Origin: Octopus sinensis
Lineage: Eukaryota
DNA length: 64,000 bases
Assembly: GCF_006345805.1 (NCBI RefSeq)
Contig: NC_043008.1
Coordinates: 3,968,001-4,032,000, forward strand
Direction of reading: 5' to 3'
Below are positions 1 through 64,000 of the stretch, one piece after another. The translations under genes and the position numbers were made by a program. Numbering within the stretch: the stretch's first letter is position 1; every line of letters starts with the position of its first letter. Under the pieces are notes generated by a model. That model was not told the origin of the DNA and did no database searches. It worked only from the letters and a program-made list of their open reading frames with translations.

Positions 1-294
1 GGTAGAGGCCTAGAACCATTAACACACGCGCCTGCTGAATGCAAGGAGTCAGAACTGAAACATCCGTGTTTGGAGGGGTTTTTTTTTCACAAATGCTCAA
101 TTAATTAATAACTTCATCAACTGTAAAATTAGTTTGTTTACAGCAGATAAAATTAATGATTGCATCAACTGCTACGCAATGTAAACCACATCAATCGTAA
201 CTCTGACAACATTCGGCAATGTAATGACTAATTCTTGCGACACTATCAACTACGTGAGACTATTATTTCCATTGCTGTGGTTGTTGTTGTTAAA

Positions 295-492
295 TGGTGA
301 GCCGGCAGAATCATTAGCACGCCGGACAAAATGCCTAGCAACATTTTGTCCGTCTTTACGTTCTGAGTTCAAATTTCGCCAAGGTCGATTTTACCTTTCG
401 TCCTTTTGGGGTCGATAAAATAAGTACCAGTTGAGTACTGGAGTCTATGTAATCAACTCACCCCCTCCCACCACCACCACCGAAGTTGCTAA
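295..492 (+). mobile_element. SINE family A copy (Nin/Deu-domain-like centre)
   Basis: tggtgagccggcagaatcattagcacg...ttctgagttcaaatt...cctttcgtccttttggggtcgataaaataagtaccag. The same sequence recurs at 14290, 17674, 27780(-), 36768, 44990, 53622(-) and 56296. The domain name comes from recalled similarity only. Confidence 0.8.
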
Positions 493-643
493 CCTCAGAG
501 CCCGCGAGTTTCCTGCGTTAATAAGTGTTAATGAACGAAACTCTCGGACCTTGAGTCACCCTGTTGCTTCTCTGCTACACATTGATTAAAATATACATAT
601 AGTCATATATGGAGTTCCATTTTCCTGTCTGCATCACCATACC

Positions 644-1812
<1,169 letters not shown>

Positions 1813-1813
<1 letters not shown>

Positions 1814-1890
1814 TCACGTGACCAACTAGACCATCAGATGTAGCTACACATCGCTGGTCACAATGTGCTTGCATTGTTTTAGCCTTCGAA
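1813..1890. repeat. Short interspersed-repeat fragment embedded in microsatellite
   Basis: atcacgtgaccaactagaccatcagatg...cattgttttagccttcg resembles a common octopus repeat end (from recall). Single copy in this window. Confidence 0.4.
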
Positions 1891-2439
1891 CACACAACAC
1901 ACACACGTATATATATATATATACATATACACGCATGCATACATATGTATTTACACTAAATAAGTAATAGGGTGCAGGATAGACCAAAAATTATTTTACC
2001 ATTAAATAAAACATACATATGTAATGGCAACACCTTTTTTTGTTTCACTGTGTGTGAGTATATTGTGTTTACTCCTTCAACGTGCACACAGCTGTGTGTG
2101 TGTGTGTGTGCATATACTGATGTATATACAGATATACATCAGCTTAGGCACATGTTCTAAACTTCTTTTTTTTTTCTAAACCACACATATCACAAAAATA
2201 TGCAAGGTACTTAGCTTTACACACACGCATACATTCCTGGATATACATCAGATAAAGAAAAAGAAAAAATTACATACATGTAAACATTTCTCCCAAAGTA
2301 AATATACACAGATGTGCACGAATATGTGTGTTAGCGGGTGTAGATAATCATGTAAGAAGAAGAGAAAGAAAAGAAAGAAGAGAGAGAGAGAAGCTTCATC
2401 TTTCTACTTATAGCAACGACTAATGAAATAGAACGAAGA

Positions 2440-2678
2440 TAGCTGTCCATATAAACAGGTGTTGAACACACCATGTTTGCTTATTTTTCTTTCTTGGTTC
2501 AGTCAGTTTAGTGAGTTTGTCTGAGAGAGAGAGAGAGACATGTGTGACGTCTCTGTCGAATCTACATTACCAGGCAGACTGGTTTCAGTACAGATTTCCA
2601 AAAAAACACACAAACCATTTCGGGGATCTAGCAACCAACACGGAATGAGCTGACGGAAACTTTGTCATCGGGGTAGGT
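2440..2678 (+). promoter_or_regulatory. Candidate promoter / first non-coding exon ending in donor GGG|GTAGGT (2672/2673)
   Basis: Unique, relatively CpG-rich sequence with TATAAA at about 2450, TCAGTC/TCAGTT initiator-like motifs at about 2499-2508, GA tracts and a donor-like site. TATA-Inr spacing is non-ideal. Confidence 0.25.
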
Positions 2679-2983
2679 GGGTGTAGGTGGGTGGATGGGG
2701 GCTCTTGCAGTGGAATTTTGCTCACTTTCGAAATGTGATTTTGTTATATGCCATTATATCCTGAGTTCAAGTTCTTTCCCATTCGGCTTTACCTTATCAT
2801 CCAACCTGGGTCAATCTTGTGAATTAATGGTTTGATTAAACTGACCATTCCTCGTCCACAAAAATCCAATATCTTTTAAGTCACTTGTATTTCTGGAAAT
2901 GTGTGAATAGTGGGGCAAAATATCAATATGATATTGATGAGTTTATATACGAATTATATGATGTTAAATATAGAACTTCTATG

Positions 2984-2986
<3 letters not shown>

Positions 2987-3026
<40 letters not shown>

Positions 3027-3368
3027 CTATATATGTGTGTGTGTGTGTATATGTATGTATATATATATGTGTGTGTGTGTGTATGTATGTATATGTACGT
3101 ATATATATGTGTGTGTGTGTGTATGTATGCATGTGTATGTATGTATATATATATGTGTGTGTGTATGTATGTATATGTATGTATATATATATATGTGTAT
3201 GTATGTATATATGTGTGTGTGTGTGTGTATGTATGCATGTATATGTATGTATATATATGTATGTATGTATGTATGTATATATGTATATGTGTGTATGTAT
3301 ATGTATGTGTGTATATATATGTGTGTGTATATATATATATATTATATGTGTGTGTGTATATATATATA
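2987..3368. repeat. Compound (TA)n/(TG)n/(TATG)n microsatellite
   Basis: Visible directly. Confidence 0.95.
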
Positions 3369-3779
3369 GGCACATGAGTGGCTGTGTGATAAATAGCTTG
3401 CATACCAGCCACATCGTGCCGGTTTCAGTCCCACTGCATGGCACCTTGGGCAAGTATCTCTTCTACTATAGCCTCAGGCCGACCAAAGCCTTGTAAGTGG
3501 ACTTGGTAGACGTAAGCTGAAAGAAGCCTGTCGTAAATATATATATATGTATATATATATATGTATGTATGCGTTTGTGTGTCTGTGTTTGTCCCCCATC
3601 ATCACTTGACATCCGATGGTGGCGTGTCTACGTCCCTGTAACTTGGTGGTTCAGCAAAAGAAATTGATAAAATAAGTACTGGGCTTACAAAGAATAAGTC
3701 CTGGGGTCAATTTGTTTGACTAAAAGTGGTGCTCCAGCATAGCCGCCATCAAATGACTGGAGGAAATAAAAGAATAAAT
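3369..3779 (+). mobile_element. SINE family B, full-length (tRNA-like head, CORE-like accttgggcaagt, internal microsatellite)
   Basis: gagtggctgtgtg...cagtcccactgcatggcaccttgggcaagt...ctatagcctcaggccgaccaaagccttg...aataagtcctggggtc...aaatgactg...aaaagaataaa; more than 10 copies in the window. Confidence 0.88.
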
Positions 3780-3784
3780 ATATA

Positions 3785-3991
3785 TATATTTAAGTATAAT
3801 TATAGAATATAATCATAATAAAGGGTGCTGAATTGGCAACACCTGAACACTAGAAATAGACACCAAATGGACTACTATTTCTGTTTGTAATAAGTGGTTT
3901 GTAGTCCATTTGGCATCTATTTCTAGCATACAGGCATTGTCAATTGAGTTCCCTTTATTATGATTATATTTTACAATTATACTTAAATATA
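3785..3991. repeat. Long imperfect palindrome (about 91-bp arms, 25-nt spacer)
   Basis: 3785-3875 is the reverse complement of 3901-3991 with scattered mismatches. Confidence 0.9.
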
Positions 3992-4523
3992 AATTAACCA
4001 ATATGGTCTTGTATGTTGGCTGGCCACTGATAAATCATTAAATAATGACTTTATCTTAATTACGTATAGATAGAGAGATAGATGGACGGATGGACAGACA
4101 CATGAAAAAATTGTTGTTGTTTAGCTCCTGGTTCTCCTCATCCAAAGCCTTGCCACTGAGACCATAAACATATCCTACATGTCATGCACTTCACTATTGA
4201 ATAGATCCATATCAATTGAAGAACTTGGTGTGAGTTAGAGTATTTGGCTGCTATTATTAGCATATTCTTGTCTGCCTGTGTATTTATGTATGCATGTGTG
4301 CACTTGCATATATGTGTGTGTATATATAATATATGTAGGTGTGCGTATATATATATATATATATTATATATATATATATATATATTATACAAAGAAGAAG
4401 TGTAATAGTATTTAGTTCTTATGATGCAGATTACACATTTTAGTATATATATATCTAAATGTATTTTCCAGTGTTCCAACAAAAATAAAATAATCAATAC
4501 ATATACAATTTATTCTTTTTCAG

Positions 4524-4617
4524 TTGACTGTGAATTTCATTGTTCCAAGCTTTATGCTTGTGGGTGTTTCTCCAGCAAACCAAAATTATAGCTGATGTTG
4601 TAAAGTTAATACTGATA
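4524..4617 (+). other. Candidate non-coding (5'-UTR) exon
   Basis: Acceptor tttattctttttcag (AG 4522-4523) and donor ATA|GTAAGA (4618) bracket 94 nt of unique sequence. Confidence 0.3.
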
Positions 4618-4625
4618 GTAAGAGG

Positions 4626-4834
4626 ACATTACTATATCAAGGGCTATTACTATAAGTAACACATGCTGACCATGAAATCATTAATGATATATGACTAAAC
4701 CTTTTTTTTAAAGGAACTTCTATGTTCATTCCCCTTATTTTGGTGCCTGTGTAGATTTATTGAAGTAGTTTGACTTTAGAGTCCCATTACAGCATGAGGC
4801 ATTACTATAGTAATAGCCCTTGATATAATAATGT
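4626..4834. mobile_element. Foldback/MITE-like element with about 35-bp terminal inverted repeats
   Basis: acattactatatcaagggctattactata ... tatagtaatagcccttgatataataatgt; inner catgctg/cagcatg is also inverted. Confidence 0.65.
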
Positions 4835-5069
4835 GTGTATGTATGTATATATATATATATATATGTATATATATCAGTCTTGGCTGTGTACTTAAGACAT
4901 TCACATCACTACTACATGGTCTTTAGCTTTCATCCCACTCTCTGGTACTGGCACAAGTTTCTTCTCTAAGCTTTGGGCGAACCAGTGCCTTAAGTGTGAA
5001 ATTTAAAGTTTGATTGATAAAAACTGTACAGCATCTTGCCAGCTTGAATGTATGTGTGTATGTATATAT

Positions 5070-5525
5070 TATCATCATCATCATCATCAACTTTTAATGT
5101 CTGCTTTCCATGCTAGCATGTGTTGGACAATTTGACTGAGGTTTGGCGAACCAGACTCCAATCTTGATCTGACAGAGTTTCTACTGCTGGATGCCCTTTC
5201 TAACGCCAACCACTTCGAGAGTGTAGTGGGTGCTTTTACGTGCCACAAGCACAAGGGCCAGTCAGGCAGTACTGGCAATGGCAAAGCCCAAATGGTGCTT
5301 TTTATGTGCCACCTACACAGGAGCCAGTCCAGTGGCACTGGCGACGACCTCACTCGAATGTTTCATGTGCCACCAGCACAAATGCTTGTAAGGTGACGCG
5401 GTAACGATCACGCTTGAATGGTGTGTTTAATGTGTCACCAGCACGAAGGCCAGCTTGTTGCTCTGGCAACGACCTTACTTGTATGGTACTCTTAGCGCTC
5501 CACTAGCAACGGATGCCAGTCACTG
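5070..5525 (-). mobile_element. RTE-LINE 3' end (family C) with (GAT)n tail and internal tandem units
   Basis: Homologous to the 3' UTR of the RTE copy at 8588-9804. Confidence 0.85.
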
Positions 5526-5531
5526 AGTATG

Positions 5532-5578
<47 letters not shown>

Positions 5579-6289
5579 TCATATTATATATGGGTGTGTG
5601 TAAGTATGTATGTAGCTGTCTTGATATCTTTATTGAAATATTGTATTAAACTTATGATTTACAATCGCACCATGTGACATGTTAATTATTGATCTCTCAG
5701 TTTAACACACAGAAATGTGTTGTCGATAAAAGTTGAATTTATTTTATCATCATTTAATTGCTGTAAGTAAATATTAATTTACCGTTAGCAAAACAATCTT
5801 TTTCTTTAGATTAGATTTTTCTTTTGTTTCTTTTTAATATTTAAGTAAATCAATTTTGAATGAGGATAAAACAATTTCAGCCATAAGTCTTGATTGAAAT
5901 GTTCGTTATCTTTTTTCATATCGGAAACATTTTGATGACACACACTTTATGTATTTATATCTACATTCACATATATGTCTACATATACATACACATATAT
6001 GTATGTGTGTATATATATATATACATATATATGCAGGTTTGTATATAGGTGTATAAGTGTGTATATATATATATATATATATATACATGTTTGTATATAG
6101 GTGTATAAGTGTATAAATAATATATATATAGTGAACACGCAGACATATATATATATATATGTATGAATATTTACACTCATACACATAATGAAAATATGAG
6201 TACATTTCATATTGTTTGTGATAACAATTGCAATTTACTGTATACGTACATATATTTGTGTATGTTTATACGTATGACTATATAAATGT

Positions 6290-6369
6290 TTGATTTCATT
6301 TCTTTCTTATTTTCAGGTAAGTCCATATCTTATGGCATTATTGTACAAAGAATATTAGATAAGGTAAAT
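6290..6369 (+). other. Juxtaposed 3'/5' splice site (candidate recursive-splicing ratchet point) with a 47-nt cryptic or UTR exon at 6317-6363
   Basis: ttgatttcatttctttcttattttCAG|GTAAGT, followed by a second donor AAG|GTAAAT at 6364. Confidence 0.5.
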
Positions 6370-7245
6370 GAAATTTTTCTTTTACTTCTTTTTTAGTAAT
6401 GAAAAGAAAATACCATCCATTTCACAGAAATATATTTCTCAGATATATATTTCAATATCTTGTTATCTGTTTTCTTGATAGAGACATATATGTACCGATG
6501 GTCTGTATGTGTGCGTGTGTTAGGGTGTGTGCATGTGTTTGTAGATGCTTATGCTTATATGTGAAACCATTTCTTGACATATGCCTATATGTTTTGAATA
6601 GGTGTATGCATGTGCGTATATGTATGTGTGTATGAGAGAGAGTGCATGTGTTCCAAGATTAAATTGGTGCATATATTATACATATATTCTATTTATTTTA
6701 CCTTAAAATTTCCACAATAAAGATTTGAAGCGAGTTAACTGAGAAATCAATCTTTATCATTGAAACTTAGACACCAATAACTGCTTATAATCATATGAAC
6801 TTTTATAATATCTTTCATATTTTTACTGTGCTAATTTTGAGATTGGTTTTACAGACTTCACAGTCCTGTTCTTATCTTTCTCAGATTACTTCAACTCTGC
6901 AATGGTACTATCTTACATTTGGCAGCATAACCAATTTCACAATTAATTATGAGCTCAATGTGACCCTATAATCCGAATATGAGAATAAAAATGTTTTGTT
7001 CTAAAACAATTTACCCATTCTCTTAATAAAATATTGATAATATAATATCCCCCCCCTCCACCGTCTGTAGGCCAGCTGACTTGTCATGTGAGTGCTTGGT
7101 TCATTTTATACCTGAATCAGCTGTTGTTTAGGCACAAGTCAGCACTGATGAACTTTGCACTTTCCATAACAAGTGTTTTTTAACATTTTTTATTAAGAGT
7201 GCCAACATATTAATTCATTCCCAATACCTTATTTTTATTTCATTT

Positions 7246-7435
7246 AACCCTTTAACATTTAAATCTGCTACATCAACCCAAAACATTCGACTTGTTTTAT
7301 GTTCAAACCAGCCTCTCCCACCTTGCCTCTCCCACCTACCCTACAATATCATTCTAAAAACAGAACAATCACATCATCAAAATCTTAAAGCTATGAGATA
7401 ATGCATGATTAATTAGAAATATTTAAATGCAAGTT
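7246..7435. mobile_element. TTAA-ended MITE family G (piggyBac-like end), partial
   Basis: ttaaccctttaacatttaaa...cctacaatatcattctaaaaa...; a homolog lies at 21660-21864. Confidence 0.6.
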
Positions 7436-8587
7436 GAAACACATTTGTCAATGATCAATGATCATTGTTTTGTCTTTTTAATCTGAAAATCTTTTGAGAA
7501 CTGTAGACAATAAAACAACTTGTATTTGAGAGTACAATTGTTCCTGTTCCTTAATACTCTCAAACTCTCTACCATTTTACCCAGTTAGACATGATTTACC
7601 TGCTTCTCATCATTCCATCATTCCTGCTCCTTCTCACCTGCCAAGTCCCCACATCAAAAATCTAATCTTTATTCTCAAACAGCCTTTCACTAGAACTGTC
7701 TCTCTTTTCCCTGCAGGGAACAAAATACAGAAATTCAAATTGAATATCAACATCATTGCCTTGATTAGTCTGGTGGCATCAAAGGAGTTTGAATTTTATG
7801 GGCACAACTTCTTCTCTTGGAGTCTAAAACATTTTAAAATTGACTCTGAGTGAAGTAGGGATCAGACTCAGAGGCACATCACACGTTCTACTGTTTTCTT
7901 ATACTCAAGAGAAGAGACGATGCAATGGTTCAAATGTCATTTTAGTTAGATTTGGAGGCATAATGAACAAGTTGTGTCTTGATATGAACATTTTTATAAT
8001 CATTAAATAAACCAGAAATTATTCAGTATTGAAGCGTAGTTGAATAATAACATTTTTGCTTTTGGTGAAACATGATTGAAGCTCTCTTTATGATTGTGTC
8101 ATCTGTGAATCTATTTGATTATCAAGCGTGATTCCTGAAGGTGAGAGAAAACAATGAGGAATATGAAACGTGGATTTCATGTCATTGGAAACACTTTATA
8201 ATAATAAATCTGAAGGAAAACTGATCAATAGTAAATCATTGTTATTGCTATTTATATTGTTTGATTATATACGTGGAACATGTTTAAGAAGCTATTGTGC
8301 ATAAATACTGTCAGTAAGTTGGAATATGTCTTTAAAACACATATCACCAATCCAGAAGCTTCAAATACTTGTTTTGTATGTAGGTTACCCAAACCCATAA
8401 CACAAGCATTTAGTAATCCTTCATGACAAATGTAGATGCCTCTAAAACCCCAAAGGGTGTTATAAAGGTGAATATTTTTTTCTGATTTCATAGTTTAAAT
8501 GAGCTAGAGATAAATAAGCCCTAAGATTGAACTCTGATCTTACCTATGTAATATTCTCAGAGATGGCCTCCCATTCATTCCAGACAA

Positions 8588-9804
8588 TCATCATCGTTTA
8601 ACGCCCGCTTTCCATGCTAGCATGGGTTGGACAATTTGACTGAAGACTGGTGAACCAGATGGCTGCACCAGGCTCCAATCAGATCTGGCAGAGTTTCTAC
8701 AGCTGGATGCCCTTCCTAATGCCAACCACTCCGAGAATGTAGTGGGTGCTTTTACATGCCACTGGCATGAGGGCCAGTCAAGCGGTACTGGCAATGGCCA
8801 TGCTCAAATGGTGTTTTTTGTGTGCCACCTGCACAGGAACCAGTCTAACAGCACTGGCAATGACCTCGCTCAAATGTTTTTTCACATGCCACCAGCATAA
8901 GTGCCAGTAAGGCGACGCTGGTAACAATCACGCTGGGATGGTGCTCTTAGCATTCCACTAGCACGGATGCCAGTCATCGAATTTGATTTCGATTTCGATT
9001 TCACTTACCTCAACAGGTCTTCACAAGCAGAGTTTAGTGTCCAATAAAGGAAAGTTACGCATAAGTTGGCTGGTTACACCCCTGGTATAGACCACAAAGT
9101 TATGGTCTCACTTGGCTTGCCGGGTCTTCTCAAGCACAGCATATTTCCAAAGGTCCCAGTCACTAGTCATTGCCTTGGTGAGGCATGTTTGAAGGTCATG
9201 CTTCACCACCTCATCTCAGGTCTTCCTCAGTCTACCTCTTCCACAGGTTCCCTCAACCACTAGGGTGTAGAACTTTTTCAAACAGCTGTCCTCATCCATT
9301 CTTGCAATATGACCATACCAGTGCAGTCGTCTCTCTTGCACACCACATCTGATGCTTCTTAGGTCCAACTTTTCTCTCAAGGTACTAACACTCTGTCAAG
9401 TTTGCACACTGACATTACACATCCATCAGAGCATACTGGCTTCATTCCTTGCAAGCTTACACATGTCCTCAGCAGTCATGGCCCATGTTTCACTGCCATG
9501 TAGCATGGCTGTTTGTATACATGCGTCATACAGTCTACCTTTTACTCTGAGTGAGAGGCCCTTTGTTACCAGCAGAGGTAAGAGCACTCTGAACTTTGCC
9601 CAGGCTATTCTTATTCTAGCAGCTACATTTTCAGTGCACCCTCCCCCGCTACTGACTTGGTCACCTAGGTAACGGAAGCTGTCAACTACTTCTAGTTTTT
9701 CTCCCTGGAATGTGGTGGAAGTTGTTCTCAGCCCATATTCAGTGTTTATTGCTCCTGAGCATTGGCCACATACAAAAACTATCTTCCTAGTTAGCCTTCC
9801 TTTG
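8588..9804 (-). mobile_element. 5'-truncated RTE-clade LINE: C-terminal ORF2 relic, 3' UTR and (GAT)n tail
   Basis: Translation EKLEVVDSFRYLGDQV...RIRIAWAKF...KGRLYDACIQTAMLHGSETW, then past stops RRLHWYGHIARM...GRGRLRKT*. These are RTE C-terminal hallmarks; in-frame stops show it is dead. Confidence 0.92.
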
Positions 9805-10789
9805 ATAAACAATGTGAATATGCCATAATAGAGAAGAAAGTAATCTTTCAGAAAAATTAGAACAATACACAACACCTGATCAGGTAATTCAATATTATAT
9901 CAATTAAGGTGGTCCTCATTTCCGCTATTTTAGATAACATTTTTTCGATCAAAATAAGGTCCTTTGTAAGCTACAAGTTCATAAGGCTAGTTTCCTGGAT
10001 TCTGTGGTGTATATTTACTTGCACAAGATGCTGGTCTATTATAAGATTATTTATTTTTGCCAGCCGAGTGGACTGGAGCAATGAACAGAATTCATGTTTA
10101 GTCCAGGAATCGAAACCACTAAGCTATGCATATTCTTTTTTGGTTTAAATTTCTGTGAGCTGGCAAAGTTTATTAAATGCTTCGTGATTGTCTGAAGAGT
10201 TATTCGTGTGAAACACAGCCCTTGCAAAATTACTTCTGGCTCTCTATGATCTGTATCCAAGTCCTGCTGAGGTCAACTTTGTCTTTCATCTTTCAAGGGT
10301 TGATAGAAATAAAGTATTAATGCCAAGCAACAGTTGATTAAATTGGCTGCAAATAAGGGGCAGGGTTCCAAAAGGCCATACAGTGTTGCTTTTTAACTTG
10401 TTTCAGGCAACTCGTGTAATGTCATTTGTGCCAAGCTATAGAGACCTTTGCCTTTTCCTTTACACAACATCAGTCATGTAAAGATGGGATATTTGCTGCC
10501 AGGGCACTTGCTTGTCTACCATACCACTCATGGAAGGCTTGTACCCTGGAGAGGAAACTCCAGTGTACCTTCACTGGGCTCCTACAACACAAAGAAAAGA
10601 AATCTTTCCAGTTGCAGATCTTATGATCTTGGGAAATCTACAGATGCCAAAGAAGATTGCTTTGAGACGGTTGTTATTGAATAAAGAAGTTCAAACTGGT
10701 TGGAGAGGAGGATTTTACTCGTTATCTCATTAGTAATTCATCAGCAGATTTCATCATTGTTGCTGTTATTGACGTTCACTAACAGTCAG

Positions 10790-10995
10790 TGAGGGACGTT
10801 GTCCATGGTTGCTTGATCTATTAGAAATAACAGCAAAAACCTCCTCAAATCATATCCTTATATCTTAGTAAGGGAAGGGCACGTAAGATAATGTGGTTCA
10901 CTATGCCTGTGATCCAGATTCATTGAAGTTTGGTGAAAAAAAAAATTATTGATCTGCTTGCTCAAGCCGACCTGGGGCTAAACAACAGCAATAAC
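10790..10995 (+). mobile_element. Ancient dispersed repeat family F copy (ends gacctggggctaaacaacagcaa)
   Basis: Motifs tagaaataacagc..aaatc..ctcaaatcac, gataatgt and ctggggctaaacaac are shared with about 20 degenerate copies. Confidence 0.7.
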
Positions 10996-11699
10996 TGAAT
11001 TTCCAGCTTCTAACTTGGGTTTCGTATTCTGAATTGCTTCTGTTCATTTTATTTCTCTTTCTCTTTTACTGAAAATGAAATTACTTATGATACAACGTTC
11101 AGTAAACAAGCAAAATGTTGTTATATTGGTATATGTGTGTGGTGTGGGGGGGGGGATGTGAGAACAGAATTTTAAAAAATAGTAAAAAAAAAAACAGAAT
11201 TTTGTACCAATACTGAGAAAACATAAAAGAATGCATAAATAAATATAAGTGTGTGTGTGTGTGTGTGTGTATCTAAGATGAAGAATATTTGAAAATTGAC
11301 AACAAAATATAAGGATCCTGTCTCTTTATTCCTTCATTGATTGGACTATGATTCCAGAGTAAGAAATTTTAGCTGAAGCCTGCTTCCAAAGCCCTCTGAC
11401 GCCAAATCTGCTTCATGCTTGTAGACATTAAACTTCTCTTCATTCTCAGTTTATTGACAATTATTTATGTTCCTTTTTCCTAATTTTTTTTATGAATTGT
11501 CTTCTTCCTCTTTACTTCCTAATATAATTTGTTCTTATTTGTTTCAAATGTAAAGATATCCCATCGAAGATAAAAATTATTAATTTACCGAGTTTAAATG
11601 AAAATAAAAACAAATGAAAAAGTATGCTGTAATATAGAAAAAATTAAAGCTAATTTAAGATAAATAAATGAGCAGGGGTAGAAAAAGTAGAGAAATAAA

Positions 11700-12200
11700 A
11701 TATATGGCGAGTGAGGGGAAGGATCTAAAAATTCTGACCCAGAGGATATAGATGATTGAACGGAGCAACAAATAAAATATCTGAGGGTGAGATAGAACTG
11801 CAGACAAACCGTTCCACCAATCCGCTGTGAAAGAAAATGTTTGAAATTGAAAGAGATAGTGAGAAGCCTTCTGATGTTTCTGGCTACGAAAATTAGATTA
11901 CAACTCGGAGCCTAAAAATCTGTAAATCAGAAGTATATTGAAATTTATTGATTATCTTTTGACGATAAGTTTACCAATCAATAACCACTGCATTAAATTA
12001 ATTATAACCCGTCCAGTGACGAACAGTATCGATCTGAAATGTTTATAAGTCTGGCTCCATTAAGTGATGTTGGATATAATATCAAAGCAAAAAGAATGAT
12101 TATAGGAAAGTAAATCTTCCAAATCTTGGCATTTGAAATCATGCAAAATAACTAAGCCAGAGTTGCTTATGAAATGAACTACAATAACACAAGTCAGACA
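11700..12200 (-). mobile_element. Heavily decayed CR1/L2-like LINE 3' end
   Basis: The minus strand reads SFTADWWNGLSA, similar to the WN.LP terminal motif; the rest is degenerate. Confidence 0.3.
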
Positions 12201-12547
12201 TTTATTGTTGAACAGACAGACATATCTTCACCTGGACGTGTCATCGGTGCATCTCATCTAACTTTCCAAACAGAATACTAACTATTTTTCTTATTCAATC
12301 ACTTGAAAATTAGTTCCTTATGAAGGACACAAATACAAAGTTTATTACTGATCACTGTTAACTCTTCATTCATTTCGTTTACAAAAATGCTTTATCATGT
12401 TAAAACTTTTAGAAACTACTGGAAGTTTGCTGTTTTAGCTAATGTATGTTTTTCTCCAATTTCTATGAGATGTATTTAATATATGAATGCTGTTTAAATT
12501 CAGAATATGAATTCTCTCTCTCTCTCTCTCTCAAATTTTATCATTGA

Positions 12548-12919
12548 CTAGCACTGTGACTCGGCAACGCCAGGTCATAGTGCTAGTGCATGCATATACA
12601 GCTGCGTGCGTGCACATATATACGTGAGTACTGTCCAAATCTCCAACCAATCACATACAGCTAGCTGGCATTCAGTTGGCGTATCAAGTTTCGGGCATTT
12701 TGATTGGGATTTGGATAGAAAATTCACAAAAAAGTCACTTCTATTGATTTTTTAATGGCTTTGCAGGGTGACTGGGGAAATGTAAAGATGTGCATGACCA
12801 CCCTGGGACGGTTTTGAATAACCATAGAAAGTGCGAGCCCTTTAACTGAAAAATTGTGGATTTGTATAAAGGACACACACACACACACACACACATTTTG
12901 CCATTTATATATATAGAGA
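12548..12919 (-). mobile_element. Non-autonomous Helitron
   Basis: The minus strand begins A|TCTCTATATATATAAATGG and ends in a GC-rich 39-nt hairpin (12548-12586) closing in CTAG|T. It is inserted in an AT dinucleotide with no TSD. Confidence 0.88.
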
Positions 12920-12971
12920 TGTTTGTGATAAATCTTTACATTATAAAAAAGTTTCATTCAGTCTGGAATGG

Positions 12972-13009
<38 letters not shown>

Positions 13010-13734
13010 TGTTACAAACAGGACCACAGTTCCTCTGCTTGTATCATGACCCAAAGTCCTAAGGGGAAGGGGTTCATGGAATTAACTCAGCATACATATG
13101 ACATAGTAAAATCATAATCTAAGGAAATTGGTGAAGAACCCCTGTTCAAAATATTCGACTGTTTCATTTCTCTTAGCAACCAAACTTATTGATAGCAACA
13201 AACCTATTTTACAATATACAGCTTCTTTAGTGATTCTGCCATTTCTTGTATCAGAGCATCATTCCTGGCCTGAGTTACTCACAACTAGGTAGACTGGAAC
13301 AACTGGAGTTTAATGCTTTGCAAAAATAAATTAATTAATTTAAAAAAAAACAACTAGAAATAAGTACAGCTAAGCAGTGAAATACTGAATTTCTATCAAT
13401 TTAGCCATTCACACCTCTTTTCTTACTTCATTACAAAATAGTGAAGTTGATTAAATATTTAACATTCTTTAGTGAGAAACAGTGCAAATTTTCACAACAA
13501 GCAGAGCTGTTGAGAAATTCGGTTGGGGTGGCTCACAGTTTCATTGAGATCTATAACAATGTCTCCAGGCTTGTACATAAATTCATCTCTCTGTAACTGT
13601 TGAATAAGTTGTTCATTAATCATATTAGCCACATTTATGGTTGGTTCAAGAATTGTTTCTTTCTACCGAGTCATTTCTGATTGAGTTACTTATGTTGAAT
13701 AATGGGGTAAGACTTTGTTTTTTTAGCCTGTCAA

Positions 13735-13990
13735 CTGATGATGTCAATGTACTTATTTCAGCCATAGATATGTCCATCTTTTGATCAGATACAACCTCTT
13801 CTCACTGGAAAATACGAAAACTAAAAGAAGCAGCACACGTGCCAGGACAAAACAACTGCCTAAATAGACCAAGTGCAGATATGAATAGCATATGGGAACT
13901 GGTATTAAGGAAGGATTGGAAAATATTAGATTTATAAGCCCTAAAATTCACTCCATAAGTGCCCAAGTCTGTCAAATGTAAATAAAGTTC
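13735..13990 (+). mobile_element. Penelope-like element fragment: C-terminus of GIY-YIG-type ORF (13803-13937) preceded by a decayed inverted terminal segment
   Basis: HWKIRKLKEAAHVPGQNNCLNRPSADMNSIWELVLRK* matches the R..KEA..I...N.R...W tail of PLE endonucleases; a ctgatgat remnant lies upstream. Confidence 0.65.
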
Positions 13991-14289
13991 TCATGTTTGT
14001 TAGTTTTTGGTATGTGATATCTCTATGCATGTGATAATTTCAAGCTACCTCTGATTTGATTGGCTCAAGTCCTCTTTGGAATGATCTGGAGTGTCTGTCT
14101 AAAGTATCTTTCTAAAACTACTGTTACTATGCCTAAAGGAAAATTTGTTCTCCTGATATCCCTAAGAGTCTATTCTAAAGCCTAAAAGCAACTTTATGGG
14201 CTACAGTGCCCTCATTGCAAGTTTTCATCAAACCTTCTTTGTATTCTGTTGCTGCTCCTGCCCCTTTGCTAATCTTTCAGGTTGTTGCA

Positions 14290-14500
14290 AGGCAGAAAGA
14301 TGGCAGGACTGTTTGCCAGGCAAACTGCTTAGCTGCATTTCATCTGTCTTCACATTCTGAGTTCAAATTCTGTTGAGGTCAACTTTGCCTTTCATCCTTT
14401 TGGTGGGGTCGATAAAATAAGTACCAGTTGAACACTGAAGTCCATGTAATTGACTCACACCCCTCACCCGAAATTGCTGGCCTTGTCCCAAAATTTAAAT
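14290..14500 (+). mobile_element. SINE family A copy
   Basis: ttctgagttcaaattc...tttgcctttcatcctttt..ggggtcgataaaataagtaccag. Confidence 0.8.
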
Positions 14501-16674
14501 CAATCCTACCAGTTGTTGTTCCACTGATAGTGAGGGTCAATGGTTGTTCAAATGTACCCTAAGCTGGTCTTCCTCCAGGAAGAAAAGTGGCAGCAATATG
14601 GAGAGATGCGACTCCAACAACAAATTTCCCATGTTTCCTTATTCCAGTTATCAGTTTTTCTTGTATTTCAGATTCTTCAAGAAAGAATATTTCATTCATT
14701 TTTGTTCTGAATATGGTTTCCATTAGAGCTGGAGTATCATGGGCTCACTTTCAACAGTAATTTCAGTTTTTACAATAAGCATTGTCTTCTCTAAATTTTA
14801 GCTGGGAAGGAATATGGTATTGGAAAGGTAATCTGGCCATTTAAGAAATATAAATCAATAAAATAAATACCAGACTGACATAAGTCCTGGGGTCAAGAGA
14901 TTATAAATTATTGAAGGCAGTGGACCGATACGACTGCAGTCTTCATTGACTCAACCAAGTAAAATAATAAGTAAAATAAAGGTAAAGAAAAAAATGTTTA
15001 AAATGGTTAAAAAGAAAATTCAAGGTGGTGCCCCAGCATGGCCGCAGTCTAATGACTGAAACAAATAAAAGAATAGGTCATCTATTTTAAACAGAATGCA
15101 CTACTATTTCTAGCAGGTCAACCGATCAGGAAAAGACCCCTTCATTGAAATGCAGTCACATTGCCTTGTTATCAGTCCCTACCAAATTGAGGAAAGCATT
15201 CGTTACATAAGGTAACCCTTGATCTAGCCATAAAGCTACAGTATGGTCATGACTGAGATGCCTTTGGTTATAATAGTTCTAGTCAGAGTTAACCTGAGAC
15301 TAGACAACAACTGCAGCAACAACATCACTGAAAAGGCAGAATGTTCAGCTTCTGGAATGCATTTGTGAGTTGTTGTGCAATTGTCAGGTGCAGCTTGAAT
15401 GAAGGGTGGCTAAATGACAACATCAGCCATTTCCGGTATCATGTATTTCCTGTTTAACTGTTCCCTTTTAATATGATTACCATGAGGGTGTGTCTGTCAT
15501 TTATAAAATTACCATTAAAACATTAGGCCAAAATGTTTTTTCTTTCAAATCAGCTGACCTAATGGAGCCTGATCTCTTTTTTTTTTTTTTTTTTTTTCAC
15601 AATTCAAAACGGAAACTATTTTGACACTGATATATTTGCAATTTCTTTAGATTTTTGTAGCATGCATGCAAAGGAAATGCCATCTGCCATGAGAAGAAAC
15701 TTTGTCTTTCTCTCTCTCTCTCTCTTTCTCTCTCACCCTCTGTTTATTTTATAAAGGTAAAATCAACTTATAGTGGACCAATAGTTCTCATGCTCGTGGG
15801 AAAGCATTGCTGTTACTCAAAGAAAACACCAATGTTTCAAAAAGTTTGAGAATCACTAAGCCTGTTAGTGTAACATATGGTACAATGCTACAAAGATGAT
15901 CATTGGCAATTCTTTGTATTCACAACAGAAGTGATGTATTAAAGAAACAAAATTAAAAAGTATAAACATTAACAATACTTTTGATAATGACTAGACTTTA
16001 TTATGACCCAATCAGAGAAGGTATTGGTAGGGCTAATGACATTTCGAAGGGGACTCTGTGACTGGTGGGGAAAGATTGGAAGAAATCATGCTTTTTAAGT
16101 GTATTTAGAAGGGAGACCCAGTCAGAATGCTTGTAACAGGTGATATTTTGTTAAATTAGATGACAAGGTTAAGTTTATCACAAGGCTTGGGTATGTACAT
16201 ACATACATAGCGAGATTCATGTGTGCATGTGAGTGTATACACACTTCTATGTATATGTCTATATTATACACATGTCTACCCTTTCATAACTATAAATCTG
16301 TTCCTATCTCACCGTTCACTTCAACTCATTGTGTCCCCCCCCCCACCAGTTTTCCCTTAGCTCTTAATGACACTTTTAATCTCTAATGCAAGCTGCAAAG
16401 CCGTCTCACTAATAAGCACCTAGTGAACTCTGCAAATGGTTGGTATTAGGATGCACACCCACCCATAGAAACCTTGATATTGGAGCAGAATTTAGTCCTC
16501 CAACTCACTAGATCCTGTCTAACCATCTAACTTATGCCAGTATGAAAGAGGGATGTTAAATGATGAGGATGATAATGATGCATATGGTTATTTCTCAGTG
16601 TATGTATACATGTTGTATGTGATATACATTTATATATACTCAACAACTGTCATTTTAAACTTATAAATATGAAT

Positions 16675-17405
16675 ATTCCATACAGTCTAGCAAAAAGAAC
16701 CGGTAAGTTAGTATCAAAGCCTGTAAACTGTGACCAAGAGCCAAACAGATCGAAAAGTATACTTGTTCAAAGAGCATCTCCACTTAATTTAATTACTAAT
16801 GGAATAGAAAGAACAAAGCATAAACATGCAGACTGTGCAGCAAAATAAAAAGCAAAAACCAAGAGAAATGTTCTGTAATATGTATTTACATTTAAGCTAC
16901 AGAAATACAAAAAAAAATTTACCATAGTCTACATGAAAACTTTTAAGAATTTGGAAAAATCAACAAATTATTGAAGCACTAAACAACCCAAGGTATTGAT
17001 AAATCTAATTACTTTGACAGGAATTCTTAGATGACTAATTACGAAATGCAGAAAACCATGTTGTGGTGCTTGTTTATATTTGACTGAAGAATCAGAGTTT
17101 AAGGATTTTGGAAAGACAGTTTTACTTGTAACTCTCAGAATTTAATCTGTGCAGTAGTATGTTGTGGTTGTCTTCAGAATCACATCAGATAAACTGGATT
17201 ACCATAACACCAATGTACCATAGTACATGGAATCAACTGTGAAAGTAACAGGTAAATTCCATTAAGTGCACATGTAGCAATTTGTCAGGAATGAACCTAC
17301 TTGATTTCAAAATTTCCTGATATACAAGTGCTCGGATATAATTACAGCACACCAATGAATCACTAAAAACAAATTATTAAGAAATATAAGCCACAGCTAA
17401 ATGGA
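16675..17405 (+). mobile_element. Penelope-like retroelement relic (RT thumb, Cys linker, GIY-YIG endonuclease)
   Basis: Fragments translate as YSLAKRTGKLVS...LVQRASPLNLITNGIER, KCRKPCCGACLYL, FTCNSQNLICAVVCCGCLQNHIR*TG (compare NLIY..C..C...YIGQTG) and IIKKYKPQLN; many frameshifts. Confidence 0.85.
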
Positions 17406-17673
17406 GTAATTAATTATATATAATAGAATGTTGCAGATCATCCATGATTTAGGAAACCTATTATGAAAAGCATTTCAGCTGCAATCAGCTTTTTTATCTG
17501 TCATAGTCTCTTTAGTACTCCATTATCCAAAATATCCTTTTTATTCCATGATGGTAGTGTCTAGTAAGAGAGATATTTCGTTATTATTTCTACTTTAGTA
17601 AGTTCAATGACTAGGTTGAGGTAACTTTGCTGGCTTGTATGGTCTCCAGATTTTGGTGGTACTACAACCAAAG

Positions 17674-17914
17674 GCACCAAATAAGACGGCAAGCTGGCAG
17701 AATCGTTAGCACGTCGGGCGAAATGCGTAGCCGTATTTCGTCTGCCGTTACGTTCTGAGTTCAAATTCCGCCAAGGTCGACTTTGCCTTTCACCTTTCAG
17801 GGTCGATAAATTAAGTACCAGTTACACACTGGGGTCGATGTAATCGACTTAATCCGTTTGTCTGTCCTTGTTTGTCCTCTCTGTGTTTAGCCCCTTGTGG
17901 GTAGTAAAGAAATA
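17674..17914 (+). mobile_element. Young SINE family A copy with 16-bp target-site duplication
   Basis: ggtactacaaccaaag at 17658-17673 and 17915-17930; CpG-rich and close to the 53622 copy. Confidence 0.92.
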
Positions 17915-18582
17915 GGTACTACAACCAAAGCAAGCAAGGTGAATTTATCAAAGCTTGACACCTTCTTCTACACTCTTTAATTGTGCATTATTTTCCAACC
18001 TTACCTGTGTGTGTGTGTGTGCACGCTGGTCAAGATCAAATTGGTTAATGACACTCTCAAATTCTTTGAGACTGTGTTTGCATGTGTGTATATGTATGTG
18101 TGTGTGTGACCTCCACCTAGATCATTATTGCCAACAAATCTTATGGTCGTTTCTTAGTTTATCCTTCATCTGTACATGCCTTCATTCTTTGCTGTTTTGA
18201 TTGTACATCATTGGATATCAAATTGTAGTATTTGGAGATATTAAGTTTGCAAGCTACTTCTAAAAGTTTGTAGTGATTTATAGAAAGTATGGCAGCTGTG
18301 ATTTATAGAAACTGGTTAATCTCGGCAATATTGTTGTTAACATTTCAGTCTCGTGTTGCAGAATGGAGAGATAAAAGATTCTTTGCTGCTTTTATCAATT
18401 TACCAATATTCTAGCAGTGGACCTCTCAATATTTCTTTTTGTTTTTCTATTTGATTCCGTAAAGAGGAAGGGGTCAGCCGCTTTGCCATTATACTCCACC
18501 AAAATGGATGAGATTGACATAGTTAATGTTCTTAAATAGTTGTAGGTTGACAAACTTCATTTTATCTGGGGGGTTTTTAATC

Positions 18583-18915
18583 ATTAGACTGTAGCCATGC
18601 TGAGGGACTGCTTTGAAGAGTTTTGTTAAGCAAATCGGCCCCAGTACATTTCTTAAAGTCTGGCACTTATTTTATTGGTCTCTTTTGCTGAGCCACTACA
18701 TTATGGGGGCATAGAAAGACTAACACTGGTTGTCGAGTAGTGGGTGGGGAGACAAACACAATCCACACATACATGTATTTATATATGGTGGGCTTATACA
18801 CAGTTTCTGTCTCCCAAATTCCACTCACAAGGCATTGGTTGGTCCAGGGCTATCATAAAAGACACTTGCCTGAGGCACCATGCAGTGGGACTCACATCAC
18901 CATGCCAGCACCTAT
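18583..18915 (-). mobile_element. SINE family B copy (degenerate)
   Basis: Reverse-complement match to 3369-3779. Confidence 0.75.
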
Positions 18916-19217
18916 GCACAAAATTTAACAAAAAGGGAAAAAAGACAGAGAGTGGAGGGCATTACAGAGGAAAACATGCTGGGGTGGTGGTGGGGGGGGA
19001 GATTTAAACCATGTTGTTTAGGTCCAGGCTCCTAATTGAACATTCCTGCATGAAAATCATCGTGTCATTTTTTTGTTTGTTTTTGATTTTTGAGGCTCAC
19101 ATAATGCAATGTTTTTTTCTTTTTTTTTACGACAATATGGTGATGATTTCAGGAAGATTTAGCTGCTATTTCTAACTGGTGAAGATATTACATAGAGGTT
19201 TTATTTTACTATGGATA

Positions 19218-19419
19218 CTGCATTTTCCAGTGTACAAGTTGACATAGTATATAGTGTAAACATGTGATGAGAACATTCAAACATCACCACTGTCTTTCCA
19301 AATCTAGCTGCATTTCACATGAAAATTTTGGTCCTCCAAAATCATCTTAGTGTATAAGTCAACTTTTTTGGCAGCAGATTTTGGTCTAAAAACTTCGACT
19401 TATATGCCAGACAATACAG
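19218..19419. mobile_element. Tc2/pogo-like MITE with TA TSD
   Basis: TA|ctgcattttccagtgtacaagttga ... tcgacttatatgccagacaatacag|TA; the TIRs resemble the CCGTATTTT...TATAAGTCGA class. Confidence 0.7.
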
Positions 19420-19712
19420 TATTTTAATCTTCGTAAGATTTGAAACTTAACACAGTTCCTAATTTTAAAGACTGATAATGGTGTAGGCTTCATCGTTTGG
19501 TGTCTTATAAGACAATCACAGCACTTAACTGCGATTGTCTTATACAATCTCTCTTAAGTAATTCTTGTTGACTGTCCTTCATATTACAGGAACTTAGCAA
19601 GATAATTGTTTGAAGGAAATGGCATTGTTACAGTGATACATCCATGTTGCTGTTCCTGAAATTGTTTGCATCCCACAGTTGGCATTGTAAGTGTATGTGT
19701 GTATGCATGCAC

Positions 19713-19757
<45 letters not shown>

Positions 19758-21120
19758 TATATATATAATATGAATTAGAGATAAAACCACTATTATGCAA
19801 CTCAAACAGTGATAGACATAAACCAATACATAAATAACAAATAATATATATATATAAATAAATATATATATAATTTTTTTTAAATAAATATATAACTTAT
19901 AACTAGATCTCAAAAAGTATAAAATGAATGATAAATATATAATATAATAAGTATATATATATATATATATGTATATATATAGCTGTGGAGAGATAGATAC
20001 ATGGCTTAATATTGATGACTGCTGCTGCATTAAACATTATTAATGACAAAAGTAATAAATCTAGTAAAAAAAAAAAGACGAATCAGATAATGAAGAGAAA
20101 GTGTAATTTAAACATTTGGATTTGCAAGTGAAGTAGAAAAATATGTTTAACAGAATTGAATGGTTAAGAAAAGAGTGGAATTTAATTGAATTGTATTAGG
20201 ATAAAATCCTACAGTTTCAGGAAAGAGAGGGAGGGACAGACAGACAGACATAGATAGAGAGTGTTGTTTTTGTTGTTCTAGCCGTGCATTAGTTAGGGAA
20301 ATTAGATATGTTGAATTTTATTTTCGTAACTTCATGATGCTGTCATGAACAGTTAAGAGAAAGTGGCTCCTGTGACAATCAGAACGACTTCTACAATTTT
20401 TACATCATCAAATGAGACTCGTAAACAGAGTAAAAAGAAAGGCAATAATTTCGTTTCATTGCTGAGACGAAGCATCCCTATCATTATAATAGTTACTGAA
20501 TAAATTACTCAGACAATCCATCTGCATGAAAAATAATAGTCATGTTGCTGTTTATTTATTGACTAATTTTGCCTTTTCTTCCACCATCAAATTATTTCTA
20601 ATTAGCTTCTGAAAACTCTCTGCATTAAATATAAATACGCTAACACTAACCTAACTTACCTATTGATTTTCTTATGAATAGTGTCTGAGTGATTTCTCAC
20701 TCTAATATTCTCTGAAATATGCTAATTTTCTACACTAACTTTTGTAATATATTGTACATTTTACACAGGGATTCTCATTTACATTGGGATTCTCATATCA
20801 AAGTTTTGGCAAGTGTGGAGAAGTTTATACTTTACTGAGGTCTAATAAGACAGAAATGCATCTCAGGTTATCTCTCATAAATGCATGAGTAATTAAAATA
20901 ATAAGCATTGACTATTATCTTTTACTTAAGTATTCATAATTAGATTGTTAATATTTGCTTCATTCTTGCTTGTCCAGCCATGGCGAATGAGATATATATA
21001 TATGTATATAGACTTGTTAAAGACTTGTTTTATTTATATTTCCTGAGCGCCATACTAATACAATTGTTTGTTTGTTTTCCACCTGCCTTCGTCTTTTGTC
21101 TATTTTCATAAAGCTTCCCG

Positions 21121-21172
<52 letters not shown>

Positions 21173-21659
21173 TATGCCATGATAGATTGCTAGCCACTAC
21201 ACATATATGTATCTATTGATATATGTATATATATATGTATATATATATATACGTGCGTGTGTTTGTGTGTGTATATATATATATAATATATATATATATA
21301 TATAATAGCATAACACTGAAATGCTGTGAAAAAAGTTAGCATTTGGTTTATATGCTGTGTGCTTCTTATCTCTGAGAATCAAATAGATACTGTCGAATTA
21401 ATGGTGAGCTGCCAAATGTGCAAATATGTAAATTAGTCAATCCTCTACTGGGCCGACCTAATTCAAAACTGCTTTGTATTATAGGTGACCTATGCTATTG
21501 ATTGGGGAAGGTAGCTTGTTATATTTTCCCTGAGGAGTAATCAACAAGCAATGAAAGACTCTCCTAATAGTGATTTTATACTAAACTAAAAACTGGTGCT
21601 GGAACATACTGAAGCTGTACTCACTAATAAGCCTGCAATATTAAAACAACAAATTAGTC

Positions 21660-21864
21660 AACCATTTAGTATTTAAACCAGTCATGTCTGACCCAAATAT
21701 TCTACCTATTTTACTTTCAAACCAGCTAAATCCAGCCTTTCATGCCTGTCCTACAATGTCATTCTAAAAATTAAAAGTTACATTAGCAAAACCTTGAATC
21801 TACGAACTAGTGCAGGATTTATTCAAAACAAAACGAGCAAATAAGCATTATATGTGATCTAGTA
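21660..21864. mobile_element. MITE family G copy interrupted by a family C insertion
   Basis: Homologous to 7246-7435; family C starts at gtaat|catcatc. Confidence 0.6.
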
Positions 21865-22363
21865 ATCATCATCATCGTTTAACGTCCACCTTCCATGCTA
21901 GCATGGGTTGGACGATTTGGCTGGGGTATGAGAAGCCAGGAGGCTGCACCAGGCTCCAATCTTGATCTGGCAGAGTTTCTACAGCTGGATGCCATTCCTA
22001 ACGCCAACCACTTCGAGAGTATAATGAGTGCTTTTTACGTGCCACTGGCACAGGGGCCAGTCAGGCGCCACTGGCAACGACCTCGCTCAAATCTTTTTAC
22101 ACATGCCATCAGCACAGGTGCCAGTAAGGCGATGCTGGTAACGATCGCACTCAAATGGTGCCTTTTTACATGTCACTGCACGGGGGGGGGCAGTCAAGCA
22201 GTACTAGCAATGACCTCACTTGAATCTTTTTACACATGCCATCGGCACAGGTTCCAGTAAGGCGACGTTGGTAACGATCACGCTCGAAAGTTGCCATTTT
22301 ACATGCCACCGGCATTGAAACCAGTTGGTTGCTCTGGCAACGATCACCCTCGTATGGGGCTCT
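21865..22363 (-). mobile_element. RTE-LINE 3' end (family C) with expanded internal tandem units
   Basis: catcatcatcgtttaacgtccaccttccatgctagcatgggttgg... Confidence 0.88.
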
Positions 22364-23139
22364 GGTTAAAAATATAACTTAATGTTAAAAGCTTTTGAAA
22401 CTTTTGAAAGGTTTTTTTTCAATTAGTAATGTCACCAGTTCAGCTAAGCACACAAGCCATTGAGTGTCTGAAAGCTCAGTATAGTCCTCCACTAAATATA
22501 GAAATGGTAATTCTGGAATGCTGGATCTGTGGAATGGAACAAATTATTCGATACTTACCATGTCATTTGTGTACTCAAGCAGGACTGACATGGGTTAAGC
22601 AACAATCATAATTATATAACCTTTAACAGTATTCACATATATTGCATAGTAGCAATACTATCAACGATACTGATTTTTTTAAATATACCATCATTTAATA
22701 TCTACTTTTCCATGCTTGCATGTGTCAGAGAATTGGCTGAAGTAGATTTTTTTTACTTGCCAAATGCTCTTCCTGTTGCCAACCATCACCTATTTCCAAG
22801 CAAGGTAATATTTCTCCATCACCAGATATGCTTTTCATGAAAGACTGAAAATTCACAACACCACTTGTATGACAATGATGCTTGTTTACAACCATCACTT
22901 AACTTTAAGACAAGAAAAAACACACACACACACACACACACACAAAATAGACTTCTTTCTGCTTCAGTCTACCCAAACGACTCACAAAGGATTGGTTGGC
23001 CTATGGTTATAGCAGAAAACCCCCAAATTACCATGCAGCGGCACTAAATCCAAGACCACATAGTTGGGAAGCAAGCTTTTTAGCCCTACAGCAGTAATTT
23101 AATGGGATTAGTAAGAATTTGCATCACCAAAAGTATTTG

Positions 23140-23800
23140 CCTTTCCATAATTTGCTTTGCAGTTGTTGAGCTTCTTCAGGGCATCACTGAGTCAATGAGG
23201 GGTGGCAGGATTGAGTCAGTTGTCAGTCTCATTCTCAGCCAGGATGCTGAAGGGGTTGGTAATAAAGCACACAATGGGTGGGGGTGATACTGGGATCACA
23301 GAGACCAGATGAGTCAGGGGCGGGACTGGTACTTCATGGTGGGGTTTGCTTGCAACTTCAATGTGAGTGTTACAGCCAGCAATGATGGTTGGTATTGCCG
23401 AGTTGAGCTCCTCTGTAGACCTGGCGGTCAGTGACAAATGACCCACAGTGATGAGAGATGATGATGATATGGTTGATTCCCTTCTGGGTGTGGTCATCTG
23501 GACTGTACCAAGTCTAGTGATGGATACGTTTGCAGGGAAACAGGTGTAGGCAATGTAGAGATTGTTGTAGCAACAGAGGAGCAGCAGCAGCAGGCAATTG
23601 CCATTGTCATTGGTGAAGAGGCCCCACACCAAACAGCTGGACATGATTGTAGGGGCGCTAAGAGGCTGGCACCGGACCACCAACAATGGAGAGCACTTGT
23701 GGACCTGGTTGACTCAATGCATGATGATTCCTCAAAGACCACTTAGTTGGACTGAACCCCAGCCACATCAATCATGAAGCTAGCCTCCAGCAAAATTTGC
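23140..23800 (-). mobile_element. Possible decayed LINE ORF1 segment (GC-richer, S/T/P-rich)
   Basis: ORF 23216-23686 ends ...ITNPFSILAENETDN, similar to the N(R/P)F..L motif of CR1/L2-type ORF1; composition differs from the flanks. Confidence 0.3.
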
Positions 23801-24154
23801 AGTTAAATGATGTCAGTTACTAGGCCCTGGTCAGTAGGATATAAACATACAAGATTTTTGACTCCTTATAGTATATATATATATCAATTTTTTAAAAAAG
23901 CATGAATTTAATGCTACAGCTGTGTTTTAAATAACTTTTGTGGCTTTGTTTTAAGGTAATTGTTCCAGTTTCAATATAAAATTTCAACTGTTTAGTAAAA
24001 TGAGTATAACTTTCGAACTTTTGATAAGTGGATTTAGGAAGAAGCACAGAATTTATCTTAGTGACTCCTAAATCATATTAATCAATGAAAGATAACTGAG
24101 AACATATTACAGGGTATTTCTTGGGAGATTTCCATATAGCATGTATGCAAAATG

Positions 24155-24565
24155 TGTTATTTAGCTCTGTCAGTTCTGATTGAGCCAGACTCATTATCAA
24201 TGTCCCTCTAATCATGATCATTCTGGTCTTTTCTTCAGCCATAGTGTACTTTGGATTGCATTTTCTAATTTAGCAGTTGTTAAGTTGGTAGAGAGGGTTT
24301 AAAAGGAAAGTTTAGCTGTTGTCTCGACCAGGTTAACTAACCACATACTAGCAGGTTCATTGGTTTGGAAAGGCACATGTTGATGTTGTTTAGCCCAAGC
24401 TAACCATCATCAAACAGAAATATCATTAAAGGCATTCTAGCCATGACTGCCCTGCCTCTTACAAAGATTGTAGTTTACATTAACCAATATGTCTTCTCCT
24501 TATAATGATAGCGTATGACATGAGGAGCGTTTGGCTGCTATTTCTTGAAGGTGAAGCAATCATGT
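24155..24565 (-). mobile_element. Two tandem copies of ancient family F
   Basis: Both begin (tg)ttgtttagc.c and contain ttggctgctatttc / tagctgttgtctc. Confidence 0.6.
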
Positions 24566-24874
24566 ATTTTGAGTGTGTGTCTGTGTGTGCATATGAATAT
24601 AGTTTGCATATTATTTCAGTTTGCTCATAATCTATTCTAGAAGCCTTTCAATCCAGTTGTAACAGCACACTTTGCACTTTGTAAATAAGGACCAAAGGGA
24701 AAAGAGAAAAACTAAAATCATTGCAACTTTATTTCTTTTTTCCAAAAAGAATCCATTGTCGGAATATTGTTTCTGTCAGATACATTTATACTTTGTATAA
24801 CGGAAAACATGAAATTTGTTTGTATATTTGAAAACATTTAGATCAATATGCCAACCAGTGAAATTAATAGCTAC

Positions 24875-24919
<45 letters not shown>

Positions 24920-25220
24920 TCTATGTATGTGTGCAGATAGCTATGTATGTATGTATGTATGTGCTTATCTGTATGTATGAATTTGCATGCACGCATGCAT
25001 GTGTGTTTTTCTTTGAAATTTATTTAAGGTCTATTTTTCGTTTGTTTGTATAAAATCCAAGCTGGTCACTAGCAGTGCGACAAGGCCCTTTTGTCTGAGT
25101 GAAGGCATTTCTTGAGATTTGAGAATATATAAACGAGTTTATGCATGTGTAGGCATATGTGTGGATAAACTTGCACATGTAATGTATACACCCATGAGTG
25201 TGTGTGTATATATATATATA

Positions 25221-25594
25221 GGAGTGGCTATGTGGTAAGTAGCTTGCTTATGAACCACATGGTTCCTTGGTTCATTCCCACAGCATGGCACCTTGGGCAA
25301 GTGTCTTCTACTATAGCCTCGGGCTGATCAAAGCCTTGTGAGTGGATTTGGTAGACTGAAACTGAAAGAAGCCCATTGTATATGTGTTTGTGTGTGTGTC
25401 TATGTTTGTCCCCCCAACATCGCTTGACAACCGATACTTGTGTGTATACGTCCCCGTAACTTAGCGGTTCAGCAAAAGAAAACAACAGAATAAGTACTAG
25501 GCTTACAAAGAATAAGTCCTGGGGCCGATTTGCTCGACTAAAGGTGGTGCTCCAGCATAGCCACAGTCAAATGACTGAAACAAGTAAAAGAGTA
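25221..25594 (+). mobile_element. SINE family B, full-length
   Basis: Collinear match to 3369-3779. Confidence 0.9.
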
Positions 25595-26216
25595 TATGTA
25601 CACATATATTTTGGTGTGAAAAAAATGAATTAAACTTTTCAGGAAACAAAAAATTAATGCTTGATAGTGATGTAAAATGAATTGCCAGCAGATATCAATT
25701 AATTAGAATATTGTCAGACTGAGAATTTGGTCTCAGAATTCTTCGACACATAATTTTATGGATTCAGTATTGGCCTTCTACAATGATATTGTTACTAACC
25801 ATTCTCTTCTATGTATTTTGCAAGCCTCGTACACTGTATGGCATGCAAATCCCATGATCATGCAGATCTCCTGATTTAAAAACCTAATGAGAACTAAACC
25901 ACCTGGTTCTAAATTTTATCAGATATCTCTTAATCCATCACGAAAATAAAAACCATCTTCCTTTTGAATTGGCAGACATTGTTCAAAACCTTTAGCAAAA
26001 GTGCAGAATTCTATGAGGCCTTCAATCAGATGTTTTAGCCCTTAACTCACTGTTTTCCGTTCTGTGTGATTTGCAGCAATTTAGTGTTTCACATATTTGG
26101 GAAATTGTCCAAGTTCAGAATATTATATCTCTGATTATCACATTTTTCTCCCAGATTAAAATCAACATTTATTACATATTTTGATGAGGAGGCATACTTG
26201 TTAAATCTAAAAAAAC

Positions 26217-26524
26217 CTGGCATTCTGTCAGTTACGACAACAATTGTTGCAGTTGATCTGATCAACAGAAGTACCTGCTTGTGAAATTAACATGCAAGTG
26301 GCTGAGTACTCCACAGACAGGTGTACTCTTCACATAGTTCTCAGGAAGATTCAGTGTGACACAATGTTACAAAGCTGGCTCTTTGAATTACCTGTACAAC
26401 TCGTTTTTGCCTGATGAGGGCACTGGAGCAATGTGAAATAAAGAGACTTGCCCAACGACACAATGCACTGACAAGGATCGAACTCACAGCCTTAGGACTA
26501 TGAGCTGAATACCACTGAGCCACA
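26217..26524 (-). mobile_element. tRNA-derived SINE family E
   Basis: Minus strand has A box gtggctcagtgg and B box gagttcgatcc. Its head is shared with family D; a second copy is at 51697-51932. Confidence 0.8.
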
Positions 26525-27779
26525 TTCCAATGAGTTAATATTTCTTTTAAAAACGTTTATTTCTAGTCTGTTGTCTCAGCTTTTTGTTAAACAAAGTGTC
26601 TTGCCATACTTAAAAGGTGGAAAACTCTGGCTTTAACATCCTGGGACCTCAATCAAGACTTATTTCTTAGTTTTTCTCCTTCATCTTGGAAATCTCTCAG
26701 ATTTCACATTTGCTAGTCAGCACAAACCCCTGCAAACCTTAAGAGGAAATGTCTCTTTTCTTTTTAATCGTTGTTTTGCCTCTGAGCTTTCTTGTGAGTA
26801 AGAGTGCAATGCATTGATTTCAACTGAAGCCGCCTTTGTTGTCATTAGGTTCCTGTATGGCCCTATGTTATCCTTGGCCGACCATACCTATGATTAGAGA
26901 TGTTCCAGTCATGACCAGACCATCAATTTTCAAAACAGTATAATTAGGTTTATGTTACTCAATATCCTTTTTTTTTTCTCTGTTTAGCCTGATCGAGCAG
27001 CCCAAAATTCAAATGCTTTCCAGAAAATCTTTTATTTATCTTTTTTTTCTCTCAAGCAAATTATATCAAACATTACATTGTCCAATGTATCAATTTTCTT
27101 TTAAGAGAGTAGGTTGTACTTTTAGAGACTTCTTTTTTTTTTGTAGTAGGTTCTGCTGCTGTCTAATAACTCTATGAAAAGTAGGCATGGTACCTCTGCT
27201 ATATCAACCAGGCAATCTGGAACAACTCAAACTGAACTATGGCCCATAATCCTGCAACACTTAAGTTCAGCCATTGTATGCTTTTGATGACTATTGTAAA
27301 TATCAAATTCTTATGAAGACACAAGACAAATTTTTGAAGTTAATCAATTGAGAATTTATATTTTCCTGGATTTGCAGAAGTGAATGTCAAAGCTGACTCT
27401 CGTGGGATTTGAACTTGGCTAAAATTTAATATTGAAACATATTTAGTTTCTACTAGAACTCTCTCATTCACATGGGATTTGAAAATTGGAAGATGATTAA
27501 AATTTGATATTTTTACTTCTATATTCTACTTTCTCGGAGACCTACACAACACTGAAGATTGTATGATTTGGTATGAAAGAGACTTAGCTACTCTTTTGGT
27601 TGGTCAAACAGTCAGGTAAAGACTTCCTTGTTGGATTCGTCAGATAAAGTAGTCCAAGATGCACTATTTAGAGAAACAAAAATTATACAGTCATAGCTTG
27701 ATTGCTTTTCATCATAGGTTTGTTCAATTAGGGCTGACCTGGGGTTAAACAATAGCAATACTAAACAGGATAAATATTG

Positions 27780-27990
27780 GATTTCAAATTTTGACAGAAG
27801 GCCAGCAGTCTGAGGGTAGCGGGTATGTTGGATTACATTGACCCCTAATTGGTACTTATTTTATTGACCCCAAAAGGATGAATGGCAAAGTCACCCTGAG
27901 CTGAATTTAAACTCAGAACATAAAACCAGACCAGATACCACTTAGCATTTTGCCCAGCATGCTTATAATTCCGCCAGCTTGCCACCTTGG
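27780..27990 (-). mobile_element. SINE family A copy
   Basis: ggtacttattttattgaccccaaaaggatgaa...ctcagaac...gccagcttgccacc. Confidence 0.78.
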
Positions 27991-28267
27991 GATAAATACT
28001 GGAGAGTAGAAAGAAATCAATGAACCATCAACTTATTCTAAATTAATGATAAGATAAGAGACATGAGTCTGAGTTAATGTTTTGGTGTTAAATGTGTCTG
28101 CCATTCAGCAGAGGGAATGGTTTTTAAGAAGAAAACTATTTTGGTTTCTAAGCAGTATGATGACATTTTGTTACGAAATCTCTGTGGAAAACAGTAAATG
28201 CCTATATCCAGGCTTGTTCTTCTCCGGCCTGGTCATGCTTTCTCCACCTCATACCTCCAACAGTCAA

Positions 28268-28665
28268 AGGGACAAAGCTCCTACATGGTCAGCTCAACTT
28301 GCTAAACTCGGTTATGAAATATCCCTCAAATCACACCCTACCATCATTAGAAAGCAAATGTAAGGGACACATTGGCCAATGTAATACTAGATATTTTAAA
28401 AAAGGCAAGTTGGTCATGGTCAGAATGCTTTTGATTAGAGGTCTGTTGAATTGATGCTGATCAGACACTAAACAGCCATCAGCCAACATAGAGAACCTTT
28501 ATATGGTAGTTTGACTTGCTAGAAATAGCAGCGAAATCTTTAAATCACACTCTAATGTCTTACAAACTGTAAAGCACACACTTGTTAATGTGGTCCTAGA
28601 TAGACTGTGCCTCAAAAATTAAGATAGTCCTTGCTTCAGTGCTTTTCATTATAGTCCACACAACT
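28268..28665 (+). mobile_element. Two tandem copies of ancient family F
   Basis: Repeated ttgctagaaatagcagc..aaatcacac motif set. Confidence 0.62.
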
Positions 28666-28903
28666 CTCACAACAAAATGTTATATTTTCCTTTTATTTCT
28701 TATTTTCTATTAGCCATTCTTGACCAAGGCTAGGCTGGTGCAGGAGGTTTTATCTGGCACAACTGACTACGAAACAGAATAAATTTAAATTAAGGATGCA
28801 GGTTTTTTAGAGATAAATATATTTTCCGATTACTTAAGCAACAGTTCATCTCCATATCTCACTTTAATTTCAATATACTTTGTGTCACATTAAAAAAACA
28901 CAC

Positions 28904-29095
28904 CTATCTATCTATCTATCTACCCATCTATCTATCTATTCATCTATCTACCAATCTATCTACCCATCTATCTATCTATCTGTCTGTCTGTTTGTCTGTC
29001 TGTCTATCTATCTATATATCTACCTATCTACCTATCTATCTATCTACCTATCTATGTATCTATCTACGTGTCTGTCTATCTATCTGTCTATCTGC
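28904..29095. repeat. (TCTA)n microsatellite
   Basis: Visible directly. Confidence 0.95.
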
Positions 29096-30351
29096 TTTCT
29101 TTCTTTCTCCCCCCTCTTCTCTTTCACTACAACCACCAGTTTCTACCTATGTATGTTATGCATGTGTTTGTTATTTATAATTCTCTTTGGACATATAAAC
29201 TGTATTTTCTATATTTTATAAAAGTGTTTGCTTTTGCTCTTGATAAAGAATTTATATCAATCATTCCCTTGTTTCCATCCTTTGATGTCACTCTCTGCTT
29301 GATGCATATTGCTGAGCGGATAGTGAATATCCTTTTATGTTAAATTTTATAATGTCAAATAATTTTTTAACTCCAACTATTTGTTTGCTTACCCATTTCC
29401 TTTGTTATTTTTTTTCTTTTTGTTTTTCCCCTCACAATACTAACCAATTTATGCAAAATTGTGTGATTATGTAGTTCACTTTACAACCCACAGTGCTGCA
29501 CTGTGCTGTTGCCTCAAGAGAGGTAGACAGAGTGAGAACATTTGAATTAATATGCTGGATTGAAGTTTAGTGAGTTTGTTAATGTAAACAGAATACAGTG
29601 AATGGGAAATAGTGAAATAAACTTATTCTGAGAGTTTTAAAAAAACCTACAAGCAATTGTGTAAGACAGCTGGACATATGAAAATGGACAGTTTATAATA
29701 ATAGTTAGTATTAAATAGGGTTAAAGTTTAAATGGCCAACAGATGCAATGTGTCTGAATAAACTACATTAATAATTCAATGCAAATATCTAACTATAATC
29801 ATTAAGGAAATAAAATAATGGAATAAGGTAATAGAAAAATAATGGATACATAATTATACCAATGTAGGTGTATACTGAAAAGGTTGCAAGACGCAACGAA
29901 AAGCTTAGGAAAATAAAAATAAGGAATAAGTGGAAATTTTACCAGTGCGTGTGTTAAATTATAATGCACAAAAAGAAAATAACTCTCCCCAGACACAACA
30001 GAAACTGTATATTCATTCCCTCATTAATCTACACAGATAGAATAAAAATAGTCAGAACTTGTGTATTTATGCATTATAAATATATAGATCACTAAAAATG
30101 TGCCAATGCTCATACATACATAAAACACAATATAGAGAATAGTAGATATGCACTTACAAAAACATCTAAATAGGAATGTCTGTTCATATGTACCCATGGT
30201 GGTTGTCTACTCCTTAGGTAGAGTTTGACCACCTCCTCTAGCTACACCTTAGAACTATCTTGGCATCTGATGTGGCTTTTTAAACCAGACAAATGTTTTG
30301 AAAAGACACCCACATAGATTGCATATCCAATTTGGACCACACACATATATA

Positions 30352-31318
30352 CAGGTTGCGTAAAATATTTGAGGACAGACTTAAGTTTATAAAAAGAAAA
30401 ACAGATATATAATAACAGATAATAACTTTATCAAAAAATGCTATGAGGATAAAAATTAACCTTCTTTTCTATAATTGTTATTCAATAAAGCCACCTTCAG
30501 CTTCAACCACTGCTTCTATATGAGATCTAAATCATCTACATGCTCAAATCAAGTGGTCCTGCTTCACTTTGGACATTACTCGGACCTCAATGTAGGCAGC
30601 AGAACTCTAAGACCTTCTGGAAAGAAGTAAGGATGCATCAAATGTCCTTCATTGTTGACAACCCCTAAAACCATGACAGTTTCAGGAAACTTTGTATGCA
30701 TAACACCTGGAACTTCAGAAGGGTCTGCACATAACCATCTGTCATGTTAACTTTTTGATCTTGGTCAAAGTTTTTCTCATATGAGAAAGTTTTTTTCAAT
30801 TTGTTTAAGAACCTTTTAGATCTGATGTAGTGATTTTCTTTTGATTTTTCTGACAAATTGACCTTTCCTCATCATATAAGACTTATATCTGATGTCTTCA
30901 TGGACAACATTTCTGACTGTTCCTTCTAACACATGGAGATCTTTTGCAACTGACCTCATGGACTTTCTGGTATTGTAATCAATGGTCTGTTGAACTTGAT
31001 CGATAAATTCAGGTGTTCTGATGATTTCAGAGCATTTAGAATGCTTTTTATGCTTTGATACTGGTGACACGTTTCCATCTTCAGTCTCTAGCTTCTTACA
31101 AACTTTGTAGATGAAAGATCTGGCAACTTTTAAAAATCGAGATATTTCTAAATCGCTATGCTCAACCTTTATAACCACAATAACAGCATGTCTCTTCATT
31201 TCTTGAGTTAGCTGAGAGTCTGCCAGTATTATTTTCTGAAACAAAGGTTATACAGAGGTAGCAAAAATTGCAACAGTGACCCAAAAAAGGTATGTCTTCA
31301 AATACCTTACACACCCTG
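30352..31318 (-). mobile_element. Internally deleted Tc1/mariner element, maT/DD37D-like
   Basis: TA|caggttgcgtaaaatatttgaggaca and tgtcttcaaataccttacacaccctg|TA are inverted termini. ORF 30816-31244 (IRTPEFI...KSMRSVAKDLHV..GTVRNVVHEDIRYKSY) continues after a frameshift into FSYEKNFDQDQKVN (compare FSDEKxF). Confidence 0.88.
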
Positions 31319-31356
31319 TATATATGTATGTATCTATCTATATATATATATATATA

Positions 31357-31633
31357 TCATCATCATCATTTAGCGTCCGCTTTCCATGCTAGCATGGGTT
31401 GGACGGGTCAACTGGGGTCTGTGAAGCTGGAAGGCTTCGTCAGGCCCAGTCAGATCTGGCAGTGCTTCTACGGCTGGATGCCCTTCCTAACGCCAACCAC
31501 TCCGCGAGTGTAGTGGGTGTTTTTTACGTGCCACCTGCACAGGTGCCAGACAGAGCTGGCAAACGGCCACAAACGGACGGTGCTTTTACGTGTCATCGGC
31601 ATGGGGCCAGGTGAGGCTGGCAACGGACACGAA
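31357..31633 (-). mobile_element. RTE-LINE 3' end (family C), CpG-rich and young
   Basis: catcatcatttagcgtccgctttccatgctagcatggg... Confidence 0.88.
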
Positions 31634-31640
31634 ATATATA

Positions 31641-31848
31641 TTTAATCCAAACATGAAAACACAAAGAGAAAACACAACAACGCGAGGACGTGGAACAAAT
31701 ATAGTGTTATTGGACGCTTAGGAAAGGAAAGAAAGAAGGAGCATTTAACATTTTGAGCGGAGCTCTTCGTCAGAAACATAAGAAAAGGAAAGATCCAAGG
31801 AAGGGAAGACGGAGGAAAAAAATCGCAAACAATACACAAGCGGTCACA
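31641..31848 (-). mobile_element. Short Penelope-type element end carrying a hammerhead motif
   Basis: Pyrimidine-rich minus strand containing CTGACGAAGAGCTCCGCTC; a related tail fragment is at about 21035-21121. Confidence 0.6.
31743..31779 (-). ncRNA. Minimal type-I hammerhead ribozyme, canonical C3-G8 core, decayed
   Basis: gttt CUGACGA A GAGC ucc GCUC aAAA uGU U aaau; two CpG-type changes from GAAACGUU. Confidence 0.6.
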
Positions 31849-32246
31849 TTTATATATACACACACACACATATATTAGTGCATAAAATGTGTATTCACAT
31901 GATACACTGAAATAAAAATCATTTTTTACATGATGTAGGCTGTAAAACAGCCGTCATCCTTCAGGTAGCAACAGGTGAAATAAATATATTCATCTCTCAC
32001 ACCTGACTCTCTTTATATTCTCTATACTCCTCATGAAATAATTTCACTGATTGGATCTACTGGATTTCAGCTGCAGAGGACTCTACATTACATTTCTCCA
32101 AATTAGATTACTCTGTGGTATGTAGCCAGGTCCAGTAGAGGAGGTTTTTTGTGGTTACCACAGGATTTTATAAATCCATATATTTCACATTAAATTTACA
32201 TGTATATGTATGTGTGTTAATATGAAACCTTTATATGTATATAGTG

Positions 32247-32582
32247 AAGGCACATGGCTCAGTGGTTAGAGCATTGAGCTTACGATTGTGAGGTTGTGAG
32301 TTCGATTCCTGGACTGAGCTGCATGTTGTGTTCTTGAGCAAGACACTTTATTTCACGTTGCTCCAGTTAATTCAGCTGTAGAAAATGAGTTGCAACATTA
32401 CTGGTGCCAAGCTGTATCGGCCCCTTTGCCTTTCCCATGGATAACATCAGGGGTGTGGAGAAGGGAGGCTGGTATGCATGGGCGACTGCTGGCCTTCCAC
32501 AAACAACCTTGCCTGGACTTGTGCCTCGGAAGGTAACTTTCTAGGTGCACTCCCATGGTCATTCATGACCGAAGGGGGTCTT
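32247..32582 (+). mobile_element. tRNA-derived SINE family D
   Basis: A box tggctcagtgg and B box gttcgattcc; a second copy is at 55428-55757. Confidence 0.88.
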
Positions 32583-32636
32583 CTCCTCATATGTATATAT
32601 GTGTATTATCCATGTGTGTATATGTGTGTGTGTGTT

Positions 32637-32687
<51 letters not shown>

Positions 32688-33041
32688 GGATGTATGTATG
32701 TACATATACATATGTTTGTGTATGAGTATCTACATGTGTATGGATATACATGTATATATGTGTATATATAAAATATGCATACATAGGTTATGTATATGTA
32801 TGTATATATATGTGTGAATATATATATGTATGTCTGTATGTATATATGTGTGTGTATCCATGTATGTATATATGTATGTGTGTATATAATGTGAGTTGTG
32901 GTTTCAGATGTACAGTTGCATGTCATAAGATATAACTTGAAAGGTTAATGACCTGAAGGGCATCTGGACATAAAGCTCTGTCTCAGAAAATCTCTCGAGT
33001 CATTGCAGTATGGAAAATCAAATGGAAAATTGATGATATAA

Positions 33042-33073
<32 letters not shown>

Positions 33074-33479
33074 ATAAATTCATTCAATGTTTTAAAAGTA
33101 TTACTTTAAAATATTACTTAAATAACAGAATCTCATGAGGAAAGTTACTAGATTGACCTTGCTTGTCTGAAGTTTAAAACATTCGGAATATTCCTATGAG
33201 AGCCAGGAATGAAATGAAAAACATGAGCTTGAAGCAGACACATTTGCACTTGTCCCTTACAAGGTTTTTTTAATAAAAAAAAAAAAAGGAGATCATAGAG
33301 ATAAGTGTTTTCTTCCTAACATTCGTATAAAATTTCAAAAATATATTCAGATGGCAAGGATTCCCAAAGGAAAACAGACTTGAATTACTGGTTGAATGAC
33401 CAGAAATATGAACCTCATGGTGCTGTTACTTGGAGCCTTTCAATTATATTGTATTAACCAATACTCTACACTTCAGTGT

Positions 33480-33480
<1 letters not shown>

Positions 33481-33516
<36 letters not shown>

Positions 33517-33735
33517 TTGGAGGCATGCACTTTAGCAGCACATTACTGCATCAACTATTTATTGGTGGGTGGATGATGCTTCTGCACCACTCAGGTGAAA
33601 ACCCTCCAGCCCATGGGTCTATTTGTGTAGTCGTTGCTGGTAAGGGTGTTATGAGGTCAGTGTGGAAGTCCTCACATACTGGGCCCCACACATCCTGTTA
33701 TGTATTGACTTCTCCAATTTATCCCTTCTGGTAAA
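33481..33735 (-). mobile_element. Probable LINE 3' end with (CTA)n tail
   Basis: An (AGT)n tract abuts a GC-richer segment whose minus strand reads ...RPMGWRVF... Confidence 0.35.
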
Positions 33736-33779
33736 TCAACAGATATGCACACACGTACACACACACACACACATATATA

Positions 33780-33997
33780 TGAGGGGGGTGCTAAAAAATT
33801 CCTGGCTTTAAGGGCATCGTGAAAGATCTGGTTGGAGGCCCAACTGTCTGAGTTATTCTACAGGGCTTAGGAAAACTGAAGGACTGCTGCAATAAGTGTG
33901 TGAATCTGAGAGAGAAATATATTGAACGAAATCATAATTAACTGATCCTCCTGTGTTTTCTTTTACCCACAGCCAGAACCTTTTTAGCACTCCCTCG
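33780..33997 (+). mobile_element. mariner-derived MITE
   Basis: TIRs gaggggggtgctaaaaaattcctggct / agccagaacctttttagcactccctc. The internal GLGKLKDCCNKCVNLR is a remnant of a mariner C-terminus. Flanked by TA-rich sequence. Confidence 0.8.
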
Positions 33998-35275
33998 AAT
34001 ATATACGATGGGCTTCCACATAGTTTTCATCTTCCAAATTTACTCACAAGACACTGATCAGCCTGGGGTTGTAGCAGAAGACACCCAGGTGTTGCACAGT
34101 GGGACTGAACCAGAAACCACGTGGCTGCAAAGCAAGATTCTTAACCACTGAAGCTCATATAGCATCGTGTGAACTTCTGAAAGAAAGCAAATTTGGTGCT
34201 GATATTCTCTTTACTTTTCACACTCATCAGTTATACATACTTTCTCTATCAAGAAAGCTACTGTTTTGGTTAACCTCCAATAACCCCCTAATCTAGGAGG
34301 CCTATGATCAAAGGCGTTCCAGCTATTACCATTCCATTTATATTTTGCTAAATACAGTGTGTCTAGGATGGCATTATCAAATGTATACTTCTTTATATAA
34401 AACCCTTTAGATACCAACCTGCTTCAGACTGCTGTTGTGATAACGAAAGTTCCAGATAGCATGCTTTAATCAATTTGAAAGACATATATCATGTGTAGCC
34501 ATGGCTGATGTGATACTGGAAGCAAGTGTAAGGGTCATTAATACTTTTAGAGATAAGCAGCTCTTTATCCACTACAACTGCCACTAGTTCTATATTAAAC
34601 CCGTTCACTTTAGTATTTATTTTTAAATTTCACCTTTCTGTTATAATTCAAAGTAAGAAAACTGTGTTATGTTCCAAACACCAGCTGAACGATGAAGTAA
34701 TTTTACTAAACCCCACCCTAATTTCTTGAGTATTTAAAAAATTAATTGAACCTGTAGACAGTGTATTACATTAGAATTATGGTCACAAAAGTATGAAGAC
34801 AATAATGGGATTTAAAGAAGATTTAACTGTTATTTCTAGCCAGTCAGTAACCACGTACAGCCATAGTTCTCATTCTCAGTCTTTTTTGATTTTTTGCTGC
34901 TCTGGATATTAAGTAAAAAAATTACTCACCCATTTCATATGGAAAGCAAAAAAAATTACTGAAACTCTTCACATGGAAAGTGAAAACAAAAACTGTTGAA
35001 ATTTGTTTTTAAATATCAAAGTTTTTTTGGTTTATGAATCATACAAGTGTAAAATAAAATTATGAATAACGTTTTTCAAAGCAATAAAGCATTCGTACAG
35101 ATTTTTTTTGAAAAACTGTAAGTTATATTTTTTTTAAATCCATGGTGCACTCTACAGCACATCATTTGCAAGCCACATGGTTTCGACTATCCCTGGGTGG
35201 CTCATCTATGAAGAAACTATTCTATGCATGTCTAAATATCAAGGGTAAATTATTTTATATCTTTCTATTGTTATT

Positions 35276-35333
<58 letters not shown>

Positions 35334-35506
35334 ATTATTTTCTCATTTGAACCATAAATAATTACATTGCTAAATCAATAATTCTCTTAAAACAATACAT
35401 TCTTTATGATATAATATTCATGTTTTTAAAGCATTTATAATGAGCAGCATAATCAGCAACATATCGTGTCTATTTCTTTGCTGGCTTAGGTTAACTCGGT
35501 CTCATA

Positions 35507-36397
35507 CGAGCTGGTATCAAGAAGTTCTCACACTAGTCATGTTTAATGAAAAATAACTCACTTGCCTAAGTTTTAACAGCATCTCTTTTGAAATAGTCAT
35601 CTTGTACAGCAATACATTGGTTCCGGTGTTTCTGCCACTTTTGGAATCTGGCCTGGAAATTGTTTTGTGTAAGCAAGTCCTGGACCTTCTGCGATTCCTC
35701 TTGATCTTGACAACGGTGTTAAAATGGTAACCTTTGAGCTGCATTTTCATCTTGGTGAGGAGATGGAAGTCCACAGGTGCTGAATATGGTGAATAAGGTG
35801 ATACCATGTTGTTTCTGGTGAGAAACTAATGAGTGAGGAGAGCTTGGTGACAGGATGCATCGTTCTCATGAAGAATTCAGTACTCCACCCTCCACAGACC
35901 TGGTCACTTTCGCCAAATGTCCTCCTTCAAGTGCTTCAAAGCCTTGTTGATTGTCCTCCAGCGATCTTCATGCACAAGCTGATAACTTTTCTCCTCAATT
36001 CTGGCAGTGGTACTTGTGGTAGGCCTTCCAGATCACTCACCATTTTCCAGGGATGTTCTTCTGCATTTGTAGCACCCGTGCCACTCAAAACATTGTGTAC
36101 AACCCATTGCCTCGTCATTGTAAGCTTGCCAAAGTATGCTCAATGTCTCTGTAGCAGACTTTCCAAGTTTAATGCTAGATTTCACATTAGCTCTTTATTC
36201 CTGTCCACATGACAAGATTGCAGACTACAGCATACACGTAATCACAAAAACGCAAATTTCACTGCTTGCAAAGCAAACACAGTGATCTTGCTCGACACAC
36301 TCTGCCTCATGAAGGTCACTGCTAGCTCTCTCAGCATGCATGGAATCTGTTGGCACACTACAGAACTCGTCCAGGAATGTTTTTGATACCACCTTAT
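35507..36397 (-). mobile_element. Internally deleted mariner (DD34D-type) relic
   Basis: Inverted ends cgagctggtatcaagaagttc / gaatgtttttgataccaccttat; PYSPYSAPVDFHLLTKMKMQLKG (compare YSPDLAP.DF.LF); HTH region KLGKSATETL...CFEWH...SGRP. Confidence 0.88.
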
Positions 36398-37244
36398 TAA
36401 GTCTCAACATGGTCTGAGTACCTTTTTTTTTCATTGTGCCATGATAAAATATTTTTTAAGAACTAAGCCAATGTGTACCCAGAATGTAAACTAAATAATA
36501 TTCAAGCTTCCATTGACAGCCTCTACGTGGTTGCTTGGCCTGCCAAAGATAACAGCCAAATGCCTCTCAAATCACACTGTATCTGATGAGATGGATGATG
36601 CAATGTACTCTGTAGCCCTAGATATGCAAAATCAAGACTTAAGCACATGTGCAATCGCTTTCATTACAGATTAACTCAATAAGGGTTGACTTGGGGCTAA
36701 ATCACAATAGCAGCGACTTTTATAAAAATTTCTAAATTTCAATATTTTTTATTGTTGTTGTTGTTATTAAGGTGGTATGTTGGCAGAATCATTAGCACAC
36801 TGGACAAAATGTTTATCAATTTTTCTTCTAGCTTTTCATTCTGAGTTCAAATGCTGCTCTGGTTCACTTTTCCTTTCATCCTTTTTCGGTCAATAAAATT
36901 AGTACCATTAGGACAGTAGGGGGCAGGGTCAATGAAACTGACTAGCTCTCTTCCACAAAAGTTTCAGGCATTACGCCTATAGTTGAAAGAATTATTATTG
37001 TTATTATTATTGCTGTTAGATCAAAATTTCTGTTTTGATTAATAAAATTTGTTTCTTTTCTTTTTATATTTACCAGTGTTTGTAATATCAGAAGTTCTAA
37101 GATTAAATCTGATAGCTTAATAAAAAAAACAATTGTTAGGAAAATTAGATGCTTCCGTTACTTACCTGAAATATTTCCTTAAATATTTTTAGCACCACAT
37201 TTCAACATTTAATTCTACCATGTACTCATTGCTATAGATAGGTA

Positions 37245-37285
37245 TACTGATGGATGGATAGATGTATGGATTGATAGATGAATAA

Positions 37286-37321
<36 letters not shown>

Positions 37322-37352
37322 GTAAATGGATAGATAGATAGATAGGTAAATG

Positions 37353-37393
<41 letters not shown>

Positions 37394-37396
37394 ATG

Positions 37397-37465
<69 letters not shown>

Positions 37466-37524
37466 ATCAGAAACAAACAGGTGAGATATATAGATAAATA
37501 GATTGATAGGTAAATAGGTAAATG

Positions 37525-37561
<37 letters not shown>

Positions 37562-37588
37562 ATGGATAGATAGATAGATAGATAAATG

Positions 37589-37641
<53 letters not shown>

Positions 37642-37700
37642 GTAAATGGATAGTTAAATAGATAGATAAATGGATAGAAAGATAGATAGACAGATAGATG
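37245..37700. repeat. (GATA)n microsatellite array
   Basis: Visible directly. Confidence 0.97.
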
Positions 37701-38509
37701 TGTGCATGTGTGTACACATATATATTTTAGTATGTGTGTATTCATAATAGAAATTCAAAGTTATAAGATAATTGTAGGCAATTATGTAGCTGACATAACT
37801 GTTCCATATATTAAATTTCCCAATACTGCATTTTATAAGTTGGATGAATTCTACTGTACAATCATTTTATCAACGTTAAACCCCCTTCGCACATTCTAAT
37901 CTTGGCAAAGGAATAGTTTTATGACAAAGAAAACTATCAGCAAAAATATTTAAAAGCTTTAAATAATTTCCAGCCATAAAATATATCATTTTTGAAGCAA
38001 AATATGAATATCTTTGTTCCATTACACAGGAAGTTATTATCAACATTAAATTTGAAGAAATTTTTCTAATCCTAACAATGGTTTTAACTTTATCTCCAGA
38101 AATACAACACTTTATTCAATCACATCTATAATAAAAATAGTTTACTCAATTGCATGAGTAAAGACATATATTATATTATATTGTTATATCTTGGGTCATA
38201 AGATTTTCCTTGTATTTCAAATTAAATTCTGGAAATTTCTTGTTATTTCTTTCCAAATAATTGTCATTTTCTGAAGCTTAAATAAATATTTTGGAAAATA
38301 TAACAAAAATTGATTAAACATATCAAACTAGATTTAAGGGGAAATACATAGTTGTATTTAGTTGAAATTCTTCTGTCCTCAGTTCAAAACTCTGTTGTCA
38401 GAGTCAACTTTGCCCGGTTTTTTTTTCTAGATACCACAAAAAAAAAATATATATATATATCAGGCACCAAAAATTCAGTTTTCTGGGAATTTACTCTTCT
38501 ATATTTTTT

Positions 38510-38773
38510 TTTACCTATAATCGTTTTACTTGTTTCAGTCATTGGACAGTGACTATGATCAACTTTGAAGGGTTTGTGTCAAAAAACCCAACCCCCAATA
38601 GGCATTTAAAAAAAATCTAGTTCTTATTCTATCATTTTCTATTGCTGAAATGTTAAGTTACAGTTTTGCAAACAAACTAACATTGCTTGTCAAATGTTGG
38701 GGTGACAAAAACACACACACACACACACAGTCTCTCTCTCTCTCTCTCTCTTTCTCTTTCTCTCTCTCTCTTT

Positions 38774-38809
<36 letters not shown>

Positions 38810-39003
38810 CACACACACATGCACACACACAAATATCTACACGCATACACATAATGGGCTTCCACATAGTTTCCAGCTACCAAATCTCCTCAGAAAGCAC
38901 TGATTGGCCTGGGGCTATACAAGAGGACACTTGCCAGGTTGTGGAACTGAACCTGAAGCAGCTTGGTTACAAAGCCAGCTTAACTATGCAGCCATGCCTG
39001 CAC
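38510..39003 (-). mobile_element. SINE family B copy with expanded internal (CT)n/(CA)n
   Basis: ttttacttgtttcagtcattgg ... cagccatgcctgc. Confidence 0.75.
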
Positions 39004-39059
39004 TTATATGAGAAGTTTTTTTTCTTTATGGTGTTGTTTCTATAAAAATCCACTTTGCC

Positions 39060-39287
39060 AATGTGTTTAAATTCATCTTAAAATAATCAAGGATGTTGAG
39101 ACCTTTGGTAAAATACCTAAATTTATCATAATCAAACTGGTGTTTAGAGCATAACGTTTGGTCCTCACATAAAATTTCAGTGGAAGCTTTAATTAAAACA
39201 TAACCACAATTTGAAACGAAAGGTTTTCTTCCATTGTATCATAGAGCTGGAAATGGTTTCAGATAAATTGGCTATCAAAAGGGTTAA
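39060..39287. mobile_element. TTAA-ended MITE family H
   Basis: Ends tatcaaaagggttaa; homologs at 34399-34795, 45187-45410, 46230-46413 and 61900-62146. Confidence 0.6.
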
Positions 39288-39569
39288 CACTTAATTCTAG
39301 CTGGTGTTCTTGTGGCAGACATTTGATTAAATCAGTTTTAGCTGTGAACATCAAGTCTTTTTGGATATTTTGGGTTACCTAATCTAATTCTTTTATAAGA
39401 CACAACAATAGGATTTGAAAGAGATAAGGCTGCTATCTCTAGCAGATCTAGCATCCACATTAAGGTTCCTGTTACAGCTTTATCTCTAGTGTGCTCATGT
39501 CTTTTGTTAGGTGTTTCATTGTTTCATTAAGACATTCACTTTGTAACTATAGCTTAGAGTTCAATCCTA

Positions 39570-39850
39570 CTGTACAGCACCTAGTCTTCTACTACAGCCC
39601 AGGGCCAACCATTGCCTTGTGAGTACATTTTGTAAATGGAAACTATGTGGAAATCCATTGTGTGTGTGTGTCTTTGTCCCCTCCACCACTTGATAATTGT
39701 TGTTGGTTTGTTTACACCCCTGTAATTTAGCAGTTTTATAAAAGAGACCAATAGAATGAGTACTAGGGTCCATTTGTTTGACTAACTCTGAACAGAGGGG
39801 CTCCAGCATGGCTGTAGTTCAATAATTGAGACAAGTAATAGAGTAATAGA
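39570..39850 (+). mobile_element. SINE family B copy, 5'-truncated
   Basis: cttctactacagcccagggccaacc...ctccagcatggctgtagt. Confidence 0.78.
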
Positions 39851-42800
39851 AGACTTAAGTAAGATAACATTGTCATTGTTAAACTGATGTTGTGAATAAA
39901 TGAATGTAAAATTTTGATGGAATGTTTTACTTCAAAACAGGAAGTTTGTCTCATAAAACCAGGGGCAGAGTCAGGCAGTTTGATAACAAAAGATTTAAAG
40001 CATGAAGGACTCATTAAGATAATTATAATTGATTGAATTTACACAAGTGTTGATGTAGTTGATATGTAAAGAGTTGTTTAATGATAATAATAATAATAAT
40101 GCTCTAGAGGCAACATAATTAATGTATTACATTAATTATTGTTAATACTGTCAGTCATTAAACCCTTGACATTCACGGTGTCTCAGTTCCAACCAAGCAA
40201 ACAATGATCGTTAGATTTAATGATTATCCTCTTCCTCGTTTCCTCATTATGTTTATTTATTTGGGAGAAAAGACTCATCTAAACTGTACACTGCATCCAC
40301 CAAAATAAGAAGCTCCCTTGAATTAACAGGAGAGCCTCTACATGACTGCTCGACCTAGTAGAAAAAGCAGTCAGTTCTCTCTCAACCTGTTATCTTAAAA
40401 AATGATACTCCAGGGTATACACATGTCTAAGAAAACAAGATGGCCATGGTTATAATGCTTTTGACCATAGGACTGCTTCATCAAGGTTGACTTGTGGGTC
40501 CATGCAACAATATCAATATGTGGTTTGCAACCTCCTCTCTAAACACACTAAGAAATATATCTAGAATTGAAATGTCTCAGATCTAAATTTTAGACCCGTT
40601 ATTGCAGATAACAATTACTCATTCTTATACTACCTTTTGGCACCATCATATCTGTTATTATATTGTTCTTTAGAAAGGACTTGCTGGACATCCTCTCCAT
40701 TCATTTCGAACCCCTTCTTGCATCTGCTTGCCTCTCACCTCTGACCATGCATCTTGCATGACTTCTTTCCAAAACCCAAAAACATACTTTATTTCTCTCC
40801 TCTCTTATTTGTTCTGCAAATAAAGTAACCACCAGTTTTCTGAGCTTCATCATAAATTAGCTAATCTAATAACCTAACATATCTCTCATCTCCTGCACTC
40901 TTCTGATATGAGGGACACAGACTTTCTTCTTTAGTCATCAGAATTTTAAAATATTTTTCCTGAATTCAGAACATTTGGGGAAAAGAATATTTATAAGAGT
41001 CATTATCTGATGTGAGATACCTGTTACTGACTGCTAACTCTAATGGAAATACTTCACTTCCATTGAGAAGATAGAAAATTTAGTGACATAGATATGAGCA
41101 GAAATCTTTCATGAAAATTAGCAAAGTAAGTTTATCAGAAAACACAAGAACAATGTGATTAATTTTCCAGATAAGAATAACTGTTTCTGAAAGAGAATTA
41201 TTTATTAAATATATTGCTTGTGTACACCTTCAAAGGAAACTAACTTGTAGAAATAACTATCAGGTTGGTATTGATAATATCACAGAGAAGAAACGTTTCA
41301 GAGAGGAAACCGGGTGAAATAGGAAAATATTAAATTTCTTTTTATCCCTGGCAGAAAAACGGATTGCCATACAATATCAATCATATATTAAGTCTCGGTA
41401 CCAGAGAAGACTCCAATTCCATTATTTAATCTCTATTTTTTATTATCTGATAATATAGAACTTTTATAAAAACTCATTATCTTGAAGGCAATGGTTTTTG
41501 TTTCTATCGTATTTCTATTTTGTTTTGTTTACATTTCATTTGATCACTAGTTCATATGAGTTTCTCAAAAACAATTTAAGTATCAAAGAAAAAAATAAAC
41601 TCACAGAGCCTTAAAGATACATATTTTATTTTGAGAATGCTGTAACATGAAAACCAGCTTTTATAACTTACTTTCAGGAGGTATTATGGGCTTTTCAGTA
41701 AATCATTCTTTAATTTTTTTTTCTTTTTTGTGTTTCTATCAACTGTGTGTTTTGATTGGTCTATTTTCTGATCATGTTCAGATATCGTATATATTCCTAA
41801 CTATATCCATACGATGGTTAAAGGCTGTGTGTGTGCAGTTAGAAGTCGGGCTCAAGACGTTATTCTGCAAATATATCAGTCAAAATATGATGGATTTTTT
41901 TGTCAGTTTTGACAATGAGATTTCAGCTGTTCAGTCAAGTGGACTACCTACACATTCAGTTAATGGGAAAGAGGTTGAGTACTTCACAGATATCGAATCC
42001 TAAACACAATTCTCAGACCAAATTATCATGACAGAATATGTTAGAAAACCGAACCATTGGGTTGTCAGGAAGAGTATGTGTAGAGAAACAATAGGGAAGC
42101 TTATTGGATGATATGAGCCATTGCCCAACTTACTCACAGACCTTTGACTGATCCAAGGCTTATGGTAAAGCACACATTGCCAAGATGCTACAGAGTGAGA
42201 TTTGAACCCAGGATCTTATTATTATGAAGCAAACTTCTTAACCATTTGGCCATGACTGCATCCTCTAATCAAAATATAAGGTAGAGAGGAATATAAAAGA
42301 TTAGTTTATTGGTTCAGTACACAGTAACTCATTAAAAAAAATATAATGTAATTATCTTAGAGGCATAAACAGAACAATCAGATAACATTTAATGAAGAAA
42401 GCTGTGGAAAATATAGATATTAATATCTTGGAAGGGCGAATTAATAAATTTGTATTTAATCCTCTCCCGTAAGGAATATCTTAAATTGGAACTTGATAAT
42501 GAGGTTATATTTCTAAAATATAACCTTGCAAGGAGTAAATAGATTCAGAGATCCATTATTTTTTATATTACTTGTTATTTTTTCTTTCTTTGCTACTAAT
42601 AAATGTTCCCCCTAAATATTTCTGCAAATGTAATATTCTGGCTGATTCTTACATCAGATCTGTAGGAATTATGTTTCTATGTTTATTAATAACTAAAATA
42701 ACCATTAACAAAAGAAAAAAGAAAAAAAATTATTGATTCTCTGCAGCAAATTTTTAGGTCAATATTGGCTTAGACTTGTTTTTAAAGTGTATAAATTTAT

Positions 42801-43929
42801 TTTCTTTCTTTTCTTTTTTTGTTTTTAAATATAATTCTTAAATGCAGAAAAGTAGTAATGTCCACAACCACTTTCGGGATCTTTGTTACTAAAAGAAAGA
42901 AAGGACAAACAGACAAAACTATTCTCAAAACTGAAACTTTACTCTAGCAACAGAATGAAATCCACTGAAGCTGCTTCACTGTTAGTTGCAGGGTTGTGTT
43001 AAAACAAGCAACAGATTAGATCTAACACCCAAAAACAGGAATGGTTTACTCCAAGCATAGGCTACTATTCTCTAGAAGCAGGCTGCAGGAGACGTAGCTC
43101 ATTGAGGGACATATTCAAGGTAATTTTTAATTAGGCATCACATTCAGAAGGTCCACAGCCAACAGTTTACCTATGACTGGTCTATCGGATGCTCTTTCAC
43201 ATAGGTTTTTTTTTTTTATACCAAATTTTATTTGTAAAGCTTTGCTTCAACCAAAGTTATCATTGAAAATGCTTGCCCAAGGTTCCACACAGTGTGATTG
43301 AACCCAACATTACATAATTGTGAAACAAACGTCTTAGCTGCCACAGCCAACATTGTCCTCATTATATTTGTATCCATTTTCAAGTTGATCTTGATTAAGC
43401 AGATTTGTGATCAAGGATTATTCCAGCCATGATCATCCTAGCTTAATTTATCCCAGGCACACTCTATGCATCCTGCTTTTATAATAGGCATATCATAGGG
43501 GGTAACTGAAGGGATTGACAACAGGAAGGAAAACTGATTCTAAAACTGAACAGTCTCAAAAAGGTCCACAAAAGCCTGCACTGAAAAACAAATGCAAGAA
43601 GGATGATGATGATGATGATGAGTATGCTTTTGAACAACATTAGCTAATATGACCTTTTTTAAAAAAGCCAGCTAAATGACCACGTAGGAGCTCCATTATT
43701 GGCTTGGTCATATTAATAGTAAGAATTATATGGTATCCATTTAGTGACCATTTTACTTACAGTTGCATAAACACATATACATGCATACATACACATGTCT
43801 GCTTACATGCATACACACAGATATTTGTGATAATTAATCACACACAAAAAAAATTATTTAGAAATTAAGAAATGTTCTGTTAGTCAGATCACAAAGTTTC
43901 ATCGTTACTGCAAATTTTCTATCTTTTTC

Positions 43930-44298
43930 TTGTATAAGTCAGTGGACTGTGGCCATGCTGGAGCACTGCCTTTAAAGATTTTGGTTGAACAAATCACCCC
44001 TTGTACCTATGATTTTAATCTGGTTCTAATCTTATCAGTTTCAGTTGCTGAACCACTAAGTTATGAGGACATAAACAAACCAATACCAGTTGTCAAGTAG
44101 TAGTGAAGGACAAACATAAAGACACACAGACACATACAAAATGGGCTTCTTTCAGTTTCTGCCGGCCAAATCCACTCACAAGGTCTTGATCAACTCAGAG
44201 CTATGACAGAAGACTTTTGTCCAAGGTGTCACATAGTGGGACTGAACTAAAGATTACATGAGTGGGAAGCTAGTTTCTTACCCACACAGCCATGCCTG
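43930..44298 (-). mobile_element. SINE family B copy
   Basis: Reverse-complement match to 25221-25594. Confidence 0.8.
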
Positions 44299-44299
44299 C

Positions 44300-44637
44300 A
44301 CATCATCATCATCATTTAACGTCCGTTTTCCATGCTAGCATGGGTTGGATGGTTCGACCAGGGTCTGGGAAGCCAGGAGGCTGCACCAGGCACCAGTCTG
44401 ATCTGGCAGTGTTTCTACAGCTGGATGCCCTTCCTAACGCCAACCACTCTGAGAGTGTAGTGGGTGCTTTTTACATGCCACCGGCACAGGGGCCAGAGGA
44501 GGCTGGCAGCGGCCACAATCGGTTGGTGCTTTTATGTGCCACCAACACAGATGCCAGTCAGGTGGCTCTGACATCTGCCATGTTTGGACGCTGCTTTTAC
44601 CGTGTCACAGGCACGGGTATCTTAACTACAATTTCCA
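44300..44637 (-). mobile_element. RTE-LINE 3' end (family C)
   Basis: catcatcatttaacgtccgttttccatgctagcatggg... Confidence 0.88.
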
Positions 44638-45186
44638 AAACATAATATATCTAAATTTTTCTTTGGATATTGCTGTTGTTATTCCAATTTAGCCATAGTC
44701 AGGCCTGAATGGGCAGGCTTATTATAAAAGTTGTTCCAGACATGAACACCACGTCTTTTTCCTTCTTTCAGACATAATACATCAATGTATACATTAACTA
44801 ATGTGGCCTTTGTTATTTTTTTAAAGATGTGTTTTGTGACACAGCAGATAATTTTTATCAGATCATGCAATCCAGAGAGACCCTGGATAAAGTCAAATGA
44901 TATTGTTTCAATTATAGATGTGACAACATTTCCAAAAGAGGAAGTTTAACACATAATTATCATCATTATTATTATTTTTAATAGTTTACTCAAGTGCCAA
45001 GCTGACAGAAACATTACCATGCCAGACATAAGGCTTAGCATCATCTCTTCTGGCTCTTCACATTCTGAATTCAAATGACTACAAGTTGACCTTGTCTTTC
45101 ATCCTTTCAGGGTTGATAAAATAAAGGAATAAACAACTAGTTAAGTGCTGTTTTTGTCCCAAAATATGAAAGAAATATTAGTTTAC

Positions 45187-45410
45187 TAACCGTTTTGGTA
45201 CTGACCTCCTTCAGACCGCCATTAATTGTTTGATATAAAATTCTGTTCTAAAGTGTTCTAAATTGAAATCTAACCAAATTTCAGATTAATTTGTATTCCA
45301 AATACCAGCTTAATATCAACAAAATTATTTTGCTAAATTTTTCCAAATTTTCAAAATAAATTGAAACAAAATGATAACGTATTTCTATTGATTATGGCAA
45401 CAAAATGCCC
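45187..45410. mobile_element. TTAA-ended MITE family H
   Basis: ctaaccgttttggtactgacc...ttccaaataccagcttaat...tatggcaacaaaa. Confidence 0.6.
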
Positions 45411-45964
45411 AGAGCACCTAATTAGAGAGAGCATAAAACAGTTAACATCCTAAAAATTAATAATTATAGCTTGCATGTGGATGTGTAATAACCACAGGAT
45501 TTTAGGTATAGTGATGGGTAAAGTCAATTAGAACAGCTGGTACTATTTAATTGACTCGAGAAGAATGAGAAGCAGAGCTGACCTTACTGGGATTTGAACT
45601 CAGAACACAAAATAAAAGGTACACTTCTAGATATAGCAAGGCTTTTTGTCCAGTCACTACAAATTCTACTAAACCTATAACTTATAAATGTATTTTCATA
45701 TTTTAGTTCAAAAGACATTTTGAAATTATGGTTTTATTTTTAAGGCATTGTTCTCTTTGAACCAACAAAAAGCCCTCTGCACAGTTACTAGATCGGCTAA
45801 CAAGAGGAACAAACTTTTCTCATATCACACACCTCATGCTGTCTTGAAACAGGAAAAGCACATTGGACAATAATGTAGTCTTTGATAGACAGAATGTTGA
45901 GGTGGGCAAGGCTGGAATGCCTTTGATTTATAGGGCTGATTGATTAACAGCAATAACTAGTTTG

Positions 45965-46005
45965 TCTGCAAACACAGACACACAAACATATACACACATA
46001 AACAT

Positions 46006-46055
<50 letters not shown>

Positions 46056-46219
46056 GACGGGCTTCTTTCAGTTTCCATCTACCAAATCCACTCACAAGGC
46101 TTTGGTCAACCCGAGGCTATAGTAGAAGACACTTGCCCAAGGTGCCACACAGTGGGACTGAACCCGGAACCATGTGGTTCGTAAACAAGCTACTTACCAC
46201 ACAGCCACTCCTATGCCTA
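45965..46219 (-). mobile_element. Young SINE family B copy (head half plus microsatellite)
   Basis: cgacgggcttctttcagtttcc...gacacttgcccaaggtgcc...cacagccactcc. Confidence 0.9.
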
Positions 46220-47589
46220 TGAAACGAAACACTTTTTAAAAATGGTTGACAATTTGACACTATTAAGCTGATATTTGGAACGTAACTTATTGAAAGGTTC
46301 TTATAAAGAATTATAATGGGAAGTTTTAATGTAAATATGAATACTTTCAAATTATAGGATTTATATTATGAAACCAGAATCCATCTTGGGTAGATCGGTA
46401 TTGAAAGAGTTAAATATGAATTTGGTTACTTTGTTTTTTTCTTTTTTTTTTTCCCAATTGAATATCTTAATGATGCAAAATATATTTAAAAAATGAATAA
46501 AAGAACGAAGACAAAAAAACAAGTAAGCTAAAAGCTATCTGTTGATATATATACATGTTCATCTTAGGATGCAGATCTACAACAAATAAAACTTCTAAAT
46601 TGTTATTCAAACATTTCTTTCTTTTGGGTGAAAGGGGGTGGGGGTGAGTGGTTCGGGGGAGGATGTTGGAAATATGCAGCTGCCAACAGATGGAGATGAG
46701 GTAGGATTGGATTGCAGTTGCTAGTATGTTCTCCGAGAAGGTTTTGTGCTTGATTATTTGCTCTATTTGCATCAGTGTACCTAAGAGATTAGGTATTGAT
46801 TTGTTTTAGAAGTTAAGTTTTGATAAATTAGTGATATTTCCAAAGGAAATTTTCTTTATTCAACCTATTGCTAAGAAAAATTGAAAATTACCAAATAAAG
46901 CTTTTGTCTAAAATGCAAGATAAAAAAAGAAACAAACAAACAATAAAGAATAAAAGTACAAACCGCATAAAACAAAAACAATTGTATACGACATTAATAT
47001 AGTTGTTGTAAATCTTATTAAGTTCAATCAGCTAAGTAAGACCTTTGTGGTTTACTGAATACATTGTTATATAATAAGCGTAAGTGGAGGTGTGGGAGGA
47101 TTAATAAAAGGAATCACAACAAGGATTAAGAAAAGCAGAATGGAATGAAGGAATTTCTCTTCATATGATTGTTTGGCCTGCCTGAAATAGCAGCTAAACC
47201 AGTCTAAAATTGCATCCTGATGGATTTAAAAGAAGGAAGAAGACACGGGACCATGTAATCCAAGGTACAATATGCTTGGAAAACAATAACAGAGAAAGAT
47301 CCAGTTACGGGTGGGAAACCTTTGAGTCTAGGTTTGCTTGATCAGTGCTTCTCTAGAACTAAATCATAGTAACTGCAACAAAAGCAGCAGAGAAATAAAT
47401 TTATATGATCTATTTTAACAAACACTAATCATGAAATGAAATTTTTGTTTTAATAAAACAATAACAGCAAACTGTACCAAATCCATTATTGTATTAAGTT
47501 CTGGCATGCAAATCAACAATAACACTTTTTGACAGTTTAAAAATTTTCTAAGAAAAGTTGAATTGTGGATTTTAACTTTTGATTAGACC

Positions 47590-48400
47590 AACTTTCTTCA
47601 CTTAGCCATCCAATTCACTTTTCCCTGACACCATCTCTACTGTTTGCTATTGCAGTAACATCCTCTCTGTGCTTCTTTCTCCTTACCTCAGTTTCCTTGC
47701 CTGACTTGTACACGTTTGGCTTAGTTTGACTCCATCTGCTTCTGTCATGGCAGTTTATTCTCCTGTCTCCATGTTATTTCTACCATTCTGCCATCATTGA
47801 TACTGTCTTCTATGAATTTGCATATTTGTACTTCTCTATTTTGGCCCACTTAACCTTCATTTGTTTTGCCTCTATCCACCTCTCTCACTCACTCCCTCTG
47901 CCAATGCCTCTGTCACCACTACTCACTGTCGCAATCACCACCCACCATCTACTGTAGCATGGTCAGTACTCTTCTTTTTTACTTCATACCCTTCTCTCCA
48001 TATTCCTTGGTTTGGTTGGCTTCCATCACATCTATCATAACAGCCCATTCATACACCACATTCTGTTATTCCTATTACCACTGCTGTCCATTATTACAGT
48101 CACCAGCCTCCCCAGCCCTGTGATGGATATCCGGCCCATTTAGGAGGTCTCTTGTTTGCAGTTCCAGACATCACTTCACTTCTGCTCAATTTAAGTCTTA
48201 TTAAAATGCTTACCATAGGAACATCCTTAATTTTGTACTTTTGCATAATGATTTTTTCATTGTGACTAGTCATAGTCAACTGTGGTAAAGTCTACTCGTT
48301 ATTGATGAGGTCTTAATGAGGCAGAAACATGTTCAAACTTTTCTCTCATAATTGGCTTACAGATGAAAAATAATATCAATCATTTACAATTATTGGTTTC
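47590..48400 (+). mobile_element. Decayed Penelope-like 3' region (pyrimidine-rich tract followed by a hammerhead-like remnant at 48298-48338)
   Basis: uUGAUGA G GUCUU aau GAGGC a GAAA CAUG U U. Confidence 0.4.
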
Positions 48401-49542
48401 TTTTTCCTTACTGCTTATCTATTTCGAGTTAAATTTTTATTGCACTTGACATTAAATTTAATAACATTAATTTAACTATACAACTGATATTGTATAATGT
48501 ATTTTAGCCCTCTTGTAGTTTGAAATCAAACTATATTTCTATATTTGATCAATCATAAATACTTTTGAACAGTTAACTTTTTTTCAGCAGAACATTTTTG
48601 ATTAATTCAAATTAGTATCTATTTTATTTATTTATTTATTCATTTATTTATTTATCTATTTTATTTATTTATTATTATTAATATTATTATTATAATTCTT
48701 ATTTGCAAAAACTGACTAGCTTTCATATTTTCATCCTTATTTATAATCTATTTCAGAATATTTTTTATCAATTCATATTTTGTGTGTCACTATATATAAC
48801 TTAATATCATATTTTTTAAAAATATATATGTGTATTTTTTCAGCTTTTTTTTTTCAATAAGTCATTTTTCCTGTTACTCTATTGTTAACCTCCTAGTGAG
48901 TACTAAACATTAAATGAATAACTGCACGTAGGGATTATAAATCTCAGTGGGGTATTCTAAATTCTTTCATTTAATACACTTCATATTTGCACGAAGGTCT
49001 GGACAGCATATTGTTGAGAGCTCAACAGTTCGTTTATCTCTGCAACTAGGAATCAAATCAACTTATTGATTATCTGTGTCAGATTGCTACCTGCTGTGAA
49101 GCTGTCTATAGTCAATCCAATCAAAGCATGCCGTTATTCTAAACATTGCTCTTTCTTTTTCTCTTATTTTCTCTATCACTCACATTCTCAATTTTGTCTT
49201 GATGTTTTATCATTATCATTATTATTATTATTTTCTGTTTTTTAAACTATCTACAATGTTTCCTATATCTTATCTGAGAGAAGCTTGCTGTTATCTTTCC
49301 TAATTTGTTCTTATTTGGAGGATGCCAGCATTAACTGATCGATTAAAGTATAGATTTTTGAGCATATAAATCAAGTTTCCATTTCAACTACATTTTTACC
49401 TAGCCATCGAGGGAGCATTTACTGAGTCACACCATCTGGCAGAAATAGCAGTCAAATCTCCTTCAAATCACAAGCTGGGTCTTTAAATAGAAAGAACCCA
49501 TTGAAAATGTTGTTTTATATATACATATATATACACACACAC

Positions 49543-50300
49543 ACTCAGTAAATGAAAAATGCATTAAATACTACAAAGTGTACACCCAGGACAGACACAG
49601 AATGATCTTAATTCTTCAAGAGTTATCAACCAAAGGTACTAATACACAGTTTTGTGCCTTTAATGATAAAACTGAGAGTTGAAGCTCGAGCAAACAAGAC
49701 AATAGATGGAGGACATAAGAATGTAAAGAAATGCAATTTGGAATGAGAGACGAAGACAGAATAAATACAGTCTTTTGGCTGAACAGGAGAGTGATGGGTA
49801 ATGCCTGGAAGAAATCCTCAATGGATATCAAAAGAGAGAAATAGTAAGAGAGGAGAAAATGTTGAGCATCCAGTGAAGCGTCTGGTGGTGAAAAGGTAGA
49901 GATGAGAGAACTGGTCATGGGTCAGATGTGAGCAGTAGATAGGGGGGAAGGAGGATGAGAGAGAGGGAGAGAGAGAAGAAGGAAGGGAGAAAGTTTACAA
50001 ATAAGTGTGAGAAGATGAGAGAGAGGAAGTAGGGATGCTAGAAAATGAATAAGAGGATGTGAGAGAAAGAAAGAAAGAAGATAGTCGCAAAAAATATATG
50101 GAAACTTAACTGTTAACAAAAGTTGGGATGCTTGGCGTTCAGTTACTCAATAAATGAAAAATGCATTAAATATTACAAAACGTACATGTCAGAGAGACAC
50201 AGAAGGACCCTAATACTTCATCAGTGAGGAAGAATTAGGGTCCTTCTGCATCTGTCCTACATGTACGTTTTGTAGTATTTAATGCATTTGTCATTTATTG
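49543..50300. repeat. Direct plus inverted terminal repeat structure (about 73-bp unit at 49543-49617 and 50145-50219, inverted at 50229-50300) around a purine-rich body
   Basis: The unit caataaatgaaaaatgcattaaata...aattcttc is seen three times. Confidence 0.85.
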
Positions 50301-50346
50301 TGAAGACAGATAGATATTTATATATAGATAGACATTCATATATGTA

Positions 50347-50723
50347 CACTTGCGTCAGAAATTAATTAGCACTTCTCAAATTTCTACATTAAATAGGTTA
50401 AATCAATTAACCTATGAGCTGTTCAAAACGTCTTACACGATGAGAAAACTTAGTATGGTGTGATTTCGGTCCTTGCGAGGCGCTACCTATATCTATTAAA
50501 CAAAGGAAGATTTGTCTGCATCCGCACTCCAATTTGTTGCACTGCTATGTCAACATCATAAGGCTGTAGACTCTCAAACTGCTCTGCAAGCAAAGTTACA
50601 TCATCGTTCTGCGCAACAGTGAACTCACAACAAAGCAATAGTTCGAGATATGGCCACTAGGTGACAGCACATACCTTGAGTGAAGAGCAAATCAAGGGTG
50701 CTAATTAATTTCTGACGGTAGTG
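50347..50723. mobile_element. Tc1-like MITE, 26-bp TIRs, TA TSD
   Basis: TA|cacttgcgtcagaaattaattagcac ... gtgctaattaatttctgacggtagtg|TA. Confidence 0.9.
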
Positions 50724-50737
50724 TATATATATATATT

Positions 50738-50927
50738 GACACGTAAAAAGCACCCACTACACTCATGGAGTGGTTGGCGTTAGGAAGGGCATCCAGCTGT
50801 AGAAACATTGCCAGATAAGACTGGAGCCTGGGGCAGCCTTCTGGCTTCCCAGATCCCCGATCGAACCGTCAACCCATGGCATGGAGAACGGACGTTAAAC
50901 GATGATGATGATGATGATGATGATGAT
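50738..50927 (+). mobile_element. RTE-LINE 3' end (family C), short, (GAT)n tail
   Basis: aaaagcacccactacactc...ggacgttaaacgatgatgat. Confidence 0.88.
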
Positions 50928-51696
50928 ATATATATATATATATATATATATCAAATGGCATGGCCAAGGCCATAATACTTTTGAGATCATAAACCTGCTT
51001 AATCAAGGTTGATCTGGAGCTAACAAGCAACAGCAAAAACAACTCCTACTGCTACTACTACTACTACTACTACTGACATTGCCACCACCACTGTATTGAC
51101 CGTATTGTTAGTCTCTCCTTGAAGTTAATTGTAAAATCTTTGGTCATGACTTGGCATTTACTACTGAAATCACATTGAAAAGTACTTTCATTCATCATTG
51201 AATTTACTGAAGAAGTAAATAAAAAGAAGAAGAACCAGGATTGGTTGTTGTTTTTGTTGTTTTTTTCACATGGAGTTGCTAATAATTTTTATTCGTCCAG
51301 ACTCGTTTTATACAAATTGATGAGCTGAGCTTTTTGAAAATTTTGTACATTTTGAAATCCTATTGATGGATTTTACTTGGTGTTTGTGACTAAAGCATCA
51401 ATGGTGTTTTTTAACACCAACAATGAAATTCTGCAATGTGATTGATGGGTTTAGTTGTACTTCTTGAATGATGGGCAGCCACTTAAAGAAGCTGTCATTG
51501 GTTTTTTTTCTGTGAGTTGAGAGACAAATTGCTGAGGAAGTAGCCTCAGATGTATAGCATGCAAATATAGGATGGGTCTGGTCTGTTTTAAAAAAAATTT
51601 TTTATCTTTTGTAAGGGTCAATGCCTTCCTCAGAACCCTGTATGCTCTCCTCCTCCTGGCACTCTTTCACTTACGACAAGTATTCCAAGCCTTTAT

Positions 51697-51932
51697 TGTG
51701 AAATTGACATGCAAGTAGCAGAGCATTTCACAAACACGAGGACCCTTAACATAGTTCTCAGGGTGATTCAGAATGACACACAGAATAATATGACAAAGGT
51801 GGCCCCTTTGAATGACAGGTACAACTCATTTTTGCCAGCTGAGTGAATATGAAATAAAGTGTCTTGCTCGGGGACACAACATGCCACTGGGAATCAAACC
51901 TTACAAGCCAAACAGCCGAACCACTGAGCCAC
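51697..51932 (-). mobile_element. tRNA-derived SINE family E
   Basis: Collinear with 26217-26524. Confidence 0.75.
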
Positions 51933-52922
51933 CTTCCTCAACAACCCTCTAAATGCATCTATTTATTGTAACGACTTCTTCTCCAAATGAAATTCTTTCT
52001 GTCTGAGCCAATCATTTCCAGTTGTTTTTGCTTAAGAAAACTATTTGCCCAGTGGCAAAGAACACAATCTGAAATGTATGTGATTACAATAGAGATACTT
52101 TTAGAGATACTCAATTTAAGTCAAATAGACACATTTGCTGCCCTCTAAACACCCACACCCAGTTATATATATATATAAATTATGTCATACTTATAGATCT
52201 AACCATCTACCCAGCTTCATAGAGTTGGTCAGAAGGAGATAGAATCTTTTAATGACATACTCTCACACATTTATACTATCTCACTCAGACATATTAGATT
52301 TAATATTGATCAAGAGGAAATATATATAGATACATGTGCGTGCACACACACACACACACTCATACACACGCACACACACACACACACATGCACGCACACA
52401 TGTCTCCGAAACATTAAATCCCAATTAATGAAGAAACACCATAGAGAAGGAAATGGTTATTTGTGAGGTTTTCTCATGTAATGTGATCTATGATGTAAAT
52501 GATTACAAGAGATAAGAACTGCCTCAAACTGGACATGTTCCAGAGTGTTGGCTGGAGGTAGTCTTGGTCAAAGTGTACAGCATAAGTCAATTACGAAATT
52601 GCTTTTCTATATCTTTGCCAATGTTTTCAATATACTGCGCTTCTTTTCTTTCCATCTTCCAGTTTAGGCAAAGTTCTTTTCACTTCCCACCCGGCCTTCC
52701 CACCCTTACTTTTTAATACCACCTCACTTTCACTTACCTCCCTCCTCACCTTCATTTACAAACCATCACCAGATTCTCTTCAGTTCTAATGAAGGCTCAA
52801 ATCTGTGTTTGTTATCTTTAGATCAATGACTCTGGGCAACAACCCAAGCCTCTCTCACAATGCCATTCATCTATTTAATTCTTAGAACTTTTCTCAGGGT
52901 ACAGCTAACAACAAACCATATG

Positions 52923-52960
<38 letters not shown>

Positions 52961-53621
52961 GTATATTTATATATATGTATATATATATATTCATTCTGGT
53001 GGTTTCCTTGTTGATATACCTAAATTTAGAAAGCCTAAAAGGATTGGGTAGGGATTGGTTATGAAGAGGTAATATCAATACTTAATTCCATAGGTAAAAA
53101 CATGTTTACAATATTGTGTGCATTTGTGTGTTCTCCAAGTGTACATGCAGATGCATGTTGTAATATGCCAGTGACAAAGTCTCAGTTATGTTACGCATTA
53201 AATTTCCAACAATCTATTTTGAGTATTTTCTGTTATTCTCATCATGACACATGCAAGGTTTTTTTTTTCTGTATTTATTTCAGTTACCAATACTTTGTAG
53301 AGAAATCATATCTTTAATTGAAATATTATTTGAATGTCTTATGTGATATGCGTGTGGTTTCAGAACATATTTTGAGTTTTAGTGATGTTTAGATAAATAT
53401 TAAATATGATGTTTATAGCAAGCAATCACCAAATATACTTAGAGGGAAAATCACTGTAAGGATACCGAATCAATTAGGGAGCTTCTATTTTAGTATTTAC
53501 AAAAACAAATTAGCTATGGGTTGCATGTTAAAGAAGTTTACTTTTCAACTATATCATTCTGGTTTTGCTTTGGTTTTGGGGGAAAAGTATCTTCTATGAT
53601 AGATCCAGCTTAATTAATACC

Positions 53622-53856
53622 TATTTCTTTACTACCCACAAGGGGCTAAACACAGAGAGGACAAACAAGGACAGACAAACGGATTATGTCGATGATATCA
53701 ACCCCAGTGCGTAACTGGTACTTATTTAATCGACTCCGAAAGGATGAAAGGCAAAGTCAACCTCGGCAGAATTTGAACTCAGAACGTAGCGGCAAACAAA
53801 ATACTGCTAAGCATTTCACCCGGTGTGCTAACGGTTCCGCCAGCTTGCCGCCTATT
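53622..53856 (-). mobile_element. Young SINE family A copy with 13-bp TSD, nested in an old family B SINE (about 53515-53945)
   Basis: cttaattaatacc at 53609-53621 and 53857-53869; the flanks rejoin into family B sequence. Confidence 0.9.
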
Positions 53857-54403
53857 CTTAATTAATACCAATCAGTGGAAATTTGGTGGATGAAACTCTG
53901 TGGAAGCCTATCGTGTGTGTGTGAGTGTGTGTGTGTGTGTGTGTGTTTGATTTTTGATTCATATTAGCAAAATATGAGCAAGAAAAGGAATAAACTATCA
54001 GAGTAGTCATTGTGGTATTTTTCCTGGTCCTTAATATATTCCGTCAAGCAATAAACCTCAAACTATAAAACCATTCTTTCTTTGCTTGTTTAAAATGGTA
54101 AATTGTAAATTGAGAGAAGGCAAAATTTGACTACTATTTCTAGCAAATCAAATGACTACTTGGGGCCATTGCTCTTTTGTTCAGGGTGGGTGATGATTGT
54201 TGCAAAGTTGATGATTTATGAATCTTATTCCTACCCCAATCGAATAATAGTTTAAGTGGATTCAAAGAGTCTGGTGCAGCACCCTAGCTTGCCAGCTCTG
54301 GTCAAACTGTCCAATCCATGGACAACGGAGGTTAAATGATGATGCTGATATATATATATCTGCTGTATCAGTGCTAAGCAGGGATTAGGCATAAGCAAAT
54401 TTT

Positions 54404-54598
54404 AGGTTAGTTAAAATATGTTTGTAGCACTGCAAGTTACCATGGAGAAAAAATTCTCTCTTATGGTAAAAGGTGTAAAAACACCATCTCTGTGTTTTTA
54501 CACCTTTTACCATAAAAGAGATTTTTTTTCCTCCAGAGTAACCTCAGAGAATTTGCCTTAGAAGTTGAAATATGCCACGAGCATATTTTAAGTAACCT
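54404..54598. repeat. Long palindrome with a 24-bp perfect inner stem and an asymmetric bulge
   Basis: ttatggtaaaaggtgtaaaaacac-catctct-gtgtttttacaccttttaccataa; outer arms aggttagttaaaatatg / catattttaagtaacct. Confidence 0.9.
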
Positions 54599-54619
54599 TA
54601 TATATATATATATTTATAT

Positions 54620-54652
<33 letters not shown>

Positions 54653-54790
54653 GTATATGTATATATATGTATATGTATATATATGTATATGATAAAATTA
54701 TGTGGTAAGGATTCAACGAGTAGAATAGCACTTGATCAGCTAAGTGAGTAAAGATAATATTTTAATAAAAACCACAAATCTTGTTAATTA

Positions 54791-54844
54791 CAGCTACCCA
54801 GGGTTTCGTGGCTGAAACATTTTTTTTTGCCATTTTTCAAGCTG
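54791..54844 (-). ncRNA. Minimal hammerhead fold, U3-A8 variant
   Basis: CAGC UUGAAAA aUGGC-loop-GCCAc GAAA CCC u GGG UA GCUG. Confidence 0.6.
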
Positions 54845-54923
54845 AGAACATGACATTTTGACAGTTGCTTTAAAGCAAATGACGTCACCTGCTTTAAAGC
54901 AACGGTCAAACCATCTTTGTTCT

Positions 54924-54976
54924 CAGCTTGAAAAATGGTAAAGTAAATGTTTCAGCCATGAAACCCCGGGTAGCCG
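54924..54976 (+). ncRNA. Minimal hammerhead fold, U3-A8 variant (mirror copy)
   Basis: CAGC UUGAAAA AUGGU-loop-GCCAU GAAA CCC c GGG UA GCcG. Confidence 0.55.
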
Positions 54977-55012
54977 TAATTAACAAGACTTGTAGGTTTT
55001 AGTATAATGTTA

Positions 55013-55062
<50 letters not shown>

Positions 55063-55427
55063 GAGTCTGTAAGATGTTGTCAGTAAGATGCTGGATAGAT
55101 ATAGAAACTACTTTTATTTTTGTTATATAGATGCAGTACTCTAGTGCTTCACTTTTGAATATATTCTTGTGTATTATATTAATGGGTGATAAGTGGTCCT
55201 CCATTAATATAATGGCATTCTGCTTGAGAGAAAAGTTCTGTGACCTGGTTTTGATTCTAGATTGTAGCTAATATCATGGCTTTACACCACTAATTCGCTT
55301 GGGGAGAACGTGATTCTCCCAAATGTAACCCTGCCTTGCCACTGAAGTCAACAGCTGGTTACCCTTTGATGGATTCTTCTGATAGTAGTTCACACACAAT
55401 TACTGCTCTCATATTTTGCCCTAAAGG

Positions 55428-55757
55428 GAAGGCGCATGGCTCAGTGGTTAGAGCATTGGCCTTACGATCATGAGGTTGTGATTTTCATTCTCAGACTTGG
55501 TTCTGTGTTGTGTTCTGGGGCAAGACATTTTATTTCACATTACTCCAGTTCACTCAACTGTGGAAGCGAGTTGCAACATCACTGGGGCCAAGCTGTTTTG
55601 GCCCCTTTGCCTTTCCCTTGGACAACATTGGTGACATGGAGAAGGGAGACTGTTACACATAGGTGACTGCTGGTCTTTCACAAACGATCTTGCCCAGACT
55701 TATGCCTGAGGGGAACATTCTAGGTTCAATCCCTTGGTCAGTTGTCACTGAAGAGGC
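55428..55757 (+). mobile_element. tRNA-derived SINE family D
   Basis: Collinear with 32247-32582. Confidence 0.85.
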
Positions 55758-56295
55758 TAATATCAATAAAGATACATAAAGATTATGCACTCAGTTCAAT
55801 ATTCTACAGTATGCTATATACAACAGGTGTGTATAATATATACAACAGACCCACAAACACAAAGACAACCTCTTACTGAGACAAATGTGTTCAGTGAAAT
55901 AAAAACTTAATTTCATAGTTTTTAGCTTCTGTGCGGTTGGCCAAATTTTTGGTGGGGTTGTTTGTGGGGTTTTTTTTCAGTCTTTTCCTAAAGTTCACTC
56001 TGTTGCTAGTACTTGGTCCCGTTCTCCACCTCACACACTTTTTTTCTTACAGAAAACAACCTGCACATGTATCATCAGGATCAATACTAGCACAGATCAT
56101 GATCTCTGCTGCCACTTCTTCTGCTCTGGCTTTAAAAAGTAAAAAAAAAACCAGGTGCTTCTTAATCTCAACAATTTGATTAAGCTTCTTCAATGGCAAG
56201 AACATTTTTCTTTCTTTTTCCTTTTTTTCTTTTTTTTTTCTTTTTTCTAACAGTGATTCAGTTTATGATTGTTTAATGTGTGTTCAATGCATTAA

Positions 56296-56480
56296 AGTGG
56301 TGAGCTGGCAGAATCATTGGCATGCCATGCAAAATTCTTAGTAGTATTTTGTCTGTCTTTACATTCTGAGTTCAAATTCCGCCAAGGTCAACTTTTGCCT
56401 TTCATTCTGAGCACCAGGGTTGATGTAATCGACTTACTCACTCCCCCACAATTTGCTGGCCTTGTGCCAAAACTTGAAAA
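56296..56480 (+). mobile_element. SINE family A copy
   Basis: gtggtgagctggcagaatcatt...ttctgagttcaaattccgccaaggtc. Confidence 0.8.
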
Positions 56481-56849
56481 CAATATGTGTCTAATGCATA
56501 TTAGTCAACCAATATATTATACACACCTGTTATAGACATAATCTGTGTTATAACATGAAATACCATCACTTGAAAAAACATTATTTCACTCTTTTCAGAG
56601 ATTTAGTCAGGAAGGAAGGCTTGTAATATTGAGAATCCACCATGGACAGTTTATTGTAGATTTTGGTAAGTTAAACTGCCACAATGAATGAGAAATCTAT
56701 CTCATGTTATGAGGTCTTGCTGTCATCTGAGAAGAGAGCAAGGGGGATGTGATCACTTGGGCAGTTACAGAGTGAATTTTATATCAGAGTAGGTTTTGAT
56801 TAGTTCAGCATCAAACAGCCTCAGTTGAATGCAGAGATGAGGAGGGTTG

Positions 56850-57600
56850 CTATGTATTTGCTAACATTCTTTGGCTGAGCCAACAAGTGGGGCAGTTAGA
56901 AACATTTTAATCGCATTAGAAACAACTTTTCATCCTACGATATTTATTTCTGATATTGAAAACGTTGGCAATAATCAGCCAATCTGTTTTATTGTATAAA
57001 TATGCTGTCAGCACTCTTCCATTCTGTATCCAATATTCTTAACAAATGTTAAGCGGTAAATGCTCTTTGCTTAACTATCATTTTCTGCCACCTGACCAAT
57101 ATTCTGCAGAAGAAATGGTTCAGAGTTTTTCGTTTTTACTAAATTTATAGTTACAGAGTTTCCGTCCTTAGATTTTCTGATAGTTTCTGTTGTCTTTAGC
57201 TGACTATGGTGAGCAAACCTATGTTGTCTTTAGATATTTTGCGATTTGCTATTAATTTTCCTGACATCTAATATGAATTCAAGCAAATGTTGATTTTGAA
57301 ACCTTAATGATATCACAGTAACCATTAAAACTGCTTGTCTTCACGTATTTCCAGTTAGTTTCACAATTCTCTTTGATCTTGTGATATATTTACGCAATCG
57401 TTGCTGAATCTTCATAGCAAGTCTCTGTTTCCATTAGTTTTGTTTGCTTTTCAACTCTGTCTGTTTCCAGTGTAATTTCTGCTGTTGCCTGGCTTCAGTG
57501 GTTCCACTTTATTTTGAATAACCTTCTGTGTTGTTAGAGAGATTGAAGAAGACACAAGCAGCACTTTTTGTTGAGTAGCTGCAATCATCTCTGCCTGAGT
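56850..57600 (-). mobile_element. Decayed LINE ORF1 (L1/Tx1-like, zinc knuckle remnant)
   Basis: Minus-strand fragments EYWIQNGRVLT and KSCF*CD*NVSNCP resemble NG.R...CF.C....H....CP. Confidence 0.35.
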
Positions 57601-58968
57601 AAACTTATGCCATGGAGAAAGCATATTTGAGCAAACTATAGAAATAACTTACTTGAGTAAACATGGTGTAAGGAAATAATTTGTTCCATCCTATCTTTAT
57701 GTGTTTTTGTTGTTTTTTTATGTTAGAAAAAAATATGGTGGTTCTAGATGTAAGCCTATTGTACTGAGCTAGCTGAATAACAATATAGATACTCTTTTTT
57801 ATTGGTTCATTTGTCGTAAAATTGTCTTAGGTCTGTTTTATTATTAAGTGGTGCCATAAAACTAACAACAGCTGTATAACATGTTGTTTTTGCTACTCAG
57901 CACAGGAGCCAGGTTAATAGAGTTTTCATTTCATGAAAGAATGTTGTTTTTGAATGTGCCAAAATTTTATTTTGAGTGGATTAACCACGATATGGGTACA
58001 ATGTATTGATTTATTTCCTTCTGTTTCAAAATCTATCTGGCAGCAGGTGCTAGCTTCTACAATAAGCAAATAATTAATTATGTATGCTACCACACAGCAG
58101 GAGAATTAATAAGTTTGGTATATAGTGAGATGTATAGGATTTATAATAGTTGTGTCTAATCGTGGTTATTGTTGTAATTGAACCTAAAGTCATTTGGCAT
58201 GCATTCTCTCTACAACAACCATCATTAGTGTTAAAATCAATAGGAGAAAGTGAATAGATGATTTTACTACTTTATTTGCAGCCTACACAGAGAACTATCG
58301 AAACTGTGTTCGTGTACATCAAATATATATTTGCCTGTATTCGTGTGTATGTATACATCTCTGCCCATATATGGGTTTTGTTTGTCTACATGTTAGTATT
58401 TGTGATACGAGTGTGTATTTCTGTATTTTGGGGGTGAATTGATGGCAGATTTCCATGAAAATTCTTTAGTAGGAAAGGAATAATTTGTAAGTAAAACTAA
58501 TTATGGTAACAACTGCTTTATCTCTTTTGATCATGATTGATTGCCAAAATGCTGAAGTATCATTTCTACAGTGTGAACTACTTTTCATAATAGACCAGAG
58601 ATTTAAAGTCAGTGTTTGTCAAAATTATCCAGCTTTTTGCTTTATGGAGAAAACAATTATCTTGTAAGAAACTTCAAGTCGATTTCCATTCTTTCATTCA
58701 GAATGCTATTATATAGTATAAAAAAAAATCCTCCTTCATCACAATATGCCAAAGCTAGACTACCAAAAGATACAAGTTTTAAACTTCACACAGATAATTT
58801 TGCTTAGTAGTAAGCATTGTAGAATAGCAGTAGGTTAACAGTAAATGAAGCTTAGAATGAGGTTTAGATTTAGTTAAAGCCATTTCTTTTCACCAATGTC
58901 ATTAATTGCAGAGATATACTTGCATAGCAAGTGACATGATCTGAGATCGTGTGCTGGAATGAAAACAT

Positions 58969-59210
58969 TTGCAGCATGGAGGGTATTTATAAGCCATTTA
59001 AGAAACACACAAAATACGTTAGATTCACTTCAACATTTAAATTTAATTTGCCAAAATATTTTCGTCGCTTTGAGCATGGATTTTTGTCAGTGAACAGGTC
59101 ACGGTCTCAAAGTGACGAAAATATTTTGACAAGTTATATTTAAATGTTGAAGTGAATCTAACAGATTTTGTATTTTCTTAAATGACTTATAAACACCTTC
59201 CACGCTGCAA
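58969..59210. repeat. About 242-bp palindrome with an asymmetric centre
   Basis: ttgcagcatggagggtatttataagccatttaag... / ...cttaaatgacttataaacaccttccacgctgcaa. Confidence 0.92.
59084..59132 (+). ncRNA. Minimal type-I hammerhead fold, G3-C8 variant
   Basis: UUGUCA GUGAACA G GUCAC ggucucaaa GUGAC GAAA AUAU U U UGACAA: perfect 6-bp stem I, perfect 5-bp stem II and palindromic stem III. Confidence 0.68.
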
Positions 59211-59289
59211 TGTCATTAATGCTTTTGAGAAAGACTTGGGCATCTCAATTCTCATTTACTCTTCACACACAAGTATATATATATATAAG

Positions 59290-59590
59290 TAGAGTAGTGT
59301 TGTTAAAAAACTGTTTTTGCAGCTACAAGGTTCTGGATTCATTCCCTCTTTGCACTACCTTGAGTGTGTGTGTGTGTGCATGTTTGTCACACATACCTCC
59401 ACAGCTTGGCAACCAGTGTTGCTTTGTTTACATTCTCATAACTTAGTGATTCAGCAAATGTGACTGATAGAAAAAAGGCTAGATTTAAAGAAAAAAGAAG
59501 AAAACATTAGTCCTGGGGTGTATTCATTGGAAAATCCTTTATGGTGGTGCCCCAGAATGGCTGCAATCCAATGACTGAAACTTGTAAAGC
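59290..59590 (+). mobile_element. SINE family B copy (degenerate, internally deleted)
   Basis: agtcctggggt...ggtggtgccccagaatggctgcaatccaatgactgaaac. Confidence 0.7.
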
Positions 59591-61899
59591 TAAATCATTG
59601 CATCTGGTGAAAATGAAACCAGAATTTTGCTGCTAAATAAGTAAATATTCAACCTAATGCACGACAAAGAGTTTATACAGTAGGAAAAGGGACGGCTAAT
59701 GTTTGCAGTCGACCCTTTTGTCTGAGAGAAATGAAATGTTTGTGTTTCTAGGATAATAGATTAGGTGTGGTGAATAAGGGGAAATTATTATAACAGTGAA
59801 AAGAAAGGGAGAGAAAGAAATACCAACTGTTTGGTGGAAGCGGGGAACAGGCAGATGGAGAGAAAATAAAAGGAATTTGAAAAACATTGAAAGGATGAGA
59901 GACTGACAAGAATACACTATTCACATAGAAGATATCTCTACAGATACATACACGCAGACATAGATTGTTGTAATGTTTTACTCAACATGACAAGTAAGAA
60001 GCTAAGAAGAAATTACTCATCCGGGGTATTTTAGTTCATTACTTCATAGAATTACTTTTGTTGAGAAGAGTGGATTTCATAGATATCTCACCATATTCTT
60101 CTGTTGGGAGAAAGCTGCACTTAATTCTGATCATTCCAAATTACAAAACTAGAGTTGAACATCCATAGAAATGTTCTTCAGGTGAAGTTAATTATAAAAT
60201 TATGCTCATCAAATCATTCCCAATTTCTGTCTTGACAAATCTGTCCCTGTTAACATCAAGGTTATTCAAGTTGTTGTAATTATCTTTAGATATGGTGTCT
60301 AGTCGAGTGTAGACAATCCAATAAGAGAAACTCTCCGTGTTTGAAATAGGAACTGAATCTCCTTCAAATCACACCCTGCCAACATAAATGAAGAGAAGAC
60401 ACATTGGATAATGTAATCTAGATGCAGTCCACTAACTGGAGAGGGTGGAAAGGAGAGGAAGGAAAACGGTCAGGAGGAGATCTGAAAAACATTGACAGGA
60501 GGAGATAATGGCAGAGAATCACTATAGATACACACACACAGGCATATGCATGGCTTGCTTCTCAACCATATGATTTCAGGCTTAGTTCCACTGCATGTCA
60601 CCTTGGATGAGTGTCTTGTAAGTGGGTTTAGCAGACAGTAGCTGGAAGAAGTTTATTGTAAATGTGTGTGTGTGTGTGTGTCACGTTGTCCTGACATCAT
60701 GTGATGGTTGTCAACAAGTATCATCATACAAGCAATGCTGCTCGTTTCCACTCTTCCATGGAAAACATGTTTGGCAAAAGTGAAATATTACTTTATTTTG
60801 AAATGGATGCAGGATGGTAACAAGAAGGGTGTCTGGCTGTAGAAAATCTCTCAACAAATTCCGACTCCTCCACACACAGAAAAGTGGACATTAAACTAAT
60901 AATGGTGATGATATATAAACGCACTAGCATGCACTACATACAAACCCTTAGATACATTTTCACGCTGCTTGGGCTGTGTAACTATTTACTTACACACTCT
61001 CTCTCATTTCCTTTTACAATTTATGACAAATATGGAATTTCAAAGCAGCTCCTTTCAAAGCTAACACAGAATCCATCATTTTAGATTCTGTAAGTTCATT
61101 AGTTCATAGAAATTATAGTCTTTTAAAATCTACTTAGATTGAAAATGGAATGGTCGTAGCTAAACTCCTTTTGATCATGGATCTGCTGGGTAAGAGCTGA
61201 CCTGGTGTTAACAGCTACAGTGAGTAAAGTGAAGCTGAGGAACACCCGATAAGTCGTATTTGCTATCATCTTGTGTGAGTGGATTGATAATTAGATTTCA
61301 TTTCATATCATTTCAGTCTAACCACTTACATATGTATATCTATATAGAAAAGATATAATCACCACAGCTTCCAATTAATTCACCTGTAAACATTTGATAT
61401 TTATGTAGAGAAATATTTATGTCAGTTTTATGGAAAATATCAGAAGTATATGATAGAGATATTAACAGCTGATTATTAATGTTGATCATTGATTTGTTCT
61501 TTATGAGCCAATGAAGAAGCTTCTATACAATATTCTGACCTGCTATAAATAGCAGCCAAGTTTCTCATGATTTACACTCTGCTCTCTTAAATGGAAAGAA
61601 AGACACTTTGCAGAACTAGTCCTGGATATACTTATCCATACACACACAGGCATAAACACACATGCGCAAAATAATAATAATAATAATAATAATAAATAAG
61701 ACCAGATCGAATGGTGTCTGTCAGAAAGCCTTATATCCTAAGCCTGCTTCAGCAAGGGTAGCCTAAGAGTAAATAACAATTATCTCAGTGATTTTTGTTT
61801 TAATGACCTTATGCTGTGTAAATTATAACTTGACCTTAATTACCTAAAATCACAGAATGGATACCATGTAATATAATACAGTTAGGTCTTTTATGAGCA

Positions 61900-62146
61900 T
61901 ATTTCTAATGAGATGCATTGTCCATATGTTCTAATTAATTTTCAAAATAATGAAGAATTAGTAAAGATTTTGTAAAATAACAGATATTTTCATAATTAAG
62001 ATGGCATTTGGAATATAACTTAACAAATTGTTCTTATATAAAAATTATGATGGAGAGTTTTATTTTAAATATGAACACTTAAATTTAGAAGTTTTGTGTT
62101 ATGAAACTAGAAGCCATCTCAGGCATATTAGTATCAAAAGGGTTAA
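61900..62146. mobile_element. TTAA-ended MITE family H
   Basis: Ends agtatcaaaagggttaa. Confidence 0.6.
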
Positions 62147-62989
62147 TTAGAGAAGACTATTTTTAAGATTTTCTTTTGGTTCTAAATTACTATTTTATCC
62201 AATGAAATTGAGTCTAGTCAAGATGGATGTTTGTAAAATTCAAATATAAATTCTCTTGTGATAACAGAATTAATTGGAAAACTGATAACTGATATTTTTA
62301 TATTTCAAAACAATTTTGTCAAATATACTTTTAAATCAGATGACAAAATACTAGCAACAGGGGTCAAGTTAAATGAGTAACACAACCTCTTGCAAAATAC
62401 GAGTTTTTGATTTAATTATTAACAATAATTAAAGGTTAATGGATTCTTGCAGTGTCCAAGGACAAAGAAAAAATTTTTAAATGAGTTTCCAGGCAACCAC
62501 TGCATGATTTCTTGACCTACAAAAAAGAGCTGTTAAATCTTCCTAAAATACACTTCACCATCTTAAATAAATAAAGGACATATTACATAATGTAGTTGTT
62601 GCTGTTTTAATTACAAGTCCATTTTATCAGAGTTAGCAACCTAGACTAAAACCACATGTAAGGCTCCTCTCAGTACATTAGAATGTATCCCACAGGCAGC
62701 CCCTGACATTCTTTATCTTGAGCCATTTTTTAAAAACCCAATAGTTAACACTATTATAGCTTTATTTGCTTTGAGTTTCAACATCCTCAAAAAGAATTAT
62801 TAATATTTATGTTTTTATTAGAAGAATCCATAATGTCAACCAAGATATATACAAAAGAGTTATGGAATGGAGTGGAACCTCAGAAGTGGTAAAATCCAAC
62901 CACTTCCTTATTAAAATCAATAAGGAACCTCTCTGTAGTTGCTTAAGGTACTGCCAATAGCGACCAACACCCTATCAAATCACACTTCA

Positions 62990-63420
62990 CATTAGATAAT
63001 ATGAAACATGTGTAGCCCTGATTTCGCATACTCCACTCTGTAACTCTTGTAGTCTTCTTTGCACACTCAACAACCCTGATTGCCCGAAACGAGAAATATA
63101 AGAAGAACTTTTTTTTTTCAGTATGTCGTTCTTTGATAAAAGTAAAAAAAAAATCCACATCCTTCCATCTCAATAAACCACTATTGTTCCTGAAAGTTGT
63201 TTTTTTTATTTTCACTGCAGATTGCTTGAAGCTAACTTTCTTCCTACACCTCAGTCCCTGGATCTTATATTTATCGATAGATAAACAGACAGATAGATAT
63301 ATTATGCTTTTTTTTGTGTGTGTTGGTGCCAAACTGTGTTGTATAGTATTGCAATCAATTCTTTGCATTAGACTTAAATATATGAAGGATCCTGAAATCT
63401 TTAGTACACAATTAATAGCT
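62990..63420 (-). mobile_element. Decayed Helitron/Helentron Rep (HUH endonuclease) fragment
   Basis: In order across frameshifts: KISGSFIY (compare IRGSPAYW), KELIAI..QFG.PT (compare L.AMIRQ.G.PT) and EDYKSYRVEYAKSGL-H-(V)HII (compare DY.YRVEFQ.RG.PH.H). Confidence 0.6.
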
Positions 63421-64000
63421 GAAGGATTGTCAGTGTCTTTGATTTTGCACAAAATTTTGCCTTGTTTGATTCCTTCAGAATAAACGCTAGTAATTTGTAC
63501 AGCAGTTGTTGAAGCAAAGTAATTTTTGTTGAATTTCACACTTTCATGTAATGTCCTATAAATTATATCATTAACCAATATTGAAAGTCGGAAGAAAGAG
63601 TTGAAGCTAGATTTTGAATATTTTCTTAATTAGGAATATCGTGCTTTTAATCAAAGTTAACCAATTTATTTCTCTAATTTCATATTCATTGATAATATTT
63701 AATTCAGTGTGAACACTATGGAATAGATTTTAATGAATTTACATGATGTATTATACACACATTGGTAATTCATAATATTCATGGAATATACTTCCAAGAT
63801 GCTTTTATAATATTAATAAAGTGCAAATCTATCATGGGTAAATATTTTCTGGTGATTGGCAAATAAAATGCCAATTATTGAATAATAATGCTTGTGATGG
63901 GGATGAAGATAATGATTCTAATAATATGGAAATGGTTCACACACACCAAGGTGTTAGTTATTACATAGTCTCTCGACCTGCTCAACCCATTAGCATTCAA

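What the first reader, a model, noticed from the sequence alone, without database searches (positions are those of the whole stretch)
31743..59132. A family of minimal hammerhead ribozymes with three different 3-8 core pairs in one window
Seen: four motifs, in three unrelated elements, share the layout stem I - N3UGANN8A - stem II - GAAA - short self-complementary stem III - UH - stem I. The core is CUGACGA at 31743(-), UUGAAAA at 54791(-) and 54924(+), and GUGAACA at 59084(+). Positions 3 and 8 co-vary as C-G, U-A and G-C. Known: 3-8 is a tertiary Watson-Crick pair in the hammerhead core, and Penelope-like elements carry minimal type-I hammerheads with palindromic stem III that are thought to cleave as dimers. 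Inference: these are Penelope-derived or retrozyme-like ribozyme-bearing repeats that a CUGANGA pattern search would miss, and the covariation argues for past selection on catalysis.
Basis: partly seen in the sequence, partly recalled or inferred. Interest (0 to 1): 0.75.

Follow-up and report, generated by a model that had tools for sequence, protein, structure and literature searches.

The report
Penelope retroelement hammerheads with swapped cores
The four motifs are decayed or folded-back end-pieces of three abundant Penelope-type jumping-gene families, each carrying a hammerhead-shaped RNA whose central base pair differs between families (C-G, U-A, G-C) yet stays paired, which likely reflects past selection for a slow, assisted self-cutting fold, though cutting is untested and these particular copies are predicted to be inactive.

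Summary
All four motifs are in the sequence as described. They are cut-short ends (pseudo-LTRs) of three Penelope-like element (PLE) families. Longer copies in the genome carry RT plus GIY-YIG remnants or ORFs (families A, C) or Hydra-clade endonuclease motifs (B). They are not retrozyme arrays. Minimal PLE hammerheads, the U3-A8 core and opposite-strand pairs are published (PMC4209133). I found natural G3-C8 in no paper I could read, but the most relevant paper (Lunse et al.) was not held. The 3-8 covariation is real but lies between families, not within them. Family C and two sister families (51-56% protein identity, one clade) hold G-C, U-A and C-G, with compensatory changes in stems I and II. 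With positions 3 and 8 left free, 13 of 15 other families or singletons pair there. Selection on fast catalysis is less certain: one sister fixes A9C, a relative of family A fixes A6U (14,311 pattern matches), and family B lacks G10.1-C11.1. The window copies look dead: G12A in A, long fold-back hairpins in B and C. The scan noted G3-C8 and A6U before, in this and other genomes. Verdict: new variant of a known kind.

The parts
31634..31858 (-). Family A solo PLE end (about 225 bp) between TA/TG microsatellites
   Evidence: 93% to a family copy over 225 nt; longer copies L302 and L303 carry RT and GIY-YIG remnants upstream
31743..31777 (-). Hammerhead motif A: core CUGACGA (C3-G8), extra A, stem II GAGC/GCUC; this copy has G12A and C15.2U
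   Evidence: family majority GAAACGUU; 1,611 exact intact 31-mers
54701..54883 (-). Family B left arm, with the 3' tail
   Evidence: 84% over 188 nt; tail seen in many family arms
54791..54844 (-). Hammerhead motif B(-): stem I CAGC/GCUG, core UUGAAAA (U3-A8), A.C opposite at 10.1-11.1, stem III ACCCUGGGU, GUA site
54884..55007 (+). Family B right arm, no tail; inverted partner of the left arm
   Evidence: whole element folds as one hairpin, -156 and -161 kcal/mol for the two strands
54924..54976 (+). Hammerhead motif B(+): core UUGAAAA at 54928-54934, stem III ACCCCGGGU, stem I mismatch at 54975
58894..58906 (+). 13-bp direct repeat, left copy (likely target-site duplication of the C insertion)
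   Evidence: flanks printed
58913..59074 (-). Family C inverted arm, cut inside loop II (no core), with the 57-nt tail
   Evidence: element positions 40-201, 92%
59073..59211 (+). Family C direct arm, no tail
   Evidence: element positions 7-146, 93%; element folds as one hairpin, -137 kcal/mol
59084..59132 (+). Hammerhead motif C: stem I UUGUCA/UGACAA, core GUGAACA (G3-C8), extra G, stem II GUCAC/GUGAC, GAAA, stem III AAUAUU, U17 at 59126
59208..59220 (+). 13-bp direct repeat, right copy
29873..30002 (+).
   Evidence: the 9 other S1 copies found in fetched loci all have U3-A8

Best explanation
The four motifs are minimal type-I hammerhead-shaped sequences in cut-short ends of three Penelope-like retroelement families, and in the parent elements the fold likely cut RNA slowly, helped by a second copy or by the element's protein, while these window copies are predicted to be inactive. 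Shown: each family's longer copies lead into PLE coding sequence; the motif, stems and 3-8 pair are family-wide; sister families of C swap the pair and the stems in a compensated way; C copies end at two 3' points 57 nt apart and pair up inverted. Inferred: the element RNA is copied from internal start sites just downstream of the hammerhead, as shown for an anole PLE, mostly before it is cut; copying usually stops early, which leaves short solo or fold-back ends in AT-rich DNA. Inferred: the 3-8 pair was kept because the active fold needs it, whichever letters form it.
For: PLE link: C, 21 of 30 loci found with its endonuclease carry the motif downstream, 20 with G3-C8; GIY-YIG Pfam E 3e-5; 1,042-codon open frame with the YVDD RT motif. 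A, tblastn to another PLE protein of this genome E 1e-28 upstream of the motif. B, CxCx5C linker in 14 of 25 loci, the Hydra mark in PMC8557442. Covariation: C, S1 and S2 form one clade (99/99) with G-C, U-A, C-G at 3-8 and compensated pairs in stems I and II. Free 3/8 descriptor over 1.08 Mb: 8 of 8 multi-copy clusters pair there, shuffle gives 1 hit; 13 of 15 without A, B, C, p about 1e-6 against 0.25. Position 7 varies in A and B while 3 and 8 stay. PLE marks: 16 arms end at 137-159 and 20 at 203 or later, of 41; 11 of 13 inverted loci have exactly one tailed arm. C3G/G8C partly rescues a PLE hammerhead, which cuts only with protein (PMC11167929).
Against: No cleavage was measured. A relative of A fixes A6U (14,311 matches; 99 of the first 100 listed have T at 6, none A) and S2 has C at position 9 in 7 of 7 copies, so core letters can be lost in lineages that spread. 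B has A opposite G, C or U at 10.1-11.1 (37, 10, 5 of 55). The families are related, so the binomial p overstates independence. The stem III dimer fold is not the predicted minimum for any of 6 motifs tried. B's link to a PLE protein is motif-based: a profile gave best E 0.023 against 0.073 in the reversed control, and no B RT core was seen. A's endonuclease piece had no Pfam match.
Confidence: 0.78

Rival explanations
1. The fold is kept as a structure or protein-binding element for packaging, splicing or translation control, and cutting is vestigial or absent.
For: Fixed A6U in family E, C9 in S2, no G10.1-C11.1 in B. None of 41 C arms starts within 3 nt of the cut site. Catalytic mutants did not impair insertion in vitro, and no RNA reads ended at the site, in an anole PLE (PMC11167929).
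Against: The 3-8 pair, G5, G12-A14 and the UH site are kept across families; that the 3-8 pair belongs to the active fold is recalled, and cites partial rescue by C3G/G8C. The 41-arm sample is biased: the query reached 7 nt upstream of the cut, so only the 13 partner arms are unselected.
Confidence: 0.15
2. They are non-autonomous retrozymes that spread as tandem repeats and RNA circles.
For: Most copies are short and non-coding; one C locus has two direct copies (L168); a 2026 preprint links animal retrozymes to PLE ends.
Against: Longer copies run into PLE coding sequence; window copies are solo or inverted; C has two fixed 3' ends typical of PLE tails.
Confidence: 0.04
3. The match is chance in AT-rich, hairpin-rich repeats, and the three pairs were picked by eye.
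For: Window-level descriptor counts are near shuffle levels; Rfam finds no hammerhead; the fifth relic has an unpaired 3-8.
Against: 194 descriptor hits in fetched loci against 1 in shuffled loci (loci enriched for these families); the motif sits at the same place behind the ORF in sister families with compensated stems.
Confidence: 0.03

Closest known systems
Minimal type-I hammerheads in pseudo-LTRs of metazoan PLEs (Cervera and de la Pena 2014, PMC4209133; parts 1-2 of 4 read, supplement searched)
   Same: Type-I layout, short palindromic stem III, extra base between 9 and 10.1, mostly solo truncated copies, opposite-strand pairs 100-700 bp apart, U3-A8 variant
   Different: Family C has G3-C8, not described in the parts read or seen in the supplement passages; B lacks G10.1-C11.1; relatives fix A6U or A9C
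Poseidon PLE of Anolis, PAc (Frangieh et al. 2024, PMC11167929; parts 1-2 of 4 read)
   Same: Hammerhead near the ORF start; two 3' ends giving an optional tail; AT-rich targets
   Different: There C3G/G8C is an engineered double mutant with partial activity; here it is the natural state of a whole family. Tail is 57 nt in C, 30-40 there
Hydra, Neptune and Nematis PLE clades (Craig et al. 2021, PMC8557442; passages and Hydra section read, supplement searched)
   Same: B has the CxCx5C linker and CxxC/CxH marks of Hydra; A and C have a CX2-5CxxC linker with CCHH as in Neptune/Nematis; (TA)n targets; inverted 5'-truncated partner copy
   Different: Clade names for A and C rest on motifs only; no reference proteins were in the tree
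Natural U3-A8 and A6C hammerheads (Perreault et al. 2011, PMC3088659; passages)
   Same: Natural 3-8 covariation; slow variants at position 6
   Different: Reports U3-A8 only in the passages read, not G3-C8; A6C, not A6U
Non-LTR retrozymes (bioRxiv 10.64898/2026.07.22.740005; part 1 of 5 read)
   Same: Short non-coding repeats with type-I hammerheads related to PLE ends
   Different: Defined by tandem arrays; these are solo or inverted ends of coding PLEs

Membership tests
Penelope-like element (EN+) | RT with C-terminal GIY-YIG endonuclease upstream of the end repeat | tested here: met
   C. A: (E 1e-28), Pfam blank. B: see the Hydra rows; RT core not seen
Penelope-like element (EN+) | Optional 3' tail, present at one end | tested here: met
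   C: 16 and 20 of 41 arms at two ends; 11 of 13 inverted loci have one tailed arm. B: tail on one window arm. Not seen for A
Penelope-like element (EN+) | 5'-truncated and inverted copies, AT-rich or (TA)n targets | tested here: met
   13 of 28 C loci inverted; A and B flanks
Penelope-like element (EN+) | Full element with end repeat on both sides of one intact ORF | tested here: inconclusive
   C open frame of 1,042 codons has no upstream end repeat in L361; no complete copy was found
Penelope-like element (EN+) | Intron in the end repeat | tested here: inconclusive
   C has CUAAC, a pyrimidine tract and AG just before the 5' pile-up (490 exact copies); contigs could not show splicing
Hydra clade (family B) | CxCx5C linker, CxxC and CxH near the end, no CCHH | tested here: met
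   CxCx5C 14 of 25, CxxC 9 of 25 (1 on the wrong strand), CxH 5 of 25 decayed loci; definition
Hydra clade (family B) | RWK and DKT motifs in RT; tree position | not tested
   No B copy reaching the RT core was fetched
Minimal type-I hammerhead | Core N3UGANN8A ... GAAA ... UH with 3-8 paired | tested here: met
   Family majorities; window copy A fails at G12
Minimal type-I hammerhead | Stems I and II, palindromic stem III | tested here: met
   compensated changes among C, S1, S2
Minimal type-I hammerhead | G10.1-C11.1 pair after an inserted base | tested here: inconclusive
   Met in A and C; not met in B, where A faces G, C or U
Minimal type-I hammerhead | Site-specific self-cleavage | not testable with these tools
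   Only assembled contigs were available
Non-LTR retrozyme | Head-to-tail arrays of hammerhead units | tested here: not met
   Window copies solo or inverted; 15 single and 13 inverted of 28 C loci; no genome-wide tandem search was run
Non-LTR retrozyme | Circular RNA | not testable with these tools
   No raw RNA reads

The most novel reading that the evidence does not exclude
One genome holds a natural mutagenesis series of the hammerhead core in successful retroelements: three sister PLE families with G3-C8, U3-A8 and C3-G8 (the last with A9C), a relative of family A with A6U, and a Hydra-clade family without G10.1-C11.1. If these cut with the PLE protein, the protein widens the tolerated core beyond the textbook consensus and genome censuses miss tens of thousands of ribozymes. 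If some do not cut, PLEs spread without cleavage while keeping the fold. Natural G3-C8 would be unreported.
Probability: 0.4. Interest if true: 0.65.

Novelty: new variant of a known kind. Interest (0 to 1): 0.42.

Why it matters
What the hammerhead does for Penelope-like elements is an open question: it is nearly universal in their end repeats, yet slow in vitro and not needed for insertion in the one reconstituted system. Sister families that keep the 3-8 pair with three different letter pairs show that the fold was under selection, and families with fixed A6U or A9C give ready natural test cases for whether cutting is needed. Family C has near-intact young ORFs, so RNA and protein can be tested together. 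Searches fixed on CUGANGA undercount these motifs. The window copies themselves are probably inert relics.

Tried and rejected
Window-only descriptor and shuffles: near chance. Rfam: no hammerhead match. Repeat finder swamped by microsatellites. Family A next to a GIY-YIG remnant in L098: rejected as a chance neighbour in (TA)n. tblastn of two PLE proteins against 25 B loci: no hit at E 0.01; profile search inconclusive. Pfam on A's endonuclease piece: blank. Sequencing runs: no RNA holder listed on record; contigs of 4 runs guessed to be RNA cover the C end but cannot show starts, strand, splicing or cutting. MAFFT put S1's stem II and GAAA two columns off, so pairs were read by anchors instead. 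Dimer folding by ViennaRNA does not favour the stem III dimer; it has no tertiary terms, so this is weak. Pfam on 58 of 74 open frames of the window: one weak CENP-B match, no host gene found. Lunse et al. (RNA Biol 14:1499), Przybilski and Hammann 2007, Nelson and Uhlenbeck 2008 and Martick and Scott 2006 were not held; nothing of them was read. Searches for natural G3-C8 or A6U in print: and supplement searches; they returned G3-C8 only as an engineered variant.
Full report
Observation. The four motifs are present. The copy at 31773 reads AAAA where the layout needs GAAA. The two motifs near 54800-54950 are inverted arms of one element. Within the window alone the pattern is close to chance: a strict descriptor found only the 59090 motif, and 16 of 100 block-wise dinucleotide shuffles gave a hit; a loose one found 3 of the 4, and 4 of 100 shuffles gave 3. 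Rfam returned no hammerhead among 120 matches at E<=5.

Families. The window lies in a 2.7-Gb genome, likely an octopus; that label is recalled and also stands in earlier notes, and I did not test it. Each motif belongs to a dispersed family (40 candidates scored each time). Family A: the majority is CUGACGA A GAGC UCC GCUC GAAA CG U U, and an intact 31-mer has 1,611 exact matches, reversed control 0. The window copy's two changes fall on CpG sites. C3-G8 holds in 96 of 101 arms, a set partly chosen by that pattern. Family B: stem I CAGC/GCUG continued after an internal loop, core UUGAAAA, stem III ACCCUGGGU, GUA site; U3-A8 in 50 of 55 arms, position 7 variable, and A facing G, C or U (37, 10, 5 of 55) where G10.1-C11.1 is usual. 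Family C: G3 in 66 of 68 and C8 in 74 of 76 arms covering those places, out of 103 arms in 58 loci. There is no covariation within a family, apart from one C copy with A3-U8 (L336).

Link to Penelope-like elements. [quoted passage not shown] Of 30 loci found with this endonuclease region, 21 carry the motif within reach, 20 with G3-C8; one open frame is 1,042 codons. A: long copies L302 and L303 match another PLE protein of this genome upstream of the motif (E 1e-28 and 3e-11); 3 of the 5 long loci gave no such match in place, and Pfam did not match the endonuclease piece. B: upstream remnants show CxCx5C in 14 of 25 loci, CxxC in 9 (one on the wrong strand) and CxH in 5, the marks given for the Hydra clade (PMC8557442). 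A profile test was inconclusive and no RT core was seen, so B is the weakest link. The window also holds a PLE ORF remnant at 16639-17408.

How the copies arose. C arms end at two places: 16 of 41 at positions 137-159 and 20 at 203 or later, 5 elsewhere; 11 of 13 inverted loci have exactly one tailed arm. This is the PLE tail, which in an anole PLE reflects two internal starts of reverse transcription (PMC11167929). The window's B and C elements have this form, and C has a 13-bp direct repeat on its flanks. 25 of 41 C arms begin within 7 nt of an AG/AUG about 20 nt upstream of the core. Longer copies show CUAAC and a pyrimidine tract before that AG (490 exact matches). This fits a splice acceptor, as reported beside the Drosophila virilis hammerhead, or a start site; contigs could not decide. 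No arm starts within 3 nt of the cut site, which suggests uncut templates, but the query reached 7 nt upstream of the cut, so only the 13 partner arms are unselected.

Is the covariation real? Two tests say yes. First, a descriptor free at positions 3, 6 and 8 over 1.08 Mb of fetched loci gave 194 hits in 20 clusters, against 1 hit after shuffling. All 8 multi-copy clusters pair at 3-8 (1 G-C, 3 C-G, 4 U-A), as do 8 of 10 singletons with A6; 2 further singletons lack A6. Leaving out A, B and C, 13 of 15 pair (p about 1e-6 against 0.25); the families are kin, so this overstates independence. Second, C has two sister families at 51-56% identity in the endonuclease region, forming one clade with it (99/99; the three-way split is unresolved; B was left out). 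Of 8 fetched diverged C loci, 2 showed the motif, both G3-C8.

Against fast catalysis. S2 has C at position 9 in 7 of 7 copies. A relative of A (family E, same stem II and III) has U at position 6: 14,311 matches to a pattern free at 6 and 7; of the first 100 listed, 99 have T, 1 has C, none has A at 6, while 7 takes all four letters. Published PLE hammerheads cut poorly even as dimers, and in the anole PLE only with protein; catalytic mutants still inserted. G8C lowers the rate 10^5-fold and C3G partly restores it (PMC8495972, passage). The best reading is therefore selection on the hammerhead fold, including the 3-8 pair, with slow or assisted cutting.

The window copies. A has lost G12, a residue whose change strongly lowers the rate. 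B and C fold into long hairpins (-137 to -161 kcal/mol) that bury the motif, and B's two motifs face opposite ways, so one transcript cannot hold both in sense. A fifth relic at 29875, from S1, has an unpaired C3.A8, whereas 9 of 9 other S1 copies have U3-A8. No host gene was detected in 58 of 74 open frames scanned.

Comparison and novelty. Minimal hammerheads in PLE ends, the inserted base, U3-A8 and opposite-strand pairs are in PMC4209133 (parts 1-2 of 4 read, supplement searched). U3-A8 is also in PMC3088659 (passages). G3-C8 appeared only as an engineered variant in searches and supplement searches. Lunse et al., which reports many PLE-associated variants (recalled; cited in PMC6765202), was not held, and alignments shown as figures could not be seen; either may already contain it. 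Other papers seen: PMC2377424, PMC3884650, PMC10085705, PMC6155905 (passages), PMC8557442 (passages, one section, supplement search), the 2026 retrozyme preprint (part 1 of 5). The scan has noted G3-C8 in 10 findings and A6U in several, in this and other genomes; these are unchecked notes, not support.

Verdict. Observation confirmed; interpretation partly supported. New variant of a known kind, interest 0.42.

Noticed in passing
L366 and relatives; window 21040-21214 holds only its 3' part: Family E, a relative of A, has core CUGUNGA (A6U) with position 7 free; 14,311 pattern matches genome-wide. Its coding partner was not sought.
   Followed up: partly
L346-L352: Family S2, sister of C, has CUGAUGC (C at position 9) in 7 of 7 copies and stem III AGAACU.
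   Followed up: partly
window 29873-30002 (+): S1 relic with C3.A8 and stem III read as AAGCUU instead of AAUU.
   Followed up: yes
L336:3387-3443 (+): One C copy has A3-U8, a double change that keeps the pair; single copy, may be chance.
   Followed up: no
L158, L161, L177, L361, L362: CUAAC, pyrimidine tract and CAG or UAG directly before the 5' pile-up of family C: splice acceptor or start site.
   Followed up: partly
L096, L097, L106, L216: A young PLE family D with many open frames of up to 781-883 codons carries UUGAUAA (U3-A8) with stem III ACAUGU.
   Followed up: partly
L066 and L194: Two similar hammerhead motifs with CUGACGA and UUGACAA: another C-G to U-A swap in look-alike sequences.
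   Followed up: no
window 16639-17408 (+): Decayed PLE thumb and GIY-YIG remnant, E 5e-11 to the family D protein.
   Followed up: no
window 19755-19866 (-): 3' piece of another hammerhead-bearing repeat family, motif itself absent.
   Followed up: no
window 30819-31247 (-): Weak CENP-B N-terminal match (E 4e-4, below cut-off), perhaps a DNA transposon relic.
   Followed up: no
window 295, 14289, 17687, 36773, 56298 and 5159, 8675, 21957, 31446, 44393: Two dispersed five-copy repeat families, probably SINE-like.
   Followed up: no
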